Source: Bifidobacterium breve (lineage in GTDB: Bacteria > Actinomycetota > Thermoleophilia > Gaiellales > F1-60-MAGs149). Taken from it: a stretch of 44,222 nt of DNA. The stretch spans positions 1 to 44,222 of the forward strand of contig CAMAWJ010000002.1 in NCBI GenBank assembly GCA_945861955.1, in the 5' to 3' direction. Position 1 is the first letter of the stretch. The number at the start of each line of letters is the position of its first letter. The notes below the pieces were generated by a model, which ran no database searches, was not told the DNA's origin, and worked only from the letters and a program-made list of their open reading frames with translations. Below are positions 1 through 44,222 of this stretch, piece after piece. The position numbers and the translations under genes were made by a program.

Positions 1-656
1 GTTTCGATCATGGCGCGAATCTCGGCACCGGCCAGGACGTCTTCCTTACGCCACGTGCGATCGGCGTCGAGGGGCATAAACTCGATAAAGCGGACGATGT
101 ACGGCTTGCGCCGGGCGAGTTCGGCGAAGGCGATCACCTCGGGCTCGGTAAAGCCACGCATTGCGACGCAGTTGACCTTGATCGGGCGCAGCTCGGGATA
201 GCGCTCTGCTTCTTCAAGCCCTTCGAGGACACGGTCAAGCATGTCGCGTCGCGTAATCTCGGCAAAGCGCGAGTGGTCGAGGCTGTCGAGCGAGACGTTG
301 ATGCGACGAAGGCCGGCATCGACGAGTGGCCCGGCGAGCGTGCGCAACGCGACTCCGTTGGTCGTCAGGGCGAGGTCCTTGAGGCCTGGAACCTTGACGA
401 GGCGCTCGATCAGATCGGGGACGTCGCGGCGGACAAGCGGTTCGCCACCCGTCAGACGCACGTGGCTGACACCCATCGAGGCGAGAATCGTGGCAAGGCG
501 TTCGATCTCCTCAAACGACAAGACTTCCGTGCGTTGAAGCCATGGCAGTCCCTCCGCGGGCATGCAGTACTTGCAGCGGAAGTTGCAGCGGTCGGTGATC
601 GAGATGCGAACGCTCTCGATATGGCGGTCGAACGAATCGGTCAGCGGCGGGCGCAT
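1..656 (-). CDS. moaA: GTP 3',8-cyclase MoaA (molybdenum cofactor biosynthesis), C-terminally truncated by window edge
   Basis: Absent from the ORF track because it has no stop in the window. Start codon is CAT at 654..656. Translation MRPPLTDSFDRHIESVRISITDRCNFRCKYCMP...LTGGEPLVRRD... shows the radical-SAM CxxxCxxC cluster motif and a MoaA-type N-terminal half. Confidence 0.9.
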   Translation of the reverse strand, partial: MRPPLTDSFDRHIESVRISITDRCNFRCKYCMPAEGLPWLQRTEVLSFEEIERLATILASMGVSHVRLTGGEPLVRRDVPDLIERLVKVPGLKDLALTTNGVALRTLAGPLVDAGLRRINVSLDSLDHSRFAEITRRDMLDRVLEGLEEAERYPELRPIKVNCVAMRGFTEPEVIAFAELARRKPYIVRFIEFMPLDADRTWRKEDVLAGAEIRAMIE

Positions 657-681
657 CTGTTTAGTGTAGTGGCGCGACGGC

Positions 682-1239
682 CTACTGCCCAGCGAAGGGC
701 ACTCGTTCGACGTACCGCAGGTCGCGGGCGGGGTGGCCATTCTGCGGAAATCCGGCAATCCAGACTGCATCGACATGGGTCGCACAAACTGCTGATTCTG
801 CGTGTGTCCGAATCTTCTCGTGGACTGCGGCGTAGGTTGCAGCCTCCCCGCCGTAGGCCAGAGTCAGGTGCGGCACAAACGCATGGCGATGACAATCCTG
901 GTCGCAGGAGCAGAGGCTCGTACGAACGGACTGCAACTCTTTATTCCCCTGCTGAACGCCGAGCCAGGCCACTGGGCGGTTAGGCGAGGGAAACTCATCG
1001 AAACCTGCGCAGGTTACGGAGAAGGGTTTGATCGCCGCCGCGGCCTCCCGGATACGTTCGGCGAGTGCGGGTGCATCGCGGCGACCACGCAAGGGGGCGT
1101 AGAACAGGGTGATGTGTCCCGTGCGCGGATCTTGCACTCGGACATCGTCGTCATCCACATCGTCTGCGATTGACGACAACAGTTCGCGCGCCGAATCGAC
1201 GCGAATTACAACCCCCCAGTACCACCGGTGATGAGCCAC
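682..1239 (-). CDS. 2H phosphoesterase superfamily protein (LigT / 2'-5' RNA ligase-like)
   Basis: Two HxTx motifs (GHITLFY and VPHLTLAY) at the spacing typical of the 2H fold. The start is uncertain. The in-frame GTG at 1237..1239 avoids overlap with the upstream gene, whose stop is at 1242; the ORF track extends to ATG at 1293. Confidence 0.75.
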   Translation of the reverse strand: MAHHRWYWGVVIRVDSARELLSSIADDVDDDDVRVQDPRTGHITLFYAPLRGRRDAPALAERIREAAAAIKPFSVTCAGFDEFPSPNRPVAWLGVQQGNKELQSVRTSLCSCDQDCHRHAFVPHLTLAYGGEAATYAAVHEKIRTHAESAVCATHVDAVWIAGFPQNGHPARDLRYVERVPFAGQ

Positions 1240-1241
1240 CG

Positions 1242-2882
1242 TTAGTGCTTCGAACCGTCTTCCGGCGGTTCCTGCTCGGTGAACGGATCCCAATCGAGCG
1301 TTGCGTCGCCAACTGCTGGGGGGCGACTCGTGCCATCCATCGTGTCCTCGCCGTCATCGATCGCGGGTGGCGTGGGGAAGAGCTCTTCCGACGCTTCAGG
1401 TTCGCCGCTCGGCTCGTCGATCAGGCCCGTCGGTGCTGGCAGATCGAGCTCTTCGAAGGCCTGCTCTGGCTCGGGTTCTACAACGGGCTGCGCAGGTGGG
1501 GCCACGATCGGCGGCGTGGCCTCCGCGGGTGCGGCGACGTCTTCGAAGGCGGCGTCGGAGTCGGGGTCCCAGGCGCGCGTAGCCTCTTCTTCGGGTAGCG
1601 CGAGCTCGCCGTCCTGCGTGGGGACGATGCCGGAGGCCGTTGCGGGAGGGGTCGTCAGGTCGCTACTGGCCTCGTCTGCTGGGGGCTCTTCGTCACGCTC
1701 TGGACCATCGATGCCCCAGATTTGCTCGCCGTTGTAATCGAGGCCCGGTAGGTCGTCGGGGCTCCAGCCGTAGGCGCCATACCAGGATGGCGCGGCGGGC
1801 CAAGGGATCATGCGCGAGCCGACGTGCACGAGCGAAACTTCGGGAGCATCGCCGCGCTCGAGGGCGAGTCGGTTCTCGGGGCTGACGTAGACGGTGTTGA
1901 TCGTGCCGTCGGGCTTGCGTAGTTCGATTGCCTCGGTGCCAAGCCCGTGTTCGTGTGAAAAGAAGCAGAGGCCTGGGAAGCCGGGTGCGATGGCAGCGGG
2001 AGGCGCGTGGTCGGCCAGGCGGTATTCGACCCAGAGGATCTCCCACTCGACGGCGTCGAGTTCGCCGGCCACGGTGCGCAGTTCGCGGGGCGAGGTGAGT
2101 GCTGGCAGTGTGCGACGCAAGGCGAGTAGGCGAGCGCCAGCGGTCTGGAGGTGGTCGGCGGCTTCGGGATCGTCGGATTTTGGACCATCGCTCGTGGCGG
2201 TCTCGCCCGTGAGTGCCGTGTGGCGTGCGGCGAGGCTCTCGAGGCGGTCGAGGTGAAACTCGCGAGCGGTCCAGATAGAACCACCGCGGCGGCGGCGACG
2301 CTGCTCATTCGAACGTGCGCGGATACGGAGCACAACCAGCACGATGCTTCCGAGCAGCAAGGCAACCACAGCCCATTGCCACCATGGTCGACCACTGCTG
2401 CCACTGGTGCCTGGGTCATCCGCATTCTTGTTCGGTTTCGTGACGGCGGCTGCATAGCTCGTCAGCGCGCCAACCGGATCGGTGGCGGCAACCGCGCGTG
2501 TGTCGGCGACTGCCTTGTTGATGCGGTCTTGTGGGTAGCTGAGCGATGCTCCGCCGAGCTTGCCTTTGGTGATCAGGCCAACGGTGGCTTGCGGATCCTT
2601 GGCCTGGAGTGCCTGCGCGAGCAGTCGGGCAGAGCCCTTGGCGTTCGCAGCGCCAGCAATTGGCCTGGCGAGCACGACCAGGTAGAAGGAGGGGTTGGCG
2701 GCGGCGACGGCGGTGAGGGCTGCGATGTCTGGTTGCGGTGACACGCCGGGCTGCACAAAGGCGTGGCGTGCGGTCATCGCGGTGGCTACTTGGGCGGCGC
2801 TCAGCCGGGCGGCGGCCTGCGCGGACGCCGCGAAGATCGTCAGGGTCAGGATCAGCGCGAGGACTGGGATGAGACGACGCAT
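1242..2882 (-). CDS. Hypothetical membrane-anchored protein (signal peptide, one internal TM, acidic/Pro-rich tail)
   Basis: The ORF track gives 1242..2948. The likely start is M23 (CAT at 2880..2882), giving MRRLIPVLALILTLTIFAASAQA as a signal peptide. An internal TM WWQWAVVALLLGSIVLVVL is followed by RIRARSNEQRRRRR. The C-terminal ~150 aa are D/E/P-rich low complexity. No family recognised. Confidence 0.7.
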   Translation of the reverse strand: MRRLIPVLALILTLTIFAASAQAAARLSAAQVATAMTARHAFVQPGVSPQPDIAALTAVAAANPSFYLVVLARPIAGAANAKGSARLLAQALQAKDPQATVGLITKGKLGGASLSYPQDRINKAVADTRAVAATDPVGALTSYAAAVTKPNKNADDPGTSGSSGRPWWQWAVVALLLGSIVLVVLRIRARSNEQRRRRRGGSIWTAREFHLDRLESLAARHTALTGETATSDGPKSDDPEAADHLQTAGARLLALRRTLPALTSPRELRTVAGELDAVEWEILWVEYRLADHAPPAAIAPGFPGLCFFSHEHGLGTEAIELRKPDGTINTVYVSPENRLALERGDAPEVSLVHVGSRMIPWPAAPSWYGAYGWSPDDLPGLDYNGEQIWGIDGPERDEEPPADEASSDLTTPPATASGIVPTQDGELALPEEEATRAWDPDSDAAFEDVAAPAEATPPIVAPPAQPVVEPEPEQAFEELDLPAPTGLIDEPSGEPEASEELFPTPPAIDDGEDTMDGTSRPPAVGDATLDWDPFTEQEPPEDGSKH

Positions 2883-2958
2883 ACCGTGATGGTACTCGCT
2901 GGAGCGGCGGAGTGGGGTTTTCTGATTCGCCGGGATGTGAATCCTCATAAAAAGAAAA

Positions 2959-2988
2959 CTTGATATTCAGGCACTCAGGTAATAGAGT
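2959..2988 (+). promoter_or_regulatory. Candidate dnaK promoter (-35 TTGATA 2960..2965, 17-nt spacer, -10 TAGAGT 2983..2988) overlapped by a HAIR-like HspR operator CTTGATA-N7-ACTCAGG (2959..2979)
   Basis: Matches the HAIR consensus CTTGAGT-N7-ACTCAAG at 11 of 14 positions. It sits 82 nt upstream of the dnaK ATG, and hspR is encoded in the same cluster. The -35/-10 hexamers and spacing fit a housekeeping-sigma promoter. Confidence 0.45.
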
Positions 2989-3060
2989 GTGGTCACGCGC
3001 CACTTCTCGGCGCCTGCACTTCCATCCCCCTCATCCCATCTCCACGGAGGCTTATCCCTT

Positions 3061-4967
<1,907 letters not shown>

Positions 4968-4971
<4 letters not shown>

Positions 4972-5516
4972 GCGCCCATGACCCGGTAGATTCGGACCTC
5001 CCCGCCGAGAGCGGGGAGGATTCGATCGTGTCGAAGGCAGAGGCCGAGCTCGTCGAAGAAGAGCTCGATCCTCTGGCTCTGGCCGAACGTCAACGCGACG
5101 ACTACCTCGACCAGCTGCGACGACTTGCGGCCGAGTTCGACAACTACAAGAAGCGGATGGTCCGCGAGCACGAGGAACTGCGCGAGCGTGCAGCCGAGCG
5201 TCTCTTGCGCGACCTGCTGCCAGTTTTCGACGATCTCGGGCGTGCTCTGACGGCATTTGAGACGGCGGAGACTGAGGCGATCGCCGACGGCGTGGCGCTC
5301 GTTCATCGCGCACTCTGGACCTTGCTGGAGCGCGAAGGCGTGGCCGAGCTCGATCCGACCGGCGACATGTTTGATCCGCACCGTCACGAGGCGCTGCTTT
5401 CCCAGCCGGCCGATGCTCCGGAGGGCACCGTGCTCGAGGTGATTCAGAGAGGCTTCCTGCTCGGCGATCGTGTCTTGCGGCCTGCCCGCGTGGTGGTTGC
5501 CGGAGGCGAATCCTGA
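4968..5516 (+). CDS. grpE: Nucleotide exchange factor GrpE
   Basis: GrpE-type sequence ([14 protein letters not shown]-terminal beta domain [14 protein letters not shown]). The GTG start overlaps the dnaK stop (GTGA at 4968..4971). Confidence 0.93.
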
Positions 5517-5596
5517 GCCTGACCCCCGTCACGATCGCTGCAGCTCCGCTGGGCGGTGCCGAAAAGGTCATCACTGGCATCTTCTGGTGCGTCGTC

Positions 5597-6007
5597 TTGC
5601 TGGCCTGGATTGGCACCGGCGTCGGCGTCTCGAATGGCAATGCATTGCACGCCGTCGCGATGTTGTCGGCTGGGCTTCTGTTGGGCGCGATCGGTCTCTG
5701 GCTGCGCGTCACGCAACCCGTGGCGTATCGCTTCGACCGCGATGCGCTGGTGATTGAACGTCGGCGAGGTTCATTGCGGATTACCGGCCGGATCGAGCCG
5801 CATACCGACAAGGCACGGTTAGGGCTCCGGCTCGGCTCCGGTGGTCTCTATGGCTACCGCGGTCACTTCCGCGTCGCTGGCGGTGGCTGGACGCGGTCGT
5901 TTGTGACGGACGTGCGTCGCACCGTCCTGATTAAGGTCGGCCGCCGCCGAGTCGTGTTGTCCCCGATCGATCCTGCCGGTCTCGTAGAGGTCGTTCGCAA
6001 TGCGTGA
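5597..6007 (+). CDS. Small membrane protein, possible bacterial PH-domain (YdbS/DUF304-like) protein
   Basis: 136 aa. Hydrophobic N-terminus (ALHAVAMLSAGLLLGAIGLWL) followed by a ~90-aa soluble domain. TTG start at 5597; no canonical in-frame start lies further upstream. The stop overlaps the dnaJ start by 8 nt (ATGCGTGA at 6000..6007). The function call is weak. Confidence 0.6.
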   Translation: MLAWIGTGVGVSNGNALHAVAMLSAGLLLGAIGLWLRVTQPVAYRFDRDALVIERRRGSLRITGRIEPHTDKARLGLRLGSGGLYGYRGHFRVAGGGWTRSFVTDVRRTVLIKVGRRRVVLSPIDPAGLVEVVRNA

Positions 6008-7103
6008 TCTCTACGAGGTGCTTGAGGTACCGCGATCGGCAACTGCAGACGAGATCAAGAAGGCCTATCGCACGCTGGCACGCAAGCACCATCCCGACGC
6101 CAATCCTGACGATCCAAAAGCCGAAGAGCGCTTCAAGGAGATCTCCGCTGCGCACGACACCTTGTCCGACGTCGAGAAGCGCAAGGCGTACGACCAATTC
6201 GGAGCCTCGGGCGGCACCGGCGCACAGGGCTTCGACCCCAACGATTTTCGCGACTTCGCCCAAGACCGTGGCTTCGACATCTCCGACCTGTTTGGGGACC
6301 TCTTCGGCCGCCGTCGCGGTGGCGGTCCGAGCGCAGGTCGCGGCCGCCGTCCCGCTCGGCGTGGTGTCGATCTCGAGACACGCGTCACCCTCTCCTTCGA
6401 CGACGCGCTGCGTGGCGCCCGGGTGACGGTGCCGGTCGACAAGGACCTCAACTGTGCCGATTGTTCTGGCACGGGAGCAGCGGCAGGCACGTCGCGTACG
6501 ACGTGCCCCGACTGTGGTGGTTCTGGTGAGCGTCAGGTCAATCAGGGGTTCTTTGCGATCGCCGAGACCTGCATGCGTTGCGGTGGACAGGGCTCGATTG
6601 TTGAACGACCGTGTACCACGTGCAAGGGCTCTGGTCGCCAACGTCGGACCAAGCGCTACACCGTCAAGATCCCCGCTGGTATTGCCGATGCGTCGCGCAT
6701 TCGCGTGCGTGGCAAGGGTCTCGACGGAGAGAGTGGTGGGGCGCCGGGCGACCTCTGGGTTGTCGTGCAGGTGCTGCCCTCGGAACGGTTTACACGACGC
6801 GACAAGGACATCATCGTCGAGGTTCCCGTGACGTTCCCCGAGGCAGCGCTCGGAGCAGAGATCGATGTGCCAACACCGCTTGGCGAAAAGGTGCGCGTCA
6901 AGGTACCGGCAGGTTCCGTCGACGGCAAGATGCTGCGAGTACGAGGTCTTGGTGCACCTTCAACGAGCGGCGACGATGGCTCGTTGCTGGTTCGTCTCAA
7001 GTTGATCGTGCCCAGTGGACTCTCGACGCAGCAGACTGAGGCGCTCGAGAAGTTTGCAGCGCTCGACGGCGGGACAGATCCGCGGGCGGAGCTGTTTACG
7101 TGA
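6000..7103 (+). CDS. dnaJ: Co-chaperone DnaJ (Hsp40)
   Basis: J-domain with HPD (KHHPDANPDD), a Gly/Phe-rich linker, and four CxxCxGxG zinc-finger repeats (CADCSGTG, CPDCGGSG, CMRCGGQG, CTTCKGSG). Confidence 0.96.
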   Translation: MRDLYEVLEVPRSATADEIKKAYRTLARKHHPDANPDDPKAEERFKEISAAHDTLSDVEKRKAYDQFGASGGTGAQGFDPNDFRDFAQDRGFDISDLFGDLFGRRRGGGPSAGRGRRPARRGVDLETRVTLSFDDALRGARVTVPVDKDLNCADCSGTGAAAGTSRTTCPDCGGSGERQVNQGFFAIAETCMRCGGQGSIVERPCTTCKGSGRQRRTKRYTVKIPAGIADASRIRVRGKGLDGESGGAPGDLWVVVQVLPSERFTRRDKDIIVEVPVTFPEAALGAEIDVPTPLGEKVRVKVPAGSVDGKMLRVRGLGAPSTSGDDGSLLVRLKLIVPSGLSTQQTEALEKFAALDGGTDPRAELFT

Positions 7104-7507
7104 ACGAAGACACCCCCAAGTACATGATCGGCGTCGCCGCCGAGCTCGTCGGCATGCACCCCCAGACGCTACGGCTCTACGAAGCCCGAGGTCTGGTCCG
7201 ACCGCGCCGCACGGCCGGTGGTACCCGCCTCTATTCGGATGCCGAACTGATGCGCCTGCAGCGCATTACCGAGCTCGCATCGGGCCTTGGTCTCTCGCTC
7301 CAGGGCGTGGAGCACGTGCTCGCACTCGAAGATCGGGTGCACCAACTCGAGCAGCAGGTCGCCGACCTCGGAGCCGCCCTCGATGAGGCCGCGCGCGTGA
7401 TGCAGACTGAGGTCGAGAGCGTGCATCGCTCCTACCGACACGAGATCGTGCCGTACATCCCGCCGCCTGGCGCGGAGCTTGTCGTCCGTCGCCGGCGCAT
7501 GCGTTGA
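7100..7507 (+). CDS. hspR: MerR-family heat-shock repressor HspR
   Basis: MerR-type HTH (YMIGVAAELVGMHPQTLRLYEARGLVRPRRTAGGTRLYS). It lies directly after dnaJ with a GTGA start/stop overlap (7100..7103), as in actinobacterial dnaK operons. Confidence 0.9.
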   Translation: MNEDTPKYMIGVAAELVGMHPQTLRLYEARGLVRPRRTAGGTRLYSDAELMRLQRITELASGLGLSLQGVEHVLALEDRVHQLEQQVADLGAALDEAARVMQTEVESVHRSYRHEIVPYIPPPGAELVVRRRRMR

Positions 7508-7548
7508 ACCGCTTCCCGTAGCTGATACCGAACGGAGGAACCCCCACC

Positions 7549-10149
7549 ATGGATCCCACCAAACTGACCGTCAAAGCGCAGGAGGCACTCGGCACAGCAG
7601 CCGAGCGCGCCCGCGTCGCCGGTAATCCCGAACTGACTCCACTGCATCTCTTGGCGGGCCTGCTGGCCGAGCACGGCTCGGTCGCCGAGTCGCTCTTGCG
7701 CGGCGCCGGCGGCGACGTCGACACGCTGCGTCGCGAAACCGACGATGCGCTCGACAAGCTTCCGAGCATGAAGGGTGCTGCGACTTCGCCGCAGGCCTCA
7801 CTGGGGCTGCGCGAGACGCTCGAGCGTGCCACGAAGGAATCGCAGGAGATGGGTGACGACTACGTTGCGTCGGAGCACGTCCTGATCGCACTCGCCGAGC
7901 ATTCGGGCGCCGCGAAAGACATTTTGCGCCGCCAGAACGTGACGAAGACCGCGCTCCTGGGAGGTCTCAAGAACATTCGCGGTGGCAAGCGTGTGACCGA
8001 TCCCAACGCCGAAGACCTCTACGACGCGCTGCAGAAGTACGCCCGCGACCTAACGGCCGCGGCCGAGGCTGGCAAGGTCGATCCGGTGATCGGTCGTGAC
8101 GACGAGATTCGTCGAGTCGTCCAGGTCCTCTCGCGGCGTACGAAAAACAATCCGGTACTGATCGGCGAGCCAGGCGTTGGCAAGACCGCCATTGCCGAGG
8201 GCCTCGCCATGCGCATCGTTGCCGGCGACGTGCCGGAGAGTCTGCGCGGTCGCAAGATCTGGGCGCTCGACATGGGCGCGCTCCTGGCAGGAGCCAAGTT
8301 CCGCGGCGAGTTCGAGGAGCGACTCAAAGCCGTCTTGGGCGAGGTGACGGCGGCTGAGGGCCAGATCGTGCTGTTTATCGATGAGCTTCACACAGTCGTG
8401 GGCGCAGGTGCGGCCGAGGGTGCCGTCGACGCGGCCAACCTGCTCAAGCCGATGCTCGCGCGCGGCGAGCTACGCGCAATCGGCGCGACGACGATCGACG
8501 AGTACCGTAAGCACGTCGAAAAAGATGCTGCACTCGCCCGCCGCTTCCAGCCCGTGCTCGTGGGTGAGCCAAACGTGGAGGACGCGATCGGGATTCTGCG
8601 CGGACTCAAGGAGCGCTACGAAGTCCACCATGGCGTGCGCATTCAAGACAGTGCAATCGTGGCCGCTGCGATGCTTTCGGATCGCTACATTGCCGATCGC
8701 TTTCTGCCGGACAAGGCAATCGACCTGATCGACGAGGCCGCTAGTCGTCTGCGCATCGAGATCGATTCGCGCCCGACCGAGCTCGACGAGATCGAGCGGC
8801 GGATCGTGCGCATCGAGATTGAAGATGCGGCGCTCGCCAAGGAGAGTGACGTCGTCTCGGCCGAGCGGCGCGATGCCCTCGCCAGCGAGCTCGGTGGACT
8901 CCAAGAAATTGCCGACGAGATGCGTGGACGATGGGAACTCGAGAAGCGCCACATCGATTCGATCCGACGACTCAAGAGCATGATTGAGGACGTCAAGAAC
9001 GAGGCAGAGCGAGCAGAACGTGAGGCCGATCTGCAGCGCGCTGCGAAATTGACGTATGGCGACCTCCCGGCGTACGAGGCCGAACTGCTGGCCGAGACGG
9101 CGGCGCTTGACGAGGCGCAGAAGGATGGCTCGGTGCTCAAAGAAGAGGTCGACGAGGAAGATATCGCCGGAGTCGTTGGAGCCTGGACCGGAATTCCCGT
9201 CTCGCGCCTAATGGAAGGTGAGATGCAGAAGCTCGTGCAGCTCGAGGAGCGTCTCCACGAGCGCCTCGTCGGGCAGGAGGAGGCAATCTCTGCCGTCTCC
9301 GACGCAATCCGCCGCTCGCGTGCGGGGCTCGGCGATCCAGATCGACCGATCGGGTCGTTCCTGTTCCTTGGCCCGACCGGTGTCGGCAAGACCGAGCTCG
9401 CGAAGACGCTCGCCGAACTGCTCTTCGACGACGAAAAGTCGATGATTCGGATCGACATGTCGGAGTACATGGAACGCCACTCCGTCTCGCGCCTGGTCGG
9501 TGCGCCACCCGGCTACGTCGGCTACGACGAGGGTGGCCAATTGACTGAAGCGATTCGACGCCGCCCCTATTCCGTCGTCCTGCTCGACGAGATCGAGAAA
9601 GCACACGGTGACGTCTTCAACGTCTTGCTGCAGGTGCTCGATGACGGTCGCCTGACCGACGGCCAGGGACGCACCGTCGACTTTACGAACACGGTGCTGA
9701 TCATGACCTCGAATGCTGGGTCCGAGTTTGTACTCGGCGAGCTCTCCCACGACGAGATCCGCGATCGTGTCGAGGGTGTGCTGCGGCAGACCTTCCGACC
9801 AGAGTTCCTCAACCGCATCGACGAGACGGTGATCTTCCATCGCCTGACCGAAGTCGAGATCCGCAAGATCGTCGACCTGCAGGTCGAGCGTCTCGTACGC
9901 CGCGTTGAGTCTCGTCGTGTGGCTTTTGAGGTGACAGATGCTGCCAAGGATCTCTTGGCTCGCGAAGGCTACGATCCTACGTATGGCGCTCGACCGCTGA
10001 AGCGTGCAATCCAGCGCCTGCTGGAAAATCCGCTGGCGCTACGTCTGCTCGAGGGTGATATCGGCGATGGTGCCCGTGTGATTGCAGAAACCAGTGACAC
10101 CGATGACGGCATCGTCTTCACGATTGCGACTCCTCAGGAGGCTGTCTGA
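7549..10149 (+). CDS. clpB: ATP-dependent disaggregase ClpB
   Basis: 866 aa. Clp N-domain, two AAA+ modules (Walker A GEPGVGKT and GPTGVGKT) and a long coiled-coil middle domain. GGAGG at 7534..7538. Confidence 0.98.
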
Positions 10150-10151
10150 GC

Positions 10152-11000
10152 ATGGGATTGTTCCGCCGCCGCTCTGCGTCGTCCGACGCTGCCAACGATC
10201 AGGACCTCGAGCTTGACGCACCGGATGTCGAGGAAGAGCAGGGGCCACTCGGGCCGACCGGTCGGCCACTGCATCCTGTCGGCGCGTACTTCGAGGCCGC
10301 TTTTCGGCGCTTTGGCATCAACTTCGGTGGCTATCTGCTGATTGCAGCCGTCAGCGCGCTGCCACTGCTGGGCGTCAAGGTGATTGTGTCGGGCACGGCG
10401 GTGCCAGGATTGTGGGCCGGGCTGATGTACGCGGCGGCGTTCGCGCTTGGCAACTTTATGGTGCTCTCGCTCGCCACGATGCTCGTGGTGGGAAGCCTCC
10501 GTGGACGTCTTGGTTCGCTCTTGATTACTGGTGTCGTCACGGTCGCTGTGGGCACGCTGCTGATCTGGCAACTCGTCTTCGTTGCGGTCGTGTTCTATCC
10601 GCTGCTTGCCTTCCCGCCAATTATCGCGGCCTCGGGCGATGCGGGAGGATTTGGCTCGATCTGGCAAGGCGTGCGGATGACGGTGCGCTGGTTCAAGCGA
10701 ACCTACGCCTGTGTGCTCGGACTCGCGATCGTGATTGCCGCGGTGGCCGTCGGCTTTGGCATCCTGCTGACTCCGCTCGGGTCGCTGTTGCAGCAGCAAG
10801 TCACGTTCGCCATCACCACGATCATCGTCTGGCCGGTCGCGGCCCTCGTCTTCCGCAACCTCTACGGCGATGTGACGGGCCGACTCGTGATCAACGAGTC
10901 GCCGAAAGAGAATGAGCGACGCAAGGAAGTCATCAAGCGTCGTCGTGAGAAGGCCAAGCGCAACCGTGAGCGGATCAAGAAGGTCACGGGCGAGGAGTAG
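10152..11000 (+). CDS. Hypothetical polytopic membrane protein with a basic K/R/E-rich C-terminal tail
   Basis: 282 aa with several hydrophobic segments (e.g. GYLLIAAVSALPLLGV, LIWQLVFVAVVFYPLLAF, VLGLAIVIAAVAVGFGILL) and the tail KENERRKEVIKRRREKAKRNRERIKK. The start lies 2 nt after the clpB stop. No family recognised. Confidence 0.7.
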   Translation: MGLFRRRSASSDAANDQDLELDAPDVEEEQGPLGPTGRPLHPVGAYFEAAFRRFGINFGGYLLIAAVSALPLLGVKVIVSGTAVPGLWAGLMYAAAFALGNFMVLSLATMLVVGSLRGRLGSLLITGVVTVAVGTLLIWQLVFVAVVFYPLLAFPPIIAASGDAGGFGSIWQGVRMTVRWFKRTYACVLGLAIVIAAVAVGFGILLTPLGSLLQQQVTFAITTIIVWPVAALVFRNLYGDVTGRLVINESPKENERRKEVIKRRREKAKRNRERIKKVTGEE

Positions 11001-11002
11001 GG

Positions 11003-11033
11003 TGTCACAAAAGGGTCTGACCCCTTTGTGACA
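11003..11033. terminator. 31-nt near-perfect dyad/hairpin TGTCACAAAAGGGTCTGACCCCTTTGTGACA between convergent genes; candidate bidirectional terminator without U-tract
   Basis: The 9-bp outer stem TGTCACAAA/TTTGTGACA continues into GGG/CCC. It starts 3 nt after the stop at 11000 and lies 74 nt before the convergent stop at 11107. The core is the GGGTCTGACCCC motif also repeated near the axis. Confidence 0.5.
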
Positions 11034-11106
11034 TTCGACATGGAGCGCGGCGCCTGAGTTGATTCCGGCGTAGTGCAGTTCTGGGCGAGCTCGCGCCCTT
11101 AGTTTT

Positions 11107-13377
11107 CTAGCGGTTGATCGTGTCCCAGACGCGGTTCGGCGTCATGGGCAACTCGTGCACGTGCGTGCCGATCACCTTGGCGATGGCATTGCCGATCGCG
11201 GCGAGTGTCGGGACGCTCGGCGGCTCTGCAATGCCCTTGACGCCGCTCGGACCACCATCGGTAGCCGCTGGGCCGACGAAGGCGATCTGGATTGGTGGGA
11301 TATCCGCAGCCGTCTGCAGCTTGTACTCCAACAGACCAGCGTTGAGGATGAGGCCGTCTTCCGAGATCTTCGAGCCCTCGAGGAGCGCCTGGCCGATGCC
11401 CATCACGACACCGCCCTCGATCTGGCCCTCAGCACCAAGCGGGTTGATGATCGTGCCCGAGTCGTGTGCGGCGGCAACACCGAGCACGCGCACGACGCCG
11501 GTTTCGCGATCGACCTTCACGTGGGCGGCGTGGCAGAAGAAGGTGGGGGCAACCCACGACTCCATACCCATCCGGCCGACACAGGCCGAGCCCTCGACCT
11601 CGGGAGCAGCTGGAACATCGCCCGAGCCGGTCGCGAGCAGCTGGTCGCCACCCGTGGCCTCGCCGGCCAAGTCGACGATGCTGACGTTCTTATCGGGGGA
11701 ACCCTTGACACGCACGAGGCCGTCGGCAACTTCGAGGTCGCCCACGGAAGCCTCGAGCCGCTCGGACGCCATTTCGAAGAGGCGGGTCTTGATCACGTTG
11801 GCAGCGGCAACGACAGCACGACCGTTGTTGAAGGTCGTCTGCGAACCGGAGGCACCCATGTCGTACGGGCCAGCCTCGGTGTCCTGATAGACGATCGAGA
11901 AGTTCTCGGGCTGCATGCCGAGCACGTCGGCAGCGAGGCGGGGAAGCGCCATTACGGCACCCGATCCACATTCCATCGCTCCGGTGATGATCGTGGCGGA
12001 GCCGTCGCCGTTGAACTTGATGTACGCACCCGACGAGGCACCGAAAGACGGCCACCAGCCGATTGCCATGCCGATTGCTTCGTCCTCGGGCAGCTCCTTG
12101 CCGTAGCCGAGCATCTCGGCGGCAGCATCAAGGCACTGCGGGGCGCCATGCGGGTCGAGGATCTGGCCGGAGACCGTTGCGTCGCCGTCCTGCACCACAT
12201 TCTTGCGGCGCAGCTCGAGCGGGTCCATGCCGAGTGCCTTGGCAATCACGTCCATGTGCTGCTCGAGCGCCCAGTTGACCTGCGGCGCCGTAGGAGCGCG
12301 CACCGAGCCGGAAGGCTGATGGTTCGTGTAGACGATGCGGGCTTCGATATCGCAGCTTGGGATGCGGTACGGTCCGGCTGCGTGCATGGCGGCAAGCTGA
12401 GGGAAAAAGCCACCGTCGGCGGTATAGGCACCATTGTCGATCAGGATCGTGCCGCGACGGCCGGTAATCGTGCCGTCACGCTTGACGCCCGTCTCGAGGG
12501 TGATGACCATGCCCTCGCGACGATGGTCGGGTGCGATGAACTCCTCGCGGCGCGAGAAGACCAGCTTGGTCGGGCGCTTCGCCTTGCGGGCGACAGCGGC
12601 GACGTGTGCCTCGAAGTGGAACTCGCACTTGCCACCAAAGCCACCGCCAAGGTGGGGGACGATCACGCGCACGGCGTTCTCGGGCATCTCGAGCGTGTGG
12701 GCGACACCAGCGCGGGCGTTAAACGGCACCTGCGTCGAGGACCAGATCGTGACTTGATCGCCATGCCACTCGGCAATAATCGCGCGTGGCTCGATCGGGG
12801 CGGCGTGCTGCATGTCGGCGACGTAGCGACCACTGATGACGGTGTCGGCCTCGGCCATACCCTTGTCGATATCGCCGAAGACGAGCGTGGAACGACCTGC
12901 ATCGTTACGGTCGCGCACGATGTCAGAGGAGTCGCCGTACGACTCCCAATCGGGGTGCACGAGTGGGGCGCCCGGGGCAGCCGACTCTTCGATGTCGTTC
13001 ATCACCGGCAGGGGCTCAATGTCGACCTCGATCAGGTCGAGCGCAGCCTGCGCAACGGCGGGCGTGGTGGCGGCGACGGCTGCGATGATCTCGCCCTCGA
13101 AGCGCACCCACTCGCGTGCGAATAGGCGACGGTCTTGGATGTACGGACCGTGCTGAAGGTCGGGGACGTCGGCGTGCGTGACGACGGCGAACACGCCGGC
13201 GAGAGCCTCGGCCTTGCTGGTGTCGAGACGCGTGATGCGACCATTGGCGATGCCGGCATAGAGGAACTTGCAGTGCGTCATGCCAGCGAGCTGCATGTCT
13301 GCCGTGTAGCGACCGAGACCGGTCACCTTGTCCTTGCCATCTTGGCGTTTAAACGTCCTACTCTCGACAACGGCCAT
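11107..13377 (-). CDS. Xanthine dehydrogenase / aldehyde oxidase family molybdopterin-binding (large) subunit
   Basis: 756 aa. N-terminal KRQDGKDKVTGLGRYTAD hammerhead-domain signature, GGGFGGK, and a typical length. GGGAGGG RBS upstream of the start. No CODH-type AYRCSFR motif seen, so the substrate is unknown. Confidence 0.92.
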   Translation of the reverse strand: MAVVESRTFKRQDGKDKVTGLGRYTADMQLAGMTHCKFLYAGIANGRITRLDTSKAEALAGVFAVVTHADVPDLQHGPYIQDRRLFAREWVRFEGEIIAAVAATTPAVAQAALDLIEVDIEPLPVMNDIEESAAPGAPLVHPDWESYGDSSDIVRDRNDAGRSTLVFGDIDKGMAEADTVISGRYVADMQHAAPIEPRAIIAEWHGDQVTIWSSTQVPFNARAGVAHTLEMPENAVRVIVPHLGGGFGGKCEFHFEAHVAAVARKAKRPTKLVFSRREEFIAPDHRREGMVITLETGVKRDGTITGRRGTILIDNGAYTADGGFFPQLAAMHAAGPYRIPSCDIEARIVYTNHQPSGSVRAPTAPQVNWALEQHMDVIAKALGMDPLELRRKNVVQDGDATVSGQILDPHGAPQCLDAAAEMLGYGKELPEDEAIGMAIGWWPSFGASSGAYIKFNGDGSATIITGAMECGSGAVMALPRLAADVLGMQPENFSIVYQDTEAGPYDMGASGSQTTFNNGRAVVAAANVIKTRLFEMASERLEASVGDLEVADGLVRVKGSPDKNVSIVDLAGEATGGDQLLATGSGDVPAAPEVEGSACVGRMGMESWVAPTFFCHAAHVKVDRETGVVRVLGVAAAHDSGTIINPLGAEGQIEGGVVMGIGQALLEGSKISEDGLILNAGLLEYKLQTAADIPPIQIAFVGPAATDGGPSGVKGIAEPPSVPTLAAIGNAIAKVIGTHVHELPMTPNRVWDTINR

Positions 13378-13452
13378 GGAGGCCCTCCCTCACTGTGCGA
13401 ACCGAATTGGCTACATCCTAACGGTGCGGGGCGGCGAGTGCGAGTCTGTGCG

Positions 13453-14019
13453 CTACGGCCAGCGCTCGAGGGCTGGTGCCATGCCCTCAACGATGATCGT
13501 CACGGCACAGCGAGCAGCCTCAGCGGCGAGCGCTGCGGGGTCTTCATCGGCCTCGAACGGCGACAGCACGTAGGCGGCAACATCGCGTTGATCACCCTTG
13601 CCGGGACGACCAACACCGCAGCGCACACGGAAGAAGGCAGGCGAGCCGAGCGCGTCGGCCAGCGAGCGCAACCCGTTGTGGCCCTTGAGGCCGCCACCGT
13701 CACGGGCACGGACGACGCCTGGCTCGAGCTCGATGTCGTCGTAGATCACGATGATCTCGTCGAGCGGCAACTTGAGGTCATGGACGCAGGCGCCGACCGA
13801 CCGGCCCGAGTCGTTCATAAACGTTTCGGGTGCGAGCACGCCGACGGCCACCTCGCCGAGACGAACTTCGGCATAGCGACCGTTGTACTTGTCCTTGGTC
13901 TTGGCACCCTGTTCTGAGAGCAACGCGTCGACGGCCATCCAGCCAATGTTGTGGCGCGTCCGGGCGTACTTCGAACCAGGGTTGCCGAGCCCAACGATCA
14001 GGGCGTCGACGTAGCCCAT
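13453..14019 (-). CDS. pth: Peptidyl-tRNA hydrolase
   Basis: LIVGLGNPGSKYARTRHNIGW N-terminal Pth signature with the catalytic His. 188 aa. Located directly downstream of rplY. Confidence 0.95.
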   Translation of the reverse strand: MGYVDALIVGLGNPGSKYARTRHNIGWMAVDALLSEQGAKTKDKYNGRYAEVRLGEVAVGVLAPETFMNDSGRSVGACVHDLKLPLDEIIVIYDDIELEPGVVRARDGGGLKGHNGLRSLADALGSPAFFRVRCGVGRPGKGDQRDVAAYVLSPFEADEDPAALAAEAARCAVTIIVEGMAPALERWP

Positions 14020-14025
14020 TTGAAT

Positions 14026-14715
14026 CTACTCGCTGGAGTCGTCGCCCGGAGAGTCGTCGCCAGACGCCTCTCCGGCATCGTCGCCCTCGCCGACGAGCGG
14101 AACCTCGCCCTCGGCACCCTCTTCGCCCTCGGTTGTCGCCTCGGACAGGGCGGCACGCGTGACGACACAGGAGCAGACGACAGCGTCGGGATCGCCAGCG
14201 AACTCGTAGCCCGTTCCGGCTGTCAGGTCGCGGATATGAATCGAGTGAGCGATGCGCAGTTCGGTGATGTCGACAACGATCTCAGTCGGCATCGCGCCCG
14301 GCAGAGCAATCACGAGGATCTCGTGCAGCGAATGCTCGATCATGCCGCCGTCGAGCTTGATGCCGTCGGCCTCGCCGACCAGATGCACTGGCACGGGGGC
14401 GGTGATCTTCTCGGTCATCGAGATGGCAATCAGGTCGATGTGCGTGACACGATCACGGACACGATCGATCTCCATCGCCTTGAGAATCGCGTTGACGGGC
14501 TTGTCCTCACCATCGATCACGAGCGAGAGAATCGCGTTGCGACCAGCCTCGCCCATCATCGCGGAGCGCAACTTGACGCGCTCGATCTGGAATGGCAACG
14601 GCTCGCGGCCCTGACCGTACAACACACCAGGAATCACGTCCTGCTTGCGCAGACGCTGGTTCTCGCGCGTCGATGCTGCCTTGCGCTTGGTGATGGTGAG
14701 TGTGGTGTCCGACAT
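14026..14715 (-). CDS. rplY: 50S ribosomal protein L25 / general stress protein Ctc form
   Basis: MSDTTLTITKRKAASTRENQRLRKQDVIPGVLYG is an L25 N-domain, followed by a Ctc-type C-domain and an acidic tail. The start is taken at CAT 14713..14715; the ORF-track extension to 14778 is rejected. Confidence 0.92.
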   Translation of the reverse strand: MSDTTLTITKRKAASTRENQRLRKQDVIPGVLYGQGREPLPFQIERVKLRSAMMGEAGRNAILSLVIDGEDKPVNAILKAMEIDRVRDRVTHIDLIAISMTEKITAPVPVHLVGEADGIKLDGGMIEHSLHEILVIALPGAMPTEIVVDITELRIAHSIHIRDLTAGTGYEFAGDPDAVVCSCVVTRAALSEATTEGEEGAEGEVPLVGEGDDAGEASGDDSPGDDSSE

Positions 14716-14786
14716 GTCAGTTTCGCTCCAGTGAGGTGCGCGGCGCAGTGTACGCGAGGGTGGCGCGCTGTGCGCCATCCGGGGTG

Positions 14787-15563
14787 CTAGCGACCGGTTG
14801 TCGTTCCTGCGCCGCCGTTGCCACCATTGCCACCGTTACCACCAGTGCCGCCCACGGAGCCCATGTTGCCACCAATTGTGGCGCTGAACAGCGACGGGAC
14901 CGGCGTACCACTGGAACCTGTCACGGGTTTGCCCGAACCAGCCATCGTGGCGAGCGTGCCAGCCTGAGCCTGCGCCTTATGGGCACTGATCTGCGCCTTC
15001 ACGTTCGCTGCACTTCCGCCCAGCCCGGAGAGGTACTTGCCAAACAGCTTCTGCGTCGACTTCGACGGGCTGACGGTCGAGCCGACAAAGGCGATCACCT
15101 CTCTCTTACCCGTGATCGAGTGGACCGCGTTGAACTGGAGCAGGCCACTGGTGATGGTGGCGTAGGCCCCCGTACCTGCGGTCAGTATGCCGACGCCCGT
15201 GAAGGTCAGGTGCAGGCGCGTCTGAGCGTACGTCGATGCTGCCAAGCCACTGACGGTGCCGAGGCTGTTGGTGATCGTGAAGGTCGTCTCGGCAACACCG
15301 GCCTTGGGGTGCAGCGTGTAGGTCAGCTTGATCGTGCCGGAGCCGATTGGGCTGCCTTGGACGGTGCCTTCATCGTTGAGCACGGTTGGGCTGGTAATCG
15401 AGGCGAGGTGCGTCTTGCCGAGGATGATCACGCCAGCACCCTTGGTCGGTGCAGTTGCCTGCATAAGGCCACCAGTGGCGCCCGCAAAGGCAGGCAGAGC
15501 GAGCAGGGCGAGACTGACGCCCGAGAGGACGGCGATGGTACGCAGCGGAGTGATGGAAGGCAT
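14787..15563 (-). CDS. Secreted hypothetical protein with a Gly/Asn-rich C-terminal tail
   Basis: 258 aa from CAT at 15561..15563, with an AGGAG RBS overlapping the upstream sulfatase stop. Signal peptide MPSITPLRTIAVLSGVSLALLALPAFA (no lipobox Cys). C-terminus GGNMGSVGGTGGNGGNGGNGGAGTTTGR. The ORF-track extension to 15845 is rejected. Confidence 0.7.
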   Translation of the reverse strand: MPSITPLRTIAVLSGVSLALLALPAFAGATGGLMQATAPTKGAGVIILGKTHLASITSPTVLNDEGTVQGSPIGSGTIKLTYTLHPKAGVAETTFTITNSLGTVSGLAASTYAQTRLHLTFTGVGILTAGTGAYATITSGLLQFNAVHSITGKREVIAFVGSTVSPSKSTQKLFGKYLSGLGGSAANVKAQISAHKAQAQAGTLATMAGSGKPVTGSSGTPVPSLFSATIGGNMGSVGGTGGNGGNGGNGGAGTTTGR

Positions 15564-15574
15564 TGTCAGATCTC

Positions 15575-17185
15575 CTAGAGCGGCTGCAAACGGGTGGACT
15601 TGATCGTCTGCAACTTCCTCATTAGTCGCAAGAACTGCACGTCTTGGGCAGGCGTTCGGTCGTACGAGGCATGCGCGATGTTGACGGTCTCGAGCGGATC
15701 GGTCTTGAGGTCGTACATCTCGAACTCGCTCGGCACATCGCCCGTTGCATCGTAGTACTCGGCGAACTTCCAGCGCTTCTCGCGAAACGAGACGATGTGC
15801 TGCGGCGGTGGGATGTACGGCCCGCTGGCCTGGCCAGACTGCCAATCGTCATAGGTGAAGATGATCTCGCTCTGGACCGGCTTGCTCTTCGGGTTGAGCA
15901 CGATCGACGAGTAGTCGACGCCCTCCCACGGTGCCTGCGCGGCGCTTGGTGCGCTAAAGAGGTTGGCAATCGTCGGCAGAAAGTCGACGTGCGAGACGAG
16001 CGCGTCACTACGCACGGGGCGCTTGTAGAGGTTCGGGTTCGAGTAGATCAGCGGAACGTTGATCGCCTCTTCGTAGAAGTTGAAGTTCTTCTGGCGCATC
16101 CCACCATGGGCAACGCCGAGTTCGCCGTGGTCAGCCGTCTTGATCACGAGCGTATTGCCGAGCAGATTCTGGTTGGTCAGAGCACCGAGAATGTTGACGA
16201 GGTAGGCGTCCGACGACTTCATCAGGTTGCCGTAGAAGTTGATGTAGTTGCGCTTCTTCCTGGCCGTGTTGAGTACGCCGAGGCCGGCTGAGAGCTTGAG
16301 GAAGATCTGCTGCGCACGCGGCTTGGTCGAGAGGTCTTCATTGACGGTGGCTGGCAGGCCAATGTCGCCTTCGATCCACGTGGTGTCGTAGCCGGAGTCC
16401 TTCAGGCTCTTCGGATACTCGAGGACATCGTGCGGATTGACGAGCGAGACGATCAGGAAGAACGGCTGCTGCGTCGCGGCATACGAGTTGAGGAACTGCA
16501 GAGCGCCTTCGTTACCGTCGGTGTAGTTCGACGTCTGGCTGCCCATAAAGCGCGCGTCATTCTGCGCAGTGCCGCCACCCATCTCGGGGAAGCTCTGGTT
16601 GGCTCCGGCATCGTCCGGGTTCCAGCGATTGAAGGAGTAGGCGTTGAGGTCGGCCGACGTCCATTCGGCACCGGCGGGCTTGCTGCAGTGCCACTTGCCC
16701 TTGTAGACCACGGTGTAGCCGGCGGCCGACATGACCGTCGCGATGTTCGCGAGGCTGGTCGAGAGCGGTACCTGATCGGGATACGTCGGATAGGGCATGT
16801 TCGACTCGAGCGTGTACTTGACGCCGTGCTGTGCGGGGAAGTAGCCGGACATCAGCGTCGAGCGAGCTGGCGAGCACATGCAGGCGTTCGTAAAGGCGTT
16901 GGTGAACGTCAGTCCGTGGCGCTGGAGCTGCGTCATGCCCGGCATGTTCTTCTGTGCCCAACCGATTGGAAAGTGCTGGATGGCGCGCTCTTGGTCGGTG
17001 ATGAACATCACGACGTTCATGCCCTTGAGGGTGGTCGGAGCGGGCTGCTTGGCCGCCTCAGCCACGCCAGGCAGGCCCAGTAGTCCACCGAGACCAAGCG
17101 CGCCAGCGGCAGCGGCGGTGCGCGCCAAAAAGCTCTGACGATCGATGGCGGTGGCGTCGAACTCGGCGTCGTTATGCTCAGTCAT
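15575..17185 (-). CDS. Sulfatase family protein (Cys-type, exported), paralogue A
   Basis: NVVMFITDQ metal-site start, CxPxR formylglycine motif in NACMCSPARSTLMSG, C-terminal TADHGE, and a Tat-like signal DRQSFLARTAAAAGALGLGGLLGLPGVAEA. The start is taken at the conserved MTEH (CAT 17183..17185); the alternative GTG start is at 17206. Confidence 0.9.
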   Translation of the reverse strand: MTEHNDAEFDATAIDRQSFLARTAAAAGALGLGGLLGLPGVAEAAKQPAPTTLKGMNVVMFITDQERAIQHFPIGWAQKNMPGMTQLQRHGLTFTNAFTNACMCSPARSTLMSGYFPAQHGVKYTLESNMPYPTYPDQVPLSTSLANIATVMSAAGYTVVYKGKWHCSKPAGAEWTSADLNAYSFNRWNPDDAGANQSFPEMGGGTAQNDARFMGSQTSNYTDGNEGALQFLNSYAATQQPFFLIVSLVNPHDVLEYPKSLKDSGYDTTWIEGDIGLPATVNEDLSTKPRAQQIFLKLSAGLGVLNTARKKRNYINFYGNLMKSSDAYLVNILGALTNQNLLGNTLVIKTADHGELGVAHGGMRQKNFNFYEEAINVPLIYSNPNLYKRPVRSDALVSHVDFLPTIANLFSAPSAAQAPWEGVDYSSIVLNPKSKPVQSEIIFTYDDWQSGQASGPYIPPPQHIVSFREKRWKFAEYYDATGDVPSEFEMYDLKTDPLETVNIAHASYDRTPAQDVQFLRLMRKLQTIKSTRLQPL

Positions 17186-17255
17186 GGAGCGGAGTCTAGT
17201 GGGCACAACATTGTTGCGTCCGCCGGTAGTGAGCAGGAATGCTCTCGGAGTTGTC

Positions 17256-17283
17256 GGCTGAGACCACCCATGTGGTCTCAGCC
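17256..17283 (-). terminator. Hairpin GGCTGAGACCAC-CCAT-GTGGTCTCAGCC (12-bp stem) between the two sulfatase genes; extended outer stem 17235..17244 / 17284..17293
   Basis: Perfect 12-bp stem with a 4-nt loop. The outer 10-bp stem AGGAATGCTC/GAGCATTCCT overlaps the stop codon of paralogue B (17292..17294). There is no U-tract, so it may be a terminator, an attenuator or an mRNA-stability element. Confidence 0.45.
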
Positions 17284-17291
17284 GAGCATTC

Positions 17292-18941
17292 CTACGTCAG
17301 CGGCTGGAGTCGCGTCGACTTGATCCGCTGGAGCTTCAGGTACAGGCGCTTGAACTGCCGCTTCTGCGCGGGGGTCCGAGGGTACGACCTGTGGGCAATG
17401 TTGTCTCGCTCGAGTGGGTCGGTCAGTAGGTCGTACATCTCGAATTGGCTCGGCACGTTGCCGTCGGCGTCGTAGTACTCCGCAAACTTCCAGCGCTTCT
17501 CGCGGAACGAGACAATGTGTTGCGGCGGCGGAACGTACGGGCCCTGGTCCTGGCCGCACTGTGAGTCGTCATAGGTAAAGATGATCTCGTCCTGGACGGA
17601 CTTCGCATTGGGGTTGAGTACGAGCGACGAGTAGTCGACGCCTTGCCAGGCAGCCTTTGCCGAGTCCGGCGCGCTGAAGAGGCTGGCGAGGGTTGGCAGC
17701 AGGTCGATGTGCGACACCAGCGCGTCGGTCTGGAAGGCGCGCTTGTACAGCTTCGGGCTCGACCAAATCATCGGAATCCGAATCGTCTCTTCGTAGAAGT
17801 TGAAGCTCTTCTGGATCATGTTGCCGTGGGTGAGCCCCATCTCGCCGTGGTCGGACGTGCGGATGATCACGGTGTTGTCGAACAGGGTCTCGCCATATTT
17901 CGAACCGTTCTTGGGCCTCTGTTTTGCCCCCTTGAGCGCAGCGATCACGTTGACGAGGTACTCGTCGGCCCACTTGATCAGATTGCCGTAGAAGTTGAGG
18001 TAGTTGAGCTTCTTCTGGCGCGTATTAATCGGACCGAGTGCCATCGAGAGCTTTTGAAAGAAGGCCTGCGCATTGGGCTTCGTCGAGAGATCCTCATCGT
18101 TGGTGACCGGTATCCGCATGTCGCCTTCCAGCCACACGTCGCTGTAGCCAGCCTTCGTGAAGTTGTTCGGATAGGCCAGCACGTCGTGCGGATTGACGAG
18201 CGAGATGATCAGGAAGAACGGCTTCTCTTTTGCCGCATCGGAGCGAATGAACTGCAGGATGCCTTCGTTGCCGTCCGTGTAGTCATCGGTCTCCGCACCC
18301 ATGTAGCGCGCGTCGTTCTGCGCTTGGCCACCACCCATCTCGGGGATGCTCTGGTCGGCGCCCGCGTCGTCGGGATTCCACCGCTGCCAACCGTAGGCCT
18401 GTAGGTCGGCAGGCGTCCACTTGCCAGCAGCCGGGTTGTACTTACTGATGTGCCACTTGCCCTTGTAGATCACCTGATAACCGGCCGCCGTCATGACGGT
18501 GGCGATGTTGGTGAGGTTCGTCGAGAGCGGAATCTGCGTCGGGTAGTCCTCGACTGGCATGCCCTCTTCGAGCGTGGCCGTGACGTTGTGCTGCGCCGGA
18601 AAGAGTCCAGTCATCAGCGTGGCGCGGGCGGGCGAGCACATGCACGCGTTCGTGAACGCGTTGTTAAACGTGATGCCGTTCTTCTGGAGCGACGTGAAGC
18701 CCGGCAGATTCTTCTGTGCCCAACCAATTGGGAAGTGCTGTGTCGCACGCTCTTGGTCGGTGATGAACATCACGACGTTCATGCCGTTGAGGTTGCGCGC
18801 TGCCTTGGTTTCGGCCCCCGCAATGCCAGGCAGGCCGACGAGGCCGCCGAGGCCAAGGGCACCCGCGGCCGCTGCGGTACGGGCGAGGAAGCTCTGTCGG
18901 TTGATGCCGGGGGCTTCGTCGAGATCAGTGTGTTCGGTCAT
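17292..18941 (-). CDS. Sulfatase family protein (Cys-type, exported), paralogue B
   Basis: 549 aa from the conserved MTEH start (CAT 18939..18941). It has the same motifs as paralogue A (NVVMFITDQ, NACMCSPARATLMTG, TSDHGE) and the Tat-like signal NRQSFLARTAAAAGALGLGGLVGLPGIAGA. The 735-aa ORF-track version is rejected: its extension is Arg-rich and overlaps prs. Confidence 0.9.
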   Translation of the reverse strand: MTEHTDLDEAPGINRQSFLARTAAAAGALGLGGLVGLPGIAGAETKAARNLNGMNVVMFITDQERATQHFPIGWAQKNLPGFTSLQKNGITFNNAFTNACMCSPARATLMTGLFPAQHNVTATLEEGMPVEDYPTQIPLSTNLTNIATVMTAAGYQVIYKGKWHISKYNPAAGKWTPADLQAYGWQRWNPDDAGADQSIPEMGGGQAQNDARYMGAETDDYTDGNEGILQFIRSDAAKEKPFFLIISLVNPHDVLAYPNNFTKAGYSDVWLEGDMRIPVTNDEDLSTKPNAQAFFQKLSMALGPINTRQKKLNYLNFYGNLIKWADEYLVNVIAALKGAKQRPKNGSKYGETLFDNTVIIRTSDHGEMGLTHGNMIQKSFNFYEETIRIPMIWSSPKLYKRAFQTDALVSHIDLLPTLASLFSAPDSAKAAWQGVDYSSLVLNPNAKSVQDEIIFTYDDSQCGQDQGPYVPPPQHIVSFREKRWKFAEYYDADGNVPSQFEMYDLLTDPLERDNIAHRSYPRTPAQKRQFKRLYLKLQRIKSTRLQPLT

Positions 18942-19018
18942 GCGGCCCAACATACCAGCGAGCCACACTCGACACCAAGCCCCCGGTACGCCGATGTAAG
19001 GGTGCCCACGTGGGGCGA

Positions 19019-20050
19019 CTAGAAGAGCTGGTTCTCGCCGTCGAAGAGGTTCGAGACGGAGCCCTCGCGGAAGACCTCTTCGATCGTCTGCGCCAAGATT
19101 GCGTCGACGGGGAGCACGCGGATGCGGCTGTCGACGGCGCTCGGGTGGATCGGCACGGTGTCGCAGACGACCACTTCGTGGAGGACGGAGTCCTTGATGC
19201 GTTGAAGCGCTGGCTCCGACAAGATCGCGTGAGTCGCGCAGGCCACAACCTGCGTCGCGCCGGCCTGGTGGACGGCTTCGGCGCCTGCGCAGAGCGTGCC
19301 GGCGGTGTCGATGATGTCGTCGGAGATGATCGCCTTCTTGCCCGCCACGTCGCCGATGATGGCGGCGACGCGCGCCTTGCCATGTTCGGGCCGCAGCTTG
19401 GCGATGATCGCGACGTCGGCGTCGAGCATCTCTGCGAAGCGCGTGGCCAGCTTGGCGCGGCCCGCATCTGCCGAGACGACGACGGTGCCTTCTCCGCACA
19501 GGCCCATGTCGCGGAAGTGGCGCGCAAACATCGGCAGCGCCGTCATGTGATCGACGGGGCCGTCAAAGAAGCCTTGGACTTGGCCGGCGTGAAGATCCAT
19601 CGTCAGGACGCGATCGATGCCGGACGCGCGTAGCAGCGTGGCGACGAGGCGGGCGGTGATGGGCTCGCGCGGCGCAGACTTCTTGTCTTGGCGCGCATAC
19701 GGGTACCACGGGATGACCGCCGTGACGCGCTTGGCCGAGCCGAGGATGGCCGCGTCGGCCATGATCATCAGTTCCATCAGGTTGCGATTGACGGGGTTGA
19801 CGCAGCTCTGCACGAGGAAGACGTCGGCCCCGCGGACAGACTCTTCGAAGCGCGCGTAGATCTCGCCGTTGGTGAACGTCTTGATCGTCGTCTGGCCGAG
19901 ACCAACACCAAGACGGTCGGAGATGCGCTGCGCGAGGTCTTGATTCGAGCGGCCCGAGAAGATCATCAGACGCTTGCTGGGCGAATGCTCGAATGACGCC
20001 AGTGGAGTGGTCGCTTCGGAGGTAACCTCGAACAACTTGGAATCAGGCAT
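19019..20050 (-). CDS. prs: Ribose-phosphate pyrophosphokinase
   Basis: RLMIFSGRSNQDLAQRIS..., DLHAGQVQGFF, and the PRPP loop KKAIISDDIIDTAGT. The start MPDSKLF has a GAGGAAG RBS and overlaps the glmU stop by 8 nt. The ORF-track extension to 20149 is rejected. Confidence 0.95.
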   Translation of the reverse strand: MPDSKLFEVTSEATTPLASFEHSPSKRLMIFSGRSNQDLAQRISDRLGVGLGQTTIKTFTNGEIYARFEESVRGADVFLVQSCVNPVNRNLMELMIMADAAILGSAKRVTAVIPWYPYARQDKKSAPREPITARLVATLLRASGIDRVLTMDLHAGQVQGFFDGPVDHMTALPMFARHFRDMGLCGEGTVVVSADAGRAKLATRFAEMLDADVAIIAKLRPEHGKARVAAIIGDVAGKKAIISDDIIDTAGTLCAGAEAVHQAGATQVVACATHAILSEPALQRIKDSVLHEVVVCDTVPIHPSAVDSRIRVLPVDAILAQTIEEVFREGSVSNLFDGENQLF

Positions 20051-21383
20051 CGCGCTTCCTCTTCGCATAGTGCTCTTTGATGACTTGGCGTGCTCGGGCG
20101 ATGCCGAGCGCGCCTGCCGGTACATCATCGGTGATGATGGACCCGGCACCGGTCACTGCATCGTCACCGAGCTCGACGGGGGCCACGAAAACCGTGTCCG
20201 AACCGGTCCGAACGCGGTCGCCAATCGTCGTCTGATGCTTGTTCGTACCGTCGTAGTTGGCAGTGATGTTGCCGGCGCCGATGTTGGAATCCTCGCCGAC
20301 CGTGGCGTCGCCAACGTAGGAGAGGTGGGGAATCTTGCTGCGTGCACCGAGCGTCGTGTTCTTCGTCTCGGCGAAGGCGCCGACGCGCGCATCGGCGTGG
20401 AGGTGCGTGCCAGCACGTAGGTGCGCGAAGGGCCCGGCCTGTGCGCCGGAGTCGAGCACCGCGTCGGTCAGGACGCTGTGGGGTCCGGCTTCGGCGCCCG
20501 CGGCAAGGCTCGTCGTGCCGCGCAAAATCGTGAAGGGGTGGACGACGCAGTCGGGGGCCAGCGTGACGGTCGCGTCGATGTAGGTCGTGGCCGGGTCGAC
20601 GATGCCCGCACCGGCCAGGAGATGCTGTTCGACGATGCGGGTGCGCAAGAGTTCGGCGGCCTCGGCCAATTCGACCCGCGTATTGACGCCGAGCAGCAGC
20701 GACGCGTCGGTGACTTCGGCGGCGCGCACCGCGAGCCCGGCGGCGGCAATCGCAGGCACCACATCGGGCAGGTAGTACTCGCCCTGCGCATTGTCGTTCG
20801 TCAGTCCGGCGAGCGTGAGGCGGAGTGCATCAGCGTCAAACACGTAGAGACCCGCGTTGGCCTCGGTCACCTCGAGCTCGGCGGCGGTCGCATCCTTGGC
20901 CTCGACGATGCGAATGCCGGCGTCGGAACGCAGCACGCGGCCGTAGCCACCCGGCTCGGCGACCCGGAAGGTCGCGGCGGTACCAGCCGCGCCACTCTCG
21001 ACATGGGCGGCGAGCAGGTCGTTGAGCAGTTCCGCCGTCAGCAGCGGCGTGTCGCCCGAGACGATCAAGACATCGCCGGCAAACCCTTCGAGGGCTGGCA
21101 CGGCGCAGCGCACAGCGTCGCCCGTGCCGAGTTGGTCGGGCTGGACCACGATCGCGGCGTCACCAACGACAGCGGCAACGGCGTCGGCCTCGGTCGGCGG
21201 AACGACGACGACGATCCGGTCCGCACCCGCCTCACGGACGGCGGCGAGCACCCAGCCAAGCAGCGGGCGACCCCAGATCGGATGCAGCACCTTTGGCAGA
21301 GCAGAGCGCATGCGCGTGCCCTTGCCACCGGCCATCACGATGCAGGCGAGAGGACGAGCAGGGGTGGCAGTAGGGCGCGACAT
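20043..21383 (-). CDS. glmU: Bifunctional UDP-N-acetylglucosamine pyrophosphorylase / glucosamine-1-phosphate N-acetyltransferase
   Basis: N-terminal nucleotidyltransferase motif MAGGKGTRM, a C-terminal left-handed beta-helix hexapeptide-repeat region (IGEDSNIGAGNITANYDG), 446 aa, and a position upstream of prs. Confidence 0.95.
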   Translation of the reverse strand: MSRPTATPARPLACIVMAGGKGTRMRSALPKVLHPIWGRPLLGWVLAAVREAGADRIVVVVPPTEADAVAAVVGDAAIVVQPDQLGTGDAVRCAVPALEGFAGDVLIVSGDTPLLTAELLNDLLAAHVESGAAGTAATFRVAEPGGYGRVLRSDAGIRIVEAKDATAAELEVTEANAGLYVFDADALRLTLAGLTNDNAQGEYYLPDVVPAIAAAGLAVRAAEVTDASLLLGVNTRVELAEAAELLRTRIVEQHLLAGAGIVDPATTYIDATVTLAPDCVVHPFTILRGTTSLAAGAEAGPHSVLTDAVLDSGAQAGPFAHLRAGTHLHADARVGAFAETKNTTLGARSKIPHLSYVGDATVGEDSNIGAGNITANYDGTNKHQTTIGDRVRTGSDTVFVAPVELGDDAVTGAGSIITDDVPAGALGIARARQVIKEHYAKRKRDA

Positions 21384-21406
21384 CCGGCCTACCCGACTTT
21401 AGTCCG

Positions 21407-21874
21407 TCAATCGGCAGACGTGCTGTTGGCTGCGACGATGGCGGCTTTGAGGTCCGCGGTCGAGAGGAACGTCAGGCCGAGCGTCGCGTCGTGGCGAAAG
21501 CGAATCACGCCCTCGCCGTCGATCACGAAGGTCGTGCGCTTCGTACCGATAATCGGCGCCTTGGCACCGTAGAGCGCGGCGACGCTGCGGTCGGGGTCGG
21601 CGAGCAGCGGGATCGTCAGCCCGTACTTGGCGGTGAAGGACTCCTTCGAGGCGAGATTTTTGCCCGAGATGCCCACGATCGTCGCGTCGAGATCGGCGAA
21701 CTCGGCCCACTCGTCGCGATACGTGCACAACTGCTTGGTGCAGACCTTCGTGTCGTCACCGGGATAGAACACCAGCGCGACGGTCTTCCCGCGATGCTCG
21801 GCAAGACGAAACGTGCCGTTCGTAGCTGCAAGTGCGAAGTCGGGTGCGGTGTCGCCGACAGTGGGGCTGGCCAT
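21407..21874 (-). CDS. bcp: Peroxiredoxin, Bcp (AhpC/TSA family thiol peroxidase)
   Basis: GDTAPDF...VALVFYPGDDTKVCTKQLC: the peroxidatic Cys has a second Cys five residues later, as in Bcp/PrxQ. 155 aa. GGAGG RBS. Confidence 0.92.
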   Translation of the reverse strand: MASPTVGDTAPDFALAATNGTFRLAEHRGKTVALVFYPGDDTKVCTKQLCTYRDEWAEFADLDATIVGISGKNLASKESFTAKYGLTIPLLADPDRSVAALYGAKAPIIGTKRTTFVIDGEGVIRFRHDATLGLTFLSTADLKAAIVAANSTSAD

Positions 21875-21936
21875 GAGGAACCTCCGGAGGGGTGCGCTTT
21901 GATCTTCGCACGCTTTGTGATCTTGGCTCCCCTGAT

Positions 21937-21967
21937 TGTCCAGATCGGGCCTGACCCCTTCTGGACA
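21937..21967. repeat. 31-nt stem-loop element TGTCCAGATCGGGCCTGACCCCTTCTGGACA, second member of the family seen at 11003..11033
   Basis: 8-bp stem TGTCCAGA/TCTGGACA around a GGGCCTGACCCC core. It has the same length, ends and orientation as 11003..11033, with three compensatory stem changes. Confidence 0.6.
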
Positions 21968-22078
21968 TTGAGTGGGGTCAGACCGCTTCGGGGATGCGCT
22001 TCGGGGGCAGACCCCTTGGGCGGAGTGGGGTTAGACCCCTCCCGCGCATGCGATGCATGCGCTTCAGGGTCAGACCCC
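21946..22078. repeat. Array of five degenerate copies of the 13-nt dyad motif GGGGTCAGACCCC (left half-junction)
   Basis: Copies at 21946..21958, 21974..21986, 22003..22015, 22027..22039 and 22066..22078. An embedded 24-nt direct repeat (21994..22017 vs 22057..22080) is 22/24 identical. Confidence 0.8.
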
Positions 22079-22144
22079 TTAGACAGGGTTGTTGGGGGGT
22101 TGGGGTCCCCCGGGGGACCCCAACCCCCCAACAACCCTGTCTAA

Positions 22145-22277
22145 GGGGTCTGACCCTGAAGCGCATGCATCGCATGCGCGGGAGGGGTCTAACCCCACTC
22201 CGCCCAAGGGGTCTGCCCCCGAAGCGCATCCCCGAAGCGGTCTGACCCCACTCAATGTCCAGAAGGGGTCAGGCCCG
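22145..22277. repeat. Mirror copy of the five-copy 13-nt dyad motif array (right half-junction)
   Basis: Exact reverse complement of 21946..22078. Confidence 0.8.
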
Positions 22278-22286
22278 ATCTGGACA
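22256..22286. repeat. Mirror copy of the 31-nt stem-loop element
   Basis: Exact reverse complement of 21937..21967 (TGTCCAGAAGGGGTCAGGCCCGATCTGGACA). Confidence 0.6.
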
Positions 22287-22348
22287 ATCAGGGGAGCCAA
22301 GATCACAAAGCGTGCGAAGATCAAAGCGCACCCCTCCGGAGGTTCCTC

Positions 22349-22816
22349 ATGGCCAGCCCCACTGTCGGCGACACCGCACCCGACTTCGCACTTGCAGCTA
22401 CGAACGGCACGTTTCGTCTTGCCGAGCATCGCGGGAAGACCGTCGCGCTGGTGTTCTATCCCGGTGACGACACGAAGGTCTGCACCAAGCAGTTGTGCAC
22501 GTATCGCGACGAGTGGGCCGAGTTCGCCGATCTCGACGCGACGATCGTGGGCATCTCGGGCAAAAATCTCGCCTCGAAGGAGTCCTTCACCGCCAAGTAC
22601 GGGCTGACGATCCCGCTGCTCGCCGACCCCGACCGCAGCGTCGCCGCGCTCTACGGTGCCAAGGCGCCGATTATCGGTACGAAGCGCACGACCTTCGTGA
22701 TCGACGGCGAGGGCGTGATTCGCTTTCGCCACGACGCGACGCTCGGCCTGACGTTCCTCTCGACCGCGGACCTCAAAGCCGCCATCGTCGCAGCCAACAG
22801 CACGTCTGCCGATTGA
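22349..22816 (+). CDS. bcp: Peroxiredoxin Bcp (mirror copy)
   Basis: Exact reverse-complement copy of 21407..21874 with identical translation. ATG at 22349, GGAGG at 22338..22342. Confidence 0.92.
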   Translation: MASPTVGDTAPDFALAATNGTFRLAEHRGKTVALVFYPGDDTKVCTKQLCTYRDEWAEFADLDATIVGISGKNLASKESFTAKYGLTIPLLADPDRSVAALYGAKAPIIGTKRTTFVIDGEGVIRFRHDATLGLTFLSTADLKAAIVAANSTSAD

Positions 22817-22839
22817 CGGACTAAAGTCGGGTAGGCCGG

Positions 22840-24180
22840 ATGTCGCGCCCTACTGCCACCCCTGCTCGTCCTCTCGCCTGCATCGTGATGGCCGGTGGCA
22901 AGGGCACGCGCATGCGCTCTGCTCTGCCAAAGGTGCTGCATCCGATCTGGGGTCGCCCGCTGCTTGGCTGGGTGCTCGCCGCCGTCCGTGAGGCGGGTGC
23001 GGACCGGATCGTCGTCGTCGTTCCGCCGACCGAGGCCGACGCCGTTGCCGCTGTCGTTGGTGACGCCGCGATCGTGGTCCAGCCCGACCAACTCGGCACG
23101 GGCGACGCTGTGCGCTGCGCCGTGCCAGCCCTCGAAGGGTTTGCCGGCGATGTCTTGATCGTCTCGGGCGACACGCCGCTGCTGACGGCGGAACTGCTCA
23201 ACGACCTGCTCGCCGCCCATGTCGAGAGTGGCGCGGCTGGTACCGCCGCGACCTTCCGGGTCGCCGAGCCGGGTGGCTACGGCCGCGTGCTGCGTTCCGA
23301 CGCCGGCATTCGCATCGTCGAGGCCAAGGATGCGACCGCCGCCGAGCTCGAGGTGACCGAGGCCAACGCGGGTCTCTACGTGTTTGACGCTGATGCACTC
23401 CGCCTCACGCTCGCCGGACTGACGAACGACAATGCGCAGGGCGAGTACTACCTGCCCGATGTGGTGCCTGCGATTGCCGCCGCCGGGCTCGCGGTGCGCG
23501 CCGCCGAAGTCACCGACGCGTCGCTGCTGCTCGGCGTCAATACGCGGGTCGAATTGGCCGAGGCCGCCGAACTCTTGCGCACCCGCATCGTCGAACAGCA
23601 TCTCCTGGCCGGTGCGGGCATCGTCGACCCGGCCACGACCTACATCGACGCGACCGTCACGCTGGCCCCCGACTGCGTCGTCCACCCCTTCACGATTTTG
23701 CGCGGCACGACGAGCCTTGCCGCGGGCGCCGAAGCCGGACCCCACAGCGTCCTGACCGACGCGGTGCTCGACTCCGGCGCACAGGCCGGGCCCTTCGCGC
23801 ACCTACGTGCTGGCACGCACCTCCACGCCGATGCGCGCGTCGGCGCCTTCGCCGAGACGAAGAACACGACGCTCGGTGCACGCAGCAAGATTCCCCACCT
23901 CTCCTACGTTGGCGACGCCACGGTCGGCGAGGATTCCAACATCGGCGCCGGCAACATCACTGCCAACTACGACGGTACGAACAAGCATCAGACGACGATT
24001 GGCGACCGCGTTCGGACCGGTTCGGACACGGTTTTCGTGGCCCCCGTCGAGCTCGGTGACGATGCAGTGACCGGTGCCGGGTCCATCATCACCGATGATG
24101 TACCGGCAGGCGCGCTCGGCATCGCCCGAGCACGCCAAGTCATCAAAGAGCACTATGCGAAGAGGAAGCGCGATGCCTGA
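22840..24180 (+). CDS. glmU: Bifunctional GlmU (mirror copy)
   Basis: Exact reverse-complement copy of 20043..21383 with identical translation. Confidence 0.95.
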   Translation: MSRPTATPARPLACIVMAGGKGTRMRSALPKVLHPIWGRPLLGWVLAAVREAGADRIVVVVPPTEADAVAAVVGDAAIVVQPDQLGTGDAVRCAVPALEGFAGDVLIVSGDTPLLTAELLNDLLAAHVESGAAGTAATFRVAEPGGYGRVLRSDAGIRIVEAKDATAAELEVTEANAGLYVFDADALRLTLAGLTNDNAQGEYYLPDVVPAIAAAGLAVRAAEVTDASLLLGVNTRVELAEAAELLRTRIVEQHLLAGAGIVDPATTYIDATVTLAPDCVVHPFTILRGTTSLAAGAEAGPHSVLTDAVLDSGAQAGPFAHLRAGTHLHADARVGAFAETKNTTLGARSKIPHLSYVGDATVGEDSNIGAGNITANYDGTNKHQTTIGDRVRTGSDTVFVAPVELGDDAVTGAGSIITDDVPAGALGIARARQVIKEHYAKRKRDA

Positions 24181-25204
24181 TTCCAAGTTGTTCGAGGTTA
24201 CCTCCGAAGCGACCACTCCACTGGCGTCATTCGAGCATTCGCCCAGCAAGCGTCTGATGATCTTCTCGGGCCGCTCGAATCAAGACCTCGCGCAGCGCAT
24301 CTCCGACCGTCTTGGTGTTGGTCTCGGCCAGACGACGATCAAGACGTTCACCAACGGCGAGATCTACGCGCGCTTCGAAGAGTCTGTCCGCGGGGCCGAC
24401 GTCTTCCTCGTGCAGAGCTGCGTCAACCCCGTCAATCGCAACCTGATGGAACTGATGATCATGGCCGACGCGGCCATCCTCGGCTCGGCCAAGCGCGTCA
24501 CGGCGGTCATCCCGTGGTACCCGTATGCGCGCCAAGACAAGAAGTCTGCGCCGCGCGAGCCCATCACCGCCCGCCTCGTCGCCACGCTGCTACGCGCGTC
24601 CGGCATCGATCGCGTCCTGACGATGGATCTTCACGCCGGCCAAGTCCAAGGCTTCTTTGACGGCCCCGTCGATCACATGACGGCGCTGCCGATGTTTGCG
24701 CGCCACTTCCGCGACATGGGCCTGTGCGGAGAAGGCACCGTCGTCGTCTCGGCAGATGCGGGCCGCGCCAAGCTGGCCACGCGCTTCGCAGAGATGCTCG
24801 ACGCCGACGTCGCGATCATCGCCAAGCTGCGGCCCGAACATGGCAAGGCGCGCGTCGCCGCCATCATCGGCGACGTGGCGGGCAAGAAGGCGATCATCTC
24901 CGACGACATCATCGACACCGCCGGCACGCTCTGCGCAGGCGCCGAAGCCGTCCACCAGGCCGGCGCGACGCAGGTTGTGGCCTGCGCGACTCACGCGATC
25001 TTGTCGGAGCCAGCGCTTCAACGCATCAAGGACTCCGTCCTCCACGAAGTGGTCGTCTGCGACACCGTGCCGATCCACCCGAGCGCCGTCGACAGCCGCA
25101 TCCGCGTGCTCCCCGTCGACGCAATCTTGGCGCAGACGATCGAAGAGGTCTTCCGCGAGGGCTCCGTCTCGAACCTCTTCGACGGCGAGAACCAGCTCTT
25201 CTAG
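24173..25204 (+). CDS. prs: Ribose-phosphate pyrophosphokinase (mirror copy)
   Basis: Exact reverse-complement copy of 19019..20050. ATG at 24173 overlaps the glmU stop at 24178..24180. Confidence 0.95.
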   Translation: MPDSKLFEVTSEATTPLASFEHSPSKRLMIFSGRSNQDLAQRISDRLGVGLGQTTIKTFTNGEIYARFEESVRGADVFLVQSCVNPVNRNLMELMIMADAAILGSAKRVTAVIPWYPYARQDKKSAPREPITARLVATLLRASGIDRVLTMDLHAGQVQGFFDGPVDHMTALPMFARHFRDMGLCGEGTVVVSADAGRAKLATRFAEMLDADVAIIAKLRPEHGKARVAAIIGDVAGKKAIISDDIIDTAGTLCAGAEAVHQAGATQVVACATHAILSEPALQRIKDSVLHEVVVCDTVPIHPSAVDSRIRVLPVDAILAQTIEEVFREGSVSNLFDGENQLF

Positions 25205-25281
25205 TCGCCCCACGTGGGCACCCTTACATCGGCGTACCGGGGGCTTGGTGTCGAGTGTGGCTCGCTGGTATGTTGGGCCGC

Positions 25282-26931
25282 ATGACCGAACACACTGATC
25301 TCGACGAAGCCCCCGGCATCAACCGACAGAGCTTCCTCGCCCGTACCGCAGCGGCCGCGGGTGCCCTTGGCCTCGGCGGCCTCGTCGGCCTGCCTGGCAT
25401 TGCGGGGGCCGAAACCAAGGCAGCGCGCAACCTCAACGGCATGAACGTCGTGATGTTCATCACCGACCAAGAGCGTGCGACACAGCACTTCCCAATTGGT
25501 TGGGCACAGAAGAATCTGCCGGGCTTCACGTCGCTCCAGAAGAACGGCATCACGTTTAACAACGCGTTCACGAACGCGTGCATGTGCTCGCCCGCCCGCG
25601 CCACGCTGATGACTGGACTCTTTCCGGCGCAGCACAACGTCACGGCCACGCTCGAAGAGGGCATGCCAGTCGAGGACTACCCGACGCAGATTCCGCTCTC
25701 GACGAACCTCACCAACATCGCCACCGTCATGACGGCGGCCGGTTATCAGGTGATCTACAAGGGCAAGTGGCACATCAGTAAGTACAACCCGGCTGCTGGC
25801 AAGTGGACGCCTGCCGACCTACAGGCCTACGGTTGGCAGCGGTGGAATCCCGACGACGCGGGCGCCGACCAGAGCATCCCCGAGATGGGTGGTGGCCAAG
25901 CGCAGAACGACGCGCGCTACATGGGTGCGGAGACCGATGACTACACGGACGGCAACGAAGGCATCCTGCAGTTCATTCGCTCCGATGCGGCAAAAGAGAA
26001 GCCGTTCTTCCTGATCATCTCGCTCGTCAATCCGCACGACGTGCTGGCCTATCCGAACAACTTCACGAAGGCTGGCTACAGCGACGTGTGGCTGGAAGGC
26101 GACATGCGGATACCGGTCACCAACGATGAGGATCTCTCGACGAAGCCCAATGCGCAGGCCTTCTTTCAAAAGCTCTCGATGGCACTCGGTCCGATTAATA
26201 CGCGCCAGAAGAAGCTCAACTACCTCAACTTCTACGGCAATCTGATCAAGTGGGCCGACGAGTACCTCGTCAACGTGATCGCTGCGCTCAAGGGGGCAAA
26301 ACAGAGGCCCAAGAACGGTTCGAAATATGGCGAGACCCTGTTCGACAACACCGTGATCATCCGCACGTCCGACCACGGCGAGATGGGGCTCACCCACGGC
26401 AACATGATCCAGAAGAGCTTCAACTTCTACGAAGAGACGATTCGGATTCCGATGATTTGGTCGAGCCCGAAGCTGTACAAGCGCGCCTTCCAGACCGACG
26501 CGCTGGTGTCGCACATCGACCTGCTGCCAACCCTCGCCAGCCTCTTCAGCGCGCCGGACTCGGCAAAGGCTGCCTGGCAAGGCGTCGACTACTCGTCGCT
26601 CGTACTCAACCCCAATGCGAAGTCCGTCCAGGACGAGATCATCTTTACCTATGACGACTCACAGTGCGGCCAGGACCAGGGCCCGTACGTTCCGCCGCCG
26701 CAACACATTGTCTCGTTCCGCGAGAAGCGCTGGAAGTTTGCGGAGTACTACGACGCCGACGGCAACGTGCCGAGCCAATTCGAGATGTACGACCTACTGA
26801 CCGACCCACTCGAGCGAGACAACATTGCCCACAGGTCGTACCCTCGGACCCCCGCGCAGAAGCGGCAGTTCAAGCGCCTGTACCTGAAGCTCCAGCGGAT
26901 CAAGTCGACGCGACTCCAGCCGCTGACGTAG
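25282..26931 (+). CDS. Sulfatase family protein, paralogue B (mirror copy)
   Basis: Exact reverse-complement copy of 17292..18941. ATG at 25282; the alternative ATG is at 25270. Confidence 0.9.
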   Translation: MTEHTDLDEAPGINRQSFLARTAAAAGALGLGGLVGLPGIAGAETKAARNLNGMNVVMFITDQERATQHFPIGWAQKNLPGFTSLQKNGITFNNAFTNACMCSPARATLMTGLFPAQHNVTATLEEGMPVEDYPTQIPLSTNLTNIATVMTAAGYQVIYKGKWHISKYNPAAGKWTPADLQAYGWQRWNPDDAGADQSIPEMGGGQAQNDARYMGAETDDYTDGNEGILQFIRSDAAKEKPFFLIISLVNPHDVLAYPNNFTKAGYSDVWLEGDMRIPVTNDEDLSTKPNAQAFFQKLSMALGPINTRQKKLNYLNFYGNLIKWADEYLVNVIAALKGAKQRPKNGSKYGETLFDNTVIIRTSDHGEMGLTHGNMIQKSFNFYEETIRIPMIWSSPKLYKRAFQTDALVSHIDLLPTLASLFSAPDSAKAAWQGVDYSSLVLNPNAKSVQDEIIFTYDDSQCGQDQGPYVPPPQHIVSFREKRWKFAEYYDADGNVPSQFEMYDLLTDPLERDNIAHRSYPRTPAQKRQFKRLYLKLQRIKSTRLQPLT

Positions 26932-26939
26932 GAATGCTC

Positions 26940-26967
26940 GGCTGAGACCACATGGGTGGTCTCAGCC
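26940..26967 (+). terminator. Hairpin between sulfatase genes (mirror copy)
   Basis: Exact reverse complement of 17256..17283: GGCTGAGACCAC-ATGG-GTGGTCTCAGCC. Confidence 0.45.
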
Positions 26968-27037
26968 GACAACTCCGAGAGCATTCCTGCTCACTACCGG
27001 CGGACGCAACAATGTTGTGCCCACTAGACTCCGCTCC

Positions 27038-28648
27038 ATGACTGAGCATAACGACGCCGAGTTCGACGCCACCGCCATCGATCGTCAGAGCTTTTTGGCG
27101 CGCACCGCCGCTGCCGCTGGCGCGCTTGGTCTCGGTGGACTACTGGGCCTGCCTGGCGTGGCTGAGGCGGCCAAGCAGCCCGCTCCGACCACCCTCAAGG
27201 GCATGAACGTCGTGATGTTCATCACCGACCAAGAGCGCGCCATCCAGCACTTTCCAATCGGTTGGGCACAGAAGAACATGCCGGGCATGACGCAGCTCCA
27301 GCGCCACGGACTGACGTTCACCAACGCCTTTACGAACGCCTGCATGTGCTCGCCAGCTCGCTCGACGCTGATGTCCGGCTACTTCCCCGCACAGCACGGC
27401 GTCAAGTACACGCTCGAGTCGAACATGCCCTATCCGACGTATCCCGATCAGGTACCGCTCTCGACCAGCCTCGCGAACATCGCGACGGTCATGTCGGCCG
27501 CCGGCTACACCGTGGTCTACAAGGGCAAGTGGCACTGCAGCAAGCCCGCCGGTGCCGAATGGACGTCGGCCGACCTCAACGCCTACTCCTTCAATCGCTG
27601 GAACCCGGACGATGCCGGAGCCAACCAGAGCTTCCCCGAGATGGGTGGCGGCACTGCGCAGAATGACGCGCGCTTTATGGGCAGCCAGACGTCGAACTAC
27701 ACCGACGGTAACGAAGGCGCTCTGCAGTTCCTCAACTCGTATGCCGCGACGCAGCAGCCGTTCTTCCTGATCGTCTCGCTCGTCAATCCGCACGATGTCC
27801 TCGAGTATCCGAAGAGCCTGAAGGACTCCGGCTACGACACCACGTGGATCGAAGGCGACATTGGCCTGCCAGCCACCGTCAATGAAGACCTCTCGACCAA
27901 GCCGCGTGCGCAGCAGATCTTCCTCAAGCTCTCAGCCGGCCTCGGCGTACTCAACACGGCCAGGAAGAAGCGCAACTACATCAACTTCTACGGCAACCTG
28001 ATGAAGTCGTCGGACGCCTACCTCGTCAACATTCTCGGTGCTCTGACCAACCAGAATCTGCTCGGCAATACGCTCGTGATCAAGACGGCTGACCACGGCG
28101 AACTCGGCGTTGCCCATGGTGGGATGCGCCAGAAGAACTTCAACTTCTACGAAGAGGCGATCAACGTTCCGCTGATCTACTCGAACCCGAACCTCTACAA
28201 GCGCCCCGTGCGTAGTGACGCGCTCGTCTCGCACGTCGACTTTCTGCCGACGATTGCCAACCTCTTTAGCGCACCAAGCGCCGCGCAGGCACCGTGGGAG
28301 GGCGTCGACTACTCGTCGATCGTGCTCAACCCGAAGAGCAAGCCGGTCCAGAGCGAGATCATCTTCACCTATGACGATTGGCAGTCTGGCCAGGCCAGCG
28401 GGCCGTACATCCCACCGCCGCAGCACATCGTCTCGTTTCGCGAGAAGCGCTGGAAGTTCGCCGAGTACTACGATGCAACGGGCGATGTGCCGAGCGAGTT
28501 CGAGATGTACGACCTCAAGACCGATCCGCTCGAGACCGTCAACATCGCGCATGCCTCGTACGACCGAACGCCTGCCCAAGACGTGCAGTTCTTGCGACTA
28601 ATGAGGAAGTTGCAGACGATCAAGTCCACCCGTTTGCAGCCGCTCTAG
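27038..28648 (+). CDS. Sulfatase family protein, paralogue A (mirror copy)
   Basis: Exact reverse-complement copy of 15575..17185. ATG at 27038; the alternative GTG is at 27017. Confidence 0.9.
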   Translation: MTEHNDAEFDATAIDRQSFLARTAAAAGALGLGGLLGLPGVAEAAKQPAPTTLKGMNVVMFITDQERAIQHFPIGWAQKNMPGMTQLQRHGLTFTNAFTNACMCSPARSTLMSGYFPAQHGVKYTLESNMPYPTYPDQVPLSTSLANIATVMSAAGYTVVYKGKWHCSKPAGAEWTSADLNAYSFNRWNPDDAGANQSFPEMGGGTAQNDARFMGSQTSNYTDGNEGALQFLNSYAATQQPFFLIVSLVNPHDVLEYPKSLKDSGYDTTWIEGDIGLPATVNEDLSTKPRAQQIFLKLSAGLGVLNTARKKRNYINFYGNLMKSSDAYLVNILGALTNQNLLGNTLVIKTADHGELGVAHGGMRQKNFNFYEEAINVPLIYSNPNLYKRPVRSDALVSHVDFLPTIANLFSAPSAAQAPWEGVDYSSIVLNPKSKPVQSEIIFTYDDWQSGQASGPYIPPPQHIVSFREKRWKFAEYYDATGDVPSEFEMYDLKTDPLETVNIAHASYDRTPAQDVQFLRLMRKLQTIKSTRLQPL

Positions 28649-28659
28649 GAGATCTGACA

Positions 28660-29436
28660 ATGCCTTCCATCACTCCGCTGCGTACCATCGCCGTCCTCTC
28701 GGGCGTCAGTCTCGCCCTGCTCGCTCTGCCTGCCTTTGCGGGCGCCACTGGTGGCCTTATGCAGGCAACTGCACCGACCAAGGGTGCTGGCGTGATCATC
28801 CTCGGCAAGACGCACCTCGCCTCGATTACCAGCCCAACCGTGCTCAACGATGAAGGCACCGTCCAAGGCAGCCCAATCGGCTCCGGCACGATCAAGCTGA
28901 CCTACACGCTGCACCCCAAGGCCGGTGTTGCCGAGACGACCTTCACGATCACCAACAGCCTCGGCACCGTCAGTGGCTTGGCAGCATCGACGTACGCTCA
29001 GACGCGCCTGCACCTGACCTTCACGGGCGTCGGCATACTGACCGCAGGTACGGGGGCCTACGCCACCATCACCAGTGGCCTGCTCCAGTTCAACGCGGTC
29101 CACTCGATCACGGGTAAGAGAGAGGTGATCGCCTTTGTCGGCTCGACCGTCAGCCCGTCGAAGTCGACGCAGAAGCTGTTTGGCAAGTACCTCTCCGGGC
29201 TGGGCGGAAGTGCAGCGAACGTGAAGGCGCAGATCAGTGCCCATAAGGCGCAGGCTCAGGCTGGCACGCTCGCCACGATGGCTGGTTCGGGCAAACCCGT
29301 GACAGGTTCCAGTGGTACGCCGGTCCCGTCGCTGTTCAGCGCCACAATTGGTGGCAACATGGGCTCCGTGGGCGGCACTGGTGGTAACGGTGGCAATGGT
29401 GGCAACGGCGGCGCAGGAACGACAACCGGTCGCTAG
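28660..29436 (+). CDS. Secreted hypothetical protein with Gly/Asn-rich tail (mirror copy)
   Basis: Exact reverse-complement copy of 14787..15563. ATG at 28660, AGGAG at 28647..28651. Confidence 0.7.
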   Translation: MPSITPLRTIAVLSGVSLALLALPAFAGATGGLMQATAPTKGAGVIILGKTHLASITSPTVLNDEGTVQGSPIGSGTIKLTYTLHPKAGVAETTFTITNSLGTVSGLAASTYAQTRLHLTFTGVGILTAGTGAYATITSGLLQFNAVHSITGKREVIAFVGSTVSPSKSTQKLFGKYLSGLGGSAANVKAQISAHKAQAQAGTLATMAGSGKPVTGSSGTPVPSLFSATIGGNMGSVGGTGGNGGNGGNGGAGTTTGR

Positions 29437-29507
29437 CACCCCGGATGGCGCACAGCGCGCCACCCTCGCGTACACTGCGCCGCGCACCTCACTGGAGCGA
29501 AACTGAC

Positions 29508-30197
29508 ATGTCGGACACCACACTCACCATCACCAAGCGCAAGGCAGCATCGACGCGCGAGAACCAGCGTCTGCGCAAGCAGGACGTGATTCCTGGTGTG
29601 TTGTACGGTCAGGGCCGCGAGCCGTTGCCATTCCAGATCGAGCGCGTCAAGTTGCGCTCCGCGATGATGGGCGAGGCTGGTCGCAACGCGATTCTCTCGC
29701 TCGTGATCGATGGTGAGGACAAGCCCGTCAACGCGATTCTCAAGGCGATGGAGATCGATCGTGTCCGTGATCGTGTCACGCACATCGACCTGATTGCCAT
29801 CTCGATGACCGAGAAGATCACCGCCCCCGTGCCAGTGCATCTGGTCGGCGAGGCCGACGGCATCAAGCTCGACGGCGGCATGATCGAGCATTCGCTGCAC
29901 GAGATCCTCGTGATTGCTCTGCCGGGCGCGATGCCGACTGAGATCGTTGTCGACATCACCGAACTGCGCATCGCTCACTCGATTCATATCCGCGACCTGA
30001 CAGCCGGAACGGGCTACGAGTTCGCTGGCGATCCCGACGCTGTCGTCTGCTCCTGTGTCGTCACGCGTGCCGCCCTGTCCGAGGCGACAACCGAGGGCGA
30101 AGAGGGTGCCGAGGGCGAGGTTCCGCTCGTCGGCGAGGGCGACGATGCCGGAGAGGCGTCTGGCGACGACTCTCCGGGCGACGACTCCAGCGAGTAG
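29508..30197 (+). CDS. rplY: 50S ribosomal protein L25/Ctc (mirror copy)
   Basis: Exact reverse-complement copy of 14026..14715. ATG at 29508. Confidence 0.92.
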   Translation: MSDTTLTITKRKAASTRENQRLRKQDVIPGVLYGQGREPLPFQIERVKLRSAMMGEAGRNAILSLVIDGEDKPVNAILKAMEIDRVRDRVTHIDLIAISMTEKITAPVPVHLVGEADGIKLDGGMIEHSLHEILVIALPGAMPTEIVVDITELRIAHSIHIRDLTAGTGYEFAGDPDAVVCSCVVTRAALSEATTEGEEGAEGEVPLVGEGDDAGEASGDDSPGDDSSE

Positions 30198-30203
30198 ATT
30201 CAA

Positions 30204-30770
30204 ATGGGCTACGTCGACGCCCTGATCGTTGGGCTCGGCAACCCTGGTTCGAAGTACGCCCGGACGCGCCACAACATTGGCTGGATGGCCGTCGACGCGT
30301 TGCTCTCAGAACAGGGTGCCAAGACCAAGGACAAGTACAACGGTCGCTATGCCGAAGTTCGTCTCGGCGAGGTGGCCGTCGGCGTGCTCGCACCCGAAAC
30401 GTTTATGAACGACTCGGGCCGGTCGGTCGGCGCCTGCGTCCATGACCTCAAGTTGCCGCTCGACGAGATCATCGTGATCTACGACGACATCGAGCTCGAG
30501 CCAGGCGTCGTCCGTGCCCGTGACGGTGGCGGCCTCAAGGGCCACAACGGGTTGCGCTCGCTGGCCGACGCGCTCGGCTCGCCTGCCTTCTTCCGTGTGC
30601 GCTGCGGTGTTGGTCGTCCCGGCAAGGGTGATCAACGCGATGTTGCCGCCTACGTGCTGTCGCCGTTCGAGGCCGATGAAGACCCCGCAGCGCTCGCCGC
30701 TGAGGCTGCTCGCTGTGCCGTGACGATCATCGTTGAGGGCATGGCACCAGCCCTCGAGCGCTGGCCGTAG
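30204..30770 (+). CDS. pth: Peptidyl-tRNA hydrolase (mirror copy)
   Basis: Exact reverse-complement copy of 13453..14019. Confidence 0.95.
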   Translation: MGYVDALIVGLGNPGSKYARTRHNIGWMAVDALLSEQGAKTKDKYNGRYAEVRLGEVAVGVLAPETFMNDSGRSVGACVHDLKLPLDEIIVIYDDIELEPGVVRARDGGGLKGHNGLRSLADALGSPAFFRVRCGVGRPGKGDQRDVAAYVLSPFEADEDPAALAAEAARCAVTIIVEGMAPALERWP

Positions 30771-30845
30771 CGCACAGACTCGCACTCGCCGCCCCGCACC
30801 GTTAGGATGTAGCCAATTCGGTTCGCACAGTGAGGGAGGGCCTCC

Positions 30846-33116
30846 ATGGCCGTTGTCGAGAGTAGGACGTTTAAACGCCAAGATGGCAAGGACAAGGTGA
30901 CCGGTCTCGGTCGCTACACGGCAGACATGCAGCTCGCTGGCATGACGCACTGCAAGTTCCTCTATGCCGGCATCGCCAATGGTCGCATCACGCGTCTCGA
31001 CACCAGCAAGGCCGAGGCTCTCGCCGGCGTGTTCGCCGTCGTCACGCACGCCGACGTCCCCGACCTTCAGCACGGTCCGTACATCCAAGACCGTCGCCTA
31101 TTCGCACGCGAGTGGGTGCGCTTCGAGGGCGAGATCATCGCAGCCGTCGCCGCCACCACGCCCGCCGTTGCGCAGGCTGCGCTCGACCTGATCGAGGTCG
31201 ACATTGAGCCCCTGCCGGTGATGAACGACATCGAAGAGTCGGCTGCCCCGGGCGCCCCACTCGTGCACCCCGATTGGGAGTCGTACGGCGACTCCTCTGA
31301 CATCGTGCGCGACCGTAACGATGCAGGTCGTTCCACGCTCGTCTTCGGCGATATCGACAAGGGTATGGCCGAGGCCGACACCGTCATCAGTGGTCGCTAC
31401 GTCGCCGACATGCAGCACGCCGCCCCGATCGAGCCACGCGCGATTATTGCCGAGTGGCATGGCGATCAAGTCACGATCTGGTCCTCGACGCAGGTGCCGT
31501 TTAACGCCCGCGCTGGTGTCGCCCACACGCTCGAGATGCCCGAGAACGCCGTGCGCGTGATCGTCCCCCACCTTGGCGGTGGCTTTGGTGGCAAGTGCGA
31601 GTTCCACTTCGAGGCACACGTCGCCGCTGTCGCCCGCAAGGCGAAGCGCCCGACCAAGCTGGTCTTCTCGCGCCGCGAGGAGTTCATCGCACCCGACCAT
31701 CGTCGCGAGGGCATGGTCATCACCCTCGAGACGGGCGTCAAGCGTGACGGCACGATTACCGGCCGTCGCGGCACGATCCTGATCGACAATGGTGCCTATA
31801 CCGCCGACGGTGGCTTTTTCCCTCAGCTTGCCGCCATGCACGCAGCCGGACCGTACCGCATCCCAAGCTGCGATATCGAAGCCCGCATCGTCTACACGAA
31901 CCATCAGCCTTCCGGCTCGGTGCGCGCTCCTACGGCGCCGCAGGTCAACTGGGCGCTCGAGCAGCACATGGACGTGATTGCCAAGGCACTCGGCATGGAC
32001 CCGCTCGAGCTGCGCCGCAAGAATGTGGTGCAGGACGGCGACGCAACGGTCTCCGGCCAGATCCTCGACCCGCATGGCGCCCCGCAGTGCCTTGATGCTG
32101 CCGCCGAGATGCTCGGCTACGGCAAGGAGCTGCCCGAGGACGAAGCAATCGGCATGGCAATCGGCTGGTGGCCGTCTTTCGGTGCCTCGTCGGGTGCGTA
32201 CATCAAGTTCAACGGCGACGGCTCCGCCACGATCATCACCGGAGCGATGGAATGTGGATCGGGTGCCGTAATGGCGCTTCCCCGCCTCGCTGCCGACGTG
32301 CTCGGCATGCAGCCCGAGAACTTCTCGATCGTCTATCAGGACACCGAGGCTGGCCCGTACGACATGGGTGCCTCCGGTTCGCAGACGACCTTCAACAACG
32401 GTCGTGCTGTCGTTGCCGCTGCCAACGTGATCAAGACCCGCCTCTTCGAAATGGCGTCCGAGCGGCTCGAGGCTTCCGTGGGCGACCTCGAAGTTGCCGA
32501 CGGCCTCGTGCGTGTCAAGGGTTCCCCCGATAAGAACGTCAGCATCGTCGACTTGGCCGGCGAGGCCACGGGTGGCGACCAGCTGCTCGCGACCGGCTCG
32601 GGCGATGTTCCAGCTGCTCCCGAGGTCGAGGGCTCGGCCTGTGTCGGCCGGATGGGTATGGAGTCGTGGGTTGCCCCCACCTTCTTCTGCCACGCCGCCC
32701 ACGTGAAGGTCGATCGCGAAACCGGCGTCGTGCGCGTGCTCGGTGTTGCCGCCGCACACGACTCGGGCACGATCATCAACCCGCTTGGTGCTGAGGGCCA
32801 GATCGAGGGCGGTGTCGTGATGGGCATCGGCCAGGCGCTCCTCGAGGGCTCGAAGATCTCGGAAGACGGCCTCATCCTCAACGCTGGTCTGTTGGAGTAC
32901 AAGCTGCAGACGGCTGCGGATATCCCACCAATCCAGATCGCCTTCGTCGGCCCAGCGGCTACCGATGGTGGTCCGAGCGGCGTCAAGGGCATTGCAGAGC
33001 CGCCGAGCGTCCCGACACTCGCCGCGATCGGCAATGCCATCGCCAAGGTGATCGGCACGCACGTGCACGAGTTGCCCATGACGCCGAACCGCGTCTGGGA
33101 CACGATCAACCGCTAG
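30846..33116 (+). CDS. Xanthine dehydrogenase family molybdopterin-binding subunit (mirror copy)
   Basis: Exact reverse-complement copy of 11107..13377. Confidence 0.92.
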   Translation: MAVVESRTFKRQDGKDKVTGLGRYTADMQLAGMTHCKFLYAGIANGRITRLDTSKAEALAGVFAVVTHADVPDLQHGPYIQDRRLFAREWVRFEGEIIAAVAATTPAVAQAALDLIEVDIEPLPVMNDIEESAAPGAPLVHPDWESYGDSSDIVRDRNDAGRSTLVFGDIDKGMAEADTVISGRYVADMQHAAPIEPRAIIAEWHGDQVTIWSSTQVPFNARAGVAHTLEMPENAVRVIVPHLGGGFGGKCEFHFEAHVAAVARKAKRPTKLVFSRREEFIAPDHRREGMVITLETGVKRDGTITGRRGTILIDNGAYTADGGFFPQLAAMHAAGPYRIPSCDIEARIVYTNHQPSGSVRAPTAPQVNWALEQHMDVIAKALGMDPLELRRKNVVQDGDATVSGQILDPHGAPQCLDAAAEMLGYGKELPEDEAIGMAIGWWPSFGASSGAYIKFNGDGSATIITGAMECGSGAVMALPRLAADVLGMQPENFSIVYQDTEAGPYDMGASGSQTTFNNGRAVVAAANVIKTRLFEMASERLEASVGDLEVADGLVRVKGSPDKNVSIVDLAGEATGGDQLLATGSGDVPAAPEVEGSACVGRMGMESWVAPTFFCHAAHVKVDRETGVVRVLGVAAAHDSGTIINPLGAEGQIEGGVVMGIGQALLEGSKISEDGLILNAGLLEYKLQTAADIPPIQIAFVGPAATDGGPSGVKGIAEPPSVPTLAAIGNAIAKVIGTHVHELPMTPNRVWDTINR

Positions 33117-33189
33117 AAAACTAAGGGCGCGAGCTCGCCCAGAACTGCACTACGCCGGAATCAACTCAGGCGCCGCGCTCCATGTCGAA

Positions 33190-33220
33190 TGTCACAAAGG
33201 GGTCAGACCCTTTTGTGACA
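33190..33220. terminator. 31-nt dyad/hairpin between convergent genes (mirror copy)
   Basis: Exact reverse complement of 11003..11033 (TGTCACAAAGGGGTCAGACCCTTTTGTGACA). Confidence 0.5.
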
Positions 33221-33222
33221 CC

Positions 33223-34071
33223 CTACTCCTCGCCCGTGACCTTCTTGATCCGCTCACGGTTGCGCTTGGCCTTCTCACGACGACGCTTGATGACTTCCTT
33301 GCGTCGCTCATTCTCTTTCGGCGACTCGTTGATCACGAGTCGGCCCGTCACATCGCCGTAGAGGTTGCGGAAGACGAGGGCCGCGACCGGCCAGACGATG
33401 ATCGTGGTGATGGCGAACGTGACTTGCTGCTGCAACAGCGACCCGAGCGGAGTCAGCAGGATGCCAAAGCCGACGGCCACCGCGGCAATCACGATCGCGA
33501 GTCCGAGCACACAGGCGTAGGTTCGCTTGAACCAGCGCACCGTCATCCGCACGCCTTGCCAGATCGAGCCAAATCCTCCCGCATCGCCCGAGGCCGCGAT
33601 AATTGGCGGGAAGGCAAGCAGCGGATAGAACACGACCGCAACGAAGACGAGTTGCCAGATCAGCAGCGTGCCCACAGCGACCGTGACGACACCAGTAATC
33701 AAGAGCGAACCAAGACGTCCACGGAGGCTTCCCACCACGAGCATCGTGGCGAGCGAGAGCACCATAAAGTTGCCAAGCGCGAACGCCGCCGCGTACATCA
33801 GCCCGGCCCACAATCCTGGCACCGCCGTGCCCGACACAATCACCTTGACGCCCAGCAGTGGCAGCGCGCTGACGGCTGCAATCAGCAGATAGCCACCGAA
33901 GTTGATGCCAAAGCGCCGAAAAGCGGCCTCGAAGTACGCGCCGACAGGATGCAGTGGCCGACCGGTCGGCCCGAGTGGCCCCTGCTCTTCCTCGACATCC
34001 GGTGCGTCAAGCTCGAGGTCCTGATCGTTGGCAGCGTCGGACGACGCAGAGCGGCGGCGGAACAATCCCAT
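33223..34071 (-). CDS. Hypothetical polytopic membrane protein (mirror copy)
   Basis: Exact reverse-complement copy of 10152..11000. Confidence 0.7.
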   Translation of the reverse strand: MGLFRRRSASSDAANDQDLELDAPDVEEEQGPLGPTGRPLHPVGAYFEAAFRRFGINFGGYLLIAAVSALPLLGVKVIVSGTAVPGLWAGLMYAAAFALGNFMVLSLATMLVVGSLRGRLGSLLITGVVTVAVGTLLIWQLVFVAVVFYPLLAFPPIIAASGDAGGFGSIWQGVRMTVRWFKRTYACVLGLAIVIAAVAVGFGILLTPLGSLLQQQVTFAITTIIVWPVAALVFRNLYGDVTGRLVINESPKENERRKEVIKRRREKAKRNRERIKKVTGEE

Positions 34072-34073
34072 GC

Positions 34074-36674
34074 TCAGACAGCCTCCTGAGGAGTCGCAAT
34101 CGTGAAGACGATGCCGTCATCGGTGTCACTGGTTTCTGCAATCACACGGGCACCATCGCCGATATCACCCTCGAGCAGACGTAGCGCCAGCGGATTTTCC
34201 AGCAGGCGCTGGATTGCACGCTTCAGCGGTCGAGCGCCATACGTAGGATCGTAGCCTTCGCGAGCCAAGAGATCCTTGGCAGCATCTGTCACCTCAAAAG
34301 CCACACGACGAGACTCAACGCGGCGTACGAGACGCTCGACCTGCAGGTCGACGATCTTGCGGATCTCGACTTCGGTCAGGCGATGGAAGATCACCGTCTC
34401 GTCGATGCGGTTGAGGAACTCTGGTCGGAAGGTCTGCCGCAGCACACCCTCGACACGATCGCGGATCTCGTCGTGGGAGAGCTCGCCGAGTACAAACTCG
34501 GACCCAGCATTCGAGGTCATGATCAGCACCGTGTTCGTAAAGTCGACGGTGCGTCCCTGGCCGTCGGTCAGGCGACCGTCATCGAGCACCTGCAGCAAGA
34601 CGTTGAAGACGTCACCGTGTGCTTTCTCGATCTCGTCGAGCAGGACGACGGAATAGGGGCGGCGTCGAATCGCTTCAGTCAATTGGCCACCCTCGTCGTA
34701 GCCGACGTAGCCGGGTGGCGCACCGACCAGGCGCGAGACGGAGTGGCGTTCCATGTACTCCGACATGTCGATCCGAATCATCGACTTTTCGTCGTCGAAG
34801 AGCAGTTCGGCGAGCGTCTTCGCGAGCTCGGTCTTGCCGACACCGGTCGGGCCAAGGAACAGGAACGACCCGATCGGTCGATCTGGATCGCCGAGCCCCG
34901 CACGCGAGCGGCGGATTGCGTCGGAGACGGCAGAGATTGCCTCCTCCTGCCCGACGAGGCGCTCGTGGAGACGCTCCTCGAGCTGCACGAGCTTCTGCAT
35001 CTCACCTTCCATTAGGCGCGAGACGGGAATTCCGGTCCAGGCTCCAACGACTCCGGCGATATCTTCCTCGTCGACCTCTTCTTTGAGCACCGAGCCATCC
35101 TTCTGCGCCTCGTCAAGCGCCGCCGTCTCGGCCAGCAGTTCGGCCTCGTACGCCGGGAGGTCGCCATACGTCAATTTCGCAGCGCGCTGCAGATCGGCCT
35201 CACGTTCTGCTCGCTCTGCCTCGTTCTTGACGTCCTCAATCATGCTCTTGAGTCGTCGGATCGAATCGATGTGGCGCTTCTCGAGTTCCCATCGTCCACG
35301 CATCTCGTCGGCAATTTCTTGGAGTCCACCGAGCTCGCTGGCGAGGGCATCGCGCCGCTCGGCCGAGACGACGTCACTCTCCTTGGCGAGCGCCGCATCT
35401 TCAATCTCGATGCGCACGATCCGCCGCTCGATCTCGTCGAGCTCGGTCGGGCGCGAATCGATCTCGATGCGCAGACGACTAGCGGCCTCGTCGATCAGGT
35501 CGATTGCCTTGTCCGGCAGAAAGCGATCGGCAATGTAGCGATCCGAAAGCATCGCAGCGGCCACGATTGCACTGTCTTGAATGCGCACGCCATGGTGGAC
35601 TTCGTAGCGCTCCTTGAGTCCGCGCAGAATCCCGATCGCGTCCTCCACGTTTGGCTCACCCACGAGCACGGGCTGGAAGCGGCGGGCGAGTGCAGCATCT
35701 TTTTCGACGTGCTTACGGTACTCGTCGATCGTCGTCGCGCCGATTGCGCGTAGCTCGCCGCGCGCGAGCATCGGCTTGAGCAGGTTGGCCGCGTCGACGG
35801 CACCCTCGGCCGCACCTGCGCCCACGACTGTGTGAAGCTCATCGATAAACAGCACGATCTGGCCCTCAGCCGCCGTCACCTCGCCCAAGACGGCTTTGAG
35901 TCGCTCCTCGAACTCGCCGCGGAACTTGGCTCCTGCCAGGAGCGCGCCCATGTCGAGCGCCCAGATCTTGCGACCGCGCAGACTCTCCGGCACGTCGCCG
36001 GCAACGATGCGCATGGCGAGGCCCTCGGCAATGGCGGTCTTGCCAACGCCTGGCTCGCCGATCAGTACCGGATTGTTTTTCGTACGCCGCGAGAGGACCT
36101 GGACGACTCGACGAATCTCGTCGTCACGACCGATCACCGGATCGACCTTGCCAGCCTCGGCCGCGGCCGTTAGGTCGCGGGCGTACTTCTGCAGCGCGTC
36201 GTAGAGGTCTTCGGCGTTGGGATCGGTCACACGCTTGCCACCGCGAATGTTCTTGAGACCTCCCAGGAGCGCGGTCTTCGTCACGTTCTGGCGGCGCAAA
36301 ATGTCTTTCGCGGCGCCCGAATGCTCGGCGAGTGCGATCAGGACGTGCTCCGACGCAACGTAGTCGTCACCCATCTCCTGCGATTCCTTCGTGGCACGCT
36401 CGAGCGTCTCGCGCAGCCCCAGTGAGGCCTGCGGCGAAGTCGCAGCACCCTTCATGCTCGGAAGCTTGTCGAGCGCATCGTCGGTTTCGCGACGCAGCGT
36501 GTCGACGTCGCCGCCGGCGCCGCGCAAGAGCGACTCGGCGACCGAGCCGTGCTCGGCCAGCAGGCCCGCCAAGAGATGCAGTGGAGTCAGTTCGGGATTA
36601 CCGGCGACGCGGGCGCGCTCGGCTGCTGTGCCGAGTGCCTCCTGCGCTTTGACGGTCAGTTTGGTGGGATCCAT
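34074..36674 (-). CDS. clpB: ClpB disaggregase (mirror copy)
   Basis: Exact reverse-complement copy of 7549..10149. Confidence 0.98.
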
Positions 36675-36715
36675 GGTGGGGGTTCCTCCGTTCGGTATCA
36701 GCTACGGGAAGCGGT

Positions 36716-37123
36716 TCAACGCATGCGCCGGCGACGGACGACAAGCTCCGCGCCAGGCGGCGGGATGTACGGCACGATCTCGTGTCGGTAGGAGCGATGC
36801 ACGCTCTCGACCTCAGTCTGCATCACGCGCGCGGCCTCATCGAGGGCGGCTCCGAGGTCGGCGACCTGCTGCTCGAGTTGGTGCACCCGATCTTCGAGTG
36901 CGAGCACGTGCTCCACGCCCTGGAGCGAGAGACCAAGGCCCGATGCGAGCTCGGTAATGCGCTGCAGGCGCATCAGTTCGGCATCCGAATAGAGGCGGGT
37001 ACCACCGGCCGTGCGGCGCGGTCGGACCAGACCTCGGGCTTCGTAGAGCCGTAGCGTCTGGGGGTGCATGCCGACGAGCTCGGCGGCGACGCCGATCATG
37101 TACTTGGGGGTGTCTTCGTTCAC
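36716..37123 (-). CDS. hspR: HspR heat-shock repressor (mirror copy)
   Basis: Exact reverse-complement copy of 7100..7507. Confidence 0.9.
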   Translation of the reverse strand: MNEDTPKYMIGVAAELVGMHPQTLRLYEARGLVRPRRTAGGTRLYSDAELMRLQRITELASGLGLSLQGVEHVLALEDRVHQLEQQVADLGAALDEAARVMQTEVESVHRSYRHEIVPYIPPPGAELVVRRRRMR

Positions 37124-38223
37124 GTAAACAGCTCCGCCCGCGGATCTGTCCCGCCGTCGAGCGCTGCAAACTTCTCGAGCGCCTCAGTCTGCTGCGTCGA
37201 GAGTCCACTGGGCACGATCAACTTGAGACGAACCAGCAACGAGCCATCGTCGCCGCTCGTTGAAGGTGCACCAAGACCTCGTACTCGCAGCATCTTGCCG
37301 TCGACGGAACCTGCCGGTACCTTGACGCGCACCTTTTCGCCAAGCGGTGTTGGCACATCGATCTCTGCTCCGAGCGCTGCCTCGGGGAACGTCACGGGAA
37401 CCTCGACGATGATGTCCTTGTCGCGTCGTGTAAACCGTTCCGAGGGCAGCACCTGCACGACAACCCAGAGGTCGCCCGGCGCCCCACCACTCTCTCCGTC
37501 GAGACCCTTGCCACGCACGCGAATGCGCGACGCATCGGCAATACCAGCGGGGATCTTGACGGTGTAGCGCTTGGTCCGACGTTGGCGACCAGAGCCCTTG
37601 CACGTGGTACACGGTCGTTCAACAATCGAGCCCTGTCCACCGCAACGCATGCAGGTCTCGGCGATCGCAAAGAACCCCTGATTGACCTGACGCTCACCAG
37701 AACCACCACAGTCGGGGCACGTCGTACGCGACGTGCCTGCCGCTGCTCCCGTGCCAGAACAATCGGCACAGTTGAGGTCCTTGTCGACCGGCACCGTCAC
37801 CCGGGCGCCACGCAGCGCGTCGTCGAAGGAGAGGGTGACGCGTGTCTCGAGATCGACACCACGCCGAGCGGGACGGCGGCCGCGACCTGCGCTCGGACCG
37901 CCACCGCGACGGCGGCCGAAGAGGTCCCCAAACAGGTCGGAGATGTCGAAGCCACGGTCTTGGGCGAAGTCGCGAAAATCGTTGGGGTCGAAGCCCTGTG
38001 CGCCGGTGCCGCCCGAGGCTCCGAATTGGTCGTACGCCTTGCGCTTCTCGACGTCGGACAAGGTGTCGTGCGCAGCGGAGATCTCCTTGAAGCGCTCTTC
38101 GGCTTTTGGATCGTCAGGATTGGCGTCGGGATGGTGCTTGCGTGCCAGCGTGCGATAGGCCTTCTTGATCTCGTCTGCAGTTGCCGATCGCGGTACCTCA
38201 AGCACCTCGTAGAGATCACGCAT
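37120..38223 (-). CDS. dnaJ: DnaJ (mirror copy)
   Basis: Exact reverse-complement copy of 6000..7103. Confidence 0.96.
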   Translation of the reverse strand: MRDLYEVLEVPRSATADEIKKAYRTLARKHHPDANPDDPKAEERFKEISAAHDTLSDVEKRKAYDQFGASGGTGAQGFDPNDFRDFAQDRGFDISDLFGDLFGRRRGGGPSAGRGRRPARRGVDLETRVTLSFDDALRGARVTVPVDKDLNCADCSGTGAAAGTSRTTCPDCGGSGERQVNQGFFAIAETCMRCGGQGSIVERPCTTCKGSGRQRRTKRYTVKIPAGIADASRIRVRGKGLDGESGGAPGDLWVVVQVLPSERFTRRDKDIIVEVPVTFPEAALGAEIDVPTPLGEKVRVKVPAGSVDGKMLRVRGLGAPSTSGDDGSLLVRLKLIVPSGLSTQQTEALEKFAALDGGTDPRAELFT

Positions 38224-38626
38224 TGCGAACGACCTCTACGAGACCGGCAGGATCGATCGGGGACAACACGACTCGGCGGCGGCCGACCTTAATCAGGACG
38301 GTGCGACGCACGTCCGTCACAAACGACCGCGTCCAGCCACCGCCAGCGACGCGGAAGTGACCGCGGTAGCCATAGAGACCACCGGAGCCGAGCCGGAGCC
38401 CTAACCGTGCCTTGTCGGTATGCGGCTCGATCCGGCCGGTAATCCGCAATGAACCTCGCCGACGTTCAATCACCAGCGCATCGCGGTCGAAGCGATACGC
38501 CACGGGTTGCGTGACGCGCAGCCAGAGACCGATCGCGCCCAACAGAAGCCCAGCCGACAACATCGCGACGGCGTGCAATGCATTGCCATTCGAGACGCCG
38601 ACGCCGGTGCCAATCCAGGCCAGCAA
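38216..38626 (-). CDS. Small membrane / possible bacterial PH-domain protein (mirror copy)
   Basis: Exact reverse-complement copy of 5597..6007. Confidence 0.6.
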   Translation of the reverse strand: MLAWIGTGVGVSNGNALHAVAMLSAGLLLGAIGLWLRVTQPVAYRFDRDALVIERRRGSLRITGRIEPHTDKARLGLRLGSGGLYGYRGHFRVAGGGWTRSFVTDVRRTVLIKVGRRRVVLSPIDPAGLVEVVRNA

Positions 38627-38706
38627 GACGACGCACCAGAAGATGCCAGTGATGACCTTTTCGGCACCGCCCAGCGGAGCTGCAGCGATCGTGACGGGGG
38701 TCAGGC

Positions 38707-39251
38707 TCAGGATTCGCCTCCGGCAACCACCACGCGGGCAGGCCGCAAGACACGATCGCCGAGCAGGAAGCCTCTCTGAATCACCTCGAGCACGGTGCCC
38801 TCCGGAGCATCGGCCGGCTGGGAAAGCAGCGCCTCGTGACGGTGCGGATCAAACATGTCGCCGGTCGGATCGAGCTCGGCCACGCCTTCGCGCTCCAGCA
38901 AGGTCCAGAGTGCGCGATGAACGAGCGCCACGCCGTCGGCGATCGCCTCAGTCTCCGCCGTCTCAAATGCCGTCAGAGCACGCCCGAGATCGTCGAAAAC
39001 TGGCAGCAGGTCGCGCAAGAGACGCTCGGCTGCACGCTCGCGCAGTTCCTCGTGCTCGCGGACCATCCGCTTCTTGTAGTTGTCGAACTCGGCCGCAAGT
39101 CGTCGCAGCTGGTCGAGGTAGTCGTCGCGTTGACGTTCGGCCAGAGCCAGAGGATCGAGCTCTTCTTCGACGAGCTCGGCCTCTGCCTTCGACACGATCG
39201 AATCCTCCCCGCTCTCGGCGGGGAGGTCCGAATCTACCGGGTCATGGGCGC

Positions 39252-39255
<4 letters not shown>
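38707..39255 (-). CDS. grpE: GrpE (mirror copy)
   Basis: Exact reverse-complement copy of 4968..5516. Confidence 0.93.
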
Positions 39256-41162
<1,907 letters not shown>

Positions 41163-41234
41163 AAGGGATAAGCCTCCGTGGAGATGGGATGAGGGGGATG
41201 GAAGTGCAGGCGCCGAGAAGTGGCGCGTGACCAC

Positions 41235-41264
41235 ACTCTATTACCTGAGTGCCTGAATATCAAG
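41235..41264 (-). promoter_or_regulatory. Candidate dnaK promoter with HAIR-like operator (mirror copy)
   Basis: Exact reverse complement of 2959..2988. On the plus strand: ACTCTA at 41235..41240, CCTGAGT at 41244..41250, TATCAAG at 41258..41264. Confidence 0.45.
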
Positions 41265-41340
41265 TTTTCTTTTTATGAGGATTCACATCCCGGCGAATCA
41301 GAAAACCCCACTCCGCCGCTCCAGCGAGTACCATCACGGT

Positions 41341-42981
41341 ATGCGTCGTCTCATCCCAGTCCTCGCGCTGATCCTGACCCTGACGATCTTCGCGGCGTCC
41401 GCGCAGGCCGCCGCCCGGCTGAGCGCCGCCCAAGTAGCCACCGCGATGACCGCACGCCACGCCTTTGTGCAGCCCGGCGTGTCACCGCAACCAGACATCG
41501 CAGCCCTCACCGCCGTCGCCGCCGCCAACCCCTCCTTCTACCTGGTCGTGCTCGCCAGGCCAATTGCTGGCGCTGCGAACGCCAAGGGCTCTGCCCGACT
41601 GCTCGCGCAGGCACTCCAGGCCAAGGATCCGCAAGCCACCGTTGGCCTGATCACCAAAGGCAAGCTCGGCGGAGCATCGCTCAGCTACCCACAAGACCGC
41701 ATCAACAAGGCAGTCGCCGACACACGCGCGGTTGCCGCCACCGATCCGGTTGGCGCGCTGACGAGCTATGCAGCCGCCGTCACGAAACCGAACAAGAATG
41801 CGGATGACCCAGGCACCAGTGGCAGCAGTGGTCGACCATGGTGGCAATGGGCTGTGGTTGCCTTGCTGCTCGGAAGCATCGTGCTGGTTGTGCTCCGTAT
41901 CCGCGCACGTTCGAATGAGCAGCGTCGCCGCCGCCGCGGTGGTTCTATCTGGACCGCTCGCGAGTTTCACCTCGACCGCCTCGAGAGCCTCGCCGCACGC
42001 CACACGGCACTCACGGGCGAGACCGCCACGAGCGATGGTCCAAAATCCGACGATCCCGAAGCCGCCGACCACCTCCAGACCGCTGGCGCTCGCCTACTCG
42101 CCTTGCGTCGCACACTGCCAGCACTCACCTCGCCCCGCGAACTGCGCACCGTGGCCGGCGAACTCGACGCCGTCGAGTGGGAGATCCTCTGGGTCGAATA
42201 CCGCCTGGCCGACCACGCGCCTCCCGCTGCCATCGCACCCGGCTTCCCAGGCCTCTGCTTCTTTTCACACGAACACGGGCTTGGCACCGAGGCAATCGAA
42301 CTACGCAAGCCCGACGGCACGATCAACACCGTCTACGTCAGCCCCGAGAACCGACTCGCCCTCGAGCGCGGCGATGCTCCCGAAGTTTCGCTCGTGCACG
42401 TCGGCTCGCGCATGATCCCTTGGCCCGCCGCGCCATCCTGGTATGGCGCCTACGGCTGGAGCCCCGACGACCTACCGGGCCTCGATTACAACGGCGAGCA
42501 AATCTGGGGCATCGATGGTCCAGAGCGTGACGAAGAGCCCCCAGCAGACGAGGCCAGTAGCGACCTGACGACCCCTCCCGCAACGGCCTCCGGCATCGTC
42601 CCCACGCAGGACGGCGAGCTCGCGCTACCCGAAGAAGAGGCTACGCGCGCCTGGGACCCCGACTCCGACGCCGCCTTCGAAGACGTCGCCGCACCCGCGG
42701 AGGCCACGCCGCCGATCGTGGCCCCACCTGCGCAGCCCGTTGTAGAACCCGAGCCAGAGCAGGCCTTCGAAGAGCTCGATCTGCCAGCACCGACGGGCCT
42801 GATCGACGAGCCGAGCGGCGAACCTGAAGCGTCGGAAGAGCTCTTCCCCACGCCACCCGCGATCGATGACGGCGAGGACACGATGGATGGCACGAGTCGC
42901 CCCCCAGCAGTTGGCGACGCAACGCTCGATTGGGATCCGTTCACCGAGCAGGAACCGCCGGAAGACGGTTCGAAGCACTAA
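41341..42981 (+). CDS. Hypothetical membrane-anchored protein (mirror copy)
   Basis: Exact reverse-complement copy of 1242..2882. ATG at 41341; the ORF track starts at 41275. Confidence 0.7.
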   Translation: MRRLIPVLALILTLTIFAASAQAAARLSAAQVATAMTARHAFVQPGVSPQPDIAALTAVAAANPSFYLVVLARPIAGAANAKGSARLLAQALQAKDPQATVGLITKGKLGGASLSYPQDRINKAVADTRAVAATDPVGALTSYAAAVTKPNKNADDPGTSGSSGRPWWQWAVVALLLGSIVLVVLRIRARSNEQRRRRRGGSIWTAREFHLDRLESLAARHTALTGETATSDGPKSDDPEAADHLQTAGARLLALRRTLPALTSPRELRTVAGELDAVEWEILWVEYRLADHAPPAAIAPGFPGLCFFSHEHGLGTEAIELRKPDGTINTVYVSPENRLALERGDAPEVSLVHVGSRMIPWPAAPSWYGAYGWSPDDLPGLDYNGEQIWGIDGPERDEEPPADEASSDLTTPPATASGIVPTQDGELALPEEEATRAWDPDSDAAFEDVAAPAEATPPIVAPPAQPVVEPEPEQAFEELDLPAPTGLIDEPSGEPEASEELFPTPPAIDDGEDTMDGTSRPPAVGDATLDWDPFTEQEPPEDGSKH

Positions 42982-42983
42982 CG

Positions 42984-43541
42984 GTGGCTCATCACCGGTG
43001 GTACTGGGGGGTTGTAATTCGCGTCGATTCGGCGCGCGAACTGTTGTCGTCAATCGCAGACGATGTGGATGACGACGATGTCCGAGTGCAAGATCCGCGC
43101 ACGGGACACATCACCCTGTTCTACGCCCCCTTGCGTGGTCGCCGCGATGCACCCGCACTCGCCGAACGTATCCGGGAGGCCGCGGCGGCGATCAAACCCT
43201 TCTCCGTAACCTGCGCAGGTTTCGATGAGTTTCCCTCGCCTAACCGCCCAGTGGCCTGGCTCGGCGTTCAGCAGGGGAATAAAGAGTTGCAGTCCGTTCG
43301 TACGAGCCTCTGCTCCTGCGACCAGGATTGTCATCGCCATGCGTTTGTGCCGCACCTGACTCTGGCCTACGGCGGGGAGGCTGCAACCTACGCCGCAGTC
43401 CACGAGAAGATTCGGACACACGCAGAATCAGCAGTTTGTGCGACCCATGTCGATGCAGTCTGGATTGCCGGATTTCCGCAGAATGGCCACCCCGCCCGCG
43501 ACCTGCGGTACGTCGAACGAGTGCCCTTCGCTGGGCAGTAG
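42984..43541 (+). CDS. 2H phosphoesterase superfamily protein (mirror copy)
   Basis: Exact reverse-complement copy of 682..1239. GTG at 42984; the ORF track starts at ATG 42930. Confidence 0.75.
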   Translation: MAHHRWYWGVVIRVDSARELLSSIADDVDDDDVRVQDPRTGHITLFYAPLRGRRDAPALAERIREAAAAIKPFSVTCAGFDEFPSPNRPVAWLGVQQGNKELQSVRTSLCSCDQDCHRHAFVPHLTLAYGGEAATYAAVHEKIRTHAESAVCATHVDAVWIAGFPQNGHPARDLRYVERVPFAGQ

Positions 43542-43566
43542 GCCGTCGCGCCACTACACTAAACAG

Positions 43567-44222
43567 ATGCGCCCGCCGCTGACCGATTCGTTCGACCGCC
43601 ATATCGAGAGCGTTCGCATCTCGATCACCGACCGCTGCAACTTCCGCTGCAAGTACTGCATGCCCGCGGAGGGACTGCCATGGCTTCAACGCACGGAAGT
43701 CTTGTCGTTTGAGGAGATCGAACGCCTTGCCACGATTCTCGCCTCGATGGGTGTCAGCCACGTGCGTCTGACGGGTGGCGAACCGCTTGTCCGCCGCGAC
43801 GTCCCCGATCTGATCGAGCGCCTCGTCAAGGTTCCAGGCCTCAAGGACCTCGCCCTGACGACCAACGGAGTCGCGTTGCGCACGCTCGCCGGGCCACTCG
43901 TCGATGCCGGCCTTCGTCGCATCAACGTCTCGCTCGACAGCCTCGACCACTCGCGCTTTGCCGAGATTACGCGACGCGACATGCTTGACCGTGTCCTCGA
44001 AGGGCTTGAAGAAGCAGAGCGCTATCCCGAGCTGCGCCCGATCAAGGTCAACTGCGTCGCAATGCGTGGCTTTACCGAGCCCGAGGTGATCGCCTTCGCC
44101 GAACTCGCCCGGCGCAAGCCGTACATCGTCCGCTTTATCGAGTTTATGCCCCTCGACGCCGATCGCACGTGGCGTAAGGAAGACGTCCTGGCCGGTGCCG
44201 AGATTCGCGCCATGATCGAAAC
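43567..44222 (+). CDS. moaA: MoaA, truncated by window edge (mirror copy)
   Basis: Exact reverse-complement copy of 1..656. ATG at 43567, open to the end of the window. Confidence 0.9.
   Translation, partial: MRPPLTDSFDRHIESVRISITDRCNFRCKYCMPAEGLPWLQRTEVLSFEEIERLATILASMGVSHVRLTGGEPLVRRDVPDLIERLVKVPGLKDLALTTNGVALRTLAGPLVDAGLRRINVSLDSLDHSRFAEITRRDMLDRVLEGLEEAERYPELRPIKVNCVAMRGFTEPEVIAFAELARRKPYIVRFIEFMPLDADRTWRKEDVLAGAEIRAMIE

Follow-up and report, generated by a model that had tools for sequence, protein, structure and literature searches.

A perfectly mirrored 44-kb contig from a freshwater Gaiellales bacterium is very probably an assembly fold-back at a native 56-nt palindrome

Assemblies of M. 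bovis isolates (PMC9455707) and of cyanobacterial SAGs (bioRxiv 10.1101/2023.06.06.543983) have yielded palindromic contigs that were described as artefacts of assembly, and Rahman & Medvedev proved that unsafe unitigs occur at coverage gaps beside repeats and observed them in SPAdes and MEGAHIT (bioRxiv 10.1101/2022.01.20.477068). Contigs that fold back in a de Bruijn graph are exact mirrors, with genes doubled in inverse order and with identical ends, and they turn upon a short native inverted repeat that is no longer than k; in each of these respects they resemble the DNA analysed here (a stretch of 44,222 bases, hereafter the window), which differs from known fold-back contigs in being unusually long (2 x 22 kb) and in having a pivot that could be placed to the base via native contigs. 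Inverted chimeric reads, arising in whole-genome amplification or from missed hairpin adapters in long-read data, likewise duplicate a locus head to head around a pivot that can fold back, but they have unequal arms and read errors, whereas the arms of the window are exactly equal and identical and its sibling contigs come from short-read MEGAHIT assemblies. The hairpin telomeres made by protelomerases (Borrelia ResT, Agrobacterium TelA and phage N15 TelN) are resolved at perfect palindromes some tens of bp long, and a sequence read round such a hairpin is also a spacer-less fold-back; they differ from the palindrome in the window, which in many assemblies is internal and joined on either side to unique sequence. 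The terminal inverted repeats (TIRs) of Streptomyces-type linear replicons lie at opposite ends of a unique core and go with terminal-protein genes, an arrangement that the window does not have.

A base-by-base comparison over the full length found 0 mismatches between the window and its reverse complement (A = T = 7981, G = C = 14130), bearing out the original prediction of a spacer-less perfect palindrome of 2 x 22,111 nt, and the mirror axis was confirmed between 22111 and 22112 (...GGGGTCCCCC/GGGGGACCCC...), without a unique loop. Self-reverse-complementarity of this exactness cannot have arisen by chance, and the total lack of divergence between the arms is what would be expected of a fold-back artefact. 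The symmetry means that the label of copy may be given to either arm. Each arm carries 19 genes (from profile matches and gene calls on sibling contigs), all of them duplicated as had been claimed, in the order moaA (truncated), ligT-like, a 568-aa hypothetical, dnaK, grpE, a bPH_5 protein, dnaJ, hspR, clpB, a 282-aa hypothetical, an xdh-like Mo-hydroxylase, pth, rplY/ctc, a 258-aa hypothetical, two sulfatases, prs, glmU and, innermost, bcp. Because the window is symmetric, moaA is cut at the identical base at both of its ends, which also agrees with the earlier description. The arm had no match in Rfam at the gathering threshold, and a single tRNA-Gly call by ARAGORN (20910-21000) is probably false because it spans 91 nt and falls within glmU.

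Coordinates of the features of the window and of its central palindrome
Feature	Position	Strand	Description
Arm 1	1..22111		Real chromosomal segment of a freshwater Gaiellales/Thermoleophilia bacterium, moaA' to bcp
Arm 2	22112..44222		Exact reverse complement of arm 1 (0 mismatches)
moaA, cut by window end	3..740	-	Radical_SAM (3.3e-30) and start of Mob_synth_C
moaA mirror copy	43483-44220	+	
bcp/PrxQ-type peroxiredoxin, innermost gene of arm 1	21407..21874	-	Peroxiredoxin family matches
bcp mirror copy	22349-22816	+	
Strain-variable G+C-rich insert, ~170 nt	21970..22139		Includes four degenerate GGGGTCWGACCCC motifs as well as the palindrome
Native spacer-less 56-nt perfect palindrome, fold-back pivot	22084..22139		28-nt arms CAGGGTTGTTGGGGGGTTGGGGTCCCCC/GGGGGACCCCAACCCCCCAACAACCCTG

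The original prediction had proposed looking for another contig in which bcp is joined to a different upstream neighbour, and such contigs were found. In freshwater Gaiellales/Thermoleophilia genomes a 56-nt palindrome lies between divergent genes for bcp and a YtcJ-type amidohydrolase, and the native order is glmU-bcp, an intergenic region of about 240 nt, the palindrome, 13 nt and the start of the amidohydrolase gene. The centre of this native palindrome coincides exactly with the axis of the window, supporting the route that had been offered under the default explanation of an artefact, in which the traversal of the graph reverses at an inverted repeat. The junction of bcp, palindrome and amidohydrolase is present in seven distinct contigs (L001/L187, L002/L188, L003, L006, L008, L182 and L183; 8 further similar places belong to the L001/L187 type), which come from strains 92-98% identical to the window, the closest of the joined contigs reaching 98%. 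In L182 and L183 the palindrome itself is identical, with bcp on one flank and the amidohydrolase on the other, and the 200 nt before the axis are 100% identical to window positions 21912-22111; past the palindrome these contigs continue as CTACAACCCACCCATG... into the amidohydrolase, as against TCTAAGGGGTCTGACCC... in the window. The versions of the palindrome in the other five are slightly imperfect. The contig of the L001/L187 type is a 95.6-kb scaffold in which the site is internal, and a 115-kb contig from a long-read MAG (L012) runs uninterrupted across the locus. This long-read MAG and L011, the two closest species representatives in the scan of GTDB by which the lineage was identified, have bcp and the amidohydrolase adjacent without the palindrome. 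An identical Bcp protein was found in 116 collection blocks, where its divergent neighbour is an amidohydrolase. Judged by these native contigs, arm 2 would stand, past 22139, in place of the native run into the amidohydrolase gene; the innermost 2 x 28 nt are genuine, and only the sequence outside them, on one side, would be false.

The hairpin is a site at which assemblies break, as independent contigs from both sides end there, some with poly-G strings. At least 7 other contigs stop inside it, from the bcp side (L004, which is the same as L172, L005, L007 and L171) and from the amidohydrolase side (L181, L189 and L190), and the terminal strings of L171 and L172 are poly-G and error-like. 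While identity to other assemblies was 92-98%, the independent MEGAHIT contigs L171, L172 and L174 were 99.8-99.99% identical to the window, and all of the contigs found at 99.8% identity or more (these three and L173) stop at or before the hairpin. Look-ups by exact protein, GlmU, DnaK and three amidohydrolase variants did not find a contig of at least 99.8% identity that crosses into the amidohydrolase. In the JGI metagenome collection the exact hairpin pattern gave 0 matches and the best match to the Bcp protein was 52% identical, so that neither scan found a close relative of the lineage there. The outer end of the window is likewise a break: the MEGAHIT contig ERZ27280223:k141_806009 (L174), from another sample, corresponds to window positions 1-8331 with 1 mismatch and starts at the identical first base, so that this end is a reproducible break in the graph and not the end of a molecule. 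From the symmetry and the start of that contig, both ends of the window lie at the same graph end, as they should in a fold-back artefact. The k141_ names of sibling contigs indicate ordinary short-read MEGAHIT assemblies and give no sign of MDA.

We therefore consider it very probable that the window is a fold-back contig from a short-read metagenome assembly, without a counterpart structure in cells. In the mechanism we propose, when k does not exceed the length of the palindrome, its two arms would collapse onto one node that is linked to itself in reverse orientation, and the outer end of this node would branch into the bcp flank and the amidohydrolase flank. If the k-mers joining the far arm to the amidohydrolase flank were missing or pruned, which is plausible because reads degrade in a very stable G+C-rich hairpin, the sole path left would run from the bcp flank through the arm to the reverse complement of the arm and on to the reverse complement of the bcp flank. 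As this path would be unbranched, a perfect palindrome would be emitted as a single contig, both ends of which would halt at one graph end, here within moaA. MEGAHIT and other assemblers that use several k values would pass contigs made at small k into the graphs of larger k, and a false junction may for this reason persist to the final k (141, if this applies here). We infer both which assembler built the window and which lapse of coverage made the turn.

A toy de Bruijn unitig walk was run on the native sequence of L183. When k was 21-57 and coverage was missing over 150 nt past the far arm, the walk produced a unitig of 2 x 1945 nt that was perfectly palindromic, had identical ends and is absent from the genome; with full coverage over the same range of k it stopped inside the palindrome, and at k of 61 or more it read through. 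In this model, then, the graph mechanism alone is sufficient to yield a palindromic contig. The model places the ends of contigs within the hairpin at offsets of about k minus 29, and those observed (-12, -8, +11, +17 and +25) fit only loosely.

The same pivot, a very stable 28-bp G+C-rich stem, is a typical site of fold-back priming, and a chimera made in the library would also be centred on it. During amplification by PCR or MDA, a growing strand whose end lies in the palindrome could fold back and prime itself; the molecules so formed would be real, would have bcp-side sequence to either side and would then be assembled faithfully, so that the artefact would be one of the wet laboratory. 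Whole-genome amplification is well documented to give palindromic chimeras (PMC6218980, PMC13265396). We regard this as very unlikely, since chimeric molecules have unequal arms and an assembly built from them would stop at different bases on its two sides, whereas the outer end base of the window is the start of an independent contig, the sibling names show no sign of MDA, and the graph mechanism needs no such molecules. An origin in the cell, seeded by the short palindrome, would mean an inverted duplication or a molecule that is joined head to head or capped by a hairpin. It could have come about through break-induced fold-back replication, as with the rDNA palindromes of Tetrahymena and the inverted duplications that palindromes induce in E. 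coli, or the sequence could be that of a protelomerase-type hairpin telomere read round its tip. Giant palindromes are known to be seeded by short inverted repeats, and one such repeat does lie at the centre of the window, but this is common to the artefact and does not discriminate. The pivot is also a perfect palindrome of a size near that of known telomere-resolution sites (telRL of N15 is about 56 bp), and the lack of a contig of at least 99.8% identity that enters the amidohydrolase would fit a strain in which the two are not joined. Against this, the same palindrome and flanks are internal and joined to the amidohydrolase in L182, L183 and scaffolds of up to 95.6 kb, whereas the physical end of a replicon should never be joined to other unique sequence. 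The amidohydrolase-side contigs merely break at the hairpin, with no mirror fold-back among them, none of the 19 genes of the window is a protelomerase or terminal protein, genes that are essential and single-copy lie in the arms, the ends of the arms fall at a break in the graph, and contigs ending in the hairpin bear signatures of sequencing error. An in-vivo structure of any of these kinds is thus highly improbable. The narrower proposal that in this exact strain the palindrome truly seeded an inverted duplication of 2 x 22 kb or larger, hairpin-capped or head-to-head, through a break beside it or a telomere-resolvase-like cleavage, we hold to be just as hard to credit; if it were true, the contig would be a real molecule present at appreciable frequency in a natural freshwater Gaiellales population.

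Actinomycetota do include linear replicons with long TIRs, Streptomyces among them, and if a linear actinobacterial replicon had two identical 22-kb TIRs that were brought together by scaffolding or forced circularisation, a mirror sequence of this form would result. We consider this the most improbable of the readings: the arms have no unique core between them, the junction site is internal and contiguous in related genomes including the 115-kb long-read contig, and no tpg/tap-like genes were found among the 19 in the window. The outer end, moreover, should face the unique core, yet it is a contig break within moaA that is common to another contig. Both the hairpin telomere and the abutted TIRs, which the original prediction had kept beside an artefact, are contradicted by the internal position of the site in long contigs.

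Read as a fold-back contig, the 44-kb palindrome has little biological importance. Since the assembler would have turned at the hairpin and written the same 22 kb twice, there would be no real duplication or chromosome end here, and second copies of dnaK, clpB, glmU, prs, pth and rplY very probably do not exist in the cell, while the real half, of 22.1 kb, can be used as ordinary chromosome sequence. Mirror contigs matter in practice because they double single-copy marker genes and so inflate estimates of contamination and duplication in MAGs, create false paralogues in pangenomes and may be mistaken for telomeres, TIRs or amplifications; a test for self-reverse-complementarity, which takes one line of code, removes them.

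One concrete class of sequence at which short-read assemblies break or go astray in this lineage is that of spacer-less G+C-rich palindromes of about 56 nt within REP-like inserts. The region of 211 nt around the palindrome is predicted to fold at -74.7 kcal/mol (z = -8.5) into a long G+C-rich stem. The insert that contains the palindrome was found in the L001, L006 and L183 types and is absent from the two GTDB representatives L011 and L012 and from L184, relatives without it having about 9 nt at the same place. Its G+C-rich, hairpin-forming character, its varying presence between strains and its recurring motif liken it, from the sequence alone, to REP/MITE-like intergenic repeats, from which it differs in that only one full copy was found in the sequence available. 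The insert motif was counted 10 times against 0.08 expected, and the motif AAGGGGTCWGACCCCTT also recurs in other intergenic regions.

Comparison of the whole window with its own reverse complement gave 0 mismatches in 44,222 bases, with equal counts of A and T and of G and C, and the symmetry axis lies between 22111 and 22112 with no loop (GGGGTCCCCC on the left running directly into GGGGGACCCC on the right). Gene calls on the window and on sibling contigs found 19 genes per arm, and so the original prediction of a perfect, spacer-less palindrome duplicating 19 genes was confirmed in full as a description. The 44-kb palindrome is, nevertheless, not a real genomic feature; it is almost certainly an artefact of some kind and very probably one produced by the assembler.

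Independent contigs of the window's lineage were gathered by exact-protein look-ups. A search for bcp (the peroxiredoxin gene innermost in each arm) beside a different upstream neighbour, proposed in the original prediction, was successful, as contigs from other assemblies pair it divergently with a gene for a 532-aa YtcJ-type amidohydrolase (Amidohydro_3), with no second bcp adjoining. Compared base by base, this native intergenic region was seen to harbour a 56-nt perfect palindrome with no spacer (CAGGGTTGTTGGGGGGTTGGGGTCCCCC directly followed by GGGGGACCCCAACCCCCCAACAACCCTG), the centre of which is exactly the window axis. Two contigs, L183 (ERZ27280192 k141_196459) and L182 (GCA_947445755.1), carry this palindrome letter for letter, and over 200 nt on the bcp side they match window positions 21912-22111 at 100% identity, but past the last palindrome base they continue (CTACAACCCACCCATG...) into the amidohydrolase gene, where the window instead gives the reverse complement of its bcp side. 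In five further contigs the amidohydrolase gene is likewise joined to a variant of the palindrome, one arm of which has an indel or substitutions. As native contigs run from the palindrome into the amidohydrolase gene, the window is native from 1 to 22139, with a mirror image standing in for the true neighbour from 22140 onward.

Features of the window and of the contigs compared with it
Feature	Position	Remarks
moaA	cut at window end	each arm; Radical_SAM and start of Mob_synth_C
LigT-like phosphoesterase gene		each arm
568-aa hypothetical protein gene		each arm
dnaK, grpE, bPH_5 protein gene, dnaJ, hspR, clpB		each arm
282-aa hypothetical protein gene		each arm
Xanthine-dehydrogenase-like molybdoenzyme subunit gene		each arm
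pth, rplY/ctc		each arm
258-aa hypothetical protein gene		each arm
Two paralogous sulfatase genes	15575-17185, 17292-18953 (-)	each arm
prs, glmU, bcp		each arm
G+C-rich insert, ~170 nt	21970-22139	mirror copy on other arm
AAGGGGTCWGACCCCTT	11003-11033 (mirror 33190-33220)	31-nt hairpin right after stop codon of 282-aa ORF, between convergent genes
AAGGGGTCWGACCCCTT	L001 2190-2480	at least three copies, then conserved CGTCGCAT tail; 520-nt intergenic region
Contig L005, bcp side	ends 11 nt beyond palindrome centre	
Contig L004 (=L172), bcp side	ends 17 nt beyond palindrome centre	
Contig L171, bcp side	ends 25 nt beyond palindrome centre	
Contig L007, bcp side	ends 12 nt before palindrome centre	
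Contigs L001/L187, L002/L188, L003, L006, L008	bcp/amidohydrolase junction	imperfect palindrome; L001/L187 is a 95.6-kb scaffold (and eight similar places not shown)

This junction is a hot spot for variation between strains. Two contigs (L009 and L010) have a gene for a 510-aa Flg_new-repeat protein upstream of bcp, replacing the amidohydrolase gene, and in three others (L179, L180 and L186) unrelated sequence lies upstream of the amidohydrolase gene, beginning directly after GTAGCA, which is also the point where the ~170-nt insert starts in strains carrying it.

Contigs from other samples break at the hairpin, four of them stopping inside it on the bcp side, while on the amidohydrolase side three (L181, L189 and L190) and one record without DNA stop 5-12 nt before the centre. 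Two of the bcp-side contigs, L171 and L172, match the window at 99.8% identity and end in poly-G-rich strings such as GGGTGGGGGGGGGGTGGGGGCCCCC (L171 1-30 and L172 1-20, approximately window 22112-22136), which resemble errors of sequencing in the stem and suggest that base-calling or coverage collapses there. Folded as single-stranded DNA, the axis region is very stable (-74.7 kcal/mol over 211 nt; z = -8.5) and forms an uninterrupted stem of 26-28 bp.

A minimal bidirected de Bruijn unitig walk was carried out on the native sequence of L183. With k = 21-57 and complete k-mer coverage the bcp-side unitig halted within the palindrome, which matches the broken contigs of other samples. When the k-mers of the first 150 nt past the far arm were removed, the same values of k gave a perfectly palindromic unitig of 2 x 1945 nt, which is not in the genome, has one genomic base at both its ends and has the topology of the window; at k of at least 61 the walk read through with complete coverage and stopped with the gap. 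As contigs from earlier rounds enter the later graphs of a multi-k assembler, a junction made at small k could persist to a final k of 141. The fold-back in the walk corresponds to the "unsafe unitig" situation as it applies to an inverted repeat; Rahman & Medvedev proved that situation and also observed it in SPAdes and MEGAHIT output (bioRxiv 10.1101/2022.01.20.477068). Palindromic contigs with exactly mirrored halves have been reported, and discarded as assembly artefacts, from M. bovis isolate assemblies (PMC9455707) and from cyanobacterial single-cell assemblies (bioRxiv 10.1101/2023.06.06.543983).

At the outer ends, L174 (ERZ27280223 k141_806009), a MEGAHIT contig of 8,331 nt assembled independently from another sample, differs from window 1-8331 by one mismatch, its position 1 being window position 1 (mirror 44222), inside moaA. 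Since it starts at the window's first base, the window end is a place where the assembly graph reproducibly ends or branches and not the end of a molecule, and we suggest that the window derives from a sibling MEGAHIT-type assembly. Something breaks the graph reproducibly at this point, for example a repeat or a branch between strain variants.

An artefact was the default reading of the original prediction, and the native palindrome at the axis and the toy walk support it specifically in the form of a turn-round in the assembly graph. A snap-back chimera made in the wet lab at the axis hairpin is a possible source, although two arms ending at one base are not naturally expected of it, and that shared end base is also the start of another contig. 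A hairpin telomere, likewise proposed originally, or a genuine inverted duplication with the 56-nt palindrome as its seed could appeal to the native junction of the exact strain not having been found, as the strains that showed the junction are all 92-98% identical to the window and every contig of at least 99.8% identity breaks at the hairpin. Both are, however, contradicted by the internal position of the same palindrome in long contigs, by the sequencing-error signatures at contig ends in the hairpin and by the fact that a mirror fold-back was not seen on the amidohydrolase side; nor was any protelomerase or terminal-protein gene found among the window's 19 genes per arm. Two abutted terminal inverted repeats, the remaining proposal, are excluded because the unique core is absent and the junction lies at an internal chromosomal site. 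A real structure in cells, of any kind, is extremely improbable, and the value of the mirror contig is mainly as a quality-control warning.

With the assembler's turn-round set aside, the genuine content of the window is ordinary chromosome with a small G+C-rich insert of modest interest. Gene order is of actinobacterial type (dnaK-grpE-dnaJ-hspR; glmU-prs...rplY-pth) and the nearest species representatives in GTDB are MAGs from freshwater that carry the label Gaiellales or Thermoleophilia; among them, L012, a long-read MAG contig of 115.5 kb, has 94.5% identity to the window over 10.6 kb and L011 has 90%. A Bcp protein identical to that of the window was found in 116 blocks of the assembly collection; the assemblies seen among these are lake and freshwater metagenomes. 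Two tandem sulfatase paralogues, ~75% identical in DNA, are sited between prs and rplY and are an unusual insertion in the otherwise conserved glmU-prs-rplY-pth block. ARAGORN called a 91-nt tRNA-Gly(TCC) at 20910-21000 (-) within the glmU coding region, probably a false positive.

The ~170-nt insert, between bcp and the amidohydrolase gene, contains the 56-nt palindrome along with four degenerate copies of the motif GGGGTCWGACCCC, which matches the window 10 times where 0.08 matches are expected. It is present in L001, L006, L182 and L183 and absent from L011, L012 and L184, which have ~9 nt in the same place. Its core motif, in the palindromic form AAGGGGTCWGACCCCTT, was found again in other intergenic regions, and these copies look like a candidate dispersed REP-like family in the lineage; the insert and motif together resemble a candidate REP- or MITE-like repeat family, and the insert may itself be mobile. 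The L001 scaffold also has, at 2040-2140 in a GntR/acyl-CoA dehydrogenase intergenic region, a 20-nt unit (CACCAACATCCTCCGCGCGG-like) repeated about five times in tandem.

Follow-up and report, generated by a model that had tools for sequence, protein, structure and literature searches.

A 44-kb palindromic contig from a freshwater Gaiellales/Thermoleophilia bacterium, very probably folded back at a real 56-nt palindrome

Does the hairpin-rich junction at the center of this contig mark the end of a replicon, a real rearrangement of the chromosome, or an error of assembly? The initial annotation had likened it to two replicon ends placed head to head, and had itself named assembler turn-round or snap-back at a hairpin-prone sequence as the alternative. 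We find that the junction is almost certainly not a telomere, not a real junction and not a real feature. Rather, the window, by which we mean the whole stretch of 44,222 nucleotides that was analysed, is very probably a fold-back (whole-contig palindrome) artefact, which arose at a real 56-nt palindrome within a continuous Gaiellales/Thermoleophilia chromosome.

A contig that is its own reverse complement

Reverse-complementing the window gives back the same sequence from end to end, with 0 mismatches, and the axis falls between positions 22111 and 22112 (Table 1). The symmetry is global, not local, and its extent had been understated. Because the whole window is a palindrome, the self-complementarity of the innermost 20 nt (22102..22121, GGGGTCCCCCGGGGGACCCC, with CCCGGG centered on the axis) and the mirror pairing of all motifs follow automatically and are not independent observations. 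The local description itself is accurate. The axis lies outside genes, 237 nt from bcp on both arms (the ATG of bcp is at 22349 and its mirror copy ends at 21874), which leaves a gene-free span of 474 nt (21875..22348). The GCGCATGC-rich near-palindrome at 22044..22062 is present together with its mirror in the right arm, as is the 31-nt stem-loop, which has the form TGTCCAGA-N15-TCTGGACA. Five copies per arm of the 13-nt motif are also found, none of them perfect: each GGGGTCWGACCCC-like copy carries 1-2 mismatches to the consensus. The information content of the palindromic contig is that of one arm plus one junction.

Both outer ends of the window lie within moaA, and the outer end is the same base at which the contig L092 also ends. 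L092 was assembled with MEGAHIT from a different sample and has 1 mismatch to the window over 8331 nt. Their location within moaA and this coincidence identify the outer ends as ordinary graph break points. The window is probably a complete contig.

The right arm reads, outward from the axis, bcp, glmU, prs, two sulfatase genes that are paralogous to each other, a hypothetical gene, the gene for ribosomal protein L25, pth, a gene for a xanthine-dehydrogenase-like molybdoenzyme and a second hypothetical gene, followed by clpB, hspR, dnaJ, bPH, grpE, dnaK, the gene for a 568-aa hypothetical protein, a LigT-like gene and a fragment of moaA. Contigs L001-L008 and L092-L095 are collinear with it at 90-99.99 % identity. 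The arm is ordinary core chromosome of a freshwater Gaiellales/Thermoleophilia bacterium; the closest genomes are freshwater metagenome-assembled genomes (MAGs) that bear these labels, and their Bcp proteins are 97-98 % identical. The exact Bcp protein occurs on at least 23 contigs, and 116 blocks of a metagenome collection match.

Two points that the initial annotation had raised against a telomere are borne out by this gene content. Core housekeeping genes (bcp, glmU, prs, pth and dnaK) flank the site, and the domain search found no terminal-protein or resolvase gene among the genes of the arm: Pfam and NCBIfam profiles gave no signature of either in any gene of the 22-kb arm, and no Tpg/Tap-like gene in the window. 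The three arm genes that belong to no family lack similarity to telomere resolvases or to other proteins. We considered the 568-aa protein as a resolvase and rejected it; it had no match in the PDB at E ≤ 1, and in Pfam at E ≤ 10 it matched only DUFs, insignificantly.

Table 1. Features of the window, with artefactual mirror copies marked as such
Feature	Position	Strand	Evidence or remark
Artefactual mirror copy of the arm	1..22083	-	Exact reverse complement of 22140..44222, 0 mismatches; non-native here
bcp mirror copy, artefactual	21407..21874	-	
Mirror copies of the five REP-like units, artefactual	21946..22078		
Perfect G+C-rich palindrome, 56 nt	22084..22139	.	CAGGGTTGTTGGGGGGTTGGGGTCCCCC and GGGGGACCCCAACCCCCCAACAACCCTG, meeting at the axis 22111/22112; turn-round point
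Right arm, genuine chromosomal segment	22112..44222	+	Pfam/NCBIfam matches; collinear with independent contigs
Five REP-like units, AAGGGGTCTGACCCC type	22145-22157, 22184-22196, 22208-22220, 22237-22249, 22265-22277	+	
GCGCATGCATCGCATGCGC near-palindrome in the repeat array	22161..22179	.	Invariant in all aligned contigs
31-nt stem-loop directly upstream of bcp	22256..22286	+	Conserved in L011 and L012
bcp, AhpC/TSA-family thiol peroxidase, 155 aa	22349..22816	+	PF00578, 2.1e-33
Solitary family copy, longer palindromic form TGTCACAAAGGGGTCAGACCCTTTTGTGACA	33186..33219	.	Between convergent genes
moaA, 5' part, cut by the window end	43567..44222	+	TIGR02666, 5.3e-81, profile positions 1-216 of 336

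The native locus continues past the axis

Six independent metagenome contigs from different samples and projects cross the axis. Five of them (L001, L002, L003, L006 and L008) were retrieved from several metagenome assemblies by an exact look-up of the Bcp protein. The sixth, L091, is the sole match in the JGI metagenome collection to a 29-mer from the right flank, and it reads through as well. The same 29-mer had 0 matches among viral contigs, and thus there is no sign of a phage or plasmid end; the 35-nt center of the palindrome had 0 matches in the JGI collection. All six contigs match the window from bcp to 28 nt past the axis. Beyond the palindrome they run on through ...CTACAACCCACCC-ATG into an amidohydrolase gene on the opposite strand, whose start codon lies 13 nt past the palindrome, and farther out they carry a VapBC pair, BKACE, a methyltransferase and other genes. 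In the window, from 22083 leftwards, the mirror of its own right arm replaces this native flank. Because the six contigs carry the 5' end of the amidohydrolase gene to the left of the palindrome, the left arm of the window is non-native.

The same neighborhood is found in related genomes. In the MAGs L011 and L012, the latter represented by a long-read contig of 115 kb, bcp has an interior position and adjoins the same amidohydrolase gene. The more distant L013 and L014 keep this adjacency too, and in L009 and L010 a Flg_new-domain gene occupies the position instead. Continuation from about 22084 into unique, gene-bearing sequence, which the initial annotation had named as evidence against a replicon end, is what the six contigs display. 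The picture of two replicon ends set head to head does not survive this comparison, as other assemblies of the same lineage continue through the site into the amidohydrolase gene.

Positions 22084..22139 are the only natively palindromic part of the window. The left arm of this palindrome is identical in all six read-through contigs, and its right arm is alike in the window, L005 and L007. Judging from these alignments, the left arm in the window strain is probably the one that is conserved in all other strains. We therefore represent the native locus by a reconstruction with the left flank as in L006 and the right arm as in the window. In this reconstruction, every odd k tested up to 55 gives canonical k-mers that are common to both halves, and no tested k of 57 or more does. 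The 56-mer, taken as single-stranded DNA, is predicted to fold into a perfect hairpin of -35.4 kcal/mol (z = -7.9).

The perfect symmetry is not shared by the contigs that read through. Their exact palindromic core measures 34 nt in L001, L002, L003 and L008, 10 nt in L006 and 6 nt in L091, versus 56 nt in the reconstructed window strain, so that symmetry is lost in 6/6 with a core of at most 34 nt. It is broken by a 1-nt indel (L001, L002, L003 and L008), by two mismatches (L006) or by a 2-nt deletion at the center (L091), and strand-collapsed k-mers persist to k = 55 only in the 56-nt form. Contigs that possess the symmetric right arm (L004/L094, L005, L007 and L093) end within about 25 nt of the axis. 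At their ends within the palindrome, L004 and L093 carry T->G / A->C miscalls, which fit the sequence-specific Illumina errors and assembly gaps known to be triggered by inverted repeats and GGC motifs (PMC3141275).

The five contigs that are closest to the window by identity (L092, L093, L004, L007 and L005; 98.3-99.99 %) include none that crosses the palindrome: four of them (98.3-99.85 %) stop at it or in it, and L092 extends over no more than the outer 8.3 kb of the arm. Of the contigs that read through, L006 comes nearest, at 98.1 % identity to the window. L005, which breaks at the palindrome, and L006, which passes it, have in common the same roughly 40 SNPs relative to the window. They therefore represent one haplotype, and the break depends on the assembly. 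An apparent exact tiling of the arm by L093 and L092 with a 141-nt overlap was discarded after BLAST showed that the array in L093 is about 27 nt short, with 18 mismatches.

Origin of the mirrored arm

The geometry of the palindrome suggests how the contig probably came about. With a palindrome that is exact over 56 nt, the k-mers of its two halves are mutual reverse complements at all odd values of k no larger than 55. A de Bruijn graph that collapses the strands therefore holds them as the same nodes, which form an inverted loop. Reads probably also degrade within the hairpin and leave few or no k-mers to connect the native left flank with the right one. An assembler that enters the palindrome from the bcp side would turn in the loop and leave along the same unitigs on the opposite strand, and the contig that it writes out would consist of 22,111 nt and then the exact reverse complement of these. 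One set of unitigs traversed twice gives perfect self-reverse-complementarity by construction.

Precedents for such contigs exist. Inverted loops lead to palindromic unitigs that SPAdes and MEGAHIT emit whole and that ABySS splits at the center (Rahman & Medvedev 2022, PMC9528984). In Illumina/SPAdes assemblies of M. bovis, contigs that are palindromic throughout were reported and removed as assembly errors (PMC9455707), and those in single-cell assemblies were judged likewise (bioRxiv 10.1101/2023.06.06.543983). Like the palindromic contigs known from de Bruijn assembly, the window has its axis on an exact genomic palindrome at which other assemblers or runs split; it differs from them in the length of its arm, 22 kb. 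Three marks of a fold-back contig are observed here, namely self-reverse-complementarity over the full length, an axis on a palindrome that collapses k-mers, and independent assemblies that pass the axis into unique sequence; to these are added the 56-nt limit of native symmetry and the breaks of other contigs at the same site. The read-through contigs and the exact native palindrome thus favor the turn-round or snap-back that the initial annotation had offered as its alternative. The turn itself probably took place in the graph rather than in chimeric reads.

It is possible, if rather unlikely, that an artefact of this same class had another origin, in which the inverted junction was already present in the molecules or reads and the assembler then followed it faithfully. 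A single-stranded 3' end within the 56-nt palindrome could snap back and be extended during end repair or amplification, or a polymerase could switch templates at the hairpin. The very stable fold of the palindrome in single-stranded form is in keeping with such an origin, as is the collapse of sequence quality within the palindrome in other assemblies. So is the choice of k: if the largest k was 141 (sister contigs have names beginning with k141_), a palindrome of only 56 nt does not by itself produce an inverted loop, and for any largest k above 56 the false junction would have been carried over either from a smaller k or from chimeric reads. Chimeric reads, however, usually make up only a small share and would lose out to true spanning reads unless these were strongly depleted, and the perfect 22-kb symmetry still requires that the graph be traversed twice. 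A sequencing origin of another kind, through a SMRTbell adapter that was missed or a nanopore read of template plus complement, was judged unlikely: the axis would then fall at the end of a random fragment and not precisely at the middle of a native palindrome, and graph traversal is the better fit to an arm of 22 kb with 0 mismatches.

A real fold-back in the sampled strain is very improbable, whether as the hairpin-capped end of a linear chromosome or replicon or in the form of a giant inverted duplication that began at the palindrome. If it were true, the near-identical contigs would stop at the site for a biological and not a technical reason; yet the haplotype common to L005 and L006 breaks in one assembly and not in the other, and the outer end in the middle of a gene is shared between samples. 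In the case of a hairpin telomere, the replicon of this strain would be linear and covalently closed at the center of the palindrome, and the contig would have been read round the tip or from the replicated junction. An end at the exact center would indeed yield an identical sequence, the native palindrome is within the size class of known resolvase targets, and four contigs of 98.3-99.85 % identity stop there. Since the artefact produces the same perfect palindrome round the end, however, this likeness does not discriminate between the two. What does bear on the matter is that members of the lineage at 91-98 % identity are continuous across the site, including the haplotype of a contig that breaks there; that the palindrome is part of a REP-like array in the promoter region between two divergent genes, with start codons 13 nt and 237 nt away; that its symmetry is not conserved among strains, and the related MAGs L011 and L012, in which bcp is internal, do without the palindrome entirely; that no resolvase-like protein is encoded in the arm; and that on its outer sides the contig simply stops within moaA. 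These observations make a hairpin telomere at this site exceedingly improbable.

The comparison with known chromosome ends leads to the same place. The hairpin telomeres of Borrelia (ResT), phage N15 (TelN), Klebsiella phage phiKO2 (TelK) and Agrobacterium (TelA) resemble the window in having a perfect palindrome round the end and a core palindrome a few tens of bp long, a likeness of overall form. They differ from it in that the site in the window is internal, is asymmetric in other strains and is abutted by core housekeeping genes. Streptomyces-type terminal inverted repeats, which are served by Tpg/Tap, likewise have about 150-200 nt dense with short G+C-rich palindromes. In contrast to those ends, the palindromes in the window come from a family that also occupies internal intergenic sites, the region is not terminal, and its flanks are core genes instead of the variable genes of chromosome arms; we find neither end-specific palindromes nor Tpg/Tap genes with non-core flanks. 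Both kinds of telomere require a physical end, and, judged from contigs of the lineage, the junction is not one: six of them run through the site without a break.

A giant inverted duplication would require that, in part of the cell population, fold-back priming repaired a break or a stalled fork at the palindrome; we consider it very unlikely. Short inverted repeats are known to seed large palindromic rearrangements, a form of quasi-palindrome fragility, and the axis falls exactly on a strong hairpin. Against this, assemblers collapse identical repeats, and the two identical 22-kb copies in the contig therefore do not show that two copies exist physically. Both arms end at a single base that is also the end of a contig from an unrelated sample, which points to the geometry of the graph and not to a rearrangement boundary. 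Finally, an inverted copy of dnaK-clpB-glmU-prs would give a dicentric-like, unstable chromosome.

With fold-back during assembly as the preferred explanation, the main value of the locus is in quality control. A palindromic contig doubles every gene, here creating false second loci of dnaK, clpB and glmU. Its likeness to a hairpin telomere or to inverted terminal repeats also invites the false conclusion that a linear element has been recovered whole. Contigs of this kind should be trimmed to a single arm, with the cut at the border of the native palindrome, which here leaves 22084..44222. Palindromic windows in general can be sorted by testing for self-reverse-complementarity and then finding which few tens of bases are palindromic in independent assemblies.

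A REP-like repeat family in the native spacer

The native amidohydrolase gene (- strand) and bcp (+ strand) diverge from a spacer of about 280 nt. In L011 and L012 the spacer measures about 126 nt; relative to them, the window lineage has an insertion of about 165 nt that comprises the 56-nt palindrome and four hairpin units. Units of the array are also present in the read-through contigs, and the density of the motif is far above chance: at up to 2 mismatches, the GGGGTCWGACCCC-like motif occurs 12 times in the window versus 1.48 +/- 1.18 expected, a count that 0/100 shuffles reach. The fifth unit in the window is degenerate (2 mismatches) and lies in the loop of the stem-loop upstream of bcp, and this conserved degenerate copy is the only unit found in the spacers of L011 and L012. 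Because the stem-loop is kept in these two genomes, which have neither palindrome nor array, it is ancestral and lies outside the inserted array. We regard it as a candidate regulatory site of bcp. A scan of 22050..22400 for promoter and terminator consensus sequences found nothing. Rfam matches at 21800..23400 (E ≤ 1) all fell below the gathering threshold and were to models of long hairpins (miRNA precursors, SRP). They are symmetric on both strands and made by the artificial hairpin, and were therefore rejected as RNA genes.

The family extends beyond this spacer. A fuller form of the unit, roughly ATGCGACGAAAGGGGTCWGACCCCTTTCGTCGCAT, recurs in other intergenic regions of the lineage. Besides the solitary copy in the window, internal intergenic copies are found in L001 (2268, 2387 and 2463), L012 (2797 and 2928) and L013 (4440 and 4516), and the fuller form is seen in the GntR-ACAD spacer of L001 and in L014. 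Hairpins of the family occupy at least 4 distinct intergenic loci in DNA of the lineage, versus only 2 matches in 1.2 Mb of unrelated loci. The 56-nt perfect palindrome was seen only at the head of this array and not at the other family sites. From these occurrences, the hairpin density at the junction is real but not specific to an end, and reflects a lineage-specific, dispersed family of intergenic REP-like repeats.

In form, the native array resembles the REP/BIME elements of Proteobacteria, which are short imperfect palindromes, strictly intergenic, dispersed and lineage-specific, and which form arrays with different numbers of copies in closely related strains. The host differs, being here an uncultured Gaiellales/Thermoleophilia lineage. 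The family of freshwater Gaiellales is previously undescribed, and a full-text literature search found no paper that contains the 13-mer motif; as a by-product of the analysis, it is of modest interest. In agreement with the REP/BIME pattern, its units are found at several separate intergenic loci and vary in number between close strains, with four copies within 1 mismatch in the window and most contigs and seven in L091. Tandem Repeats Finder detects no tandem array at the window junction. In L091 it finds a 63-nt unit repeated 2.4 times, and the GCGCATGCATCGCATGCGC near-palindrome is part of this tandemly duplicated unit.

The REP-like unit and its spread

The REP-like palindromic unit consists of a core, GGGGTCWGACCCC, that in many cases is then followed by TTCGTCGCAT. 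It is scattered through the intergenic DNA of freshwater Gaiellales-type contigs, including metagenome contigs that cross the axis and related MAG contigs that keep the amidohydrolase-bcp adjacency (see table). The unit is lineage-specific, and just 2 matches to it were found in 1.2 Mb of unrelated loci. A full-text literature search found no paper containing the motif.

A stem-loop, TGTCCAGA-N15-TCTGGACA, lies ~60 nt upstream of bcp. It is kept in MAGs without the repeat array, and we regard it as a candidate bcp regulatory site.

Location of repeat units, genes and predicted features in the window and in related contigs
Feature	Sequence	Position	Remark
REP-like unit	window	33186..33219	
REP-like unit	L001	2268, 2387, 2463	
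REP-like unit	L012	2797, 2928	
REP-like unit	L013	4440, 4516	
REP-like unit	L014	4127	
Stem-loop	window	22256..22286	
GntR-to-acyl-CoA-dehydrogenase spacer	L001	1974..2494	
GntR-to-acyl-CoA-dehydrogenase spacer	L006	762..835	
Flg_new-domain gene	L009	1225..2757	510 aa
Flg_new-domain gene	L010	920..2452	510 aa
VapB/VapC (PIN) toxin-antitoxin pair	L001	7472..8115	directly past amidohydrolase gene
VapB/VapC (PIN) toxin-antitoxin pair	L006	5163..5797	directly past amidohydrolase gene
tRNA-Gly(tcc) call	window	23223..23313	mirror 20910..21000
NAD-GH ORF	window	38412..41171	plus strand, 919 aa
dnaK	window	39252..41234	minus strand
Sulfatase paralogues	window	~24.7-26.9 kb, 27.0-28.6 kb	tandem

Strain-variable spacers

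The amidohydrolase-bcp spacer is an insertion hot spot; in some strains (L009 and L010) the Flg_new-domain gene replaces the palindrome and repeat array between the two flanking genes. A further repeat insertion that varies by strain is the GntR-to-acyl-CoA-dehydrogenase spacer, which spans ~520 nt in L001, where it contains a 21-nt tandem repeat in ~5 copies together with three REP-like units, but only ~73 nt in L006. Both of these axis-crossing contigs carry the VapB/VapC pair, which is adjoined by a NicO-like gene in L001 but not in L006.

Contig ends in the palindrome and in moaA

Two contigs that stop within the palindrome, L093 (at 1..25) and L004 (at 1..28), display runs of T-to-G and A-to-C substitutions, such that the end reads GGGTGGGGGGGGGGTGGGGGCCCCC rather than the expected GGTTGTTGGGGGGTTGGGGTCCCCC. 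These runs suggest a base-calling failure in the hairpin. At the other extreme, the window ends (44222 and 1) and position 1 of L092 share the identical end base, inside moaA; L092 is an independent MEGAHIT-style contig (k141_806009) from a different sample.

Predicted genes overlapping glmU and dnaK

One ARAGORN prediction, a tRNA-Gly(tcc) of 91 nt, falls within the coding region of glmU. An Rfam search of 21800..23400 (E <= 1) did not find this tRNA, and the call is probably a false positive. We rejected as a gene the ORF matching Pfam NAD-GH (PF10712; 4e-164), a shadow ORF antisense to dnaK (NCBIfam DnaK, 1015 bits). Elsewhere in the arm, the two tandem sulfatase paralogues share 72-73 % nucleotide identity.
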